From Macrostomum lignano (taxonomy: Eukaryota): a stretch of 64,000 nt of DNA. The notes below the pieces were generated by a model. The model saw nothing but the letters and a program-made list of their open reading frames with translations. It did no database searches and had not been told where the DNA came from. The stretch covers positions 62,001 through 126,000 of the forward strand of contig NIVC01001448.1 of assembly GCA_002269645.1 (NCBI GenBank), given 5' to 3'. Shown here one piece after another: positions 1 through 64,000 of this stretch (positions are counted from its first letter, which is position 1; each line of letters starts with the position of its first letter). Made by a program: the position numbers and the translations under genes.

Positions 1-328
1 CACTTCACTGGCTTTGTTGAGCCTGCTAGGAGGCTTTGTTAAAAGTATTATTCAGCCACTCCCAAGTCACCCCCCACAATTTCCAACCCACAGTCTGTCT
101 TGCACAGTCCGCATCCTCCTCCTCCTCCAATAACGATGAGATGTTAGAGTGATGACTAGACTTGTGCTGTATGATAGAATGAAATCAATCAGCTAGGATA
201 TAGCTAGCTGGCAATACAACAATAGCATCTTTATTAACAGTATTAACAGTAATAATTATAAACCATTCAATTCACCCGGCACCCATTTATTCCATTGTGC
301 GTTGTTATAAAAAATTTCACACCTTTTA

Positions 329-1517
329 CGCCCCATATGGATATCTCCTATAGCATTGAGATTAAGAATCGCCCCATATGGAAATCTCCCACAGCATTGG
401 GATGGAGAATCGCCCCATATGGAACTCTCCCACAGCATTGAGATTGAGAATCGCCCCATATGGAAATCTCCCATAGCATTGAGATTAAGAATCGCCCCAT
501 ATGGAAATCTCCCACAGCATTGGGATGGAGAATCGCCCCATATGGAAATCTCCCACAGCATTGGGATTAAGAATCGCCCCATATGCAAATCTCCCACAAC
601 ATTGAGAATCACCCCATATGGCAATCTCCCACAGCATTGAGATTGAGAATCGCCCCATATGGAAATCTTGTATAGCATTAAGATTAAGAATCGCCCCATA
701 TGGATATCTCCTATAGCATTGAGATTGAGAATCGCCCCATATGGAAATCTCCCACAGCATTGAGATTGAGAATCGCCCCATATAGAAATCTCCCTCAGCA
801 TTGAGATTAAGAATCGCCCCATATGGAAATCTCCCACAGCATTGGGATTGAGAATCGCCCCATATGGAAATCTCCCACAGCATTGAGAATCACCCCATAT
901 GGCAATCTCCCACAGCATTGAGATTAAGAATCGCCCCATATAGAAATCTCACACAGCATTGAGATTAATAACCGCCCCATATGGAAATCTCCCACAGCAT
1001 TGAGATTAAGAATCGCCCCATATGGAAATCTCCCACAGCATTGAGATAAAGAATCGCCCCATATGGAAATCTCCCATAGCATTGAGATTAAGAATCGCCC
1101 ATTATGGAAATCTCCCACAGCATTGAGATTAAGAATCGCCCCATATGGAAGTCTCCCACAGCATTGAGATTGAGAATCGCCCCATATGGATATCTCCTAT
1201 AGCATTGAGATTAAGAATCGCCCCATATGGAAATCTCCCATAGCATTGAGATTAAGAATCGCCCATTATGGAAATCTCCCACAGCATTGAGATTAAGAAT
1301 CGCCCCATATGGAAATCTCCCACAGCATTGAGATTAAGAATCGCCCCATATGGAAATCTCCCACAGCATTGAGATTAAGAATCGCCCCATATGGAAATCT
1401 CCCACAGCATTGAGATTAAGAATCGCCCCATATGGAAATCTCCCACAGCATTGAGATTAAGAATCGCCCCATATGGAAGTCTCCCACAGCATTGAGATTG
1501 AGAATCGCCCCATATCG
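329..1517. repeat. 41-bp minisatellite, about 29 copies
   Basis: Unit gcattgagattaagaatcgccccatatggaaatctcccaca; period 41 checked at 1281/1322. Explains ORFs 256-1118. Confidence 0.95.
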
Positions 1518-2856
1518 AAGTCTCAAAGCAAACTAATTACTGAAGTCATCCGTATTTAGTTCACAGTTGACTGAAATTCTATCTCTAAGACTCATTGAAC
1601 GCGCAAGATTCCAACGAAGCGAGAGGACTTCCTGCCTTCCTCTTGGCAACTTGACAGCTAAAAAACTTTGCTGCAAATAATAAGAGAAACATAGGGTAGA
1701 ATAGTTGGGCGACTCTCTGTGTCTTGCATCTACGTCGGTCTATCCACCCAGCCGCCCCCATATAAGATAGGTGTTAATTACAGGAAGTGAATAATTTGCT
1801 GGCCCCCTATATCCTCGGGTGGGGGGGTTACTTCCCGCCACCCTTATACACATCTCCGTTTTGCCTGCCGGCGACCAGATGCCTGTCCAGTGTCCAGCAC
1901 CCCTAATAACACGGTTTGACCAGCCATTTTCCATTAATTGCAGCTAGCTTCTAGTCGAGGCTGAGGTAAATTCGGGCCCCCTTGGCATCCGGTGAATCTG
2001 CATTATTTTTTCTTTCGCTAATTATCTCATCAGATCTCACTTTTCAATCTGGTTTTCTTTAGTTTCCTTTTTTAACACGGAGTACATCGAGTGTCTGATT
2101 TTACATATATTAGTCAACTAATAGCAACCAAAGCCCTCAGGTCTTATGAAACTTCACAATAGCACATCTGGCATAGCGGAAACAGTTGCATGTATTGTAC
2201 TCGATAACCCTTAGGAAATCAAGTTTGGCCGTGTATGCAGAACAGTAGCTATATATATATATATATGGGAACTGTGCACAGTTAGTATTTGATATTAAAT
2301 GGATTGAACGTATTGCACACTGCCCTTGAAATATTAGCTGTGGTGTCTTTATTCGAGTGGCGGCTGTGTAACTTAGTGCACCCGTTTGCCCAGTTGGTTT
2401 TTCCTTTTTAAAGCTTATGGAATATTTCCTTTCTTAAATGCCTGCGTTTCCTTGTGCCCTTCTAATGCCCCCCTCTCCACCTAGCTTCCTTCGCACGCAC
2501 GCATTATATGTTTTCCTGTATTTCTAGCACGCTTGCACAATAACGATAAGGTAAGCTTTAATAGGGATTAAGCCATTCTCGTTTGACTATTCCCACGCAG
2601 CTATTGCAAAGGTAGCTATAATCTTCTTGCTTATCTTCTTCAACATCGATTATCAGCTTAAATGATGAAAATCTAAAAAAGAGGCTGTCAATCAGTGTTT
2701 TTCATTATTAAGCTACACCTCAATCTTTGTATCAAAATAGCCTAGGATGCAGTTGCGTGGGTGGTAGATTCTGTTTTTGTTATTTAGCTCACACCATTAA
2801 AACAAAGCGGCCCTGCTTTTTAACTGTATTGTTTTTCTCATTTTTTGCTACAATGA

Positions 2857-4166
<1,310 letters not shown>

Positions 4167-4456
4167 TCAACCTGAATTGAGCATCTGCCTTGTGCTTGAG
4201 AACTTTATGCTTTGTTTTCAAAAATGGATAGACGACTTTTCAGTTGGCTTTCACTCGCGTCAAAACTTGCCTTGTCAGTCAGTAGCAGCGCTGGAGGGCC
4301 TATAGAAAGCCAAGGTTAAATAGAAACCTGTTGCCATGATTATTTTCATTACTTGTATTCTGTTTACTTTTGTTTTAATTGTTTTATAATTGTCTTTCTT
4401 CGATTGGCTATTGGACGTAATTCTAAGGCTTTACTTAACTAGATTTAATGCTCATA

Positions 4457-4462
4457 AATAAA
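4457..4462 (+). promoter_or_regulatory. candidate polyadenylation signal of the STARD10-like gene
   Basis: AATAAA about 290 nt after the stop, in an AT-rich 3' region. Confidence 0.35.
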
Positions 4463-6332
4463 TATGAAATAATTTCTGCTTAAAACCACTGAATTGTGTT
4501 CTTTTCACGCAACAAAAGCGTTTTGATTTTTTATTATTTTTTTAATGTCATCCACTGAGTTGAATTTAAACTTCTCTATATTATCTAACATTGTGACAGT
4601 TATAGTCTCCCTGTTAAGAGGCCAATCGTTTTCTATTATCAATTATTTTCTGTCACTAGATCTGTTGTGTTTAAATGTATTTATTATGCTGATTGGACTG
4701 CTCTTACAATACTCCCGAATTTCAATTTAACTTCTGTTATCTATCCTGAGTTATGTGTGCTTCCAAAAAGAAAAAAATTATCGTTTTTATTAACTTAAAG
4801 TTAGAAATGTATTAAATTTATGTATCGTATTATTATTCTGAATAAGTTTTGTCTGCACAAATGAAGGTCAACAGCCAAGCAGTAGTATTCTATAAAACTT
4901 ATTCATTGTTATTATTTAATTTAACAACAGTAGATTCTAATTAATTACTAAAATAGAGCCTTAATTGATAAATATTTTTGTTTATTTATACTCAGCAGCA
5001 ACATTGAAAAGTCGCCATCACAGAAGAATCCGTCTGTGATGCAGGTAAAGTCTCTCAATCTTGCGACTGACGCAACTCAGCTACGCCACGCGGCAGACTT
5101 GAGTTGAGGAATGAAGTGAGGTGGAGCGGTGTGCGAGGGTTGGACGGATTAAAGCTACCCCGAATCAGTTTTCTCGTGTCTCTTATTGCAGAATAGTCCA
5201 AGAGACACTGCTCACTGGCGACTTTTCAATGTTGCTCAGTATACACCAGGATTCCGTCAAACCCCTCAGCCCTAGTCAACCATTAACAAATGCAAATCTT
5301 TGACATCTACTGTCAAATTAAACTCATAATTGATTTACTTTTCCTTACTAGTAGTATATAATACTTTTTTTAAATTTGCTGACAAACATTCTGTGATTTT
5401 CATATACTCACGGGTAATACGCGTTCCTTTCAATTTTTTCAATAATTATTCTTTCAGTTGTAATTCATTTCTAAGCAATCAAGCATTAATACAATTTATT
5501 TGTGTGAAAAGCCAGTCTTGCACTCATATGTTTCTATTGGCTTGTTTATTTATATCGATCTCTGTCTGTGTGTGTGCGCGCGAGCGTTTTAAAGCGCACA
5601 ATATGTTCTATTATTTTGGTGCAGGCATTCGATTGTTTTAATTGCTGCTAAATAATATTTAGACTATTAACAAAAGTTTTAAAGTTTGCACCTTGCACCA
5701 CTGTCCAAGTGTGGCTCTGTCTTAATCTTATCCTAATAAGATATATTAATATCTTAATCTTAATAAGGACTGTGAGTTCCGCAATTTGCTCTAGTTATAA
5801 AAGATCTAATCTCTCGCGCTGAGAATTCTTTCCGTTAATATCTAGCGCAAAAAAAGAAATATTATTGGTGCATAGCGTGTCTCTCTGATCTGAGTTAGTA
5901 GTGCTAATATTATTTTGGCCAAGCCGTTGGTGTCTGTATAACTAATATGTCAATCAGTATAAAATATTATTGCTATCGTTTCCGTTCAATCTGTTCTCAT
6001 TCTGACTCAATCTAATTATTATACATATGAATATTTTAAATTCATTTTTAGTTGCAGGAGAAAGGTTGTTGCGTACGCTGAGTATCTTCTCGCTTATGCA
6101 TAAACGGCAATTCTAGATTATCTATTACTTTTGTCTATTGGTTCATTCCTTATTTTTGGATGACGTCACAACAAATATATATATTTGTATGCATACATAC
6201 TGTTTACCTAGAACAGGGATTATTATGCTATTTTATTTGTTAGTTTGTGTCTCTCTTGACTTATTTATTAATATTTTGTATATAAATATCTAGAGCCGTT
6301 ATTATAGAATTGTGATGAATTTTAATCTATAG

Positions 6333-6479
6333 CAGGGTTCGGCAAACTCAGGCCCCACCGGGTCCTTTGAAACTTCCCGTTCCCAGTAGCAATCCCTCCT
6401 ACTCAAAATTTATGCCCATTTCAATTTCCTCTCCTCCCTTTCCTCTCCCATCGAGGTAAAAAAAGTTTCCCGACTCCAG
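6333..6479. mobile_element. degenerate hAT/Charlie-like MITE (147 bp)
   Basis: Left end CAGGGTTCGGCAAACT; right-end reverse complement CTGGAGTCGGGAAACT (12/16). Flanks atctatag/ttctaaag (6/8) resemble the NTCTAGAN-type 8-bp TSD. Confidence 0.5.
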
Positions 6480-8080
6480 TTCTAAAGTTTGTAAGAGTCT
6501 GAACGTGTTCTGCTAGCGTGTGTTATCAATCGAATGAGTCATTCATCAATCTGTCCCCTGTGCGTGTCATTGTGCTTATATATACGTGTCTCGCATATGT
6601 CTTGCGATTTCAAAAATTATTCTCTTAGAAACATCAATTCAAGAATTAGGTGTTGTAGTATAAAGTTAATATGTGCTCGTTTTTAAGCTCGTGATTCTAT
6701 CAAGTTTCCTGGGTTAATTCCTCTAGTTTTGAAATATTAATCCTGTTTGCTTTGGCTCCCTCTCGCTCTCCACTCCACTCTCTTCCCTTAGCGCTCTTGA
6801 TTGTGACTGCCCCCTTTCCAACTCCCGTCACTCATTCCTTCATACTCGTAGTTCATGTCCAGCCTTTTTACACCTAAAGGACTTGATGCCCACGTGATTG
6901 TTGGGGTGAGTCACGCCTCTAGGCTTCTGCTTCGTACCCACGTCTTTTTCTTTCCCCACTTTAATTTTTAGCCCGTGTTGCTCTCTCTATGAAACAAATC
7001 GTAAAAATTCTAAAACATCAAAGCCCAATTTTTCTCCTCTTTGCATCTGGCTTTTAAACTTGTTTCCAGGTTCCATAGTTGTATTCCTAGGACGAATGGT
7101 TTTATCACCATTCTCCATTGTAGTAAGTGATCAGGCACAAAACAGGATCTGGTGGAAATTATTGCCTTTGGCCCACTGTCTTCACCCCAAGTCCCCCAAA
7201 CATTTTCATTGGTCTCCCAAGTGTGAATCTCTCCAAAAAACTCAGACCATGCCCTAATGCAGCCCACCAAGTTCCAGTTCCATAGTTTGCCCTCTCTTTC
7301 CCAATTTTCCATGTCGTTGCGCCCACACTCCACACCACTCTTCACAGTTGGAGTTTTGTATAGGCCGTATAGAAGTGGATAGGGGGTCCTTGGGGTTGAG
7401 CCTGCCTCCCACACGCAGCCCCTGCTTCACTGTACAGTTTCTATTCCAACGTAATGCGCCCCACCCCCTCCTCGTGGTTCAGCGGGGATTTGCTGTCGCG
7501 GCCTTCACTCCAATCCAGCCCTCCTTCCCTATCTGTCTTTCATCCGCCCCTCTGTGCATGTGTTTGGCTCCACTGTGAATTCCTTTAATACAGAGGCGGA
7601 GGTGAGGTGGATCTCGGAGAGAGTGTACTCTTTGCCATTTAATCATGGCTACATTGGGACTGGGCACGTAGGAAAGAAATAAGAGAGGTCCTGTTTTTGG
7701 TAGTTTAAAACGTAAGAGGCAAAAAGGGTTTCTGCAACTCGCATACCCGCATTACCCGGTCTATTTTTGTTCGCCTGCATACAATCGCTGTTCGTTCATC
7801 ATCTTTGCGTCACCGGTTTTGTGCATCTGCGCATTTTTGTGTACTGCATTCTTCGCCTCGGACTTGGCCTTCCTTCGTGCGCTTAAAATAGCAACTGCCC
7901 TTAGTTGCCGTTTCCCATAAATCCGACTACGGAAACAGGCTAGTCGGAATATCCACCTGAGCGATCGCCTGAACCCAACTAGTTGCCAGCCGGCAACATC
8001 GCTGTTTTTAACGTCTGTCTGCTTGATTTATTCTACTGTTGACAAATCAAGCCGAACAGTATCCACAGTCAGGGTTCATC

Positions 8081-11000
8081 ATGAGCTCGCATTCTACTCG
8101 CAAGTTTGTCCAACTTTGCCTAGTCGCGTTTCTATTTCTACTGCCGGACTTTGAGCGGAAAATGCCTGTAGACGCTGTGATCCAGATCAACCTACAGCTT
8201 GCGTTGGTACGCGACGTTCGGAATTCACTATGAGCAACTCAGTAAAGCTAGTTGAAGTTCTGCACAACTCACTAGCTGATTGTCAGTTTATTATCGGCGA
8301 TGTTCACATTATTAAAATCAACGAGCAGGAATTTATTGACCAAGGTAAACCGTTCAACTTGTCTTTTCTAGACTCCATTCGTGAAGTGACGGGTTGCATA
8401 CAGATAATTGACAGCTGCTTCAATACGCCGATATCATTTAAAAGCCTAGAAGTCATTCGTGGAAAATGCGATGGTGAAGCAATCACCATGCACTTTATGA
8501 GCACTTGCAAAATGCAAATACCGCCTGTTGATTTTCGAAATTTGCGCTACATTGGAAAAGGTGGAGTTCTTGTTGGCGGATTAAAGAATTGTTACTTAGA
8601 AAAGCGGATTAACTACGACGAACTATTCTCCGATGCAGCCAATCAAAAATTTGAGTCCAAACTTGATTGCTTAGAAGAGAAAGAATCAGCTTGTCATGAA
8701 AGTTGTCCTGTATGGCCCAATTCAAAAAAGTACTGCTGGGGGCCCGGGTCTGATCAATGCCAGGCAAGATCCAAGTGTCGCAGTATACAAGATTGCGTAT
8801 CCAACAGGTGCTACATTAGCAACGGTGTTGAGAATTGCTGCTCTGAAAACTGTCTAGGTGGTTGCTATGGTACGTCATCGCGACAATGTTTTGGGTGTAC
8901 GCGATTTAACAAAAATGGATCCTGCGTTGGTGCTTGCAGCACTTCTAAAGTGTACGACACCGTAAGTGCGCGTTTCGTCGAACCTAGAGAGAAGGTTTTC
9001 CCATTGGGTCCTATTTGTGTCTCGCAATGTCCAAGATCGTTTTTTGTCGAAGAAGATTCCTGCGTTAGCAAATGCACTACTGGTTACTCAGCCAGCAGCA
9101 ATAGAACCTGCATCAAAATGCAGGCTATTAGACAATGTGAGGCTGTTACGTCAAGCATTCTATGTGGGAATTCCAACCCACTATTAACTCCGCTTTTCAA
9201 TTCTTCTGTTATGCCGTGTACTGAGTTTACCGGAGATATTAGCATACTTGACAGTTGCCTTAAGGGCATTCCTTTTCCAGGCCAGAAAATTTTAAGTCTA
9301 CAAGATATGGAATATATATTTAGCAGGCTTACCGTTGTTCGAGGGAGCATCTACGTCACTATAAAGGAACCTCTACTATTGACAAATCTTTCGTTTATGT
9401 CCAAATTAAAAAGACTGGATAGCGCTCCTAAAATTCGCGACTCTGGCAATCTTCTTGTAATATCGCCACACATTCAATATTTGGGACTGTCATCATTGCA
9501 GAGTGTTGCTGGCTCAATCCACATCCTATCTTCAGCCGTAAGAAATCAAAAAGAATTAAAAAGCACCAGTGTTCAGTTTTGCCCCAATCTTTTTCCTAAA
9601 CAAAATGCTACAACGGATGGTATCATATTTTCCTCTGGCAGCCTATCAAGTAAAGTTACAGATAATTTTATAAACAAGATACGTAACGGATTCTTCAGGC
9701 AAACGTGCCCCATTGATCTCAACAGATGTCACGTAGAATGCGACCCAAGGTACGGCTGTTGGGGGCCTTTGTCCAGCGACTGTGTAAAGTGCTCCCATGT
9801 CAAAGCGGGAACGCAATGTTTATCAAACTGCAGTGCTGCAAGTGGTTGGTGGTTTGATAAATTTCTTATTACATCAGTAAGTCCTACAACGTCAATTGTA
9901 CAGCAACAATGCAGTCGATGTTCTCTGCTGTGCTCCAGGTGCTACGGCCCAAATGAAAACAATTGTACAGACTGTGTTAGCTCTGCATTCCGCGATGGTA
10001 CGAAGTGTGTAAAGTCATGTTCTTTTTCGTCACAATACGCTGATTCAAGTCGAATATGTCAAAATTGCTCAAAACTATGTCTCAATCCAAGAAAGAATGT
10101 TCCAACGTGCTCCGGAAACGGATCGTTTGTTGGTCGTGGAGGATGCCAGTTTTGTGCTAGAGTTCTCCCTGAACTTGACTTAACAGGAAAGAGAATCTTA
10201 AAATGTTTAGATGTCAGACAAACATGTCCTGATGGTTTTTACGTAACCGTTCTTGATCAAAGTCATCTTTCGGAATTTCCGGATTTATCTGAAGTTCTTA
10301 GTTCGACAACTCTGTCCGTTTCCATCTGTTTGCCATGCGCCGATCAGTGTAAAAAATGTCAGGGCGCTGCGCACATTTGTACAGAGTGTTGGCGCTTCAA
10401 CATTGAGTCAAATGAAAAGACACCATCACACGCTGGATTAAAGTGCAGTTCGAACTGCCCTAACGGTTATTTTGCGGTAGCAGAAGAAAAAGTATGTAAA
10501 CCGTGTGCAAAACATTGCTCTGAATGCTCTGGACCTAGTAGCTCGGACTGTTCAAAATGTGACAAACATGCTTTCACATACTTTCCATTAGGGTTCAATA
10601 AAAGCAACGAATTTGTCTGTCTAAGAAGCTGTCCAGACTCACAGCCACATGCGTTTCTAGCCACTGATCTCGGAATGACCTGCTCTAGCAACCCACTCAC
10701 TGCTATATCTGACCGAGAAAATGCCAGAAACGAGAAACAAGCAACAGTTATATCTGGGGTTCTAATCTGTGCGACGCTATTACTTATTCTGGTCATCCTA
10801 ATATTGTTTTATTGGTGCAGGCAGCGTAGCCAACATTCAAAGAAAAAGCCGCGAATTATTGGCGTTTGGGATGAAGACATGGAACCATTGAATGTCACAG
10901 ACGCAGCACCAAACGTTGCTGTTTTACGCACTATTTCAGAAAAAGAAATATCCCGAGGTCAAGAAGTAGGATCCGGTGCTTTCGGAACTGTTTTCAGAGG

Positions 11001-12618
11001 AGAATGGTTTCCCGATGGAGATAATCAGCGAGTTTCTGTTGCTATTAAAATTCTATCTGATTCCATTGGAGACAACAATGTATCCAGTGAACTGCTGGAA
11101 GAAAGTCGAATAATGGCTTCAGTCGAGCATCCTCATTGTGTTAGGCTTGTTGGCATATGCATGACACAGCCGCTTCAGCTTATAACACAGTTCATGCCAC
11201 TCGGAAACTTAAGAGACTTTTTACGAGCACGAAAAGACACGGACCAGATTGGAAGCAGCCATTTGCTTCGATATTCTTCTCAAATCGCTAGCGGAATGAG
11301 CTATCTCGAGCAACGCAATATTATTCATCGCGATCTAGCTTGTCGAAATGTACTTGTCGCATCGAATAAGTGCGTCAAAATCACAGATTTTGGATTAGCC
11401 AAGTTGCTTGATAACCCAAACGAAGAGTACAGGGCATCCGGAGGCAAACTGCCTGTAAAATGGCTTGCACTTGAGTGCTTAGTTAGCCGGAAGTTCTCTC
11501 ATAAGTCTGATGTTTGGGCTTATGGCGTAACATTGTGGGAGATCTTCATGTTTGGTGATACGCCTTACGTTAACGTTAAGCCAACTGATCTTGCTGACTA
11601 CTTAGAAAAAGGAGAGCGTCTTCCTCAACCGCCTATATGTACTCTTGATGTATACATTTTGATGATCAAATGCTGGATGCTCAACGAGTCGCAAAGACCA
11701 ACATTTGATGATCTTGAGTCTAGCTTTAAGAAGATGTATCACGATCCTGGCCGCTACGTTTATATCAGAGGCGACAAGTACGCTCGCAATCCATCAAATG
11801 AGAGCGGATCAACTGAGCACAGATCGGAGAGTTCTAAATCGCCGTCAATCAATCATCTTCACTCAACAGAGCTCAATCCAACTGGTGAAGTTGAAGATTG
11901 CAATTACTCTGCTTTAGATACAGCTGACATGGACAATGACGTGTTTCGGGGCGAACCAAGTCTTCCGCAGACATCAATGCCTTCAACTTCCCAGCCGCAT
12001 CCGACTATCGGCAGTGACAGTGGTTACGCCACAGCTCCACCCGTTTCAACAGCCGCCGCTGCTGCCGGGGCTAGTGGCATCGCTTCTAGGCAGCCTCGAG
12101 CTCAACCGAAAGACCCTCAGTTCTACGTAAATGTCGCAAAGTCTCGACTATCTTCGCACTCTGACAACAAGTATACATCGGATCCATGCAAAGCCTCTGC
12201 AGAGGGACAGCCGCTCTCTCAGCTGAATGACCAGCCATCTGCTGCTACATCTGATGACGACTACTTGAGACCGATTCGAGCGAATTTCAGCAGCAGTCAG
12301 GACGAAGCGCTCAGATCACCGGAGACGCAGTCGAATACAGTGCCGCACAACACATCGACTGTGCAAAATCCAGAGTACTTTTTTAACGCCAGCCGTCGTC
12401 AGTATCACAACATTGCGACAGAATTACCCCCGGCGAATCAGGGCGAAGAAGCTGATGATGCGTTTCCACAGCTTCCGCCGCCGCCACCGCCTCCGCTGCC
12501 GTCACCTCCAGCACCACAGCCGCCGCCGCCTCTGGTGCATCCTCTGCAGTTGCAGGCGTCCCAAAGCACCTCGGTGGGAAGTCACTCTGAGGAAGATCCA
12601 AATTTGAGCTATGTTTAA
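8081..12618 (+). CDS. EGFR: EGFR/ErbB-family receptor tyrosine kinase, intronless; main ORF 8230-12618, true start probably 8081 with a 1-nt frameshift near 8153
   Basis: L domain (CVGT..DCQFIIGDVHI..LSFLDSIREVTG..SLEVIRG), Cys-rich furin-like repeats (CWGPGSDQCQ, GCWGPLSSDC), second L domain, extended CR region, TM helix (VISGVLICATLLLILVILILFYWC), kinase motifs GSGAFGTVF, VAIK, HRDLACRN, DFG, KLPVKWLALE, SDVWAYGVT, Tyr-rich tail (QNPEYF). Confidence 0.96.
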
Positions 12619-13844
12619 CCGCTTGCTGCTAAAATTCATCCAAACTGGCTTCTGTCAAACAGACTCGCATGATGGTTTGTCAGCATTAATTGCAGTGTAG
12701 CAAAGATTCTGCATAGACTTTGCTGTTTAAATGAAGTCCAACTGAAGCTGTGAATCCATGGCAGAATTACCGATCTACTCAGAAAATACTGCAGAATCTT
12801 TGCTGCACTGCATCTTGCTGTGTTTCCGGTAAAATGCTTTGCTGTAGAATTCGATAACTCTATGGGCTCTGATTGCACAAATGTGCGGTGCTCGTTACAT
12901 TTCTGTTGTCCTGAGCTCACTCAAATATTGCGTATTTTTGTAGCGTTCCAGCTTTTGCCAAGTGCTGGCAACAAAAAAACGGCAAAGCATGGGGATAATG
13001 GAGGTGATCATTTTTTGATGCTCAATTTTTGTTTCATTGCATCATTCTTAAAATATTATTTATTGGTGTATTTTGCCTGTGAATGCGAGGCCCTAAGCGC
13101 CCAGTTCCATCTTGTCATTTTGTCACGCCATCAACTTGAGCTGCCAGTGAAATTCTCAATAAGCGCTACCAGCCAATGCACTTTATCCCCAGCAGCTGTA
13201 CACAGCACGGTCTCCTGCTCACTCAGTCCCAGTTTAAATTTATCTGCTTATCCCGATTGAATTTGGCGCACAGAAAGTCAAATCAAGCAGCCAGTCATTT
13301 CCTGTTGCTGTGGGCTCAGTTTCAGCTGAGGCCGCTCTCCATCATTTTTGCTCATCTCTGCTCTGCCCTTTTGATCTCCCACAGTTTTGCTCAGAATGTG
13401 CTCTGGTCCTGCAAGCTGCAGAATTTTCATGCTCTTGCTTGGCTGGGAACAAGCGTATATTGAAGCGGCTTTTACTGCACCGCTCTGGATTGCTAATCTG
13501 ATTTGTGTAAATACTTTTGTATCATTTGCATCGGTGTGTCTGATGTGCAATGTTTACTTTATTGTCCCCGACAGAGGTGCACAGAGGTATCTGCAGTGGT
13601 CACACACCAATTTTATCAGCTTTCTCAAGAGCTTTACGATAATATATTTTTTCATTTGTTTTACTGTGGCTCTCGTGTTTGCCCCACAATGCGTGCTTGC
13701 GTCACCTTGCAGCTGAGCTCTGCAGCCGCTCCATGTAGCTTTTGGTTCCGCAAATATAAGCCCGATATTTACTCAGATCTGACGCGATTCGTCTGTTGAC
13801 TGTCTCCGTGTTGGTTTCGCTTTCAATACTGAGGTCTTCAGCTC

Positions 13845-14120
13845 CATCACCCAGCTGCCCAGATCCTCAGCTTCATCATCCAGCTGCCCAGATCCTCAGC
13901 TCCATCACCCAGCTGCCCAGCTCCTCAGCTCCATCAACCAGCTGCCCAGATCCTCAGCATCACCCAGCTGCCCAGATCCTCAGCTGCATCACCCACCTGC
14001 CCAGCTCCTCAGCTCCATCACCCAGCTGCCCAGCTCCTCAGCTCCATCACCCAGCTTCCCAGCTCCTCAGCTCCATCATCCATCTGCCCAGATCCTCAGC
14101 TCCATCATCCATCTGCCCAG
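13845..14120. repeat. about 29-bp cagct-rich minisatellite (shorter copy at 31440-31615)
   Basis: Units like cagctcctcagctccatcacccagctgcc. Confidence 0.85.
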
Positions 14121-14414
14121 ATCCTCTATGGTTGCTATATCTAATCCACAAAAAATTAATCAACGAAGTTACAAAATTCCTTACTATCTACTTCCTACTT
14201 AATCAGTAGTGTACCTGAACTATGAGCAGAGAAAATGTGCTACAATTGGCGCGATTCTCGTAAAAAAGCAGAGTTCCCCATGGCTATTATGATGTTAAAT
14301 CTTTGAGCATACGCTCGTACATACTACCAACTGATCTATACTTAGTAGTATAAGGCGTTTTGATAGGATGCCTAAGGCTGCTTGTTAGTAGTGTCAGAGG
14401 CCAGTTATAGTATC

Positions 14415-14592
14415 AGGGTGCCTGAGCTGGATCAGGATGTCAGAAGCTGGGTCAGGATGTCAGAAGCTGTGTCAGGATTTCACAAGCTGGGTCAGGATGT
14501 CAGAAGCTGGGTCAGGATGCCAGAAGCTATGTCAGGATTTCAGAAGCTGGGTCAGGATGTCAGAAGCTGGGTCAGGATATCAGAAGCTGGGC
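14415..14592. repeat. 20-bp minisatellite just 5' of hnRNP gene 1
   Basis: Unit tcagaagctgggtcaggatg; expanded in the second copy (31915-32245). Confidence 0.9.
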
Positions 14593-14697
14593 GTCAGGCT
14601 GTCAGCTGTTCAGCTCGCCCCAAACGGCACTGTCGCGGCCACTCACTACTTGCAGTAGCGGGTGTCAGCCGGCAGGAAGCGGTACAGAAAGTACACA

Positions 14698-16522
14698 ATG
14701 TACGACAGCGGCAATCACAAAGAATCGCACAGCAGGGAGGACATCTGCTGCCGGCTGTTCATCGGAGGCCTGTCCCCGTCAGTGACCTCTGACAGCCTGC
14801 ACAAGTACTTCAGCCAGTACGGCACTGTGCAGCACTGCAATGTGCCCAAGGACCCCAAGACTCAGAGATCCAAGGGCTACGGCTTTCTGACGTACAAGGA
14901 CCGGGAGAGTGTGGACTCCGCCCAGCTGCACCGGCCTCACGTGCTGGATGGTCGCCAGGTGAGAGGCTGAGTTGTGTGGGAGGCTTTTGAGTAGCCTTGA
15001 AGTTGCACTGGCTCAAAATCAGCTGCTCAACTGCCTGCTGAGCACAGCTGGTTAACTGGCTCAGAATCAGCTGCTCAACTGCTGCTGAGCAGAGCTGGTT
15101 AACTGGCTCAGAATCAGCTGCTCAACTGCCTGCTGAGCAGAGCTGGTTAACTGGCTCAGAATCAGCTGCTCAACTGCCTGCTGACCAGAGCTGGTTAACT
15201 GGCTCAGAATCTGCTGCTCAACTGCCTGCTGAGCAGAGCTGGTTAACTGGCTCAGAATCTGCTGCTCAACTGCCTGCTGAGCAGAGCTGGTTAACTGGCT
15301 CAGAATCTGCTGCTCAACTGCGTGCTGAGCAGAGCTGGTTAACTGGCTCAGAATCAGCTGCTCAACTGCGTGCTGACCAGAGCTGGTTAACTGGCTCAGA
15401 ATCTGCTGCTCAACTGCGTGCTGAGCAGAGCTGGTTAACAGGCTCAGAATCTGCTGCTCAACTGCCTGCTGAGCAGAGCTGGTTAACTGAATCGCCTGAA
15501 CTGGCACTGGAAATCGCTCACCAAAATCGCCCCAAATCGCCCCAAAATCGCCCCAGGTCGAGACTAAGCGCGCGATGCCCCGCGAAGAAGCCAACAACCC
15601 GGAGGCGCACATCACCACCAAGAAGCTGTTTGTCGGCGCCCTTCGCAAGGACGTCACCGACCAGCTGCTGCGAGACTATTTCTCAGCCTACGGCACCATT
15701 GTCGACGCGTACATCGTCAGGGACAACGCCACGGGAGACAGTCGCGGCTTCGGCTTCGTCGTGTTCGATGACTATGACCCCGTGGACAAAGTGATGCTGT
15801 ACAAGCCTCACCTGCTGCGCGCTGGAGGCTCAGTCAGCATCACGGACGTGAAGAAAGGCCTCACCAAGGAGGAGCTGGCCAGCGCGCACCTTCGGGAGCA
15901 GCAGCAGTCTCGCGGCGGCGGCATCAGCGGGGGCGGCAGCGGCAGCGGCATGCAGGCCAACATGGGCGGCCCTCCCGGCGCTATGATGATGTCAGGCGGT
16001 GCCATGGGGCCCTGGGGTCCCATGATGGGACCCATGATGGGCGGCGGCAGCGGACCGAAGCCGCAGCAGCAGCAGCAGCACGGAAAGCAGCCGCAGGCCG
16101 CGTCTTCAAAGCCCTCCAAGAGTCCCGCTGGGGCTGGCGGCGGCGGCGGCCCAGGACCCAACGGCATGGGCGGCCCTGGCGGCTCGATGGGACCCTACGG
16201 ACCCATGGGCATGATGGGCATGATAGGACCAGGTCCTATGGGTCCTATGGGCATGATGGGACCAGGTCCTATGGGTCCTATGGGCATGATGGGACCGGGT
16301 CCTATGGGCCCAATGGGCATGATGGGACCAGGTCCTATGGGTCCAATGGGCATGATGGGACCAGGTCCTATGGGCCCGATGGGCATGATGGGACCTGGCT
16401 TCGGGTTCTATCCGAACCAGTGCGGTGGCTACGGGCCGATGGGGCGCGGAGGCTGGGGCGGATTCCGCAGCTCGCCCTATTCAATGATGCCGCCGCACAG
16501 AACCCGCAGCAACTCCACCTGA
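14698..16522 (+). CDS. hnRNP A/B (hnRNP A1-like) two-RRM protein, gene 1 copy 1; exons 14698-14958 and 15557-16522 (about 408 aa)
   Basis: RRM1 LFIGGL..RSKGYGFLTY..RPHVLDGRQ, cag|gtgaga at 14959, cag|GTCGAG at 15557, linker VETKRAMPREE, RRM2 KKLFVGAL..SRGFGFVVFDDYDPVDK, then a G/M/P-rich tail. Confidence 0.93.
15005..15490. repeat. 48-bp minisatellite filling the hnRNP gene 1 intron
   Basis: Unit cagaatctgctgctcaactgcctgctgagcagagctggttaactggct, about 10 copies. Confidence 0.95.
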
Positions 16523-16589
16523 GGCTTGAGAGCCGCCCGCTGACCGTCCGGTGAGTGGCTTGAGACTCCGGCTGCGTGGTCTCAGGAAA

Positions 16590-16865
16590 TCGCCTCCAAT
16601 CTCACTAGAAATCGCCTCCAATCTCACTTGAAATGACCTCCAATCTCACTAGGGATCGCCTCCAATCTCACTAGAAATGACCTCCAATCTCACTGAGAAA
16701 CGCCTCCAAACTCACTGGAAATCGCCTCCAATCTCACTTGGAATCGCCTCCAATCTCACTGGAAATCGCCTCCAATCTCACTGGGAATCGCCTCTAATCT
16801 CACTGGGAATGATGACCCCCAATCTCACTGGAAATGACCTCTAATCTCGCTGGGAATCGCCTCCA
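16590..16865. repeat. 20-21-bp minisatellite 3' of hnRNP gene 1 (expanded copy 36705-37180)
   Basis: Unit aatcgcctccaatctcactgg(g)a. Confidence 0.9.
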
Positions 16866-17199
16866 TAGCCATTAAAATCGGCCACCAAAGTCACTTCAAA
16901 GACCCCCACTGCACACCTTCAATTTCAGGTGCCACAATTCGGCCATCAGTGCAGATGAACTCACAGGGCCACTCGTGCGCATCTCTGACTGATTTTGTTC
17001 ATATTGGTTTACATTGAGTGCCGCATTGTGCTGCAGAATGCATTGCCAGATTCATCCAATCAGAAGCTGCATGCTATGCGCAATCATTCTTATCAAGTCT
17101 GTTTTGTAAATTCAGCGTGTCTTGGTGACCTGTGCTCAAGTCTATGTGGGTTGGGCTGCTCATGTGAGCAGAGCGGTTGCTATGGGCTCGAATCGGAGC

Positions 17200-17630
17200 C
17201 TGACACCCTGACATCCGCCTGACACCCTGGCATCCGCCTGACACCCTGACATCCGCCTGACACCCTGACATCCCCATGACACCCTGGCATCCGCCTGACA
17301 CCCTGACATCCGCCTGACATCCGCCTGACACCCTGACATCCGCCTGTCACCCTGACATCCCCATGACATCCTGACATCCGCCTGTCACCCTGACATCCCC
17401 ATGACATCCTGACATCCGCCTGTCACCCTGACATCCCCATGACATCCTGACATCCGCCTGTCACCCTGACATCCCCATGACACCCTGACATCCGCCTGAC
17501 ACCCTGACCTCCGCCTGACACCCTGACATCCGCCTGACACTCTGACATCCCCATGACACCCTGACATCCGCCTGACACCCTGACCTCCGCCTGACACCCT
17601 GACATCCGCCTGACACCCTGACATCCGCCT
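17200..17630. repeat. 19-bp minisatellite (short copy 37510-37665)
   Basis: Unit gacaccctgacatccgcct; period checked at 17221/17240. Confidence 0.9.
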
Positions 17631-17659
17631 TCCAAACCAACTGCATTCATTTTATTGTC

Positions 17660-17900
17660 CTGCGTCTGTGGCTCTTTGTGTCTGTCTGTCTGTCTGTCTG
17701 TCTGTGTGTATGTTTGTGTGTCTGCTGTCTGTCTGTGTGTGTGTTTGTGTGCCTGTCTGTCTGTCTGTGTGTCTGTCCGTGTGTCTGCTGTCTGTCTGTG
17801 TGTTTGTCCGTGTGTCTGCTATTTGTCTTTGTGTCTGTCCGTGTGTCTGCTATTTGTCTGTGTGTCTGTCCGTGTGTCTGCTGTCTGTCTGTCTGTGTCC
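17660..17900. repeat. (TGTC/TG)n low-complexity tract (copy about 37700-37860)
   Basis: tgtctgtctgtgtg runs; the CVCL-type ORFs are artefacts. Confidence 0.9.
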
Positions 17901-18134
17901 GCAGTCCAAATCCCCCAATTCCCGGGCCGCAGGCAGCTCCCAGATTTTCTGCTCCCGCGCTTTTCCCGACGCTGCTCCGTCAGCGCCGTTTTTCCAATGC
18001 GTTTTTGCTGACTTTTTGCATTCTCGAGGCCGGCAGTTTTTATCTGTTCGATTTTTAATAAATTTGAAACTTTTTGTTTTACTGGGCGACGGCTGCGTTT
18101 GACTTGCTTTGTCTTGGGCTGCGGGCTTCAGAAC

Positions 18135-18325
18135 AGGTGTTACAGTGAGTGCCTGTTAGACACAGGGTGTTACAGTGAGTGCCTGTTAGACACAGGGTGT
18201 TACAGTGAGTGCCTGTTAGACACAGGGTGTTACAGTGAGTGCCTGTTAGACACAGGGTGTTACAGTGTGTGCCTGTTAGACACAGGGTGTTACAGTGTGT
18301 TGGTGCCTGTTAGACACAGGGTATT
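18135..18325. repeat. 30-bp minisatellite (copy 38095-38360)
   Basis: Unit gtgttacagtgagtgcctgttagacacagg. Confidence 0.9.
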
Positions 18326-18989
18326 ACAATCGCAGTCTAACACCCCAATACACAGTGCCACAGGCAGTTACTCAACAATATCAAGGCTGCATACCGCAGG
18401 TTACCAAAGTACTGCACCATATTCTACTGTACAATCATCGTTACAATGATGAGTGCCTCCCAGTGTGAAGTCACACTGACAGGCACTCGCAGACCCAACT
18501 GTACTGACTGTTGTATCGTACATCTCACTGTAACCATACAGTACTGAGTGCACTTTGATGCACTTTTACCTTGATCTGTTTGTACTTTTACTGTGTGCAT
18601 CGGTGTGCTGTCTCCAGCATGCTTAATATTTACGCTATTAAAGTACCTTTATTTATTACATTTTTCCTCAAAAAAGTAGTGTAAACTGCGACTGTACTAC
18701 TTTATTCAGCCACCGACTGCCCACTTCAAATTGCGTTACCTACTGAAATAATATTGAATTCTGTGGTGTAAAACAAAAACTATAATTAATGTTACTCTGG
18801 AGTTCTACAATAGTTATTGATTAATAAATTACTACTGTTATGTAATACTACTTATTCAGTACATATGTACTTGAGGACTTAGCTTACTCATATATATCAT
18901 ACTTCCCAGTAATATTAAGAATTATTGCAGTGTATGACAATTGCACCTGCCAATGGCTGAAATTCAGATTTAGACTTATGCTGCGTTTC

Positions 18990-19610
18990 CCCGTCTCCCA
19001 TCCTCTACTTAGCTTCCGGTTCCCCATCCGCTACTCAGCTTTCGTGGTTTACCATCCGCTACTCAGCTTCCGGTTCCCCATCCCCTACTCAGCGTCCGGT
19101 TCCCCATCCCCTACTCAGCTTCTGCGATTCCCCATCCGCTACTCAGCTTCCGGTTCCCCATCCGCTACTCAACCTCTGGTTCCCCATCCCCTACTCAGCA
19201 TCCGTTACCCCATCCTCTACTCAGCATCCGTTACCCCATCCCCTACTCAGCTTCCGCGGTTTACCATCCGCTACTCAGCTTCCGGTTCCCCATCCGCTAC
19301 TCAGCTTCCGGTTCCCCATCCGCTACTCAATCTCTGGTTTCCCATCCCCTACTCAGCATCCGTTACCCCATCCTCTACTCAGCATCCGTTACCCCATCCC
19401 CTACTCAGCTTCCGCGGTTCCCCATCCGCTACTCAGCTTCCGGTTCCCCATCCGCTACTCAATCTCTGGTTTCCCATCCCCTACTCAGCATCCGTTACCA
19501 TATCCCCTACTCAGCTTCCGCGGTTTACCATCCGCTACTCAGCTTCCGGTTCCCCATCAGCTACTCAGCTTCCGGTTCCCCATCAGCTACTCAGCTTCCG
19601 GTTCCCCAGC
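18990..19610. repeat. about 26-bp minisatellite immediately 5' of hnRNP gene 2 (short copy 39015-39210)
   Basis: Unit ccccatccgctactcagcttccggtt with variants. Confidence 0.9.
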
Positions 19611-19670
19611 CAGCCAGCCAGCCCCGCGGCCTCATTGCAGCGCTGAGCCCAGCATCCCAACTGCTTCATC

Positions 19671-20869
19671 ATGGTATTCGGCGGAGCTTCCGGTGGCAGC
19701 AGGCAGTCGGCGCTGGCGCCGCGCGATCCGAGCGACGAGGCGTTCCGCAAAATCTTCGTCGGCGGCCTCAGTCCCGACGTGAGCACCGACGGCCTGCGCG
19801 AGTACTTTGCCAAGTTCGGCGAAGTCACCGACTGCGTGGCGGTCAGGAACCCGGCCACTCAGCGGTCCAAGGGCTTCGGCTTCGTCACCTTCAAGGACGC
19901 CGAGACCGTGAATGCGGTGCAGGCCAAGCGGCCCCACACCATTCAGGATAAGGAGGTGAGCGGAGCTCTGAGTAGCCCAGAAATGCCTCAGCTGCTCCCA
20001 GCCTCCTAGATGAAGCCTCAAATGCCTCAGCTGCTCCCAGCCTCCTAGATGAAGCCTCAAATGCCTCAGCTGCTCTCAGCCTCCCAGATGAAGCCTCAAA
20101 TGCCTCAGCTGCTCCCAGCCTCCCAGATGAAGCCTCAAATGCCTCATCACGGCTGCTCCCAGCCTCCCAGATGAAGCGCCAAATGCCTCACTCACGGCTG
20201 CTTCCAGCCTCCCAGATGAAGCGCCAAATGCCTCACTCACGGCTGCTTCCAGCCTCCCAGATGAAGCCCCAAATGCCTCACTCACGGCTGCTCCCCGCCC
20301 TCTCCCAGGTGGAGGTGAAGCGCGCGATGCCCCGTGACGAGGGCGACCGCCCAGAGTTCCGCGTCACCACCCCGAAGCTGTTCGTTGGCTCGCTGCCGAA
20401 GGACGCCACCGAGGACGAGATCCGCGAGCAGTTCAGCCAGTTCGGTGACATCGAGTCCGTTGAAATCGCCCGCGTCAAGGAGACGGGCGACAGTCGCGGC
20501 TTCGGCTTCGTGACCTTCTCCGACTACGACTCCGTTGACAAGGCGGTGCTGCACCGGCCGCACCGAGTGAAGAACTGCGGTGTGGATGTGCGCAAGGGTC
20601 TCAGCCGCGAGGAGATGCAGCGGGTCCGCATGCGCCAGCAGCAGCAGCAGCAGCAGTTCCAGCAGCCCTACGGCTACCCGTACCAGCAGCAGGAAGCTGG
20701 AGGCTACGGCGGCTTCGCTGGAGGCTACGGCGGCGGCTACGGCGGCGGCTACGGGCCGCAAATCGGGCGCGGCGGCTGGCGGGGGTGCCGTACGCAGGCG
20801 GCTGGCAGCGAGGCGGCGGCGGCGGCGGCTACCGAGGAGGTCGCGGCCGCGGCATTTGAGGTCGGCTGA
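19671..20869 (+). CDS. hnRNP A/B-like two-RRM protein, gene 2 copy 1; exons 19671-19955 and 20309-20869; last codons frameshifted relative to copy 2
   Basis: RKIFVGGL..RSKGFGFVTF..RPHTIQDKE|gtgagc; cccag|GTGGAG VEVKRAMP; KLFVGSL..SRGFGFVTFSDYDSVDK; polyQ and YGG tail. G5 at 20781-20785 versus G6 in copy 2. Confidence 0.9.
19975..20300. repeat. 38/45-bp minisatellite filling the hnRNP gene 2 intron
   Basis: Unit cagcctcccagatgaagcctcaaatgcctc(actcacg)gctgctcc. Confidence 0.9.
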
Positions 20870-21579
20870 GCAGCTGCGGGTTTCGGCTGGGCCGGGCGGT
20901 GCTGAGCAGCCGACTGTCTCTCCTCTGACAGCCCAGCCGCCTGTGGCGCGGTGCACCGCTTTGTTAGAAACGCGGCGAGTCTCAAAGCCAGCCGCACCGG
21001 TCCGGGGCTTCTCCCACTGCCAGCTCTGTTTTTTATTCATATTTATAAGCGACCTGACCGGCTGTTCAAAGTGACGCCCCACCCTACTGGGAGTAGTATA
21101 TCGTCTGCGTGTCTCTAATTATTATTTTCCTTTGTTATAATCGCTGTTGTTTCAAGTGGCACCAATTTAAACAGTTAATTGGGTTATCAGTTATCTGTAG
21201 GAATGCGGGCTGGTCAGTCAGCCTCTGCTAATCATCCGGCCCCATATTGATAATTTGCCCGCTTTGCCCTCCCTGCCCGCCTTGCAAACCCGCCGCCCCC
21301 GCCCAGGCCCGCCCGCAGCTGTTCTGTTGTTGCTGAGGTCCCGAGTTCGAGTCCCTCCGCCGCCGTCCCAGCTGCATGGACAATTTTGAGTCAGGCAGCG
21401 GCAGCGGCGGCTTCTGACCTTCCCTGTGCTTTTTTCTAACTGGCGTCAGAGCGGAAATAAAATTTCTAAGAAACACCGCGGCTGCGCACCTGCGGCGCTC
21501 GCGGCTCCTCTGGGGCGCGAGTTTGGAGATAAATGCTTTGTTGCCATGGCGACCTGCGGCTTTGTTACCTGCTTTTGAA

Positions 21580-22030
21580 GTGACTGTGAGCTGAGGCCAC
21601 ATTGGTGACTCACTCATTGGTGACTGTGAGCTGAGGCCACATTGGTGATTCACTCATTGGTGACTGTGAGCTGAGGCCAGATTGGTGACTCACTCATTGG
21701 TGACTGTGAGCTGAGGCCAGATTGGTGACTCACTCATTGGTGACTGTGAGCTGAGGCCAGATTGGTGACTCACTCGTTGGTGACTGTGAGCTGAGGCCAG
21801 ATTGGTGACTCACTCATTGGTGACTGTGAGCTGAGGCCAGATTGGTGACTCACTCATTGGTGACTGTGAGCTGAGACCACATTGGTGACTGTGAGCTGAG
21901 ACCAGATTGGTGACTCACTCATTGGTGACTGTGAGCTGAGGCCAGATTGGTGACTCACTCGTTGGTGACTGTGAGCTGAGGCCAGATTGGTGACTCACTC
22001 ATTGGTGACTGTGAGCTGAGGCCAGATTGG
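21580..22030. repeat. 40-bp minisatellite at the right end of the duplicated block
   Basis: Unit ttggtgactcactcattggtgactgtgagctgaggccaga, about 11 copies. Confidence 0.95.
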
Positions 22031-22129
22031 TGAGCAATTCAAAGCTTCTGGCACCTGTAAAGGAAATTGATTGATCACTTTGAAAATCGATAACTGGAAG
22101 GCGACTTCAGACTGTCATTGTTTTCTCTA

Positions 22130-22390
22130 GCTGAGGCCAATGGGGTCAATGGACTCAAGCTGATGTCAATGGGGGTCAATGGACTCCAGCTGAGGTCAAT
22201 GGGGTCAATGGACTCCAGCTGATGTTAATGGGGTCAATGGACTCCAGCTGATGTCAATGGGGTCAATGGACTCCAGCTGAGGTCAATGGGGTCAATGGAC
22301 TCCAGCTGAGGTCAATGGGGTCAATGGACTCCAGCTGAGGTCAATGGGGTCAATGGACTCCAGCTGAGGTCAATGGGCTCCAGCTGAAGT
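22130..22390. repeat. 29-bp minisatellite
   Basis: Unit gtcaatggggtcaatggactccagctgag. Confidence 0.9.
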
Positions 22391-23214
22391 GGGAGCGGAG
22401 ATGGAAGCGGAGTCAGTGGCGTCTGCCACTTCTGCATGGTGAACTGCGTCAGTCTCTGTTGCTGCACTCTCGGAATGGCAATAAACAGGCGTCTGGTCTC
22501 CTACGCTCCTACGTGTCACTCTTGGCGCCAGTCTGTCTTTTGAAGGATCGTCTTATTGACTAGATTGCCCCATTTTTATGATTTCTGACCCTCTCAGGTC
22601 CCTCGGAGCCAATCAGAGTCGAGCTGGTCATCTCGTCCAATCAAAAAGCCCGTCGCTTGAAATAACAAACTATAGCAGCTGGAAATCCCCAAGACGTCAG
22701 CCGTCACCCCTTTCGACATCGATTTTGTGACTGAGTCTCCCCTGCTCCTCTCGGCTTCACCTGAGCGACATGCGGATGGGTGCAGCGCTTCTCATTCAAT
22801 CAGTGCTTTTGAGCTGTCTGAGTAGCGACTGGATTTGCCAAAACTGCGAGAAAGAGCGCGGGCGAGTGTCCAATTGCTGGTGGGACAAATAGCTAAGAAT
22901 GAACCAGCACGTAAGAAGCTATATTTAGAAACACGCAGTCGGGGTAGAGAGAAAGGGAATCGAAAGTAATAAACGGAGGCGAGAGCCAGGCTGTGCATTT
23001 AAAGTAATAAACTGGACCTCTTCGTGAGCCACGAGCATGGAGAGGCCTAAATATTTATCGATCGTACAATTATTATACACTCTAGATAGATCGTGCACAC
23101 AAGAGGAAAGTAAAACGGCCCAATTAGGGGCAACTAAACGCAAAAATACAAGTAGTATATAGGAATTGATACGATTTTTGTCAGTTTATGTGGATCTGAC
23201 ATCAAGACAGAGCG

Positions 23215-23610
23215 GGGGTGAGACACAGCGAGAGTAAGACACAGCAAAGGCAAAACAGAGCGAGGGTAAGACACTAAGACACAGCGAGGGTAAGACACAG
23301 CAAAGGCAAAACAGAGCGAGGGTAAGACACTAAGATACAGCGAGAGTAAGACACAGCAAAGGCAAAACAGAGCGAGGGTAAGACACAGCAAAGGCAAAAC
23401 AGAGCGAGGGTAAGACACTAAGACACAGCGAGGGTAAGACACAGCAAAGGCAAAACAGAGCGAGGGTAAGACACTAAGACACAGCGAGGGTAAGACACAG
23501 CAAAGGCAAAACAGAGCGAGGGTAAGACACTAAGACACAGCGAGGGTAAGAAACAGCAAAGGCAAAACAGAGCGAGGGTAAGACACAGCAAAGGCAAAAC
23601 AGAGCGAGGG
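23215..23610. repeat. compound purine-rich minisatellite
   Basis: Alternating gcgagggtaagacacagcaaaggcaaaacaga and gcgagggtaagacactaagacaca units. Confidence 0.9.
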
Positions 23611-23864
23611 TGTTATTATAAGTCGTAAGAGCGAGGGTCGATTATAAGTGACAAGAGCAAGAAGTTACAACATTACAATTTTAAGGATTTACAAAAATTA
23701 AATTTATAACAATCGTGAGAGTTTGAAATAGAAATATTCAAACTGCCAAATGTCATTAACCCGCGTGCGGAAACCGGTCAAGTCTCTCAGTCTGAGTCTC
23801 TCGACTCTTAGGTTCAAGGGCAGTCTTCTTGGCTCTGAGACGGGGGCTGCGACCTGCCTGTCCG

Positions 23865-24315
23865 GTCACTGAATGTTCATGAGGGAGCTGTCAGGCTGTC
23901 AGTCACTGAATGTTCATGAGGGAGCTGTCAGGCTGTCAGTCACTGAATGTTCATGAGGGAGCTGTCAGGCTGTCAGTCACTGAATGTTCATGAGGGAGCT
24001 GTCAGGCTGTCAGTCACTGAATGTTCATGAGGGAGCTGTCAGGCTGTCAGTCACTGAATGTTCATGAGGGAGCTGTCAGGCTGTCAGTCACTGAATGTTC
24101 ATGAGGGAGCTGTCAGGCTGTCAGTCACTGAATGTTCATGAGGGAGCTGTCAGGCTTTCAGTCACTGAATGTTCATGAGGGAGCTGTCAGGCTGTCAGTC
24201 ACTGAATGCTCATGAGGGAGCTGTCAGGCTGTCAGTCACTGAATGTTCATGAGGGAGCTGTCAGGCTGTCAGTCACTGAATGTTCATGAGGGAGCTGTCA
24301 GGCTGTCAGTCACTG
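23865..24315. repeat. 37-bp satellite family, array 1
   Basis: Unit gtcactgaatgttcatgagggagctgtcaggctgtca; period checked at 23881/23918, about 12 copies. Confidence 0.95.
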
Positions 24316-25017
24316 CAGGGTACAGGATGAAATCAATTTGCAGACTGGTTGAGTTCACTATGAGCTAGAGCAGGTGCTTAAATAGTGCCCGAGTATGCAA
24401 TATTTTAAATCATAAAAGTACATTTAATACAGTATATTCATTAGGAACATGTACAGTACAGTAAAATTTCTCAAACAGCTCTTATATTTAAAATGTTTCT
24501 ACGAGTATAAATATTAAAATATTTCTCATATTTAAAATGAACATTTTTGCTTTAAAAACAAAATTTCTTAAAAAAGCGGAGAGGCTCACAAATTACGAGT
24601 TCAACTCAAGCTGCTGCATCAAGTCTCTCCAGCTTCTCCCTGACACAGCTGACCTTTGAATTTTCAGGTTCACGCAGACAACTGCTGCCTGTGCATTTGG
24701 CTTGAATATTTCATTAATAGCAGTGGCAATTGGGTATTGAAGTCCGCAGAAAAAAATCGCAGAGAAAAGCCCGCATCAAAGCAGACACGCAGTTTGAAGG
24801 GAAAAAGCAATTCAGCATGCAGTGTGAATTGAATTGCAGCACAAATGTGCGAAACTGCAGTTCACAGCAGGAGGGCTGCTCACACTCGATGGCTCTCGGT
24901 GTGCTTATTTCAGCAACAATGCAAATCATAGTTATCTGGGCAACGAAGTCCGACTACCCAAAGTACAAACCAAAAGTACATGAAAATTGTGTCAGCATTG
25001 AACACCTCACCGGGTAG

Positions 25018-28000
25018 TCAGTCTGACTCAGCCTTCCTTTTCCGGTCTCGACGTTGTGACTCGACTTTGAGGACTCCGGCTGCTGCATCAAGTCTGTCGA
25101 ACTTCATCAGTCTCATTCGACTGAGCTTGGCGTGAGTCCAGCTGTCTCTCTGCTCTGCTGCAGTTTCCATGGAAACCAGGCGACCCAAGTCGGCCCCGTC
25201 TCGCCGCAGCCTCGCCCTCGCCCACAGCCTCCGCTCCTCATCTTCCCTGCTGCGGTGAGCGCCGCTGTCGCTGCCGCTGCGGTACGAAACTCGCCACCGC
25301 TTCTGCCTGACCCAGCCGATCTTCTCCTCGTCCTGCGTCTCCATGGCGACGCGTCTCTTTTTCTCGATCATCTCCATCTGCTGCAGGCTGAGCTCCACGT
25401 GCTCGCGGCAGTCGCTGTAGTGAGCCAGAGTGAGCAGCTCCTCCAAGTCCGGGTCTCCAAGCATATCTTTCGAGTCCGAGTCTCCAAGCAGCTCTTCCGA
25501 GTCCGAGTCTCCAAGCATATCTTTCGAGTCCGAGTCTCCAAGCATCGCTTCCGAGTCCGGGTCTCCAAGCATATCTTTCGAGTCCGAGTCTCCAAGCAGC
25601 TCTTCCGAGTCCGAGTCTCCAAGCATATCTTTCGAGTCCGAGTCTCCAAGCATATCTTTCGAGTCCGAGTCTCCAAGCAGCTCTTCCGAGTCCGAGTCTC
25701 CAAGCATATCTTTCGAGTCCGAGTCTCCAAGCATCGCTTCCGAGTCCGGGTCTCCAAGCATATCTTTCGAGTCCGAGTCTCCAAGCAGCTCTTCCGAGTC
25801 CGAGTCTCCAAGCATATCTTTCGAGTCCGAGTCTCCAAGCATATCTTTCGAGTCCGAGTCTCCAAGCAGCTCTTCCGAGTCCGAGTCTCCAAGCATATCT
25901 TTCGAGTCCGAGTCTCCAAGCATATCTTTCGAGTCCGAGTCTCCAAGCATATCTTTCGAGTCCGAGTCTCCAAGCAGCTCTTCCGAGTCCGAGTCTCCAA
26001 GCATATCTTTCGAGTCCGGGTCTCCAAGCATATCTTTCGAGTCCGGGTCTCCAAGCAGCTCTTCCGAGTCCGAGTCTCCAAGCAGCTGTTCAATCCAATG
26101 ATCAAATGCGATTGCAGGTGCGCGATTGCGGAGCAGCTCAGCTTGGAGACTCCAGCTCAGGCAGCGGAAGTTCACGTACAGGTGGGAGGAGAGAGGCTGC
26201 GACAGTCTGGCTGTGAACAGAGTCTGCGTGAACTCGGGAAGGAATGGGAAGCGAGGCGGAGAGTCGCAGGGGAGGCAGAACCTCCATGCCCAGTCTGAGT
26301 CTTCTGGCAAATTAGTTTGGTCATAGTCTTCATCTCTTTGAATTTCCTGTTGCCTCAACCCTGACTTAACCTGATGTCTCTGCAGCTCCATCGTGAGTCT
26401 CTCAGCCTCCTCAGATTCTCCGAACTTCAAATGCGCCATGGCGGTCATGCACAGGGCGGCGCACTCGCAACGCTGCAGCTCATGCAGAAGACTGAGGTGC
26501 TTCATCAGGGTGTCTCTGTCGCTTGATTCCGACTGCAGCTCGCTCACACAGTGGTGCACCGCAATGTACACGTCTGCGAAAATAGTTTTATAACTTCCTT
26601 CCCTGATCTCCGTGACAGCAGGCGGTGCTGTCAGAGGCAGCAGAGTGAACGGGTGAAAGTAGAACTTCTCTGACTGCAGAGGTCTCACGAGTCCCCTAAG
26701 CTGCTTGGCCACTCCGCTGATGTCGCTTCTCAATTCACAAAGTCGGTCTCGAACCCTTGCCTTCGTGTTGTCGAAGTCGCCGCCGATTCCAGCGTTCTTG
26801 AAGTAGAGCGGAGCGTCGGGCATGAAGAAGTGCGGCATGCACTCATCGGGCGAGCTGCTCGAGTCGATGAAGTTCAGAATCATGTCGAGAGACTCCTTGA
26901 GCAGAGCGATCAGATTATGGGGCTGCCAAGCCTCAGTTTCAGGATCTGTGCCATGCTTCTCCAGCATTGTGAAGAGCAGAGTCTTTGCATGGTAGGTCTT
27001 GAGTCCAGGTGTGTCCAGAGTGAGAGGCAAGTGTCTCTTGAAGATGAACTTGATGAGTGTGAACAGCTGGCCCTGGACTGTGCTCAGCTGTCTCATGATG
27101 CGTTTCTCCTGGAAGCTGAAGCTCACTCTGAGCTCGTTGGTCGAGCTCGGTCTGGTCGCCCGCACGAGATGAACTGCATTGTCATTGTCACTTGTATCAA
27201 GCAGTTCTCTAATTCTGTCCTCACAGAAACTGCTGCAGCACCAGATCGCATGGCACGTGTCCTGTGCAGGCCGCACACCGCACGCCGTGGCTGTCACTGC
27301 AGGTTCGCTGCCTGCAGAGCACAGTGAGCGGAGAGTGGCTTTGTGGTGAGTGAAAAAGATGGCTTGGTTTGAAACTGCTTGCAGGGGCACCGCTATGGAG
27401 TTGATGGTGGGCAGAGAAAGAGGAACTGTGTCGTAACCCGGGTCGGTTTGGGTGCCCAGTCCCGAGTACAATATATATTATACGTGATATAACAGGCGTT
27501 GTGACGCTCTGTCTCTTTTATGAATACGAGCAGGCGTAACGACGCTCTGCGATAATAGTCCGATCGCTCTGGTGTTGTGACACTCAGAGTTCATGCTGCG
27601 GCTCGAGGTGTGGTGACACTCTCGAGTGCTTCTAGTCTCGATACTGTAGGTTGTACACACTATATAGAGTAGACGGTACAGTACTACAAAAGCTATATGA
27701 TCTCCCGGCGTTATGACGCTCTGGCAAGAACTCAGCCTAACAAGCTCCCAGAAAAGAAAGAACTCAAACAGCAGGCGGCTTACCAGCCGCAGCCAACCAG
27801 CCTGAGCAGGGGGCAGGGGCACGGCTGGGGAGGGGCACGCGCAAAGCCCGGCCGGCAGCCAGACCCTGCCACGCCCGCCAACCCCCCAACCAGCCCCAAA
27901 GTGCAACGCGCCCTGCCAACTGACAAGGATGCATGCACTACAAATGAATTTTACTTTCTGTCAGATCAGGTTTTCACGTATTGCGTATTGTAGGCATGCT

Positions 28001-30217
28001 TATAATGTGTGTGCATGGGATTGCATAATAATTGTTTCTATGAGAGAGGTGCGATCGGAGTAATTGGTTGCCACAATTTGTATTTAAAGCGAAATGAGTG
28101 CTGGGTGGTATTTCAGCAAGGTTTTGAACTCAGGTTGAAGTTGTGAACTCAGAAATTCGGCCACTCGGTATCGAATCAAAATGAATGATTATTGGACAAA
28201 TCCAACAAATCCTGCTGCATGCGGGTCTCAGCATTCTGATGATGAACCTGCCTCACTCACCTGCTCCCACTTCCACCTGTGCGTGGCCCTCCTTGACCTG
28301 CAGTCGAGTGGCGTCTCTGCAGAAGTCCCTTATTCCTTCGCAGCCACCTACCAGATGGAACTTTTGATTTTGCCCAGCAACCAGCACCGTCCAGTCAATG
28401 TCCGAGTCTGCAGCTGTCCTGCCGTTCACTTGCACCAGACTGTTGGCCCAGCCCTCTGCGTAGCTGCCCGTCATCTGCCTGTAATCCTGTGTGAGGTCTC
28501 GAGCGACTTCTTCCAGCCAGTCAGCCAGTCTATGCTGACACTTTGCTCTCTGCCAGGTGAATCCCGCCTTGCTGAGCAGTCGATGCAGCTCCTCGCTGAG
28601 GTCTTGCTCGGAGTGGTGTGAGAGTCTGGGTGGAGAGGTGAGAGTGGAGTCAATGGAGGCGGATTTAAAAATTGCAGTGGTTCAACCCAAGGGAGGAAGA
28701 CAGTCAGACTCACGGATGGAGGCGTTGAGCGGCTGGCTGTGGGTGCTGAGGGTTTCTGGAATGTGTGAACGAAAGCGAGGTAAGGTAGCGAAGTGATTGC
28801 AAGTAGAATGGCAAGTAATGGCAACTGACTCGATAGGATTCAGCAGCCACAGCACCTGCCGCTGCTCAAATCGCTGTGCGAGCTCCGCACACGTGAGGCC
28901 CTGACTGTCTCGATGGCTGGCATCGGCTCCATAGTCGATGAGAGTCTTGGCTGCTCGCACGTGACCGGCTTGGCAGGCTCGTGACAGAGCAGTGCGACCG
29001 TGAGTGTCTTGAGCGTGGAGTGAGGCGCCGAAATCGATGAGTTTGTGAATGAGTTCGTGATGACCTGCATCAGCTGCGAGCATGAGAGCGGTGGCTCCGG
29101 TGTTGTCGTCTGGGAGATCGACTTGCTGTGTGCTGAATCGCTCATGATTGAGCAGCGGGGCGGCAAGAGCGACGTGTCTTTGGGAGATGGAGAGACGGAG
29201 CAGGCGTGTGATTTGAGCCGGCTGAATTTGAGAAAGGGTGTCGGTGAGAACGGAGTTCCTGCCTTCGATGGCCATAGCAGCAGTGAAGCTGAGGATGGTG
29301 TTGGATTGAAAGAGCCATTGGGGCTCGAGGCCGAGAAAGGCAACGACATTTTCGTGAAGACGAGAGCAAGACTTGACTGCGCATTGGAAACGGAGCTTCG
29401 CTTTTAGATCGTCACTTGAGAGACGAGAGATGAGAGACTTGACGATTTTAAAGTGACCATTGTCTGCAGCAGATTCGGCAGCTTTGATGCAGCAGGTGTC
29501 CCTGTTTGATTGGCCATTGATTTGTGAGAGGAGAAACTCGACGATTTCAAAGTGACCATTGTCTGCAGCAGATTCGGCAGCTTTGATGCAGCAGGTGTCC
29601 CTGTTTGATTCGTCATTGATTTGTGAGAGGAGAAACTCGACGATTTCAAAGTGACCATAATTTGCAGCATTTTCGGCAGCTTTGATGCAGCAGGTTTCCC
29701 TGTTTGATTGGTCATTGATTTGTGAGAGAAAATGCTTGACGTCTTCAAAGTGACCACAAACTGCAGCAATTTCGGCAGCTTTGATGCAGCAAGTGTCCCT
29801 GTTTGATTCGTCATTGATTTGTGAGAGAAAATGCTTGACGTCTTCAAAGTGACCACAAACTGCAGCAATTTCGGCAGCTTTGATGCAGCAAGTGTCCCTG
29901 TTTGATTTGTCATTGATTTTTGAGAGGAGAAACTCGACGATTTCAAAGTGATCATTTTCTGCCGCTTTTTCGGCAGCTTTGATGCAGCAGGTGTCCCTGT
30001 TTGATTTGTCATTGATTTTTGAGAGGAGAAACTCGACGATTTCAAAGTGATCATTTTCTGCCGCTTTTTCGGCAGCATTGATGCAGCAGGTGTCCCTGTT
30101 TGATTGGTCATTGATTTGTGAGAGGAAAGAGGTGACGTCTTCAAAGCGACCATTGCGTGCAGCATCAATAATGTTTTCGGTGGTCTCTCGCTGATGTCGG
30201 CTTTGATTTTGGTCCAT
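25018..30217 (-). CDS. ankyrin-repeat + Mab-21/cGAS-like nucleotidyltransferase (cGLR), paralog 1; predicted exons 30217-28714, 28602-28261, 27311-25018 (about 1379 aa)
   Basis: About 8 33-aa ANK-like units, canonical ANKs (ALMLAADAGHHELIHKLIDFGA; GRTALSRACQAGH), NTase motif TGSYAEG..DSDIDW, Mab-21 motifs LRVSFSFQEK..VQGQLFTLIKFIFK, LKTYHAKTLLF, CMPHFFMP. GTGAGT donors at 28713 and 28260, ctctgcag acceptor at 27312. The exon-2 acceptor is uncertain (see finding). Confidence 0.85.
25440..26085 (-). repeat. in-frame 27-bp coding minisatellite (23 extra DSDSKDMLG/DSDSEELLG units) inside cGLR paralog 1
   Basis: Counted from the ORF. Paralogs have a single LLGDPDLEELL. Confidence 0.95.
29410..30160 (-). 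repeat. 99-bp coding tandem repeat (about 8 ankyrin-like units)
   Basis: SQINDQSNRDTCCIKAAEKAAxNGHFEIVEFL units. Confidence 0.9.
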
Positions 30218-30239
30218 TGTTCTGGAGAGCGGAATTGGA

Positions 30240-30960
30240 TGAAAAAAATAAAGTGGGAAAGAAACAGAAAGGCACTAAGAAGAAAGTCAGAAAGAGGGGA
30301 GGAAGAGAGAGGAAGGAAGAAAGAGGGGGAGAAAGAGGGGAGGGATAAAGATTGAAGGGAGGGAGAAAGAGAGAGGGAGGGAGAAAGAGGGAAGGGAGGG
30401 AGAGAGAGAGGAGGGAGGGAGGGAGAAAGAGGGGAGGGAGAAAGAGGCGGGAGAAGAGGGGAGGGAGAAAGAGGGAGGGAAGGAGGGAGGGGAAGGAGGC
30501 GGGAGAAAGAGGGAGGGGAAGGAGGAGAGGGAGAAAGAGGCGAGGGAGGGAGGGAGAGAGAGAGAGGAGGGAGGGAGGAGGGAGGGAGGAGGGAGGGAGA
30601 GAGAGGGGAGGGAGGGAGAAAGAGGGGGAGAAAGAGGGAGGGGGAAGGAGGGGAGGGAGAAAGAGGGAGGGAGGAAGAGAGAGGGGAGGGAGGGAGGGAG
30701 AAAGAGGCGGGAGAAGAGGGGAGGGAGAAGGAGGGGAGGGAGAAAGAGGGAGGGGAAGGAGGGGAGGAAGAAAGAGGGAGCCTGAAAGAGGGGGGGGAGA
30801 AGTAGGGGAGGGAGGGAGAAAGAACGGGAGAAAGAGAGAAGGGAGAAAGAAAGAGGAGGGAGAAAGAGAGAAAGGGGAGAAAGAGGGGAGGGAGAAAGAG
30901 AGAAAGGGGAGAAAGAGGGGAGGGAGAAAGAGAGAAAGGGGAGAAAGAGGGGAGGGAGGG
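30240..30960. repeat. about 720-bp near-pure polypurine (GGGA/GAGA) tract directly upstream of the cGLR paralog 1 start
   Basis: Almost exclusively G/A on the + strand. Confidence 0.95.
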
Positions 30961-31145
30961 AGCTGTCAGGCTGTCAGTCACTGAATGTTCATGAGGTAGC
31001 TGTCAGGCTGTCAGTCACTGAATGTTCATGAGGGAGCTGTCAGGCTGTCAGTCACTGAATGTTCATGAGGTAGCTGTCAGGCTGTCAGTCACTGAATGTT
31101 CATGAGGGAGCTGTCAGGCTGTCAGTCACTGAATGTTCATGAGGG
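30960..31145. repeat. 37-bp satellite family, array 2 (beside the block junction)
   Basis: Same unit as 23865-24315. Confidence 0.9.
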
Positions 31146-32351
31146 AGAAGAAAGGGAGGTGGAGAAGAGAGGGAGGGAGGGAGAAGAAAGGGAGGGGGAG
31201 AAGAGAGGGAGGGGGAGAAGAGAGGGAGGGGGAGAAGAAACGGAGGGAGGGATTTTTAATTTGTTTTACTGTGGCTCTCGTGTTTGCCCCACAATGCGTG
31301 CTTGCGTCACCTTGCAGCTGAGCTCTGCAGCCGCTCCATGTAGCTTTTGGTTCCGCAAATATAAGCCCGATATTTACTCAGATCTGACGCGATTTGTCTG
31401 TTGACTGTCTCCGTGTTGGTTTCGCTTTCAATACTGAGGTCTTCAGCTCCATCACCCAGCTGCCCAGATCCTCAGCATCACCCAGCTGCCCAGATCCTCA
31501 GCTGCATCACCCAGCTGCCCAGCTCCTCAGCTGCATCACCCACCTGCCCAGCTCCTCAGCTCCATCACCCAGCTGCCAAGATCCTCAGCTCCATCATCCA
31601 TCTGCCCAGATCCTCTATGGTTGCTATATCTAATCCACAAAAAATTAATCTACGAAGTTACAAAATTCCTTACTATCTACTTCCTATTTAATCAGTAGTG
31701 TACCTGAACTATGAGCAGAGAAATGTGCTGCAATTGGCGCGATTCTCGTAAAAAAGCAGAGTTCCCCATGGCTATTATGATGTTAAATCTTTGAGCATAC
31801 GCTCGTACATACTACTAACTGATCTATACTTAGTAGTACGAGTATAAGGCGTTTTGATAGGATGCCTAAGGCTGCTTGTTAGTAGTTTCAGAGGTCAGTT
31901 ATAGTGTCAGGGTGCCTGAGCTGGATCAGGATGTCAGAAGCTGGGTCAGGATGTCAGAAGCTGGGTCAGGATTTCAGAAGCTGGGTCAGAATGTCAGAAG
32001 CTGGGTCAGGATTTCAGAAGCTGGGTCAGGATGTCAGAAGCTGGGTCAGGATGTCAGAAGCTGTGTCAGGATTTCAGAAGCTGGGTCAGGATGTCAGAAG
32101 CTGGGTCAGGATGTCAGAAGCTGTGTCAGGATTTCAGAAGCTGGATCAGGATGTCAGAAGCTGGGTCAGGATGTCAGAAGCTGTGTCAGGATGCCAGAAG
32201 CTATGTCAGGATTTCAGAAGCTGGGTCAGGATGTCAGAAGCTGGGCGTCAGGCTGTCAGCTGTTCAGCTCGCCCCAAACCGCACTGTCGCGGCCACTCAC
32301 TACTTGCAGTAGCGGGTGTCAGCCGGCAGGAAGCGGCACAGAAAGTACACA

Positions 32352-35300
32352 ATGTACGACAGCGGCAACCACAAAGAATCGCACAGCAGGGAGGACATCT
32401 GCTGCCGGCTGTTCATCGGAGGCCTGTCCCCGTCAGTGACCTCTGACAGCCTGCACAAGTACTTCAGCCAGTACGGCACTGTGCAGCACTGCAATGTGCC
32501 CAAGGACCCCAAGACTCAGAGATCCAAGGGCTACGGCTTTCTGACGTACAAGGACCGGGAGAGTGTGGACTCCGCCCAGCTGCACCGGCCTCACGTGCTG
32601 GATGGTCGCCAGGTGCGAGGCTGAGTTGTGTGGGCGGCTTTTGAGTAGCCTTGAAGTTGAACTGGCTCAGAATCTGCTGCTCAACTGCCTGCTGAGCAGA
32701 GCTGGTTAACTGGCTCAGAATCTGCTGCTCAACTGCCTGCTGAGCAGAGCTGGTTAACTGGCTCAGAATCAGCTGCTCAACTGCCTGCTGAGCAGAGCTG
32801 GTTAACTGAGTCGCCTGAACTGGCACTGAAAATCGCTCACCAAAAATCGCCCTAAGTCGCCCCAAAATCGCCCCAAATCGCCCCAAAATCGCCCCAGGTC
32901 GAGACGAAGCGCGCGATGCCCCGCGAAGAAGCCAACAACCCGGAGGCGCACATCACCACCAAGAAGCTGTTTGTCGGCGCCCTTCGCAATGTTCATGAGG
33001 GAGCTGTCAGGCTGTCAGTCATTGCCGGAGTATGCAATATTTTAAATCATCAAAGTACATTTAATACAGTATATTCATTAGGAACATGTACAGTACAGTA
33101 AAATTTCTCAAACAGCTCGCGCAAAAGCCAGTTAAGTTTAAAAAGTTAAACATGTAAATATTTAAAATGAACATTTTTGATTTAAAAACAAAATTTATTA
33201 AAAAGGCGGAGAGGCTTACAAAATTCCGAGTTCAACTCAAGCTGCTGCATCAAGTCTCTCCAGCTGGCTGCTGGCTGAGGAGGTGCCGGCTGACCTTTGA
33301 TGCTATTGTGACCTTGCAGCCTTTTATGTACTTTTATTCTTGTCTTCAGGGATTTTGCAGGTGATTCACTGTAGGATTCTCATTTTGTATTTAGGAATTT
33401 ACTTTTGTTAACTCAAAATCATGAAAGCTCTTAGCACGCGGCAGTTTGAAGGCAGCATTGAGGGGCAGAAAGCACAGAGGGTAAGATCGAGAACTGAGGC
33501 ACGAACTCTTCCATTATTTTCAAATTTGTGTGTTAACTGAAAAAAGCAAGCAAACAGACTACAAATGTATTTTAGCAAAGTAACAAAATGATGAATTGCA
33601 AATTGGGGAATTTTATCATTTCGTCGATATCTGACGAGCTGAGGGTGGGATTTCATGAGGGAGCTGTCAGGCTGTCAGTCACTGAGTGTTCATGAGGGAG
33701 CTGTCAGGCTGTCAGTCACTGAATGTTTATGAGGGAGCTGTCAGGCTGTCAGTCAGTGAATGTTCATGAGGGGGCTGTCAGGCTGTCAGTCACTGAATGT
33801 TCATTAGGGAGCTGTCAGGCTGTCAGTCACTGAATGTTCATGAGAAGCTGTCAGGGGGACGCTTTCATAAAACATAAATTTCACAACGCCTAAATTTAAT
33901 AACGCCTAAACCCAAAAATGCAGCGTCCTTCACATCGCCTAAATCTCAAAACGCCTAAAATTTTTGCTAATTAAAAATTTTAATGTTTTGAAATTTAGGC
34001 GATATGAAATTTAGGCGTTGTGAAGTCATGTGCTTTAGGCATTGTGAAATTTAAGCCTTAGAAAGCGCCCCCCTGTCAGGCTGTCAGTCACTGAAGGGTA
34101 CATGAGTACCTGATGAAAGTACATAAAATTAATTTGCAGACTGATTGAGCTGAATTTATGAGCAGGTACTTAAATAATCAGGGAGCATGTACACACAGCA
34201 TTTTAAGCTATCAAAGAACATCTAAAATATTTATCAGTAACATATGCAGTAAAAGTTTCTCGAAAAGCCCCCCAAATCCAGAAAACCTTTAAAAATTACG
34301 AGTTCAACTCAAGCTGCTGCATCAAGTCTCTCCAGCTTCTCCCTGACCCAACAGACCTTTGAATTTTCCAGGTTCATGCAGATAACTGCTACCTGTGCAT
34401 TTGGCTTGAATATTTCATTAAACAGCAGTGGCAATTGGGTATTGAAGTCCGCAAAACAAAATCGCAGAGAAAAGCCCGCATCAAAGCAGACACGCAGTTT
34501 GAAGGGAAAAAGCTATTCAGCATGCAGTGTGAATTGAATCGCAGCAAAAATGTACAAAACTGCAGTTCATAGCATGAGGGCTGCTCGCACTCCATTCCAT
34601 TTCCAGAGTAAATTGTATTCGCAACGAAAATAGCACCAGGCAGTCAGTCTGACTCGGCCTTCCTTTTACGACCTCGACTTTGCGACTCGACTTTGAGGAC
34701 TCCGGATGCTGCATCAAGTCCCTCCAGCTTCTGCCTGACCCAGCCGATCTTCTCCTCGTCCTGCGTCTCCATGGCGACGCGTCTCTCTTTCTCGATCATC
34801 TCCATCTGCTGCAGGCTGAGCTCCACGTGCTCGCGGCAGTCGCTGTAGTGAGCCAGAGTGAGCAGCTCCTCCAAGTCCGGGTCTCCAAGCAGCTGTTCAA
34901 TCCAATGATCGAATGCGATTGCAGGTGCGCGATTGCGGAGCAGCTCAGCTTGGAGACTCCAGCTCAGGCAGCGGAAGTTCACGTACAGGTGGGAGGAGAG
35001 AGGCTGCGACAGTCTGGCTGTGAACAGAGTCTGCGTGAACTCGGGAAGGAATGGGAAGCGAGGTGGACAGTCGCAGGGGAGGCAGAACCTCCATGCCCAG
35101 TCTAAAACTTTTGGCAGTCTTATACTTTTTAGCAAAATACCCTCTTCATAAATATCCTGTGGCTCCAACCCTGACTCAACCTGATGTCTCTGAAGCTCCA
35201 TCGCGAGTCTCTTAGCCTCCTCAGATTCTCCGAACTTCAAATGCGCCATGGCGGTCATGCACAGGGCGGCGCACTTGCACCACTGCAGATGATTCAGGAG

Positions 35301-36640
35301 ACTGAGCTGCCTCATCAGGGTGTCTCTGTCACTCGATTCTGACTGCAGCTCGCTCACACACTGGTGCACCACACTGTACACGTCTGCGAACTTGTAGTAA
35401 AACTCATAGTGACCACTTCCATAGTGACGCTGAGCAGAGCTGGTTAACTGGCTCAGAATCAGCTGCTCAACTGCCTGCTGAGCAGAGCTGGTTAACTGGC
35501 TCAGAATCAGCTGCTCAACTGCCTGCTGAGCAGAGCTGGTTAACTGGCTCAGAATTAGCTGCTCAACAGCCTGCTGAGCACAGCTGGTTAACTGGCTCAG
35601 AATCAGCTGCTCAACTGCCTGCTGACCAGAGCTGGTCAACTGAGTCGCCTGAACTGGCACTGAAAATCGCTCACCAAAATCGCCCTAAGTCGCCCCCAAA
35701 ATCGCCCCAGGTCGAGACTAAGCGCGCGATGCCCCGCGAAGAAGCCAACAACCCGGAGGCGCACATCACCACCAAGAAGCTGTTTGTCGGCGCCCTTCGC
35801 AAGGACGTCACCGACCAGCTGCTGCGGGACTATTTCTCAGCCTACGGCACCATTGTCGACGCGTACATCGTCAGGGACAACGCCACGGGAGACAGTCGCG
35901 GCTTCGGCTTCGTCGTGTTCGATGACTATGACCCCGTGGACAAAGTGATGCTGTACAAGCCTCACCTGCTGCGCGCTGGAGGCTCAGTCAGCATCACGGA
36001 CGTGAAGAAAGGCCTCACCAAGGAGGAGCTGGCCAGCGCGCACCTTCGCGAGCAGCAGCAGTCTCGCGGCGGCGGCAGCAGCGGGGGCGGCAGCGGCAGC
36101 GGCATGCAGGCCAACATGGGCGGCCCTCCCGGCGCTATGATGATGTCAGGCGGTGCCATGGGGCCCTGGGGTCCCATGATGGGACCCATGATGGGCGGCG
36201 GCAGCGGACCGAAGCCGCAGCAGCAGCAGCACGGAAAGCAGCCGCAGGCCGCGTCTTCAAAGCCCTCCAAGAGTCCCGCTGGGGTTGGCGGCGGCGGCGG
36301 CCCAGGACCCAACGGCATGGGCGGCCCTGGCGGCTCGATGGGACCCTACGGACCCATGGGCATGATGGGCATGATGGGACCCGGTCCCATGGGTCCTATG
36401 GGCATGATGGGACCAGGTCCAATGGGCCCAATGGGCATGATGGGACCAGGTCCTATGGGTCCAATGGGCATGATGGGACCAGGTCCCATGGGCCCGATGG
36501 GCATGATGGGACCTGGCTTCGGGTTCTATCCGAATCAGTGCGGTGGCTACGGACCGATGGGGCGCGGAGGCTGGGGCGGATTCCGCAGCTCGCCCTATTC
36601 AATGATGCCGCCGCACAGAACCCGCAGCAACTCCACCTGA
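32352..36640 (+). CDS. hnRNP A/B gene 1 copy 2; exon 1 32352-32612, complete exon 2 35711-36640 (about 396 aa); intron holds a truncated exon-2 copy and an antisense cGLR fragment
   Basis: Exon 1 near-identical to 14698-14958 with donor gtgcga at 32613; intact acceptor cccag|GTC at 35711; ORF 35729-36640 near-identical to 15575-16522. Confidence 0.85.
32898..32989 (+). pseudogene. truncated duplicate of hnRNP gene 1 exon 2 (92 nt) with intact splice acceptor
   Basis: cccag|GTCGAGACGAAGCGC..GCCCTTCGCAA then an abrupt switch to the 37-bp satellite (tgttcatgagg). Confidence 0.9.
32990..35100. repeat. near-identical direct duplicate of 43430-45540 (cGLR 3' end and downstream region)
   Basis: Offset 10440-10441 throughout; the same MITE and satellites; only isolated differences seen. 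Confidence 0.95.
33854..34073. mobile_element. 220-bp MITE inserted in the 37-bp satellite
   Basis: TIR GGGGGACGCTTTC / GAAAGCGCCCCCC (12/13), apparent 5-bp TSD tgtca (33849-33853; 34074-34078), internal subterminal repeats cgcctaaa (left) and tttaggc (right). Confidence 0.85.
34644..35428 (-). pseudogene. 5'-truncated C-terminal fragment of a third cGLR paralog
   Basis: KFADVYSVVHQCVSELQSE..WAWRFCLP..RKRKAESD*. The 5' end is fused to the 48-bp hnRNP intron satellite; the ORF start at 35660 is a GTG in intron sequence. Confidence 0.85.
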
Positions 36641-39273
36641 GGCTTGAGAGCCGCCCGCTGACCGTCCGGTGAGTGGCTTGAGACTCCGGCTGCGTGGTCT
36701 CAGGAAATCGCCTCCAATCTCACTGAGAATCGCCTCCAATCTCACTGGGAATCGCCTCCAATCTCACTTGAAATGACCTCCAATCTCACTAGGGATCGCC
36801 TCCAATCTCACTGGAAATGACCTCCAATCTCACTTAGAATCGCCTCCAATCTCAATGGAAATCGCCTCCAATCTCACTGGAAATCGCGTCCAATCTCACT
36901 GGAAATCGCCTCCAATCTCACTGGAAATCGCCTCCAATCTCACTGGGAATCGTTTTCAATCTCACTGGGAATCGCCTCCAATCTCACTTGGAATCCCCTA
37001 ATCTCACTGGAAATTGCCTCCAATCTCACTGGGAATCGCTTCCAATCTCACTTGGAATGATCTCCAATCTCACTGGGAATCGCCTCCAATCTCACTTGGA
37101 ATCGCCTCTAATCTCACTGGGAATGACCCCCAATCTCACTGGAAATGACCTCTAATCTCGCTGGGAATCGCCTCCATAGCCATTAAAATCGCCCACCTAA
37201 GTCACTTCAAAGACCCCCATTGCACACCTTCAATTCCAGGTGCCACAATTCGCCATCAGTGCAGATGAACTCACTGGGCCACTCGTGCGCATCTCTGACT
37301 GATTTTGTTCATATTGGTTTACATTGAGTGCCGCATTGTGCTGCAGAATGCATTGCCAGATTCATCCAATCAGAAGCTGCATGCTATGCGCAATCATTCT
37401 TATCAAGTCTGTTTTGTAAATTCAGCGTGTCTTGGTGACCTGTGCTCAAGTCTATGTGGGTTGGGCTGCTCATGTGAGCAGAGCGGTTGCTATGGGCTCG
37501 AATCGGAGCCTGACACCCTGACATCCGCCTGACACCCTGGCATCCGCCTGACACCCTGACATCCCTATGACACCCTGACATCCGCCTGACACCCTGACAT
37601 CCGCTTGACACCCTGGCATCCGCCTGACACCCTGACGTCCGCTTGACACCCTGGCATCCGCCTTCCAAACCAACTGCATTCATTTTATTGTCCTGCGCCT
37701 TTTGTTATTTGTGCCTGTCTGTCTGTCTGTGTGTCTGTCCGTGTGTCTGCTGTCTGTCTGTGTGTTTGTCCGTGTGTCTGCTATTTGTCTTTGTGTCTGT
37801 CCGTGTGTCTGCTGTCTGTCTGTGTGTCTGTCCGTGTGTCTGCTGTCTGTCTGTGTCCGCAGTCCAAATCCCTCAATTCCCGGGCCGCAGGCAGCTCCCA
37901 GATTTTCTGCTCCCGCGCTTTTCCCGACGCTGCTCCGTCAGCGCCGTTTTTTCCAATGCGTTTTTGCTGACTTTTTGCATTCTCGAGGCCGGCAGTTTTT
38001 ATCTGTTCGATTTTTAATAAATTTGAAACTTTTTGTTTTACTATGCGACGGCTGCGTTTGACTTGCTTTGTCTTGGGCTGCGGGCTTCAGAACAGGTGTT
38101 ACAGTGAGTGCCTGTTAGACACAGGGTGTTACAGTGAGTGCCTGTTAAACACAGGGTGTTACAGTGAGTGCCTGTTATACACAGGGTGTTACAGTGAGTT
38201 GGTACCTGTTAGACACAGGGTGTTACAGTGTGTTGGTGCCTGTTAGACACAGGGTGTTACAGTGTGTTGGTGCCTGTTAGACACAGGGTGTTACAGTGAG
38301 TGCCTGTTAGACAAAGGGTGTTACAGTGAGTGCCTGTGGGACCCAGGGTGTTACACTCGCTGTCTAACACCCCAATACACGGTGCCACAGGCAGTTACTC
38401 AACAATATCAAGGCTGCATACCGCAGGTTACCAAAATACTGCACCATATTCTACTGTACCATCATCGTTACAATGATGAGTGCCTCCCAGTGTGAAGTCA
38501 CACTGACAGGCACTCGCAAACCCAACTGTACTGACTGTTGTATCGTACATCTCACTGTGACCATACAGTACTGAGTGCACTTTGATGCACTTTTACCTTG
38601 ATCTGTTTGTACTTTTACTGTGTGCATCGGTGTGCTGCCTCCAGCATGCTTAATATTTACGCTATTAAAGTACCTTAATTTATTACATTTTTCCTCAAAA
38701 AAGTAGTGTAAACTGCGACTGTACTACTTTATTCAGCCACCGACTGCCCACTTCAAATTGCGTTACCTACTGAAATAATATTGAATTCTGTGGTGTAAAA
38801 CAAAAACTATACTTAGTGTTACTCTGGAGTTCTACAATAGTTATTGATTAATAAATTACTAATGTTATGTAATACTACTTATTCAGTACATATGTACTTA
38901 AGGACTTAGCTTACTCATATATATCATATTTCCCAGTAATATTGAGAATTATTGCAGTGTATGACAATTGCACCTGCCAATGGCTGAAATTCAGGTTTAG
39001 ACTTATGCTGCGTTTCCCCGTCTCCCATCCTCTACTCAGCTTCCGGTTCCCCATCCGCTACTCAGCTTCCGCGGTTTACCATCCGCTACTCAGCTTCCGG
39101 TTCCCCATCCGCTACTCAGCTTCCGGTTCCCCATCCGCTACTCAACCTCTGGTTCCCCATCGCATACTCAGCATCCGTTACCCCATCCCCTACTCAGCTT
39201 CCGGTTCCCCAGCCAGCCAACCAGCCCCGCGGCCTCATTGCAGCGCTGAGCCCAGCATCCCAACTGCTTCATC

Positions 39274-40894
39274 ATGGTATTCGGCGGAGCTTCCGGTGGC
39301 AGCAGGCAGTCGGCGCTGGCGCCGCGCGATCCGAGCGACGAGGCGTTCCGCAAAATCTTCGTCGGCGGCCTCAGTCCCGACGTGAGCACCGACGGCCTGC
39401 GCGAGTACTTTGCCAAGTTCGGCGAAGTCACCGACTGCGTGGCGGTCAGGAACCCGGCCACTCAGCGGTCCAAGGGCTTCGGCTTCGTCACCTTCAAAGA
39501 CGCCGAGACCGTGAATGCGGTGCAGGCCAAGCGGCCCCACACCATTCAGGATAAGGAGGTGAGCGGAGCTCTGAGTAGCCCAGAAATGCCTCAGCTGCTC
39601 CCAGCCTCCCAGATGAAGCCTCAAATGCCTCACTCACGGCTGCTCCCAGCCTCCCAGATGAAGCCTCAAATGCCTCACTCACAGCTGCTCCCAGCCTCCC
39701 AGATGAAGCCTCAAATGCCTCACTCACGGCTGCTCCCAGCCTCCCAGATGAAGCCTCAAATGCCTCACTCACAGCTGCTCCTAGCCTCCCAGATGAAGCC
39801 TCGAATGCCTCACTCACGGCTGCACCCAGCCTCCCAGATGAAGCCTCCCAGATGAAGCCTCAAATGCCTCACTCACAGCTGCTCCTAGCCTCCCAGATGA
39901 AGCCTCGAATGCCTCACTCACGGCTGCACCCAGCCTCCCAGATGAAGCCTCAAATGCCTCACTCACGGCTGCTTCCAGCCTCCCAGATGAAGCGCCAAAT
40001 GCCTCACTTACGGCTGCTCCCAGCCTCCCAGATGAAGCCTCAAATGCCTCACTCACAGCTGCTCCCTGCCTCCCAGATGAAGCCTCAAATGCCTCACAGC
40101 TGCTCCCAGCCTCCCAGATGAAGCCTCAAATGCCTCACTCACAGCTGCTCCCAGCCTCCCAGATGAAGCCTCAAATGCCTCACTCACAGCTGCTCCCAGC
40201 CTCCCAGATGAAGCCTCAAATGCCTCACTCACGGCTGCTCCCAGCTTCCCAGATGAAGCCTCAAATGCCTCACTCACGGCTGCTCTCAGCCTCCCAGATG
40301 AAGCCTCAAATGCCTCACTCACGGCTGCTCCCCGCCCTCTCCCAGGTGGAGGTGAAGCGCGCGATGCCCCGTGACGAGGGCGACCGCCCGGAGTTCCGCG
40401 TCACCACCCCGAAGCTGTTCGTTGGCTCGCTGCCGAAGGACGCCACCGAGGACGAGATCCGCGAGCAGTTCGGCCAGTTCGGTGACATCGAGTCCGTTGA
40501 AATCGCCCGCGTCAAGGAGACGGGCGACAGTCGCGGCTTCGGCTTCGTGACCTTCTCCGACTACGACTCCGTTGACAAGGCGGTGCTGCACCGGCCGCAC
40601 CGAGTGAAGAACTGCGGTGTGGATGTGCGCAAGGGTCTCAGCCGCGAGGAGATGCAGCGGGTCCGCATGCGCCAGCAGCAGCAGCAGCAGCAGTTCCAGC
40701 AGCCCTACGGCTACCCGTACCAGCAGCAGGAAGCTGGAGGCTACGGCGGCTTCGCTGGAGGCTACGGCGGCGGCTACGGCGGCGGCTACGGGCCGCAAAT
40801 CGGGCGCGGCGGCTGGCGGGGGGTGCCGTACGCAGGCGGCTGGCAGCGAGGCGGCGGCGGCGGCTACCGAGGAGGTCGCGGCCGCGGCATTTGA
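39274..40894 (+). CDS. hnRNP A/B-like gene 2 copy 2; exons 39274-39558 and 40346-40894 (about 277 aa), intact RGG/YGG tail
   Basis: Same motifs as copy 1; ends GVPYAGGWQRGGGGGYRGGRGRGI*. Confidence 0.93.
39575..40340. repeat. 45-bp minisatellite filling the intron (787-nt intron versus 353 nt in copy 1)
   Basis: 15-aa MKPQMPHSRLLPASQ periodicity in spurious ORFs. Confidence 0.95.
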
Positions 40895-41614
40895 GGCCGG
40901 CTGAGCAGCTGCGGGTTTCGGCTGGGCCGGGCGGTGCTGAGCAGCCGACTGTCTCTCCTCTGACAGCCCAGCCGCCTGTGGCGCGGTGCACCGCTTTGTT
41001 AGAAACGCGGCGAGTCTCAAAGCCGGCCGTACCGGTCCCGGGCTTCTCCCACTGCCAGCTCTGTTTTTTATTCATATTTATAAGCGACTTGACCGGCTGT
41101 TCAAAGTGACGCCTCACCCTACTGGCAGTAGTATATCGTCTGCGTGTCTCTAATTATTATTATCCTTTGTTATAATCGCTGTTGTTTCAAGTGGCACCAA
41201 TTTAAACAGTTAATTGGGTTATCAGTTATCTGTAGGAATGCGAGCTGGTCAGTCAGCCTCTGCTAATCATCCGGCCCCATATTGATAATTTGCCCGCTTT
41301 GCCCTCCCTGCCCGCCTTGCAAACCCGCCGCCCCCGCCCAGGCCCGCCCGCAGCTGTTCTGTTGTTGCTGAGGTCCCGAGTTCGAGTCCCTCCGCCGCCG
41401 TCCCAGCTGCATGGACAATTTTGAGTCAGGCAGCGGCAGCGGCGGCTTCTGACCTTCCCTGTGCTTTTTTCTAACTGGTGTCAGAGCGGAAATACAATTT
41501 CTAAGAAACACCGCGGCTGCGCACCTGCGGCGCTCGCGGCTCCTCTGGGGCGCGAGTTTGGAGATAAAATGCTTTTTTGCCATGGCGACCTGCGGCTTTG
41601 TTACCTGCTTTTGA

Positions 41615-42440
41615 AGTGACTGTGAGCTGAGGACAGATTGGTGACTCACTCATTGGTGACTGTGAGCTGAGGCCAGATTGGTGACTCACTCACTCATTGG
41701 TGACTGTGAGCTGAGGCCACATTGGTGACTCACTCATTGGTGACTGTGAGCTGAGGCCAGAATGGTGACTCACTCATTGGTGACTGTGAACTGAGGCCAG
41801 ATTGGTGACTCACTCATTGATGACTGTGAGCTGAGGCCATATTGGTGACTCACTCATTGGTGAATGTGAGCTGGAGCCACATTGGTGACTCACTCATTGG
41901 TGACTGTGAGCTGAGGCCAGATTGGTGACTCACTCATTGGTGACTGTGAGCTGAGGCCAGATTGGTGACTCACTCATTGGTGACTGTGAGCTGAGGCCAC
42001 ATTGGTGACTCACTCATTGGTGAATGTGAGCTGGAGCCACATTGGTGACTCACTCATTGGTGAATGTGAGCTGGAGCCACATTGGTGACTCACTCATTGA
42101 TGACTGTGAGCTGAGGCCAGATTGGTGACTCACTCATTGGTGACTGTGAGCTGAGGCCACATTGGTGACTCACTCATTGGTGAATGTGAGCTGGAGCCAC
42201 ATTGGTGACTCACTCATTGGTGACTGTGAGCTGAGGCCAGATTGGTGACTCACTCATTGGTGACTGTGAGCTGGAGCCACATTGGTGACTCACTCATTGG
42301 TGACTGAGCTGAGGCCACATTGGTGACTCACTCATTGGTGACTGTGAGCTGAGGCCAGATTGGTGACTCACTCATAGGTGACTGTGAGCTGAGGCCAGAT
42401 TGGTGACTCACTCATAGGTGACTGTGAGCTGAGGCCAGAT
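41615..42440. repeat. 40-bp minisatellite, about 20 copies
   Basis: Same unit as 21580-22030. Confidence 0.95.
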
Positions 42441-43259
42441 TCAGTCTGGTGAAAGAGTCTTCAGTGTGTCGAATTTTACTCAAGGTTGGCAGAGAATTTA
42501 TTAAAGTGACCGCAAAGCTTTGTGTTTGAAAAATATCAGGCAAAACATGCGAGCAAGGATCCGTGTCTCTGGTCTGCGAAATGTCCCGTGGGAAAATACG
42601 CTCCCACGTGTCACGCAGGGGCTATCGGTTGACAAGCTTAGCAGATCGGATTTCACGTTTTCGTAATAATTCTGGTCTAAATACCAGCAAGTCTTGCAGC
42701 CAGACGTTGGCGAGCTTCTACGGCTCGTATTATGAGTGCAGCGCCTTTTTTAATCAGTGGTAGATTGTGTACAGTGTATATGATTTTTGAGGTAGACAAT
42801 CATTAATTATTTACAGTGGCGAAGCTCTAGTGAATACGAAGATCTAGTGAAATGACAACGCCGTTGCATGGAAACTTCTACGGCAGCGACCTATATATTT
42901 TGACACGATATTATAAAGATAAAAGGGACTAAAAACGCAAAGTAACAATTGTAGAAGTGATGAGTATGAGTACGCGACAGTGTACGCACAAGCGAAAGTA
43001 CAGAGAGGAGATAAAATAGCCAGAGCAGCGCAACCCGAAAACACACAACCCAACACAGCACCAACACCCAAGACACTCGTGACACACGCCACAACAAAAA
43101 CCACATGCACAAGCACAAGCGTTGATTAATTAGCCAACAGCGTGAGACAATGATTATGAGCTGTTTGAGTAGCGACTGGCTTTGCCACAACTGAGCGGCT
43201 TCCCATGATTACGAATTTGGTTCCGGAGTAGCACTGCGTCTCATTGTAGGACTCAATTC

Positions 43260-43460
43260 AGTCACTGAGTGTTCATGAGGGAGCTGTCAGTCACTGAATG
43301 TTCATGAGGGAGCTGTCAGGCTGTCAGTCACTGAATGTTCATGAGGGAGCTGTCAGTCACTGAATGTTCATGAGGGAGCTGTCAGGCTGTCAGTCACTGA
43401 ATGTTCATGAGGGAGCTGTCAGTCACTGAATGTTCATGAGGGAGCTGTCAGGCTGTCAGT
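43260..43460. repeat. 37-bp satellite family array (further arrays at 33650-33850 and 44095-44290)
   Basis: Same unit as 23865-24315, some 29-bp shortened units. Confidence 0.9.
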
Positions 43461-44293
43461 CATTGCCGGAGTATGCAATATTTTAAATCATCAAAGTACA
43501 TTTAATACAGTATATTCATTAGGAACATGTACAGTACAGTAAAATTTCTCAAACAGCTCGCGCAAAAGCCAGTTAAGTTTAAAAAGTTAAACATGTAAAT
43601 ATTTAAAATGAACATTTTTGATTTAAAAACAAAATTTATTAAAAAGGCGGAGAGGCTTACAAAATTCCGAGTTCAACTCAAGCTGCTGCATCAAGTCTCT
43701 CCAGCTGGCTGCTGGCTGAGGAGGTGCCGGCTGACCTTTGATGCTATTGTGACCTTGCAGCCTTTTATGTACTTTTATTCTTGTCTTCAGGGATTTTGCA
43801 GGTGATTCACTGTAGGATTCTCATTTTGTATTTAGGAATTTACTTTTGTTAACTCAAAATCATGAAAGCTCTTAGCACGCGGCAGTTTGAAGGCAGCATT
43901 GAGGGGCAGAAAGCACAGAGGGTAAGATCGAGAACTGAGGCACGAACTCTTCCATTATTTTCAAATTTGTGTGTTAACTGAAAAAAGCAAGCAAACAGAC
44001 TACAAATGTATTTTAGCAAAGTAACAAAATGATGAATTGCAAATTGGGGAATTTTATCATTTCGTCGATATCTGACGAGCTGAGGGTGGGATTTCATGAG
44101 GGAGCTGTCAGGCTGTCAGTCACTGAGTGTTCATGAGGGAGCTGTCAGGCTGTCAGTCACTGAATGTTTATGAGGGAGCTGTCAGGCTGTCAGTCAGTGA
44201 ATGTTCATGAGGGGCTGTCAGGCTGTCAGTCACTGAATGTTCATTAGGGAGCTGTCAGGCTGTCAGTCACTGAATGTTCATGAGAAGCTGTCA

Positions 44294-44513
44294 GGGGGAC
44301 GCTTTCATAAAACATAAATTTCACAACGCCTAAATTTAATAACGCCTAAACCCAAAAATGCAGCGTCCTTCACATCGCCTAAATCTCAAAACGCCTAAAA
44401 TTTTTGCTAATTAAAAATTTTAATGTTTTGAAATTTAGGCGATATGAAATTTAGGCGTTGTGAAGTCATGTGCTTTAGGCATTGTGAAATTTAAGCCTTA
44501 GAAAGCGCCCCCC
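44294..44513. mobile_element. 220-bp MITE, duplicate of 33854-34073
   Basis: Identical TIRs and TSD at offset 10440. Confidence 0.85.
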
Positions 44514-45083
44514 TGTCAGGCTGTCAGTCACTGAAGGGTACATGAGTACCTGATGAAAGTACATAAAATTAATTTGCAGACTGATTGAGCTGAATTTATG
44601 AGCAGGTACTTAAATAATCAGGGAGCATGTACACACAGCATTTTAAGCTATCAAAGAACATCTAAAATATTTATCAGTAACATATGCAGTAAAAGTTTCT
44701 CGAAAAGCCCCCCAAATCCAGAAAACCTTTAAAAATTACGAGTTCAACTCAAGCTGCTGCATCAAGTCTCTCCAGCTTCTCCCTGACCCAACAGACCTTT
44801 GAATTTTCCAGGTTCATGCAGATAACTGCTACCTGTGCATTTGGCTTGAATATTTCATTAAACAGCAGTGGCAATTGGGTATTGAAGTCCGCAAAACAAA
44901 ATCGCAGAGAAAAGCCCGCATCAAAGCAGACACGCAGTTTGAAGGGAAAAAGCTATTCAGCATGCAGTGTGAATTGAATCGCAGCAAAAATGTACAAAAC
45001 TGCAGTTCATAGCATGAGGGCTGCTCGCACTCCATTCCATTTCCAGAGTAAATTGTATTCGCAACGAAAATAGCACCAGGCAG

Positions 45084-48000
45084 TCAGTCTGACTCGGCCT
45101 TCCTTTTACGACCTCGACTTTGCGACTCGACTTTGAGGACTCCGGATGCTGCATCAAGTCCCTCCAGCTTCTGCCTGACCCAGCCGATCTTCTCCTCGTC
45201 CTGCGTCTCCATGGCGACGCGTCTCTCTTTCTCGATCATCTCCATCTGCTGCAGGCTGAGCTCCACGTGCTCGCGGCAGTCGCTGTAGTGAGCCAGAGTG
45301 AGCAGCTCCTCCAAGTCCGGGTCTCCAAGCAGCTGTTCAATCCAATGATCGAATGCAATTGCAGGTGCGCGATTGCGGAGCAGCTCAGCTTGGAGACTCC
45401 AGCTCAGGCAGCGGAAGTTCACGTACAGGTGGGAGGAGAGAGGCTGCGACAGTCTGGCTGTGAACAGAGTCTGCGTGAACTCGGGAAGGAATGGGAAGCG
45501 AGGCGGAGAGTCGCAGGGGAGGCAGAACCTCCACGCCCAGTCTGAGTCTTCTGGCAATTCAGTTTCGCTTAAGGCTGTCACTTGAATATCCTGTGGCTTC
45601 AACCCTGACTTAACCTGATGTCTCTGCAGCTCCATCGCGAGTCTCTCAGCCTCCTCAGATTCTCCGAACTTCAAATGCGCCATGGCGGTCATGCACAGGG
45701 CGGCGCACTTGCACCACTGCAGCTCATGCAGAAGACTGAGCTGCCTCATCAGGGTGTCTCTGTCGCTCGATTCCGACTGCAGCTCGCTCACACACTGGTG
45801 CATCACACTGTACACGTCTGCAAACTTGAAGTAATAAAACTCTGACCAATAAGTTCCTTTCCTGATCTCCATGTCAGCAGGCGGCGCTGTCAGAGGCAGC
45901 AGAGTGAACGGGTGAAAGTAGAACTTCTCTGACTGCAGAGGTCTCACGAGTCTCCTCAGCTGCTCGACCACTCCGCCGATGTCGCTTCTCAGCTCACAAA
46001 GTCGGTCTCGAACCCTCGCCTTCGTGTTGTCGAAGTCGCCGCCGATTCCAGCGTTCTTGAAGTAGAGCGGAGCGTCGGGCATGAAGAAGTGCGGCATGCA
46101 CTCATCGGGCGAGCTGCTCGAGTCGATAAAGCTCAGCATCATGTCGAGAGACTCTTTGAGTAGAGTGATCAGATTGTGGGGCTGCCAAGCTTCAGCTTTA
46201 GTAGCGCCATGAATTCCAAGCGGGATCCACCATGCTTCAGCTTTCGGATCTGTGCCATGCTTCTCCAGCATGAAGAATAGCAGAGTCTTTGCATGGTAGG
46301 TCTTGAGTCCAGGTGTGTCCAGAGTGAGCGGCAAGTGTCTCTTGAAGATGAACTTGGTGAGTGTGAACAGCTGGCCCTGGACTGTGCTCAGGTCTCTCAT
46401 GATGTGTTTCTCTTGGAAGCTGAAGCTCACTCTGAGCTCGTTGGTCTTACTCGGTCTGGTCGCTCGCACGAGGTGAACAAGATCGCTGTATCCAAGCAGT
46501 TGTTTCACTCTGTTTTTACAGAAACTGCTGCAGCACTCGATCGCATGGCACGTGTCTTGTGCAGGCCGCACACCGCACGCCGTGGCTGTCACTGCAGGTT
46601 GGCTGCCTGCAGAGCGCAGTGAGAGGAGAGTCGCTTTGTTAAATTCGTTAAAATGCTTGTAGAGAGTTATTAGACCATACCGTAATGCTCTACTTAAAGT
46701 AATATTCTAAGGAAGTCAATTTCTTTCAATATGAGTCATATCTATTTTAGGAATCACGCGCAAACAGAATGATTTAGAACCCTACATTGTTTGATCAAGG
46801 AACCGGATTTCAACAGCTGTATTTGTTTTTCTATGGTAATGCTCAAACATGCATGACCGCTTAATCAAACATTTTTGACCTAAGTAAATACCCAATCCCA
46901 AACCGGTTTTTCTCCAAAATTTTGCTATAAATATAAGTCAACATTCGAGTCAAAAATTCAGACTCAGGGCGGTCTCTAAGAAGACTCCGAAGAAATAAGA
47001 AGACCAATCACAGAGGGACCACACCTGTCCAATTGGTAAGCGTTTACCCGATTTAGTTAATTGTTAATAGCGCTAATAAGTTGATTAATTGAGTATACGA
47101 GAGCCACTTATCGCTCGACACATTTGAGAAAGGCCTCCTTGTTTCCTAGGATACATTCGTAGAGGATTTATTGAATTGAATTGAGTTATCCGTTACGTTT
47201 CGGACGTAACGAAGAAGACGCCCTTCAGGAGGACCTATCACAGAAAGTTAGAGGATTCAATTGTTCATAAGGGCGCACGTTCTACTGTTAATTCCGAGCT
47301 CGAGGACCGTCAAGAAATTCTGATTCGCTCTCGTTTTTGGTCGACCCACAGATAAAAGTCAAGGACTCAAGAAGACTACTCCAAATCGGCCGCTACTACC
47401 GTTCAACCAAGTCAGGCAGAGTCACACACCCACCGCAAGAACCAGAAGCCTACCAACCACAAGAGGATCCGCTGCAGTAAGTTATTTGAACTGGTAAATA
47501 CCTAGGCACTTGTTCCCCAGTGTCTAGAAGTGGGAGTTTTTGAGTGACTGATCACCACTCTTAAACTCTTCATGCTTGCAGGGGCACCGCTATGGAGCTG
47601 ATGATGGGCCGAGAAAGAGAAAAATTATTTTACGCTTCTACTTTCTCTCAGCTCAGGTTTTAACGTATCGCGTTTTGTAGACATGAGTATAATATAACGC
47701 GCCCTCACAAAATTCTACATTGATGCCCCGCAAAAAGTAATGTTTATATTATTGTCATTAATGCAAGAGATTTCCGGGCATCAATGTCGAAAATTCCGGG
47801 CTCTGTGTTATTACACAGAATGCAGTTGAAATGTCTATGGCCATTCTTTCTTTTGATTTGCGAGCTCTGGGCCATAGACGAAGTTTTGATGGTCCAGGTC
47901 TAGAGATGGACAGTAAAACTGAAGGAGCTAGAAAAATGCTAAATGTATATTTTTTCAAATCTATTTGATATTTTTCAAATCTGTCAGGACTAAGCTGTGC

Positions 48001-51000
48001 TTGACTTCTGAAAATGATCTACCATTTAATTAATTATTCTAATCTGCCGGGAGAAATGGTTTCCGGTATGTCGGCCGAAGAGCTGGCGTGGGTATCATCC
48101 GAGTCGAACAGCCGGTATTTGGAGGAACTGAGCGAAGAATTTGCGCGCAAGATAGAATCAGAAGAGATTCTCGACATTCCGGAGGACGTGATGCAAGAGT
48201 TGAATCAGCTTGAACGAGATGGAATACCGGACTCCTTCGCCCGGCAGATGGAGGACAATGTGAGCCGCTTCAAGACTTTTCTGGAAGAAATGAAACTGTC
48301 AACGGATCTGCCGCGAATTCCAAAGTCGATTCTGGCTAATTATTTGCGTTTCTTCTATTCGACACTGCGAACAAAGGACGAGCGGTACTATGCTCCAGCA
48401 AGTCTCATCTGCATTAGAGCCGGACTGCATCGCTTCTTCTGTCTCAGTCGCCCAGAGATTAACATTAACATTAACTTCTGCTGTTATTTGTTTGCCTCTG
48501 TTTCACACTGTTGTTCTATTTCGCTCTATTACTGAGATAGAAAATACCATAGACAATTCAAGGCACGAATTGCCACATTGACGCCCGGAAAAGGGACGCT
48601 TAAGCCGGCAAAAATTAATGACAATGTATGCTAAGTTTCTGTTGAGATTCCCCTGCCTTACTTCTTAAAAAATAAAAAAATTACAAACAGTGCGAGAAAG
48701 GGTGAAAATATGTGAATAAAAACCAGACGATATAAACCTCATGGCAGAGAAGCTGCTTGGAGCTGCTGGAGGCTGAATTAAAATTCGAGCAAATTAATGG
48801 GCAAATCCAGCGAATCCTGCTGCATGCGGATCTCAGCATTTTGATGATGAACCCAGCGTCACTCACCTGCTCCCACTGCCACCTGTGCGTGGCCCTCCGT
48901 GACCTGCAGCCGAGTGGCGTTTTGGCAGGATCCAGATCTTCCTTTGCAGCCACCTTCCAGATGGAACTCTTGCCCTTCAACCAGCACAGTCCAGTCAATG
49001 TCCGAGTCTGCAGCTGTCCTGCCGTTCACTTGCACCAGACTGTTGGCCCAGCCCTCTGCGTAGCTGCCCGTCATCTGCCTGTATTCCTGTGTGAGGACTC
49101 GAGCGACATGTTGCAGCCAGTCAGCCAGTCTCTGCTGACACTTTGCTCTCTGCTCGGTGAATCCCGCATCGCTGAGCAGTCGATGCAGCTCCTCGCTCAG
49201 GCGCCTGTCTTGCTGAGAGTCGTCTGAGAGTCTGGGGGGGGGGAAGATGAGAAAGGAGTCAGTGGAGTGAAGCGTGGCCCAAGCTCGACCCAAGAGAGGG
49301 CAGTGAAAGCGGTCAGACTCACTGATGAAGGCGTTGAGCGGCTGGCTGTGGGTGCTGAGGGTTTCTGGAATGTGTGAAGGAAAGCGAGGTAAGGTAGCGA
49401 AGTGATTGCAAGTAGAATGGCAAGTAATGGCAACTGACTCGGTGAGACTTAGCAGCCGCAGCACCTGCCGCTGCTCAAATCGCTCTGCGAGCTGCGCACA
49501 GGTGAGGCCCTGACTGTCTCGATGGCTGGCATCGGCTCCATTGTCGATGAGAATCTTGGCTGCTTGCACGTAACCGGCTTGGCAGGCTCGTGAGAGAGCG
49601 GTGCGACCGTGAGTGTCTTGAGCGTGCAGTGAGGCGCCGAGATCGATGAGTTTGTGAATGAGTTCGTGATGACCTGCATCAGCTGCCAGCATGAGAGCGG
49701 TGGCTCCGGTGTTGTCGTCTGGGAGATCGACATGCTGTGTGCTGAATCGCTGATGATTGAGCAGTGTGGCGGCAAGAGCGACGTGTCTTTGAGAGACGGA
49801 GAGACGGAGCAGCTGTGTGATTTGAGGTGGCTGCATCTGAGAGAGGGTTTTGTTGAGAACGGAGTTTCTGTCTTCGATGGCCATTGCTGCAGTGAAGCTG
49901 AGGATGGTGTTGTATTGAAAGAGCCAGTCGGGCTCGAGACCGAGGGAGGCAACGACATTTTCGTGAAGACGAGAGCAAGCCGCGATTGCGCATTGGAAAC
50001 GGAGATTCGCTCTCTGATCCAGACTAGAGACACAGGAGATGAGAAACTTGACGATTTCAAAGTGACCATTGTTTGCAGCTTTTTCGGCAGCATTGATACA
50101 GCAGGTGTCCCTATTTGATTGGTCATTGATTTGTGAGACGAGAAACTTGACGATTTCAAAGTGACCATTGTTTGCAGCTTTTTCGGCAGCATTGATGCAG
50201 CAGGTGTCCCTATTTGATTGGTCATTGATTTGTGAGACGAAAAACTTGACGATTTCAAAGTGACCCTTGACTGCAGCTTTTTCGGCAGCATTGATGCAGC
50301 AGGTGTCCCTATTTGATTGGTCATTGATTTGTGAGAGGAGAAACTTGACGATTTCAAAGTGATCAAAAATTGCAGCTTTATCGGCAGCTTTGATGCAGCA
50401 GGTGTCCCTGTTTGATTGGTCATTGATTTGTGAGACGAGAAACTTGACGATTTCAAAGTGACCATTGTTTGCAGCTTTTTCGGCAGCATTGATGCAGCAG
50501 GTGTCCCTATTTGATTGGTCATTGATTTGTGAGACGAGAAACTTGACGATTTCAAAGTGATCAAAAATTGCAGCTTTATCGGCAGCTTTGATGCAGCAGG
50601 TGTCATTGGTCATTGATTTGTGAGAGGAGAAACTTGACGATTTCAAAGTGATCAAAAATTGCAGCTTTATCGGCAGCTTTGATGCAGCAGGTGTCCCTGT
50701 TTGATTGGTCATTGATTTGTGAGACGAGAAACTTGACGATTTCAAAGTGACCATTGTTTGCAGCTTTTTCGGCAGCATTGATGCAGCAGGTGTCCCTATT
50801 TGATTGGTCATTGATTTGTGAGACGAGAAACTTGACGATTTCAAAGTGACCATTGTTTGCAGCTTTTTCGGCAGCTTGATGCAGCAGGTGTCCCTGTTTG
50901 ATTGGTCATTGATTTGTGGGACGAAAAACTTGACGATTTCAAAGTGACCATTGTCTGCAGCTTTTTCGGCAGCTTTGATGCAGCAGATGTCCCTGTTTGA

Positions 51001-54000
51001 TTGGTCATTGATTTGTGGACGAGAAACTTGACGATTTCAAAGTGACCATTGCTGCAGCATTTTCGGCAGCTTTGATGCAGCAGTGTCCCTTTTTGATTGG
51101 TCATTGATTTGTGAGACGAGAAACTTGACGATTTCAAAGTGACCATTGTCTGCAGCTTTTTCGGCAGCTTTGATGCAGCAGGTGTCCCTGTTTGATTGGT
51201 CATTGATTTGTGAGACGAGAAACTTGACGATTTCAAAGTGACCATTGTCTGCAGCTATTTTGGCAGCTTTGATGCAGCAGTAGTCCCTTTTTGATTGGTC
51301 ATTGATTTGTGAGACGAGAAACTTGACGATTTCAAAGTGACCATTGTCTGCAGCTATTTTGGCAGCTTTGATGCAGCAGTGTCCCTTTTTGATTGGTCAT
51401 TGATTTGTGAGACGAGAAACTTGACGATTTCAAAGTGATCAAAAATTGCAGCTTTATCGGCAGCTTTGATGCAGCAGGTGTCCCTTTTTGATTGGTCATT
51501 GATTTGTGGGACGAGAAACTTGACGATTTCAAAGTGACCCTTGACTGCAGCTTTTCGGCAGCTTTGATGCAGCAGGTGTCCCTTTTTGATTGGTCATTGA
51601 TTTGTGGGACAAGAAACTTTTCAAAGTGACCATTGTCTGCAGCTTTTTCGGCAGCTTTGATGCAGCAGGTGTCCCTGTTTGATTGGTCATTGATTTGTGA
51701 GACGAGAAACTTGACGATTTCAAAGTGACCATTGTCTGCAGCTTTTTCGGCAGCTTTGATGCAGCAGGTGTCCCTGTTTGATTGGTCATTGATTTGTGAG
51801 ACGACAAACTTGACGATTTCAAAGTGACCATTGTCTGCAGCTTTTTCGGCAGCTTTGATGCAGCAGGTGTCCCTGTTTGATTGGTCATTGATTTGTGAGA
51901 CGACAAACTTGACGATTTCAAAGTGACCATTGTCTGCAGCTTTTTCGGCAGCGTTGATGCAGCAGGTGTCCCTGTTTGATTGGTCATTGATTTGTGAGAC
52001 GACAAACTTGACGATTTCAAAGTGACCATTGTCTGCAGCTTTTTCGGCAGCATTGATGCAGCAGGTGTCCCTGTTTGATTGGTCATTGATTTGTGAGACG
52101 ACAAACTTGACGATTTCAAAGTGACCATTGTCTGCAGCTTTTTCGGCAGCTTTGATGCAGCAGGTGTCCCTGTTTGATTGGTCATTGATTTGTGAGACGA
52201 CAAACTTGACGATTTCAAAGTGACCATTGTCTGCAGCTTTTTCGGCAGCTTTGATGCAGCAGGTGTCCCTGTTTGATTGGTCATTGATTTGTGGGACGAA
52301 AAACTTGACGATTTCAAAGTGACCCTTGACTGCAGCTTTTTCGGCAGCTTTGATGCAGCAGATGTCCCTGTTTGATTGGTCATTGATTTGTGGGACGAGA
52401 AACTTGACGATTTCAAAGTGACCATTGCCTGCAGCATTTTCGGCAGCTTTGATGCAGCAGTAGTCCCTTTTTGATTGGTCATTGATTTGTGAGACGAGAA
52501 ACTTGACGATTTCAAAGTGACCATTGTCTGCAGCTTTTTCGGCAGCTTTGATGCAGCAGGTGTCCCTGTTTGATTGGTCATTGATTTGTGAGACGAGAAA
52601 CTTGACGATTTCAAAGTGACCATTGTCTGCAGCTATTTTGGCAGCTTTGATGCAGCAGTAGTCCCTTTTTGATTGGTCATTGATTTGTGAGACGAGAAAC
52701 TTGACGATTTCAAAGTGACCATTGTCTGCAGCTATTTTGGCAGCTTTGATGCAGCAGTAGTCCCTTTTTGATTGGTCATTGATTTGTGAGACGAGAAACT
52801 TGACGATTTCAAAGTGACCATTGTCTGCAGCTATTTTGGCAGCTTTGATGCAGCAGTAGTCCCTTTTTGATTGGTCATTGATTTGTGAGACGAGAAACTT
52901 GACGATTTCAAAGTGATCAAAAATTGCAGCTTTATCGGCAGCATTGATGCAGCCGGTGTCCCTTTTTGATTGGTCATTGATTTGTGGGACGAGAAACTTG
53001 ACGATTTCAAAGTGACCCTTGACTGCAGCCTTTTCGGCAGCTTTGGTGCAGCAGGTGTCCCTTTTTGATTGGTCATTGATTTGTGGGACAAGAAACTCGG
53101 CGATTTCAAAGTGACCATTGTCTGCAGCTTTTTCAACAGCTTTGATGCAGCAGGTGTCCCTGTTTGATTGGTCATTGATTTGTGAGACGACAAACTTGAC
53201 GATTTCAAAGTGACCATTGTCTGCAGCTTTTTCGGCAGCTTTGATGCAGCAGGTGTCCCTGTTTGATTGGTCATTGATTTGTGAGACGACAAACTTGACG
53301 ATTTCAAAGTGACCATTGTCTGCAGCTTTTTCGGCAGCTTTGATGCAGCAGGTGTCCCTGTTTGATTGGTCATTGATTTGTGAGACGACAAACTTGACGA
53401 TTTCAAAGTGACCATTGTCTGCAGCTTTTTCGGCAGCGTTGATGCAGCAGGTGTCCCTGTTTGATTGGTCATTGATTTGTGAGACGACAAACTTGACGAT
53501 TTCAAAGTGACCATTGTCTGCAGCTTTTTCGGCAGCATTGATGCAGCAGGTGTCCCTGTTTGATTGGTCATTGATTTGTGAGACGACAAACTTGACGATT
53601 TCAAAGTGACCATTGTCTGCAGCTTTTTCGGCAGCTTTGATGCAGCAGGTGTCCCTGTTTGATTGGTCATTGATTTGTGAGACGACAAACTTGACGATTT
53701 CAAAGTAACCATTGTTTGCAGCTTTTTCGGCAGCATTGATGCAGCAGGTGTCCCTGTTTGATTGGGCATTGATTTGTGAGACGACAAACTTGGCGATTTC
53801 AAAGTGACCATTGTCTGCAGCTTTTTCGGCAGCATTGATGCAGCAGGTGTCCCTGTTTGATTGGTCATTGATTTGTGGGACAAGAAACTCGGCGATTTCA
53901 AAGTGACCATTGTCTGCAGCTTTTTCGGCAGCATTGATGCAGCAGGTGTCCCTGTTTGATTGGTCTTTGATTTGTGAGACGACAAACTTGACGATTTCAA

Positions 54001-54337
54001 AGTGACCCTTGACTGCAGCCTTTTCGGCAGCTTTGATGCAGCAGGTGTTCCTTTTTGATTGGTCATTGATTTGTGGGACAAGAAACTCGGCGATTTCAAA
54101 GTGACCATTGTCTGCAGCTTTTTCGGCAGCTTTGATGCAGCAGGTGTCCCTGTTTGATTGGTCATTGATTTGTGAGACGAGAAACTTGACGATTTCAAAG
54201 TCACCGTTGTCTAAAGCACTGTGAGTGGCCTGAACGATATCACTTAAGCTGGACGATGTCGTACCATGGGCACGTCGAGCAGTTTGCGGGATGTTTTCGG
54301 TCGTGACGAACTGATGCTGACTTTGATTTTGGCTCAT
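45084..54337 (-). CDS. ankyrin-repeat + Mab-21/cGAS-like nucleotidyltransferase (cGLR), paralog 2; exons about 54337-49323, 49223-48867, 46606-45084; several frameshifts at 50600-51560 (pseudogene or assembly errors)
   Basis: Start MSQNQSQHQ homologous to MDQNQSRHQ of paralog 1; about 42 ANK-like units; canonical ANKs; TGSYAEG..DSDIDW; GCAG|gtgagt at 48866; ctgcag|GC at 46606; Mab-21 motifs in ORF 45084-46592. Confidence 0.8.
47758..48603 (+). mobile_element. internally deleted Crypton-like (tyrosine-recombinase) DNA transposon in cGLR2 intron 2
   Basis: TTAA at both ends (47758-47761; 48600-48603), 17-bp subterminal inverted repeats (47771-47787 / 48575-48591, 16/17). ORF 48014-48535 carries LANYLRFFYSTLRTKDERYYAPASLICIRAGLHRFF, resembling the Crypton/DUF3504 (KCTD1/ZMYM/QRICH1) N-terminal region. 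Confidence 0.75.
50050..54210 (-). repeat. 99-bp coding tandem array, roughly 42 ankyrin-like units
   Basis: Period 99 checked at 51721/51820; 27 units counted in ORF 51332-54337 before the frameshifts. Confidence 0.95.
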
Positions 54338-54914
54338 TGTTCTCTAGAACGGTGTTGGATTAGTAAGGTTAAAAGTGGTGGAAAATAGGAGAAAGTTGGG
54401 GATGTAGGGAAAATGAAGTGGAGGGAGAAGAAAGTGAGGGAGCTGTGGCGCCGCCTGGCTTAGCTCATTGACTGACTTTTACTGACTTACTTTGTGTACG
54501 TAATATTTACTCATCGCCAATGTACGTAGCGTTCACGCGCCACGTTGTGCCTAGGCTAAAGTTAGAAATGTTTGACTGCGCTATATTATAGGCGTTTTGT
54601 CGGTTGTTTCTCAATATAATAAAGGCCGCTTAACTGTCACTTGAAGTTGCGTTTTTTTCTTGTGCTCAACTAAGCGCTCTCTTATAACGAAGAGTCCTCC
54701 TTATGGCTAAGGCACGACATGTGCAAGAAAGAGAGAAGAGAGAAAGAGAGGAGGACGAAAGAAAGAGGGGAGGGAGGGAGAAGGAGGGAGGGAGGGAAAA
54801 AGAAGGGTGGGAAAAAGAAAGAGGAAGGGACAGAGGTAGAGGTGAGGTTTGCAGCTTTGCGGCTGTAAATGTTTTTAATGAATTATGAAGAGACTTTATG
54901 AACCTTGTCCGTAA

Positions 54915-55340
54915 TGTCTGGCTGCTGTCAGAGTGGCAGATGTCAGTCACGGCTGCTGTCAGAGTGGCAGATGTCAGTCACGGCTGCTGTCAGAGTGGCA
55001 GATGTCAGTCACGGCTGCTGTCAGAGTGGCAGATGTCAGTCACGGCTGCTGTCAGAGTGGCAGATGTCAGTCACGGCTGCTGTCAGAGTGGCAGATGTCA
55101 GTCACGGCTGCTGTCAGAGTGGCAGATGTCAGTCACGGCTGCTGTCAGAGTGGCAGATGTCAGTCACGGCTGCTGTCAGAGTGGCAGATGTCAGTCACGG
55201 CTGCTGTCAGAGTGGCAGATGTCAGTCACGGCTGCTGTCAGAGTGGCAGATGTCAGTCACGGCTGCTGTCAGAGTGGCAGATGTCAGTCACGGCTGCTGT
55301 CAGAGTGGCAGATGTCAGTCACGGCTGCTGTCAGAGTGGA
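54915..55340. repeat. 31-bp minisatellite, highly homogeneous
   Basis: Unit gtcagtcacggctgctgtcagagtggcagat. Confidence 0.95.
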
Positions 55341-55964
55341 GGTGTTTCAAAGGTTTGTGCAGCCGGTTGCCAGAAAGAGTTCACCGCCTCATCTCTCAAC
55401 TGCCCGCCCTTTTGCAGCCTCTGGCGAGGCCGACCACCCCTAGCCTTGGCAACCGAAACTTCTCTCCCGAGCATGAGCGCTGAGTTCGCCGCCTTCGCCT
55501 CTGTGCACCCAGCATGGCAACGGAGAGGCTGCGGCTGCAGCGGCCACCCCAAGCCGCACTTGATGAGGCTGAGCTGACCCATTGTGCCTCAGTGCGGTCT
55601 GAGATCTTTAAATGCATTTAATGGCCTACTGAGCGGTGTTAAGTGCTGCTCAGTCCCGCAGTGCATCGGTTTGAGGAGGCGTCAAATGTGCATAAAATGC
55701 ATTGTTAAACTGGGCCAGTTTTCTCTCTCACTCTGCCCACTGGCCTTCTTAACTGTACAGCAGTTGTAGAGCATCGGTTGGCTTGCAACAGGGCTCTGGC
55801 TCTCTGCCGTCTCTCCTACTGGTATGCTTTCACTGTTCCTCTGGTGCTCAGCTCAGGCAGTTGAGAGTCTGCTGGGCTGAGTTTGGCATCTGCAATAGTT
55901 AATATTCGTTTGCTTTTCTACAGAAGCCTCTCATCACTGCCGCTCCTGTTTCATATTTTAAACA

Positions 55965-57950
55965 GTCACCATCCCTACAGTCAGCATCCCTACAGTCAGC
56001 ATCCCTACAGTCAGCATCCCTACAGTCAGCATCCCTACAGTCACCATCCCTACAGTCACCATCCCTACAGTCAGCATCCCTACAGTCAGCATCCCTACAG
56101 TCAGCATCCCTACAGTCAGCATCCCTACAGTCACCATCCCTACAGTCACCATCCCTACAGTCACCATCCCTACAGTCAGCATCCCTACAGTCACCATCCC
56201 TACAGTCACCATCCCTACAGTCACCATCCCTACAGTCACCATCCCTACAGTCACCATCCCTACAGTCACCATCCCTACAGTCACCATCCCTACAGTCACC
56301 ATCCCTACAGTCACCATCCCTACAGTCACCATCCCTACAGTCACCATCCCTACAGTCACCATCCCTACAGTCAGCATCCCTACAGTCAGCATCCCTACAG
56401 TCACCATCCCTACAGTCACCATCCCTACAGTCACCATCCCTACAGTCACCATCCCTACAGTCAGCATCCCTACAGTCACCATCCCTACAGTCACCATCCC
56501 TACAGTCACCATCCCTACAGTCACCATCCCTACAGTCACCATCCCTACAGTCACCATCCCTACAGTCACCATCCCTACAGTCACCATCCCTACAGTCACC
56601 ATCCCTACAGTCACCATCCCTACAGTCACCATCCCTACAGTCAGCATCCCTACAGTCAGCATCCCTACAGTCACCATCCCTACAGTCACCATCCCTACAG
56701 TCACCATCCCTACAGTCACCATCCCTACAGTCAGCATCCCTACAGTCAGCATCCCTACAGTCAGCATCCCTACAGTCACCATCCCTACAGTCACCATCCC
56801 TACAGTCACCATCCCTACAGTCACCATCCCTACAGTCACCATCCCTACAGTCACCATCCCTACAGTCACCATCCCTACAGTCACCATCCCTACAGTCACC
56901 ATCCCTACAGTCACCATCCCTACAGTCACCATCCCTACAGTCACCATCCCTACAGTCAGCATCCCTACAGTCAGCATCCCTACAGTCACCATCCCTACAG
57001 TCACCATCCCTACAGTCACCATCCCTACAGTCACCATCCCTACAGTCACCATCCCTACAGTCACCATCCCTACAGTCACCATCCCTACAGTCACCATCCC
57101 TACAGTCAGCATCCCTACAGTCACCATCCCTACAGTCACCATCCCTACAGTCACCATCCCTACAGTCACCATCCCTACAGTCAGCATCCCTACAGTCAGC
57201 ATCCCTACAGTCACCATCCCTACAGTCAGCATCCCTACAGTCAGCATCCCTACAGTCACTATCCCTACAGTCACTATCCCTACAGTCACCATCCCTACAG
57301 TCAGCATCCCTACAGTCACCATCCCTACAGTCACCATCCCTACAGTCACCATCCCTACAGTCACCATCCCTACAGTCACCATCCCTACAGTCAGCATCCC
57401 TACAGTCAGCATCCCTACAGTCACCATCCCTACAGTCACCATCCCTACAGTCACCATCCCTACAGTCACCATCCCTACAGTCACCATCCCTACAGTCAGC
57501 ATCCCTACAGTCACCATCCCTACAGTCAGCATCCCTACAGTCACCATCCCTACAGTCAGCATCCCTACAGTCACCATCCCTACAGTCACCATCCCTACAG
57601 TCACCATCCCTACAGTTACTATCCCTACAGTCACCATCCCTACAGTCACCATCCCTACAGTCACTATCCCTACAGTCACCATCCCTACAGTCACTATCCC
57701 TACAGTCACTATCCCTACAGTCAGCATCCCTACAGTCACCATCCCTACAGTCACCATCCCTACAGTCACCATCCCTACAGTTACTATCTCTACAGTCACC
57801 ATCCCTACAGTCACCATCCCTACAGTCAGCATCCCTACAGTCAGCATCCCTACAGTCACCATCCCTACAGTCACCATCCCTACAGTCACCATCCCTACAG
57901 TCACCATCCCTACAGTCACCATCCCTACAGTCACCATCCATACAGTCAAC
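55965..57950. repeat. 15-bp satellite, about 132 copies
   Basis: Unit cagtcaccatcccta with cagtcagc/cagtcact variants. Confidence 0.97.
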
Positions 57951-58719
57951 CAAGAGACAGGGGCGCCCAGCAAGAGGCAGGGGCGCCAGGGTGCCCAAAG
58001 TTCAACTGCGAATACTTATTAATTTGCATGTGAGAACCTGCAGATGCATTTCATCTCTAATTTCGATGCGTTCTGCTTTTTAAAAAAAACCGCAGCTCCA
58101 AACTCTTGTCCTGATCCGCCGCTGCAGCCACTGCACCCAAAGAAGATCTGCGCCTGAGGCAAAAATTACAAAAACAATGCACTGAAAATGCGCTCGCAGT
58201 CTCCAAGCTTCATCTGGAACGGCCCCACCCAGCTCAGCACTCGCAGTGCGATAATCTGGCGTGATGATAGATGGCAAAGAGAAAACTGCTTGAGTTCTTG
58301 AGTTCAATCACCCCATACTGGCCTCTCAAACCACCCAACCCCCCGTAACCCCTGTCTCAGAGACAATAAAGAAGTCTAGCTAAAATGCAGCTCCACCCAG
58401 CTCACCTACTCAAAGCAAAGTAGGTTGCCCCCGGAAACCGCGGAGGCTGGGCAGAGCTCGCCTTTAAACCGCAGGGAGGCTGGCAGATAGGTTTGCAGGC
58501 CTGAGAATAGCGAGCGAGCAGAGATAATTGCTGCTTGAGTTTGAGCTGGCCTCGATCTCTAACCACCCGCTCCTTACTGCTCAAGACTGCGTTTTTATGT
58601 CATAAAATAACCATTGTTAGACGGAATGCAAAATGCAGTGAACTGCTGCGGCCGAGAGCTGGATGAATAGAGATGGGCTGCCAGAGCTCGGCTGCACTTT
58701 AATATGCAATAGTAAACAA

Positions 58720-59710
58720 CTGATTGGCGCCTCATCTGACACCCTCTAGATTGGCGCCTCATCTGACACCCTCTAGATTGGAGCCCCATCTGACACCCTC
58801 TAGATTGGAGCCTCATCTGACACCCTCTAGATTGGAGTCCCATCTGACACCCTCTAGATTGGAGCCTCATCTGACACCCTCTAGATTGGAGTCCCATCTG
58901 ACACCCTCTAGATTGGCGCCTCATCTGACACCCTCTAGATTGGAGTCCCATCTGACACCCTCTAGATTGGAGCCTCATCTGACACCCTCTAGATTGGAGT
59001 CCCATCTGACAACCTCTAGATTGGAGTCCCATCTGACACCCTCTAGATTGGCGCCTCATCTGACACCCTCTAGATTGGAGCCCCATCTGACACCCTCTAG
59101 ATTGGAGCCTCATCTGACACTCTCTAGATTGCAGTCCCTTATGACACCCTCTAGATTGGAGTCCCATCTGACACCCTCTAGATTAGATTCCCATCTGACA
59201 CCCTCTAGATTGCAGTCCCTTCTGACACCCTCTAGATTGCAGTCCCATCTGACACCCTCTAGATTGCAGTCCCTTCTGACACCCTCTAGATTGCAGTCCC
59301 ATCTGACACCCTCTAGATTGGAGTCCCATCTGACACCCTCTAGATTGCAGTCCCATCTGACACCCTCTAGATTGGAGTCCCATCTGACACCCTCTAGATT
59401 GGCGCTCGATCTGACGCCCTCTAGCTAGATTTGCGCTCCATCTGACACCCTCTAGATTGGAGTCCCATCTGACACCCTCTAGATTGCAGTCCCATCTGAC
59501 ACCCTCTAGATTGGAGTCCCATCTGACACCCTCTAGATTGGCGCTCGATCTGACGCCCTCTAGCTAGATTTGCGCTCCATCTGACACCCTCTAGATTGGA
59601 GTCCCATCTGACACCCTCTAGATTGGCGCTCGATCTGACGCCCTCTAGCTAGATTTGCGCTCCATCTGACACCCTCTAGATTGGAGTCTCATCTGACACC
59701 ATCTACGAGC
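58720..59710. repeat. 27-bp minisatellite
   Basis: Unit cccatctgacaccctctagattggagt. Confidence 0.95.

Positions 59711-64000: not shown

Follow-up and report, generated by a model that had tools for sequence, protein, structure and literature searches.

Li et al. 2023 (PMC9980059) curated five Macrostomum lignano cGLRs (Table S3 #89-93, including PAA68676.1 and PAA93208.1) and cloned them as constructs truncated to the enzyme region. Since none of the five constructs carries an 'active' label in that table, these close paralogues of the genes described below are without a demonstrated product from dsDNA or dsRNA. The same study (PMC9980059) traces the in vitro inactivity of many cGLRs to the lack of a known ligand, finds nucleic-acid-sensing cGLRs to be more positively charged and records fusions to ankyrin (ANK) and TPR repeats as minority architectures. 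ANK-cGLRs of other animals, such as that of Stylophora pistillata (Fig. 1C/4C), join the catalytic domain to ANK as the genes analyzed here do, and a part in binding proteins or ligands was proposed for their ANK (PMC9980059); the Macrostomum fusions and those of other animals are likely of independent origin. The original prediction presented the family as new, a claim that does not survive this comparison, since M. lignano members had been listed and cloned and ANK-cGLR fusions described. By its sequence, the intact gene reported here (copy 1) is a further member of an already catalogued M. lignano family of candidate immune sensors, the paralogues catalogued by Li et al. being 77-84% identical to the genes in our window.

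The window, by which we mean the whole 64-kb stretch of DNA that was analyzed, contains two full copies of the enzyme core and one 3' fragment by tblastn, all on the minus strand, and none other (Table 1). In copy 1 the ANK exon is joined to the nucleotidyltransferase (NTase) exons by introns of 74, 88 and 949 nt, all GT..AG in the spliced model, and the exon junctions agree with P0001 and P0008, two M. lignano gene models taken from the RNA-seq-built Mlig_3_7 annotation (PMC5730564); the splicing predicted from the split reading frames thus holds. P0008 is PAA68676.1 (BOX15_Mlig016402g1) of the published set. The frame of the 42-nt mini-exon differs from that of the exon 1 ORF, and P0001 and P0008 have its peptide at the same junction between ANK and NTase; this exon had been overlooked earlier. 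A direct join of exon 1 to the NTase exons through a weak GA|GTCTGA donor was dropped, because the homologues have the mini-exon with its strong GTGAGT donor. Also dropped was the Mab-21-helix-like stretch FIIRMLRPACSRICWI just past the exon 3 donor, which is intronic, out of frame and missing from the homologues.

Table 1. Coordinates of the ANK-cGLR gene copies and of their features within the window.
Feature	Position	Strand	Description
Copy 1, intact ANK-cGLR gene	25018..30217	minus	4 coding exons, 1362 aa, stop-free spliced ORF
Copy 1 exon 1	28830..30217	minus	N-terminus, 99-bp array and structured ANK domain
Copy 1 99-bp array	29427-30165		TRF: 7.5 near-identical units, 33 aa each
Copy 1 structured ANK domain	from 29392		in exon 1; canonical ANK repeats from 29092
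Copy 1 exon 2	28714..28755	minus	42-nt mini-exon, peptide NPQHPQPAAQRLH; flanks TTCCAG, GTGAGT
Copy 1 exon 3	28261..28625	minus	NTase N-lobe with spine helix, from motif coordinates and AF2 secondary structure
Copy 1 Gly-Ser	28468-28463		N-lobe motif
Copy 1 Asp-Ile-Asp	28402-28394		N-lobe motif; Asp at 28402-28400 and 28396-28394
Copy 1 exon 4	25018..27311	minus	third Asp, Mab-21_C helical lobe, C-terminal domain, acidic array, basic tail
Copy 1 third catalytic-position Asp	27261-27259		in exon 4
Copy 1 TPR-like conserved C-terminal domain	from 26664		in exon 4
Copy 1 27-bp acidic array	25446-26084		TRF: 23.7 units; exon 4, which also holds the basic tail
Copy 2, paralogue	45084..54337	minus	exons ..49439, 49364..49323, 49231..48867, 46606..45084
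Copy 2 99-bp array	50036..54212	minus	TRF: 42.4 units, 94% matches between units
Copy 2 frame-break zone	50605..51556	minus	seven indels, from units aligned to the consensus unit
Copy 2 1-nt deletions (six)	near 51556, 51380, 51084, 51052, 51018, 50878		in the array
Copy 2 8-nt deletion (one)	near 50605		in the array
3' gene fragment	32988..35400	minus	2.4-kb duplicate of 43429-45834, 98.3% identity over 2413 nt
3' fragment, coding part	34644-35400		last ~250 codons

Both full copies carry GSYAEGW, DSDIDW and AQDTCHAI, and the motif coordinates agree with the earlier statement that GSYAEG, DSDID and QDTCHAI are intact in copies 1 and 2; GS[YF]AEGW and DSDIDW are kept in most paralogues. The arrangement in both copies (MTGS, 20 residues, DIDW, 59 residues, QDT) conforms to the cGLR active-site rule of Li et al. 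2023, h[QT]GS X8-20 [DE]h[DE]h X50-90 h[DE]h (PMC9980059), with the first spacer at its upper limit and the third Asp flanked by non-hydrophobic Q and T; that study counted paralogues bearing this identical motif as cGLRs. In the AF2 model (pLDDT 81, pTM 0.86), GS of copy 1 follows strand 1 and DID opens strand 2. Foldseek searches of the PDB with this model returned cGAS, MAB21L1, MB21D2 or Sp-cGLR1 for all of the top 50 matches (probability 1.00, E from 2.6e-6, target-normalised TM 0.39-0.55), which indicates the predicted structural homology to cGLR/CD-NTase enzymes that Li et al. also use, and the cGAS/Mab-21 fold that the original prediction had proposed to look for by this route.

Profile searches, another check proposed, gave a divided answer: Ank_2 matches the repeats (E=1.4e-51 in copy 1) and PF20266 the C-lobe (25.9 bits, cut-off 24.1), but PF03281, the Pfam NTase-domain model, has no match to the window proteins even at E<=1. 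A profile built from the family matches cGAS (E=7e-6) and Sp-cGLR1 (E=0.0035), whereas the best match to cGAS in a single-sequence PDB search was only E~0.3, significance being reached only with the profile. Similarity outside the family is confined to profile positions ~117-280 and the C-lobe, and homology of the NTase N-lobe is one of motifs and predicted fold only. Taken together, the Pfam, Foldseek and profile matches bear out the predicted architecture of ANK-like repeats, canonical ANK and a cGAS/Mab-21 NTase. The C-terminal 282-aa domain was modeled alone with a pLDDT of 79.5, and its fold search found nothing in the PDB better than E=0.1 (TPR proteins, e.g., IFIT1 and APC/C).

Human and mouse cGAS and human MB21D2 share this fold with the window proteins (Foldseek probability 1.0, E 1e-6 to 1e-5) and lay out the GS loop and acidic triad in the same way, at only 13-16% identity. 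Differences from these enzymes include the added ANK and TPR-like domains and a zinc thumb motif that was not seen in the window proteins. The core of the latter is neutral to acidic (NTase core pI 6.3-7.8; repeat domain pI 4.9), whereas that of cGAS is basic, and their GS-to-Asp loop of 20 residues is longer than the ~11 residues of cGAS. Outside Macrostomum, the closest relatives are mollusc Mab-21 + TPR proteins (Sinanodonta woodiana KAL3855470.1; profile E ~1e-13 to 1e-16) of ~720 aa, in which a helical C-terminal extension with TPR comes after PF03281 and PF20266; they lack ANK, and their N-lobe is recognized by Pfam, unlike that of the window proteins. Much nearer is P0008, which aligns with the copy 2 query at 82% identity and with the copy 1 core at 84%, and which shares GSYAEGW, DSDIDW and RPAQDTCHA with the window genes as well as their layout (N-terminal 33-aa units, ANK, NTase, C-terminal extension). 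It differs from copy 1 in having ~4 rather than 7.5 units and no counterpart of the extra acidic 27-bp array. With a best database match of 94%, the window genes are paralogues or alleles distinct from the published M. lignano cGLRs.

A paralogue count, as suggested with the original prediction, revealed a large family: the clusters, formed at 50% identity, number 83 or more (E<=1e-30) and are almost all ANK-fused, so that the Macrostomum ANK-cGLRs, as judged from these clusters, are a large lineage-specific expansion. Most flatworms are without cGLRs according to Li et al. 2023, whose Table S5 gives 0 cGLR and 0 STING for other flatworms, Macrostomum not being among those listed (PMC9980059), and the size of the family here stands in contrast to this. 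In one member, P0026, only one of the three acidic residues is left (DCDMNW, with Ser in place of the third Asp), and the protein is fused to ANK and a caspase domain. Our search for STING, word-seeded with the human C-terminal domain and too insensitive for a flatworm homologue, recovered only deuterostome STINGs from 390 candidates, and searching the literature for either STING or cGAS of Macrostomum turned up nothing of relevance.

The 33-aa units are ankyrin repeats by their 99-bp period and Pfam profile; GH-x-E-I-V-K-F-L of the unit aligns with the ANK consensus GH-x-E-V-V-K-L-L, with KAAE in place of TPLH. A comparison of 40 distinct units, drawn from 16 paralogues, shows a conserved framework, with variability highest at positions 13 and 14 (3.3 and 3.1 bits), just before the conserved GH. 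Since these positions commonly contact targets in ankyrin repeats, a role of the repeats in ligand specificity is plausible on this pattern; nevertheless, such variability is expected in any folded ankyrin repeat and is no proof of diversifying selection. Distinct variants among the copy 2 units (34 non-synonymous and 7 synonymous, against 79:20 available sites) are near neutral, and pN/pS within arrays is 1.1-1.6. The contrast originally drawn between a conserved catalytic module and rapidly changing repeats is not borne out, since all domains are 83-89% identical between copies 1 and 2 and dN/dS (mean ~0.6) is ~2.0 in the NTase N-lobe against 0.55 in the structured ANK domain, with 0.37 in the rest of the NTase and 0.96 in the C-terminal domain.

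Nor is change in repeat number a trait of these genes in particular. Tandem arrays, 42 in number, make up 34% of the window, and all 11 non-coding minisatellite families common to both duplicated segments differ in copy number between them, by 1.1- to 3.8-fold (e.g., 4.3 vs 16.3 units of 45 bp, 23.2 vs 7.2 of 26 bp and 23.2 vs 8.2 of 19 bp); the 27-bp array has 23.7 units in one gene copy and 1 in the other. The reported difference of 8 versus 42 coding units stands at the DNA level (7.5 vs 42.4 by TRF), but the longer array is broken in seven places. This array, which Pfam Ank_2 matches across 23 stretches (E=3.8e-142), far exceeds that of every annotated M. lignano member; intact paralogues have ~3-12 units each. 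Unit-by-unit register gives the frame path 0->2->1->0->1. As a result, the ORF from the ATG at 54337 runs through ~26 in-frame units to a stop at 51332 in a frame different from that of the enzyme, and the enzyme-joined ORF begins at 50853 in the wrong repeat frame, with only ~5.6 in-frame units. Copy 2 exons 2-4 are intact, free of stops and frameshifts, and copy 2 is 87-92% identical to copy 1 in nucleotide sequence. As assembled, copy 2 is either a pseudogene or misassembled, and the longest coding array at the locus belongs to no intact gene.

The predicted set of two full genes and one partial gene on the minus strand therefore stands as three loci, but copy 2, as assembled, is not a full gene. 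Neither do they form a gene array: copies 1 and 2 are a pair within a ~20-kb segmental duplication that also bears RRM genes, and the fragment is a 2.4-kb duplicate that sits inside a 48-bp minisatellite between RRM exons, where tblastn covers core residues 359-530 only. Copy 2 has an enlarged intron with an ORF (48014-48535) that resembled a transposon remnant; the ORF was set aside, having no Pfam match. We also compared copy 2 with L001, an allelic or homeologous locus in the older PacBio assembly GCA_002269645.1 that is 96.65% identical over 8.8 kb. Its array has 29.4 units, so that 42 and 29 units may represent alleles, homeologues or assembly error. This comparison was dropped as an arbiter between pseudogene and assembly error, because the L001 array itself has many frameshifts, at positions other than those of copy 2.

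Our preferred reading, to which we assign a probability of roughly 0.6, is that the window holds members of the Macrostomum ANK-cGLR family, comprising one apparently functional gene, one frame-broken paralogue and one 3' fragment, and that the functional product is a ligand-triggered enzyme. A recent ~20-kb segmental duplication would have given rise to copies 1 and 2, and a later 2.4-kb duplication to the fragment. The putative nucleotidyltransferase of copy 1 would be inactive at rest and would make its second messenger upon ligand recognition, a nucleotide product that is probably a cyclic dinucleotide. A binding surface for a ligand or partner may be provided by the ankyrin solenoid at the N-terminus, perhaps together with the TPR-like C-terminal domain, and because the window protein is acidic, the ligand is more likely a protein than a nucleic acid. 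Unit number would shift by unequal recombination or replication slippage, as in every minisatellite of the region. GS and all three Asp are retained in the two copies of the window and in most of their close paralogues, a pattern that argues for catalysis being under selection. It also speaks against a non-enzymatic role, in which the NTase-like domain would bind or assemble like MAB21L1 and signal through partners that the ANK or TPR-like domains recruit, with no second messenger. P0026 suggests that the fold has been put to non-catalytic use within the family, the top fold matches include MAB21L1 and 0/5 M. lignano constructs were labelled active in the published screen, but many cGLRs are inactive in vitro for want of a known ligand (PMC9980059), and we regard a purely scaffolding role as very unlikely.

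The unit-number differences may instead be by-products of neutral minisatellite instability and gene decay, with copy 2 a decaying pseudogene and unit number irrelevant to specificity. The change in copy number of 11/11 shared non-coding families, the seven frame-breaking indels, the few units of intact paralogues, a dN/dS of ~1-2 in two domains and the near-neutral N:S of unit variants all fit this account, as does the share of tandem and simple repeats in the M. lignano genome, which is 15% (PMC5730564). Against it, the distal 26 units of copy 2 are indel-free over 2.6 kb, with the frame open from the conserved N-terminus, exons 2-4 lack any stop or frameshift, and strong conservation of the unit framework across paralogues points to protein-level constraint on the arrays; we consider such decay a real possibility, if on balance a doubtful one. 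Somewhat less credible, and in our view unlikely, is that long-read consensus errors or misassembly account for the copy 2 frameshifts, and perhaps also for the number of units, the real gene being intact with another unit number. Four of the six 1-nt deletions do fall in short homopolymers (A5->A4, AAA->AA and two CC->C), and the differently placed frameshifts of L001 imply that the array is error-prone in assembly. The 8-nt deletion and those outside homopolymers (CAGACAA->CAGCAA, GTCTCAC->GTCCAC) are, however, atypical of consensus error, and the lesions lie within 1 kb, whereas 2.6 kb of the same repeat and the remainder of both genes are clean.

Returning to the ligand-triggered enzyme, a further step would be that the near-identical units form a rapidly reshuffling recognition surface, in which unequal recombination between units differing chiefly at target-contact positions (13/14, 10 and 2) generates new cGLR specificities for protein or other non-nucleic-acid ligands; we think this improbable, though worth stating. 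Fungal NLR-like proteins of the HET-E/NWD type carry highly conserved internal ANK, TPR or WD repeats. By analogy, the window units, which are 90-94% identical, vary in number and have few variable surface positions, would resemble them, but the window genes have no NACHT/NB-ARC and their effector is a cGLR nucleotidyltransferase. If true, this would make the Macrostomum genes an animal counterpart of fungal NLRs with highly conserved internal repeats. The locus adds little to the published catalogue, and what is mainly new in it is how large and how unstable the coding repeat arrays are. To our knowledge, most animal cGLRs are still without a known ligand. Should sensing reside in the ankyrin solenoid, this would be a tractable cGLR family that recognizes something besides double-stranded nucleic acid. 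RNAi is in use in M. lignano. Transgenesis is feasible as well (PMC5730564), and with both tools the question of whether the ankyrin solenoid is a sensor is experimentally approachable in this animal.

The locus is a real, well-formed gene for an ankyrin-repeat (ANK) cGAS-like receptor (cGLR; copy 1), together with a damaged paralogue (copy 2) and a fragment. A tblastn search of the 64 kb with the enzyme core gave two complete copies and a 3' fragment, each lying on the minus strand; no further copy was present anywhere in the window. Our first gene model, which spliced the ANK exon directly to the enzyme exon, used a weak donor and was displaced by one containing a homologue-supported mini-exon. 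The peptide NPQHPQPAAQRLH stands between the ANK and enzyme parts in P0001 and P0008, two annotated M. lignano paralogues derived from transcripts, and is encoded by a 42-nt mini-exon whose frame differs from that of the flanking ORF. The copy 1 introns (74, 88 and 949 nt) all have GT..AG borders, and the spliced ORF of 1362 aa is uninterrupted. The last intron is enlarged in copy 2 (2260 nt), and its extra 1.3 kb contains a 173-aa ORF without a Pfam match that looks like a mobile-element remnant. Since the Mlig_3_7 gene models rest on RNA-seq (PMC5730564), transcripts joining ANK and enzyme parts exist for the paralogues, as distinct from copies 1 and 2. Some paralogues start with MGQNQS, a possible N-myristoylation signal; the N-termini of copy 1 (MDQNQS, 30217) and copy 2 (MSQNQS, 54337) both lack the Gly.

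Features of the locus, in window coordinates
Feature	Position	Strand	Remark
Copy 1 exons	30217..28830, 28755..28714, 28625..28261, 27311..25018	-	homologue-guided splice model
99-bp array, 7.5 copies	29427-30165	-	copy 1 N-terminus, tandem 33-aa units
27-bp x 23.7 array	25446-26084	-	in-frame, copy 1 last exon, encodes (LGDSDSKDM)n
Copy 2 exons	..49439, 49364..49323, 49231..48867, 46606..45084	-	structure as in copy 1
Copy 2 array	50036-54212		42.4 units
C-terminal extension	copy 1 26664-25430; copy 2 45923-45084	-	~280 aa in copy 2
Third copy	32988-35400	-	3' end only
Divergent linker	~45540-45600 (copy 2) vs ~35100-35160 (fragment)	-	
ORF in copy 2 last intron	48014-48535	+	
hnRNP-like genes	13958-24634 and 31450-43706	+	RRM domains (PF00076)
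Shared minisatellites	15007-15489 vs 32660-32808 + 35429-35642		
Shared minisatellites	20108-20299 vs 39594-40336; 18997-19608 vs 39024-39211		

The original prediction treated copy 2 as a full gene with about 42 units, a description its array does not bear out. The conserved start (ATG at 54337) is followed by 26 clean in-frame units, beyond which the array has lost single nucleotides at six places (near 51556, 51380, 51084, 51052, 51018 and 50878) and 8 nt at one (near 50605); consequently, the ATG is out of frame with the enzyme. Exons 2-4 are clean. Lesions inside short homopolymers could be consensus errors, an explanation that is less likely for the others, including the 8-nt deletion. 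Pseudogenization and misassembly of the array are competing explanations; the homologous array in the older PacBio assembly GCA_002269645.1, with 29.4 units, is frameshifted many times at sites unlike those of copy 2, which is compatible with either. Exon 4 of copy 2 also carries a 15-residue in-frame internal duplication (KAEAW...KAEAW, peptide GTDPKAEAWWIPLGIHGATKAEAW) in a loop of the Mab-21_C lobe, which is present in P0001 and missing from copy 1.

The enzyme part reads M-T-G-S, a 20-residue loop, D-I-D-W, 59 residues and Q-D-T, in agreement with the published cGLR motif. Pfam recognised the helical lobe (PF20266, 25.9 bits at a cut-off of 24.1), the nucleotidyltransferase (NTase) lobe being unrecognised in this search. 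The best 50 PDB matches of a 530-residue AlphaFold2 model (20 paralogues in the alignment; pLDDT 81, pTM 0.86) were to cGAS, MAB21L1, MB21D2 or coral Sp-cGLR1 and nothing else (E from 2.6e-6, probability 1.0), and a 12-member family profile matched the PDB sequences of cGAS (E=7e-6) and Sp-cGLR1 (E=0.0035). The predicted structure therefore has a cGAS/Mab-21 fold, the absence of which the original prediction had named as refuting it. Among 1.84 billion representative proteins the profile had 1068 matches, 83 of them at E<=1e-30, and all five of these that were looked up by name are from M. lignano. A tail of Mab-21 proteins (PF03281+PF20266), frequently with TPR motifs, follows at E about 1e-13 to 1e-16, and its only named protein is from a bivalve.

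The enzyme region matched 44 proteins, the best at 94% identity; 43 are from the free-living flatworm M. lignano and one is a JGI protein. An 8.8-kb stretch of the window is 96.65% identical to contig NIVC01002738.1 (GCA_002269645.1). The window, which is eukaryotic DNA, therefore comes from M. lignano or a very close relative, and the locus corresponds to the published one as its allele or homeologue. About 3,000 animal cGLRs have been curated, with none in most flatworms; 87% have no added domain, and TPR or ankyrin fusions are a minority (Li et al. 2023, PMC9980059). Table S3 of that study gives five M. lignano proteins cloned for a biochemical screen, with the active-enzyme label column blank for these entries (PMC9980059). 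The table includes PAA68676.1 (BOX15_Mlig016402g1), which is P0008 (82% identical to the query from copy 2 and 84% to the core of copy 1), and PAA93208.1, which is close to another paralogue, P0012; both the family and its designation as cGLRs are thus already published, and copy 1 is a further member of a catalogued family.

The predicted order of repeats, ANK and enzyme holds, and to it must be added a previously unmentioned extension of ~280 aa downstream of the enzyme. Its motifs DWAWRFC, FPFLPEFT and HLYVNFRCLSWSL are among the most conserved of the family. The extension was modelled as helical hairpins and a small sheet (pLDDT 79.5), and a PDB fold search gave a best E of 0.1, the weak matches being TPR proteins. 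The 27-bp array is a second coding minisatellite within the copy 1 gene; copy 2 and the fragment have one unit only (LLGDPDLEELL) in its place. Just N-terminal of DWAWRFC, one short linker is wholly unlike between copy 2 (IQVTALSETELPEDS) and the fragment (IYEEGILLKSIRLPKVL) despite 98.3% identity around it; P0001, a protein of the older assembly, has the fragment's version, and the difference resembles a patch left by gene conversion or else a hypervariable loop. The fragment itself, a 98.3% identical duplicate of the 3' end, sits within a 48-bp minisatellite and is flanked on either side by RRM exons of a single hnRNP-like gene. The hnRNP-like genes, whose tails are rich in Gly, Met and Pro and which contain arrays of 33 bp and 45 bp, were duplicated along with the cGLR genes in segments of ~20 kb each; the minisatellites that these segments share all differ in copy number, by up to about 4-fold.

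The contrast originally drawn between a conserved enzyme and changing repeats fails, as amino-acid identity between the copies is 83-89% in every domain and the enzyme is no more conserved than the others. Between copies 1 and 2, dN/dS is 0.55 for the structured ANK domain, 0.96 for the C-terminal domain, 1.97 for the NTase N-lobe (25 N vs 4 S) and 0.37 for the rest of the NTase. That the repeat domain is a hypervariable sensor is plausible. Pfam scores the 33-aa units as ankyrin repeats, and they are followed by a structured domain that includes canonical ANK repeats. Units of one array are 90-94% alike, paralogues with complete N-termini have about 3 to 12, and, in a set of 40 different units taken from 16 paralogues, a nearly fixed framework varies most at positions 13 (3.3 bits) and 14 (3.1 bits) in standard ANK numbering, then at 28, 26, 10 and 2. 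Designed ankyrin binders are randomised at positions that include 2, 13 and 14, since these face the target. However, any folded ankyrin family varies at surface positions, and both the distinct variants of copy 2 units (34 non-synonymous and 7 synonymous, with available sites at 79:20) and the pooled pN/pS among units (1.1-1.6) are close to neutral. Copy number also differs, by 1.1- to 3.8-fold, in 11 of 11 non-coding minisatellite families common to both duplicated segments; tandem arrays (42) occupy 34% of the window, and variation in repeat number belongs to the region as a whole. A sensor is compatible with the variability peak at 13 and 14; the idea draws in part on the copy 2 array, whose coding frame is interrupted. 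Each 33-aa unit (e.g., 52189-52091, minus strand) has a nearly invariant Cys-Cys pair, and Arg-Asp fills the loop where canonical ankyrin repeats show D-x-x-G; the pairs would line the solenoid ridge in a row, for which metal binding and lipidation are possibilities.

The most likely reading is that the putative NTase rests inactive and would make a nucleotide signal upon ligand binding, with the ankyrin solenoid, and perhaps also the TPR-like domain, as the binding or regulatory module. Direct nucleic-acid sensing appears disfavoured because the NTase core is neutral (pI 6.3-7.8), the repeat domain is acidic (pI 4.9) and the (LGDSDSKDM)n array of copy 1 has a net charge of about -66, while nucleic-acid-sensing cGLRs are reportedly basic (Li et al. 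2023, PMC9980059). P0026 (BOX15_Mlig012150g1), a paralogue outside the window, has an NTase-like domain, ANK and a caspase (PF00656) in that order, with two of three acidic catalytic residues replaced (DCDMNW; third Asp to Ser), and resembles a cGLR fold that has lost catalysis and become coupled to a protease. Its acidic-residue loss and caspase fusion suggest that, in this family, the fold can serve without catalysis.

Follow-up and report, generated by a model that had tools for sequence, protein, structure and literature searches.

In Macrostomum lignano, one of four near-identical copies of an hnRNP A-type gene, here called copy B, carries in its only intron a fragment of the neighbouring ankyrin-containing, Mab21/cGAS-like (Ank-Mab21) gene, lying in antisense between two copies of the splice acceptor and the start of exon 2. 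This arrangement probably arose by a recent microhomology-mediated rearrangement, probably a single one, and the features of its junctions favour either template switching during replication (FoSTeS/MMBIR type) or end joining of the polymerase-theta type as the likely mechanism. The window, that is the whole stretch of 64,000 nt that was analysed, corresponds with 100% identity to contig NIVC01001448.1 of the M. lignano assembly Mlig_3_7 (record position = window position + 62000), and all positions given below are those of the window.

The host gene encodes an hnRNP A/B-type protein: RRM_1 is matched twice (E 2.6e-34), a Gly/Met-rich low-complexity tail is visible in the ORF at 35729-36640, and its closest named relatives are flatworm hnRNP A2/A2B1 proteins (50-54% identity). 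Exon 1 ends in the splice donor CAG/GTGCGA, which is non-consensus at +4. The insertion site is empty in copy A, which lies in the same window (14698-16522), and likewise in the copies on NIVC01002738.1 (L001) and NIVC01001464.1 (L003). On a larger scale, the whole unit is itself tandemly duplicated within the window (13958-31450 versus 31450-55800), and the assembly as a whole is reported to hold three paralogous subgenome copies with 2.2% SNPs between them (PMC10733133). A scan of the entire window against Rfam recovered no RNA family above threshold.

Table 1. Features of hnRNP-A copy B, its insert and the donor region (window coordinates)
Feature	Position	Strand	Remarks
Exon 1, hnRNP-A copy B	32352..32612	+	ATG at 32352; 87 codons, phase 0, RRM1
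Intron piece 1	32613..32897	+	48-nt satellite, 11-nt AAAATCGCCCC microsatellite, proximal acceptor ...cgccccag
Duplicated start of exon 2, 92 nt ('decoy exon' of the sequence-only reading)	32898..32989	+	Frame continues into insert
Copy of Mab21/cGAS-like 3' flank	32990..34643	-	Donor 43430-45083; 1,654 nt noncoding
Copy of Mab21/cGAS-like last 258 codons and stop	34644..35420	-	777 nt, frame still open
Filler ATAGTGAC	35421..35428	.	Direct copy of 35406-35413, templated insertion at right junction
Intron piece 2	35429..35710	+	48-nt satellite, unique 3' part of intron, distal authentic acceptor
Complete exon 2	35711..36640	+	RRM2 and Gly/Met-rich tail; stop at 36638-36640
Donor region, 3' flank and 3' end of unit-2 Ank-Mab21-like gene	43430..45860	-	Differs from the insert at about 50 sites from about 45340 upward

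The succession of exon 1, satellite intron, 92 nt of exon 2, insert, satellite intron and complete exon 2 (Table 1) had been proposed by the sequence-only reading, and each element was recovered where that reading had placed it, with small corrections. It had described the insert as 2.44 kb of a cGLR 3' region, about 780 nt of it antisense to cGLR mRNAs; the antisense 3' region and its coding stretch stand, and their sizes become 2,431 nt of donor-derived sequence (32990-35420) followed by 8 nt of filler (35421-35428), with a coding stretch of 777 nt. Its further claims that both acceptors are intact, and that splicing to the distal one gives the full protein and to the proximal one an RRM1-only protein, agree with the sequence and its predicted reading frames. 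The duplicated acceptor and exon-2 start (32881-32989 and 35694-35802) correspond over 109 nt with a single mismatch, G at 32906 against T at 35719, apart from which the two acceptors are identical from -17 to +92. The mismatch falls on nucleotide 9 of exon 2, where the NIVC01001464.1 copy likewise has G. Exon 1 spliced to 35711 is predicted to yield 396 aa, 99% identical to PAA55544.1, and spliced to 32898 is predicted to yield 154 aa, the frame of the duplicated exon start running to a stop at 33099-33101 inside the insert.

Altogether the target duplication measures about 370 nt and includes part of the 48-nt-period satellite, which spans 32660-32808 (3.1 copies) in the first intron piece and 35429-35642 (4.5 copies) in the second. 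Its left and right copies are set apart by one substitution in the exon and two in the final unit of the satellite, and by an indel amounting to two 11-nt units; they differ from each other more than the insert differs from its donor, which weighs against the proposed origin. Within the insert, a 1-nt indel in a G-run is all that separates the flank-derived part from the donor on this contig. Located in this part are a 37-nt satellite (33652-33855) and a MITE-like palindrome (33848-34079), together with two older remnants of the C-terminal end of the gene (33202-33287 and 34274-34359). The coding part, which is antisense to the hnRNP pre-mRNA, represents a C-terminal extension beyond the Mab21 core. 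At the left junction the two sequences share an AA microhomology at 32988-32989 (cgcAA / ctgAAtgttc), as the sequence-only reading had noted, and the source of the right-junction filler lies 15 nt upstream of it. Exact look-ups of the ORFs spanning the left (61 aa) and right (338 aa) junctions in public assemblies gave no match.

The resemblances at this locus are not due to chance. Insert positions 32988-35400 match window positions 43429-45834 in the same orientation with 98.3% identity, and relative to the paralogue on NIVC01001464.1 the homology extends to 35420 (99.4%). The donor lies 10.4 kb downstream of the insert, on the same contig and the same strand. Over 1.93 kb the two are identical (32990-34916 versus 43430-45340), and they have in common the variants specific to this contig, namely an extra 37-nt unit and the sites 34157, 34268 and 34631. 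From about 45340 upward the donor differs from the insert at about 50 sites, and over its last 500 nt the insert agrees with the gene copies of the other two contigs rather than with today's neighbouring gene, which would require either a later gene conversion of the neighbouring gene or a further template switch to a second template. A site-by-site comparison with the gene copies revealed no substitution private to the insert. L001 and L002 were considered as donors on account of their higher overall identity (99.7-99.9% versus 97.9%) and were dropped, as the first 1.93 kb bears this contig's variants and the differences are confined to the block changed in the neighbouring gene; for the same reasons we regard the neighbouring gene as the donor.

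Members of the donor family combine N-terminal ankyrin repeats with a G-S...D-x-D nucleotidyltransferase motif, the catalytic motifs reading GSYAEGW and DSDIDW; the strand expected by pattern to carry the third catalytic acid reads VHLVRA, an assignment made by eye and not by residue-level structural alignment. An AF2 model of one member, P0124 (pLDDT 72.5), has MAB21L1 (5eom) and cGAS (4k9b/7uyz) as its top PDB matches, with an E-value of 5e-5, a probability of 1.0 and TM scores of up to 0.50 when normalised to the target, and the donor gene is accordingly predicted to adopt a cGAS/MAB21L1-type fold. Pfam Mab-21_C scores around threshold in the family, and a PDB sequence search with the Mab21-like region returned only a spurious match to alanine dehydrogenase. 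The Mab-21_C match covers residues 92-176 of a 502-aa ORF. The inserted fragment (the last 258 residues) begins downstream of it, matches no Pfam family at E<1, and includes neither the nucleotidyltransferase core nor Mab-21_C. The earlier label 'cGLR' is acceptable at the level of the family and does not extend to the inserted piece, which carries no Pfam domain and lies beyond the Mab21 core. The family was found only in M. lignano and in one environmental sequence, and our literature search retrieved nothing on M. lignano together with cGLR, or on Mlig023819, Mlig031693 or Mlig009614. C-terminal pieces of the family also occur in unrelated ML2 gene models (P0137 and P0139), and relic partial copies of the 3' end of the Mab21-like gene are present in its own flank. 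Elsewhere in the window there is a local precedent: at 30960-31147, a block of the 37-nt satellite that also occurs in the insert lies within a GA-rich one and is bordered on either side by GAGGGAG.

The AA microhomology, the 8-nt templated filler, the lack of long homology at the junctions and the nearby matching template on the same strand, 10.4 kb away, are features expected of template switching or alternative end joining, and they support the duplication-with-insertion by template switch that had been suggested from the left junction. In such an event, synthesis would have proceeded across the intron and 92 nt into exon 2 before switching, on the same strand, to a template 10.4 kb further downstream, namely the last 37-nt satellite unit behind the Ank-Mab21 gene. 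From there, 2.43 kb would have been copied, ending inside the last coding exon of that gene, and after an 8-nt stutter synthesis would have resumed in the 48-nt satellite of the hnRNP intron, at a point about 370 nt upstream of where it had left. The outcome would be a duplicated acceptor and exon-2 start with the antisense gene fragment in between.

The arrangement of copy B is read from one Canu/PacBio consensus of a repeat-rich polyploid genome, and it is conceivable, though in our estimate unlikely, that the insert and the duplicated acceptor stem from chimeric reads or a wrong consensus and exist on no chromosome. Mlig_3_7 was assembled with Canu from PacBio reads of pooled worms and then polished with Pilon, and the locus is satellite-rich and present in three or four copies; as regards copy number, the assembly is judged error-prone by the authors of PMC10733133. 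The GenBank protein set lacks copy B as well as both Ank-Mab21 genes of NIVC01001448.1, and in a homologue search with the full-length protein the product of copy B was absent from the annotated proteins. Zero divergence from the donor over 1.93 kb would be expected of an assembly chimera too. However, two independent non-homologous junctions that return to within about 370 nt of each other make up a coherent duplication-plus-insertion, and microhomology and templated filler are signatures of repair, whereas assembly joins fall in long shared repeats. Moreover, chimeras from missed PacBio adapters are inverted, whereas the insert is in direct orientation, and the two target copies differ from each other, which argues that the same reads were not used twice.

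A distinctly unlikely alternative is an origin in two steps. A stretch of about 12.9 kb, reaching from the satellite in the hnRNP intron into the Mab21-like gene, would first have been duplicated in tandem, creating the right junction, and a deletion of about 10.4 kb, from nucleotide 93 of exon 2 to the 37-nt satellite, would then have created the left one. This would yield exactly the observed order of segments and would suit junctions that are unlike each other in type, and the larger tandem duplication in the window indicates that unequal events do happen here. Yet it needs two events without a substitution between them, and no intermediate was seen among the other contigs. Capture of the gene fragment by a transposon or retroelement, which the scattered C-terminal pieces in ML2 models and the MITE-like palindrome in the insert might suggest, is scarcely credible and was rejected: the insert ends have no terminal inverted or direct repeats and no A/T run, there is no poly(A)/poly(T) at 32990 and no short fixed target duplication around the insert, the MITE-like element is in the donor too, and the donor is the adjacent gene including its noncoding flank.

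As to the consequences for copy B, the proximal acceptor should capture much of the cis-splicing because its sequence equals that of the authentic acceptor and the donor site is only 285 nt away. Such capture would give the 154-aa ORF, which covers RRM1, the linker and RRM2's first strand and is followed, about 100 nt past the stop, by an ATTAAA at 33197; should the GT at 33361 or 33481 serve as donor, the result would instead be a nonsense-containing exon. Given this likely capture, copy B is most likely a damaged, redundant duplicate, and the antisense overlap is most likely a by-product of the rearrangement.

There is a slight chance that the duplicated acceptor has instead turned copy B into a pair of cistrons. 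About 30-39% of M. lignano genes undergo trans-splicing, and an acceptor without a cis donor suffices for addition of the spliced leader (PMC8629364), so that an orphaned acceptor could support such a split. Exon 1 would then be cis-spliced to the proximal acceptor to give the 154-aa RRM1-only protein, the distal acceptor at 35711 would take a spliced leader to give a 303-aa protein of RRM2 plus tail from Met 35729, and the read-through RNA in between would be antisense to the Mab21/cGAS-like family. A hint in favour of this comes from the counterpart copy on NIVC01001464.1, which has the same unusual GTGCGA donor as copy B; in the annotated transcript of that counterpart, the coding sequence begins exactly at the first base of exon 2.

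It is very improbable that the insertion is an evolved regulatory module, in which the decoy or poison exon would titrate the full-length hnRNP and the antisense fragment would give dsRNA or small RNAs against the Mab21/cGAS-like family. Genes for RNA-binding proteins often autoregulate through unproductive splicing, and the geometry permits it here: the acceptors are identical, and the GT sites at 33361 and 33481 are consensus-flanked and lie downstream of the stop. Likewise, the antisense coding part comprises 757 21-mers, all of which occur in the P0121 gene, 459 in the unit-2 gene of the window and 326 in the unit-1 gene. However, the module is missing from the three other gene copies (copy A, L001 and L003) and so is not conserved, and the insert shows no divergence, which leaves no time for selection to have acted. 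Among the matches to the full-length protein there was no protein of exon 1 plus decoy read-through; a homologue search with the 67-aa read-through of the decoy exon returned no candidates, but it missed the known hnRNP proteins too and so says nothing either way. Indels between subgenome copies cover 36% of the aligned length of this assembly, large ones being the norm (PMC10733133), and the insertion looks like ordinary structural variation of a freshly polyploid genome rather than an evolved regulatory device. Copy B is thus not likely to be a regulated device.

If real, the locus is a clean, datable example, from the genome of a neopolyploid animal, of how template switching at satellite arrays produces partial exon duplications and antisense gene fragments as raw material for new isoforms, gene fission or pseudogenes. 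It is also a warning for annotators, given the genes missing from the protein set. What is known of hnRNP regulation and cGAS-like signalling is unchanged unless RNA data show the new acceptor or the antisense stretch to be used.

Several known systems invite comparison. As with the poison and decoy exons by which genes for RNA-binding proteins autoregulate, through unproductive splicing coupled to nonsense-mediated decay, a nonproductive acceptor precedes the productive one in copy B, an hnRNP gene, and its use would end the frame early. The known cases are conserved, have splice sites defined on both sides and come with RNA evidence, whereas the exon of copy B is confined to one of the four copies, has not diverged and lacks a defined downstream donor. 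With pseudogene- or antisense-derived endogenous siRNA loci copy B has in common a 777-nt antisense coding copy that is 100% identical to one family member; it differs in that the fragment is intronic. The donor family resembles the ankyrin-containing cGAS-like/Mab21 receptors (Li et al. 2023, PMC9980059) in its ankyrins, nucleotidyltransferase motif and predicted MAB21L1/cGAS fold, whereas the inserted fragment is without any catalytic core. As regards FoSTeS/MMBIR and polymerase-theta joining, the mechanism here is deduced from one assembled sequence, and the last 0.5 kb of the insert may come from a second template; the likeness lies in the 2-nt microhomology, the filler copied from a few nucleotides away, the nearby template on the same strand, the gain of target sequence, and breakpoints in or next to tandem repeats.

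The window holds a tandem segmental duplication, delimited by self-comparison, whose unit 1 (~13958-31450) and unit 2 (~31450-55800) are 87-97% identical and each contain an hnRNP A-type gene, a second two-RRM gene and a minus-strand ankyrin/Mab21-like gene. In unit 2, the intron of the hnRNP A-type gene (copy B), whose spliced product is 99% identical to M. lignano PAA55544.1, carries a partial duplicate of exon 2 and a copy of the 3' end of the neighbouring Mab21-like gene. An earlier sequence-only reading had proposed this order of elements, and sequence comparison bears it out. The stretch 32881-32989 repeats 35694-35802 with one mismatch. The region matched by the insert, 43429-45834, covers the 3' flank of the unit-2 Mab21-like gene together with its last coding exon; because that gene lies on the minus strand and was copied in the same orientation, the insert is antisense to the hnRNP gene. 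Its homology to P0121, a paralogous Mab21-like gene on NIVC01001464.1, extends to 35420 (99.4%). At the left junction exon 2 (cgcAAggac) and donor (ctgAAtgttc) have only AA in common, as that reading had noted.

Features of the duplicated units and of the hnRNP A-type gene copies (window positions unless a contig or locus is named)
Feature	Position	Remarks
hnRNP A-type gene, copy A	14698-16522	unit 1; empty site; annotated PAA67854.1
hnRNP A-type gene, copy B	32352-36640	unit 2
hnRNP A-type copy, NIVC01002738.1		empty site; gene span 1,921 nt
hnRNP A-type copy, NIVC01001464.1		empty site; intron sequence read directly
Intron donors, hnRNP A-type	32613 (copy B); 14959 (copy A); locus L001 (from NIVC01002738.1) 10262; locus L003 (from NIVC01001464.1) 9490
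Second two-RRM gene	19-21 kb (unit 1); 39.2-40.9 kb (unit 2)
Ankyrin-repeat and Mab21-like gene	25018-31000 (unit 1, 25.0-31 kb); 45084-54337 (unit 2, 45.08-54.3 kb)	minus strand
Copy B exon 1	32352-32612	87 codons; donor CAG/GTGCGA
Copy B intron start	to acceptor cgccccag at 32897/32898	48-nt satellite (3.1 copies) and 11-nt microsatellite
Duplicate exon-2 start	32898-32989	92 nt
Insert	from 32990	same-orientation match to 43429-45834, 98.3%
Filler ATAGTGAC	35421-35428	eight bases, repeat of 35406-35413
Right intron piece and exon 2	beyond filler; exon 2 from 35711	4.5 copies of 48-nt satellite, unique intron end, complete exon 2

Elsewhere in the window, the intron of the second RRM gene (39855-40340; 20171-20300) is full of a 45-nt satellite that is open in the coding frame (ASQMKPQMPHSRLLP repeats), so that mechanical ORFs cross the boundary between intron and exon 2. 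At 8230-12618 (plus strand) one unbroken 1,462-aa ORF encodes an EGFR-type receptor tyrosine kinase with Recep_L, Furin-like, GF_recep_IV and PK_Tyr domains; the genes called there in the GenBank record do not include it.

The three other hnRNP A-type gene copies have an empty site, namely an uninterrupted satellite intron of 0.5-0.7 kb. Both the left and right intron pieces of copy B align to these introns and have in common an extra A (ACTGAAAATC), missing in the aligned copy A and NIVC01001464.1 sequences, as expected for sister duplicates. In a four-way alignment of the insert, the neighbouring window gene and two other contigs, no substitution was private to the insert. According to the site table, 32990-34916 is identical to the neighbouring gene save one base in a G run, and these two sequences have in common three point variants and one additional 37-nt satellite unit, all four of them absent from the other contigs. 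The remainder (34917-35420) is identical to the other contigs; there the neighbouring gene differs at ~50 clustered sites within 0.5 kb (45340-45860), with the insert and both other contigs agreeing against it. This block is probably a gene-conversion tract, and on the simplest reading the neighbouring gene would be the donor, overwritten there later by another family member; alternatively, the differing block could stem from a further template switch during the event. Whichever origin holds, both the duplication giving units 1 and 2 and the divergence of the subgenome copies are much older than the insertion.

The structure of copy B fits replicative template switching (FoSTeS/MMBIR) or theta-type end joining. 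Five features agree with these pathways: two non-homologous junctions, 2-nt microhomology at one and, at the other, an 8-nt filler whose template lies 15 nt upstream, a template close by on the same strand, gain of target sequence and breakpoints within satellites. The microhomology, templated filler and nearby same-strand template thus support, as a structural reading, the duplication-with-insertion by template switch suggested earlier. A two-step origin, with tandem duplication followed by deletion, would give the same end product. Misassembly is an unlikely explanation. The window corresponds to record positions 62001-126000 of contig NIVC01001448.1 in assembly Mlig_3_7 (GCA_002269645.1), to which 4698-26522 is 100% identical over 21,825 bases. 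This assembly was built with Canu from PacBio reads of pooled worms of the inbred DV1 line and polished with Pilon (PMC5730564); three paralogous subgenome copies exist for ~70-85% of it, with SNP differences of ~2.2% and indels over 36% of the aligned length (PMC10733133). The known difficulty of this assembly and the zero divergence of the insert would suit an artefact, but the two junctions are coherent with each other, the filler is of the repair type, the insert is in direct orientation and the duplicated target copies differ from one another. Transposition does not suit the structure, there being neither terminal repeats nor poly(A).

At 30960-31147 a GA-rich satellite is interrupted by five units belonging to the 37-nt satellite family that lies behind the Mab21-like genes, and each edge of this block carries GAGGGAG microhomology. 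The stretch of the counterpart array on NIVC01001464.1 that was read (locus L003, 5600-6470) contains no such block. The block resembles a second templated insertion of the same origin. The final coding bases of the Mab21-like gene recur as relics in the gene's 3' flank (33202-33287 and 34274-34359, and at 43.6-44.8 kb in the donor flank), with spacings of 1072 and 392 nt, which suggests that the gene end underwent earlier partial tandem duplications. Given this block and these relics, the neighbourhood seems prone to such events. A palindromic MITE-like element of ~230 nt, with termini CTGTCAGGGGGACGCTTTC...GAAAGCGCCCCCCTGTCAG, is present within the 37-nt satellite in both insert (33848-34079) and donor (44288-44519).

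The donor family has ankyrin repeats, carries the motif GSYAEGW...DSDIDW and matches Mab-21_C weakly, and the predicted structure of one member, P0124, matches MAB21L1 and cGAS. The label of cGAS-like receptor (cGLR) is therefore acceptable for the family, but not for the inserted piece, a C-terminal extension without any of its defining domains. Li et al. reported only Mab21-like proteins in most flatworms, and ankyrin repeats on a minority of cGLRs (PMC9980059). Of 23 sequence relatives, 22 come from M. lignano. The family appears to be a Macrostomum-specific expansion; its third catalytic acid may be replaced (VHLVRA). Both members in the window are absent from the GenBank protein set. One contains a 27-nt coding minisatellite (LGDSDSKDM, 25430-26100) and in the other, ankyrin units of 99 nt form a long array (50036-54212). 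In UniProt, the ML2 models P0137 and P0139 show C-terminal pieces of the family fused with a kinase domain and with an Ig-domain protein; these represent either chimeras of gene prediction or additional fragments of this region that have dispersed.

The two copy B acceptors, previously described as intact, share every base from -17 to +92 and almost every base over 100 nt upstream, and lie 285 nt (proximal) and 3,098 nt (distal) from the donor. By general splicing logic, much of the cis-splicing of copy B should go to the proximal site. Its use would yield an RRM1-only reading frame, with ATTAAA downstream at 33197, or, if GT at 33361 or 33481 served as a donor, an internal exon carrying a nonsense codon. 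The predicted products, 396 aa via 35711 and 154 aa via 32898 (stop 33099-33101), agree with the full and RRM1-only proteins first envisaged. No protein reading through from exon 1 into the decoy was found among the hits to the full-length protein, and the GenBank protein set lacks the copy B product, though that set had been filtered against repeats (PMC5730564).

Consensus donors are present in copy A (GTGAGA) and in the NIVC01002738.1 copy (GTAAGA), both annotated as two-exon genes. The GTGCGA donor is common to copy B and the NIVC01001464.1 copy, whose annotation (PAA67648.1, partial) does not begin until the first base of exon 2. As an acceptor without a cis donor is enough for spliced-leader trans-splicing (PMC8629364), the exon-2 acceptor may sometimes receive the leader. 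Were this so in copy B, we speculate that the duplication could become a gene fission.

Among 21-mers of the antisense part, 757 of 757 match the P0121 gene, 459 the unit-2 gene and 326 the unit-1 gene, and there is therefore sequence potential for cross-family pairing. The proposed role as decoy exon and antisense regulator is nevertheless unsupported and highly improbable, since the module is found in one of four gene copies and is so young that selection cannot have shaped it. Copy B is probably an impaired, redundant duplicate. The arrangement adds one more example to an already known type of rearrangement.
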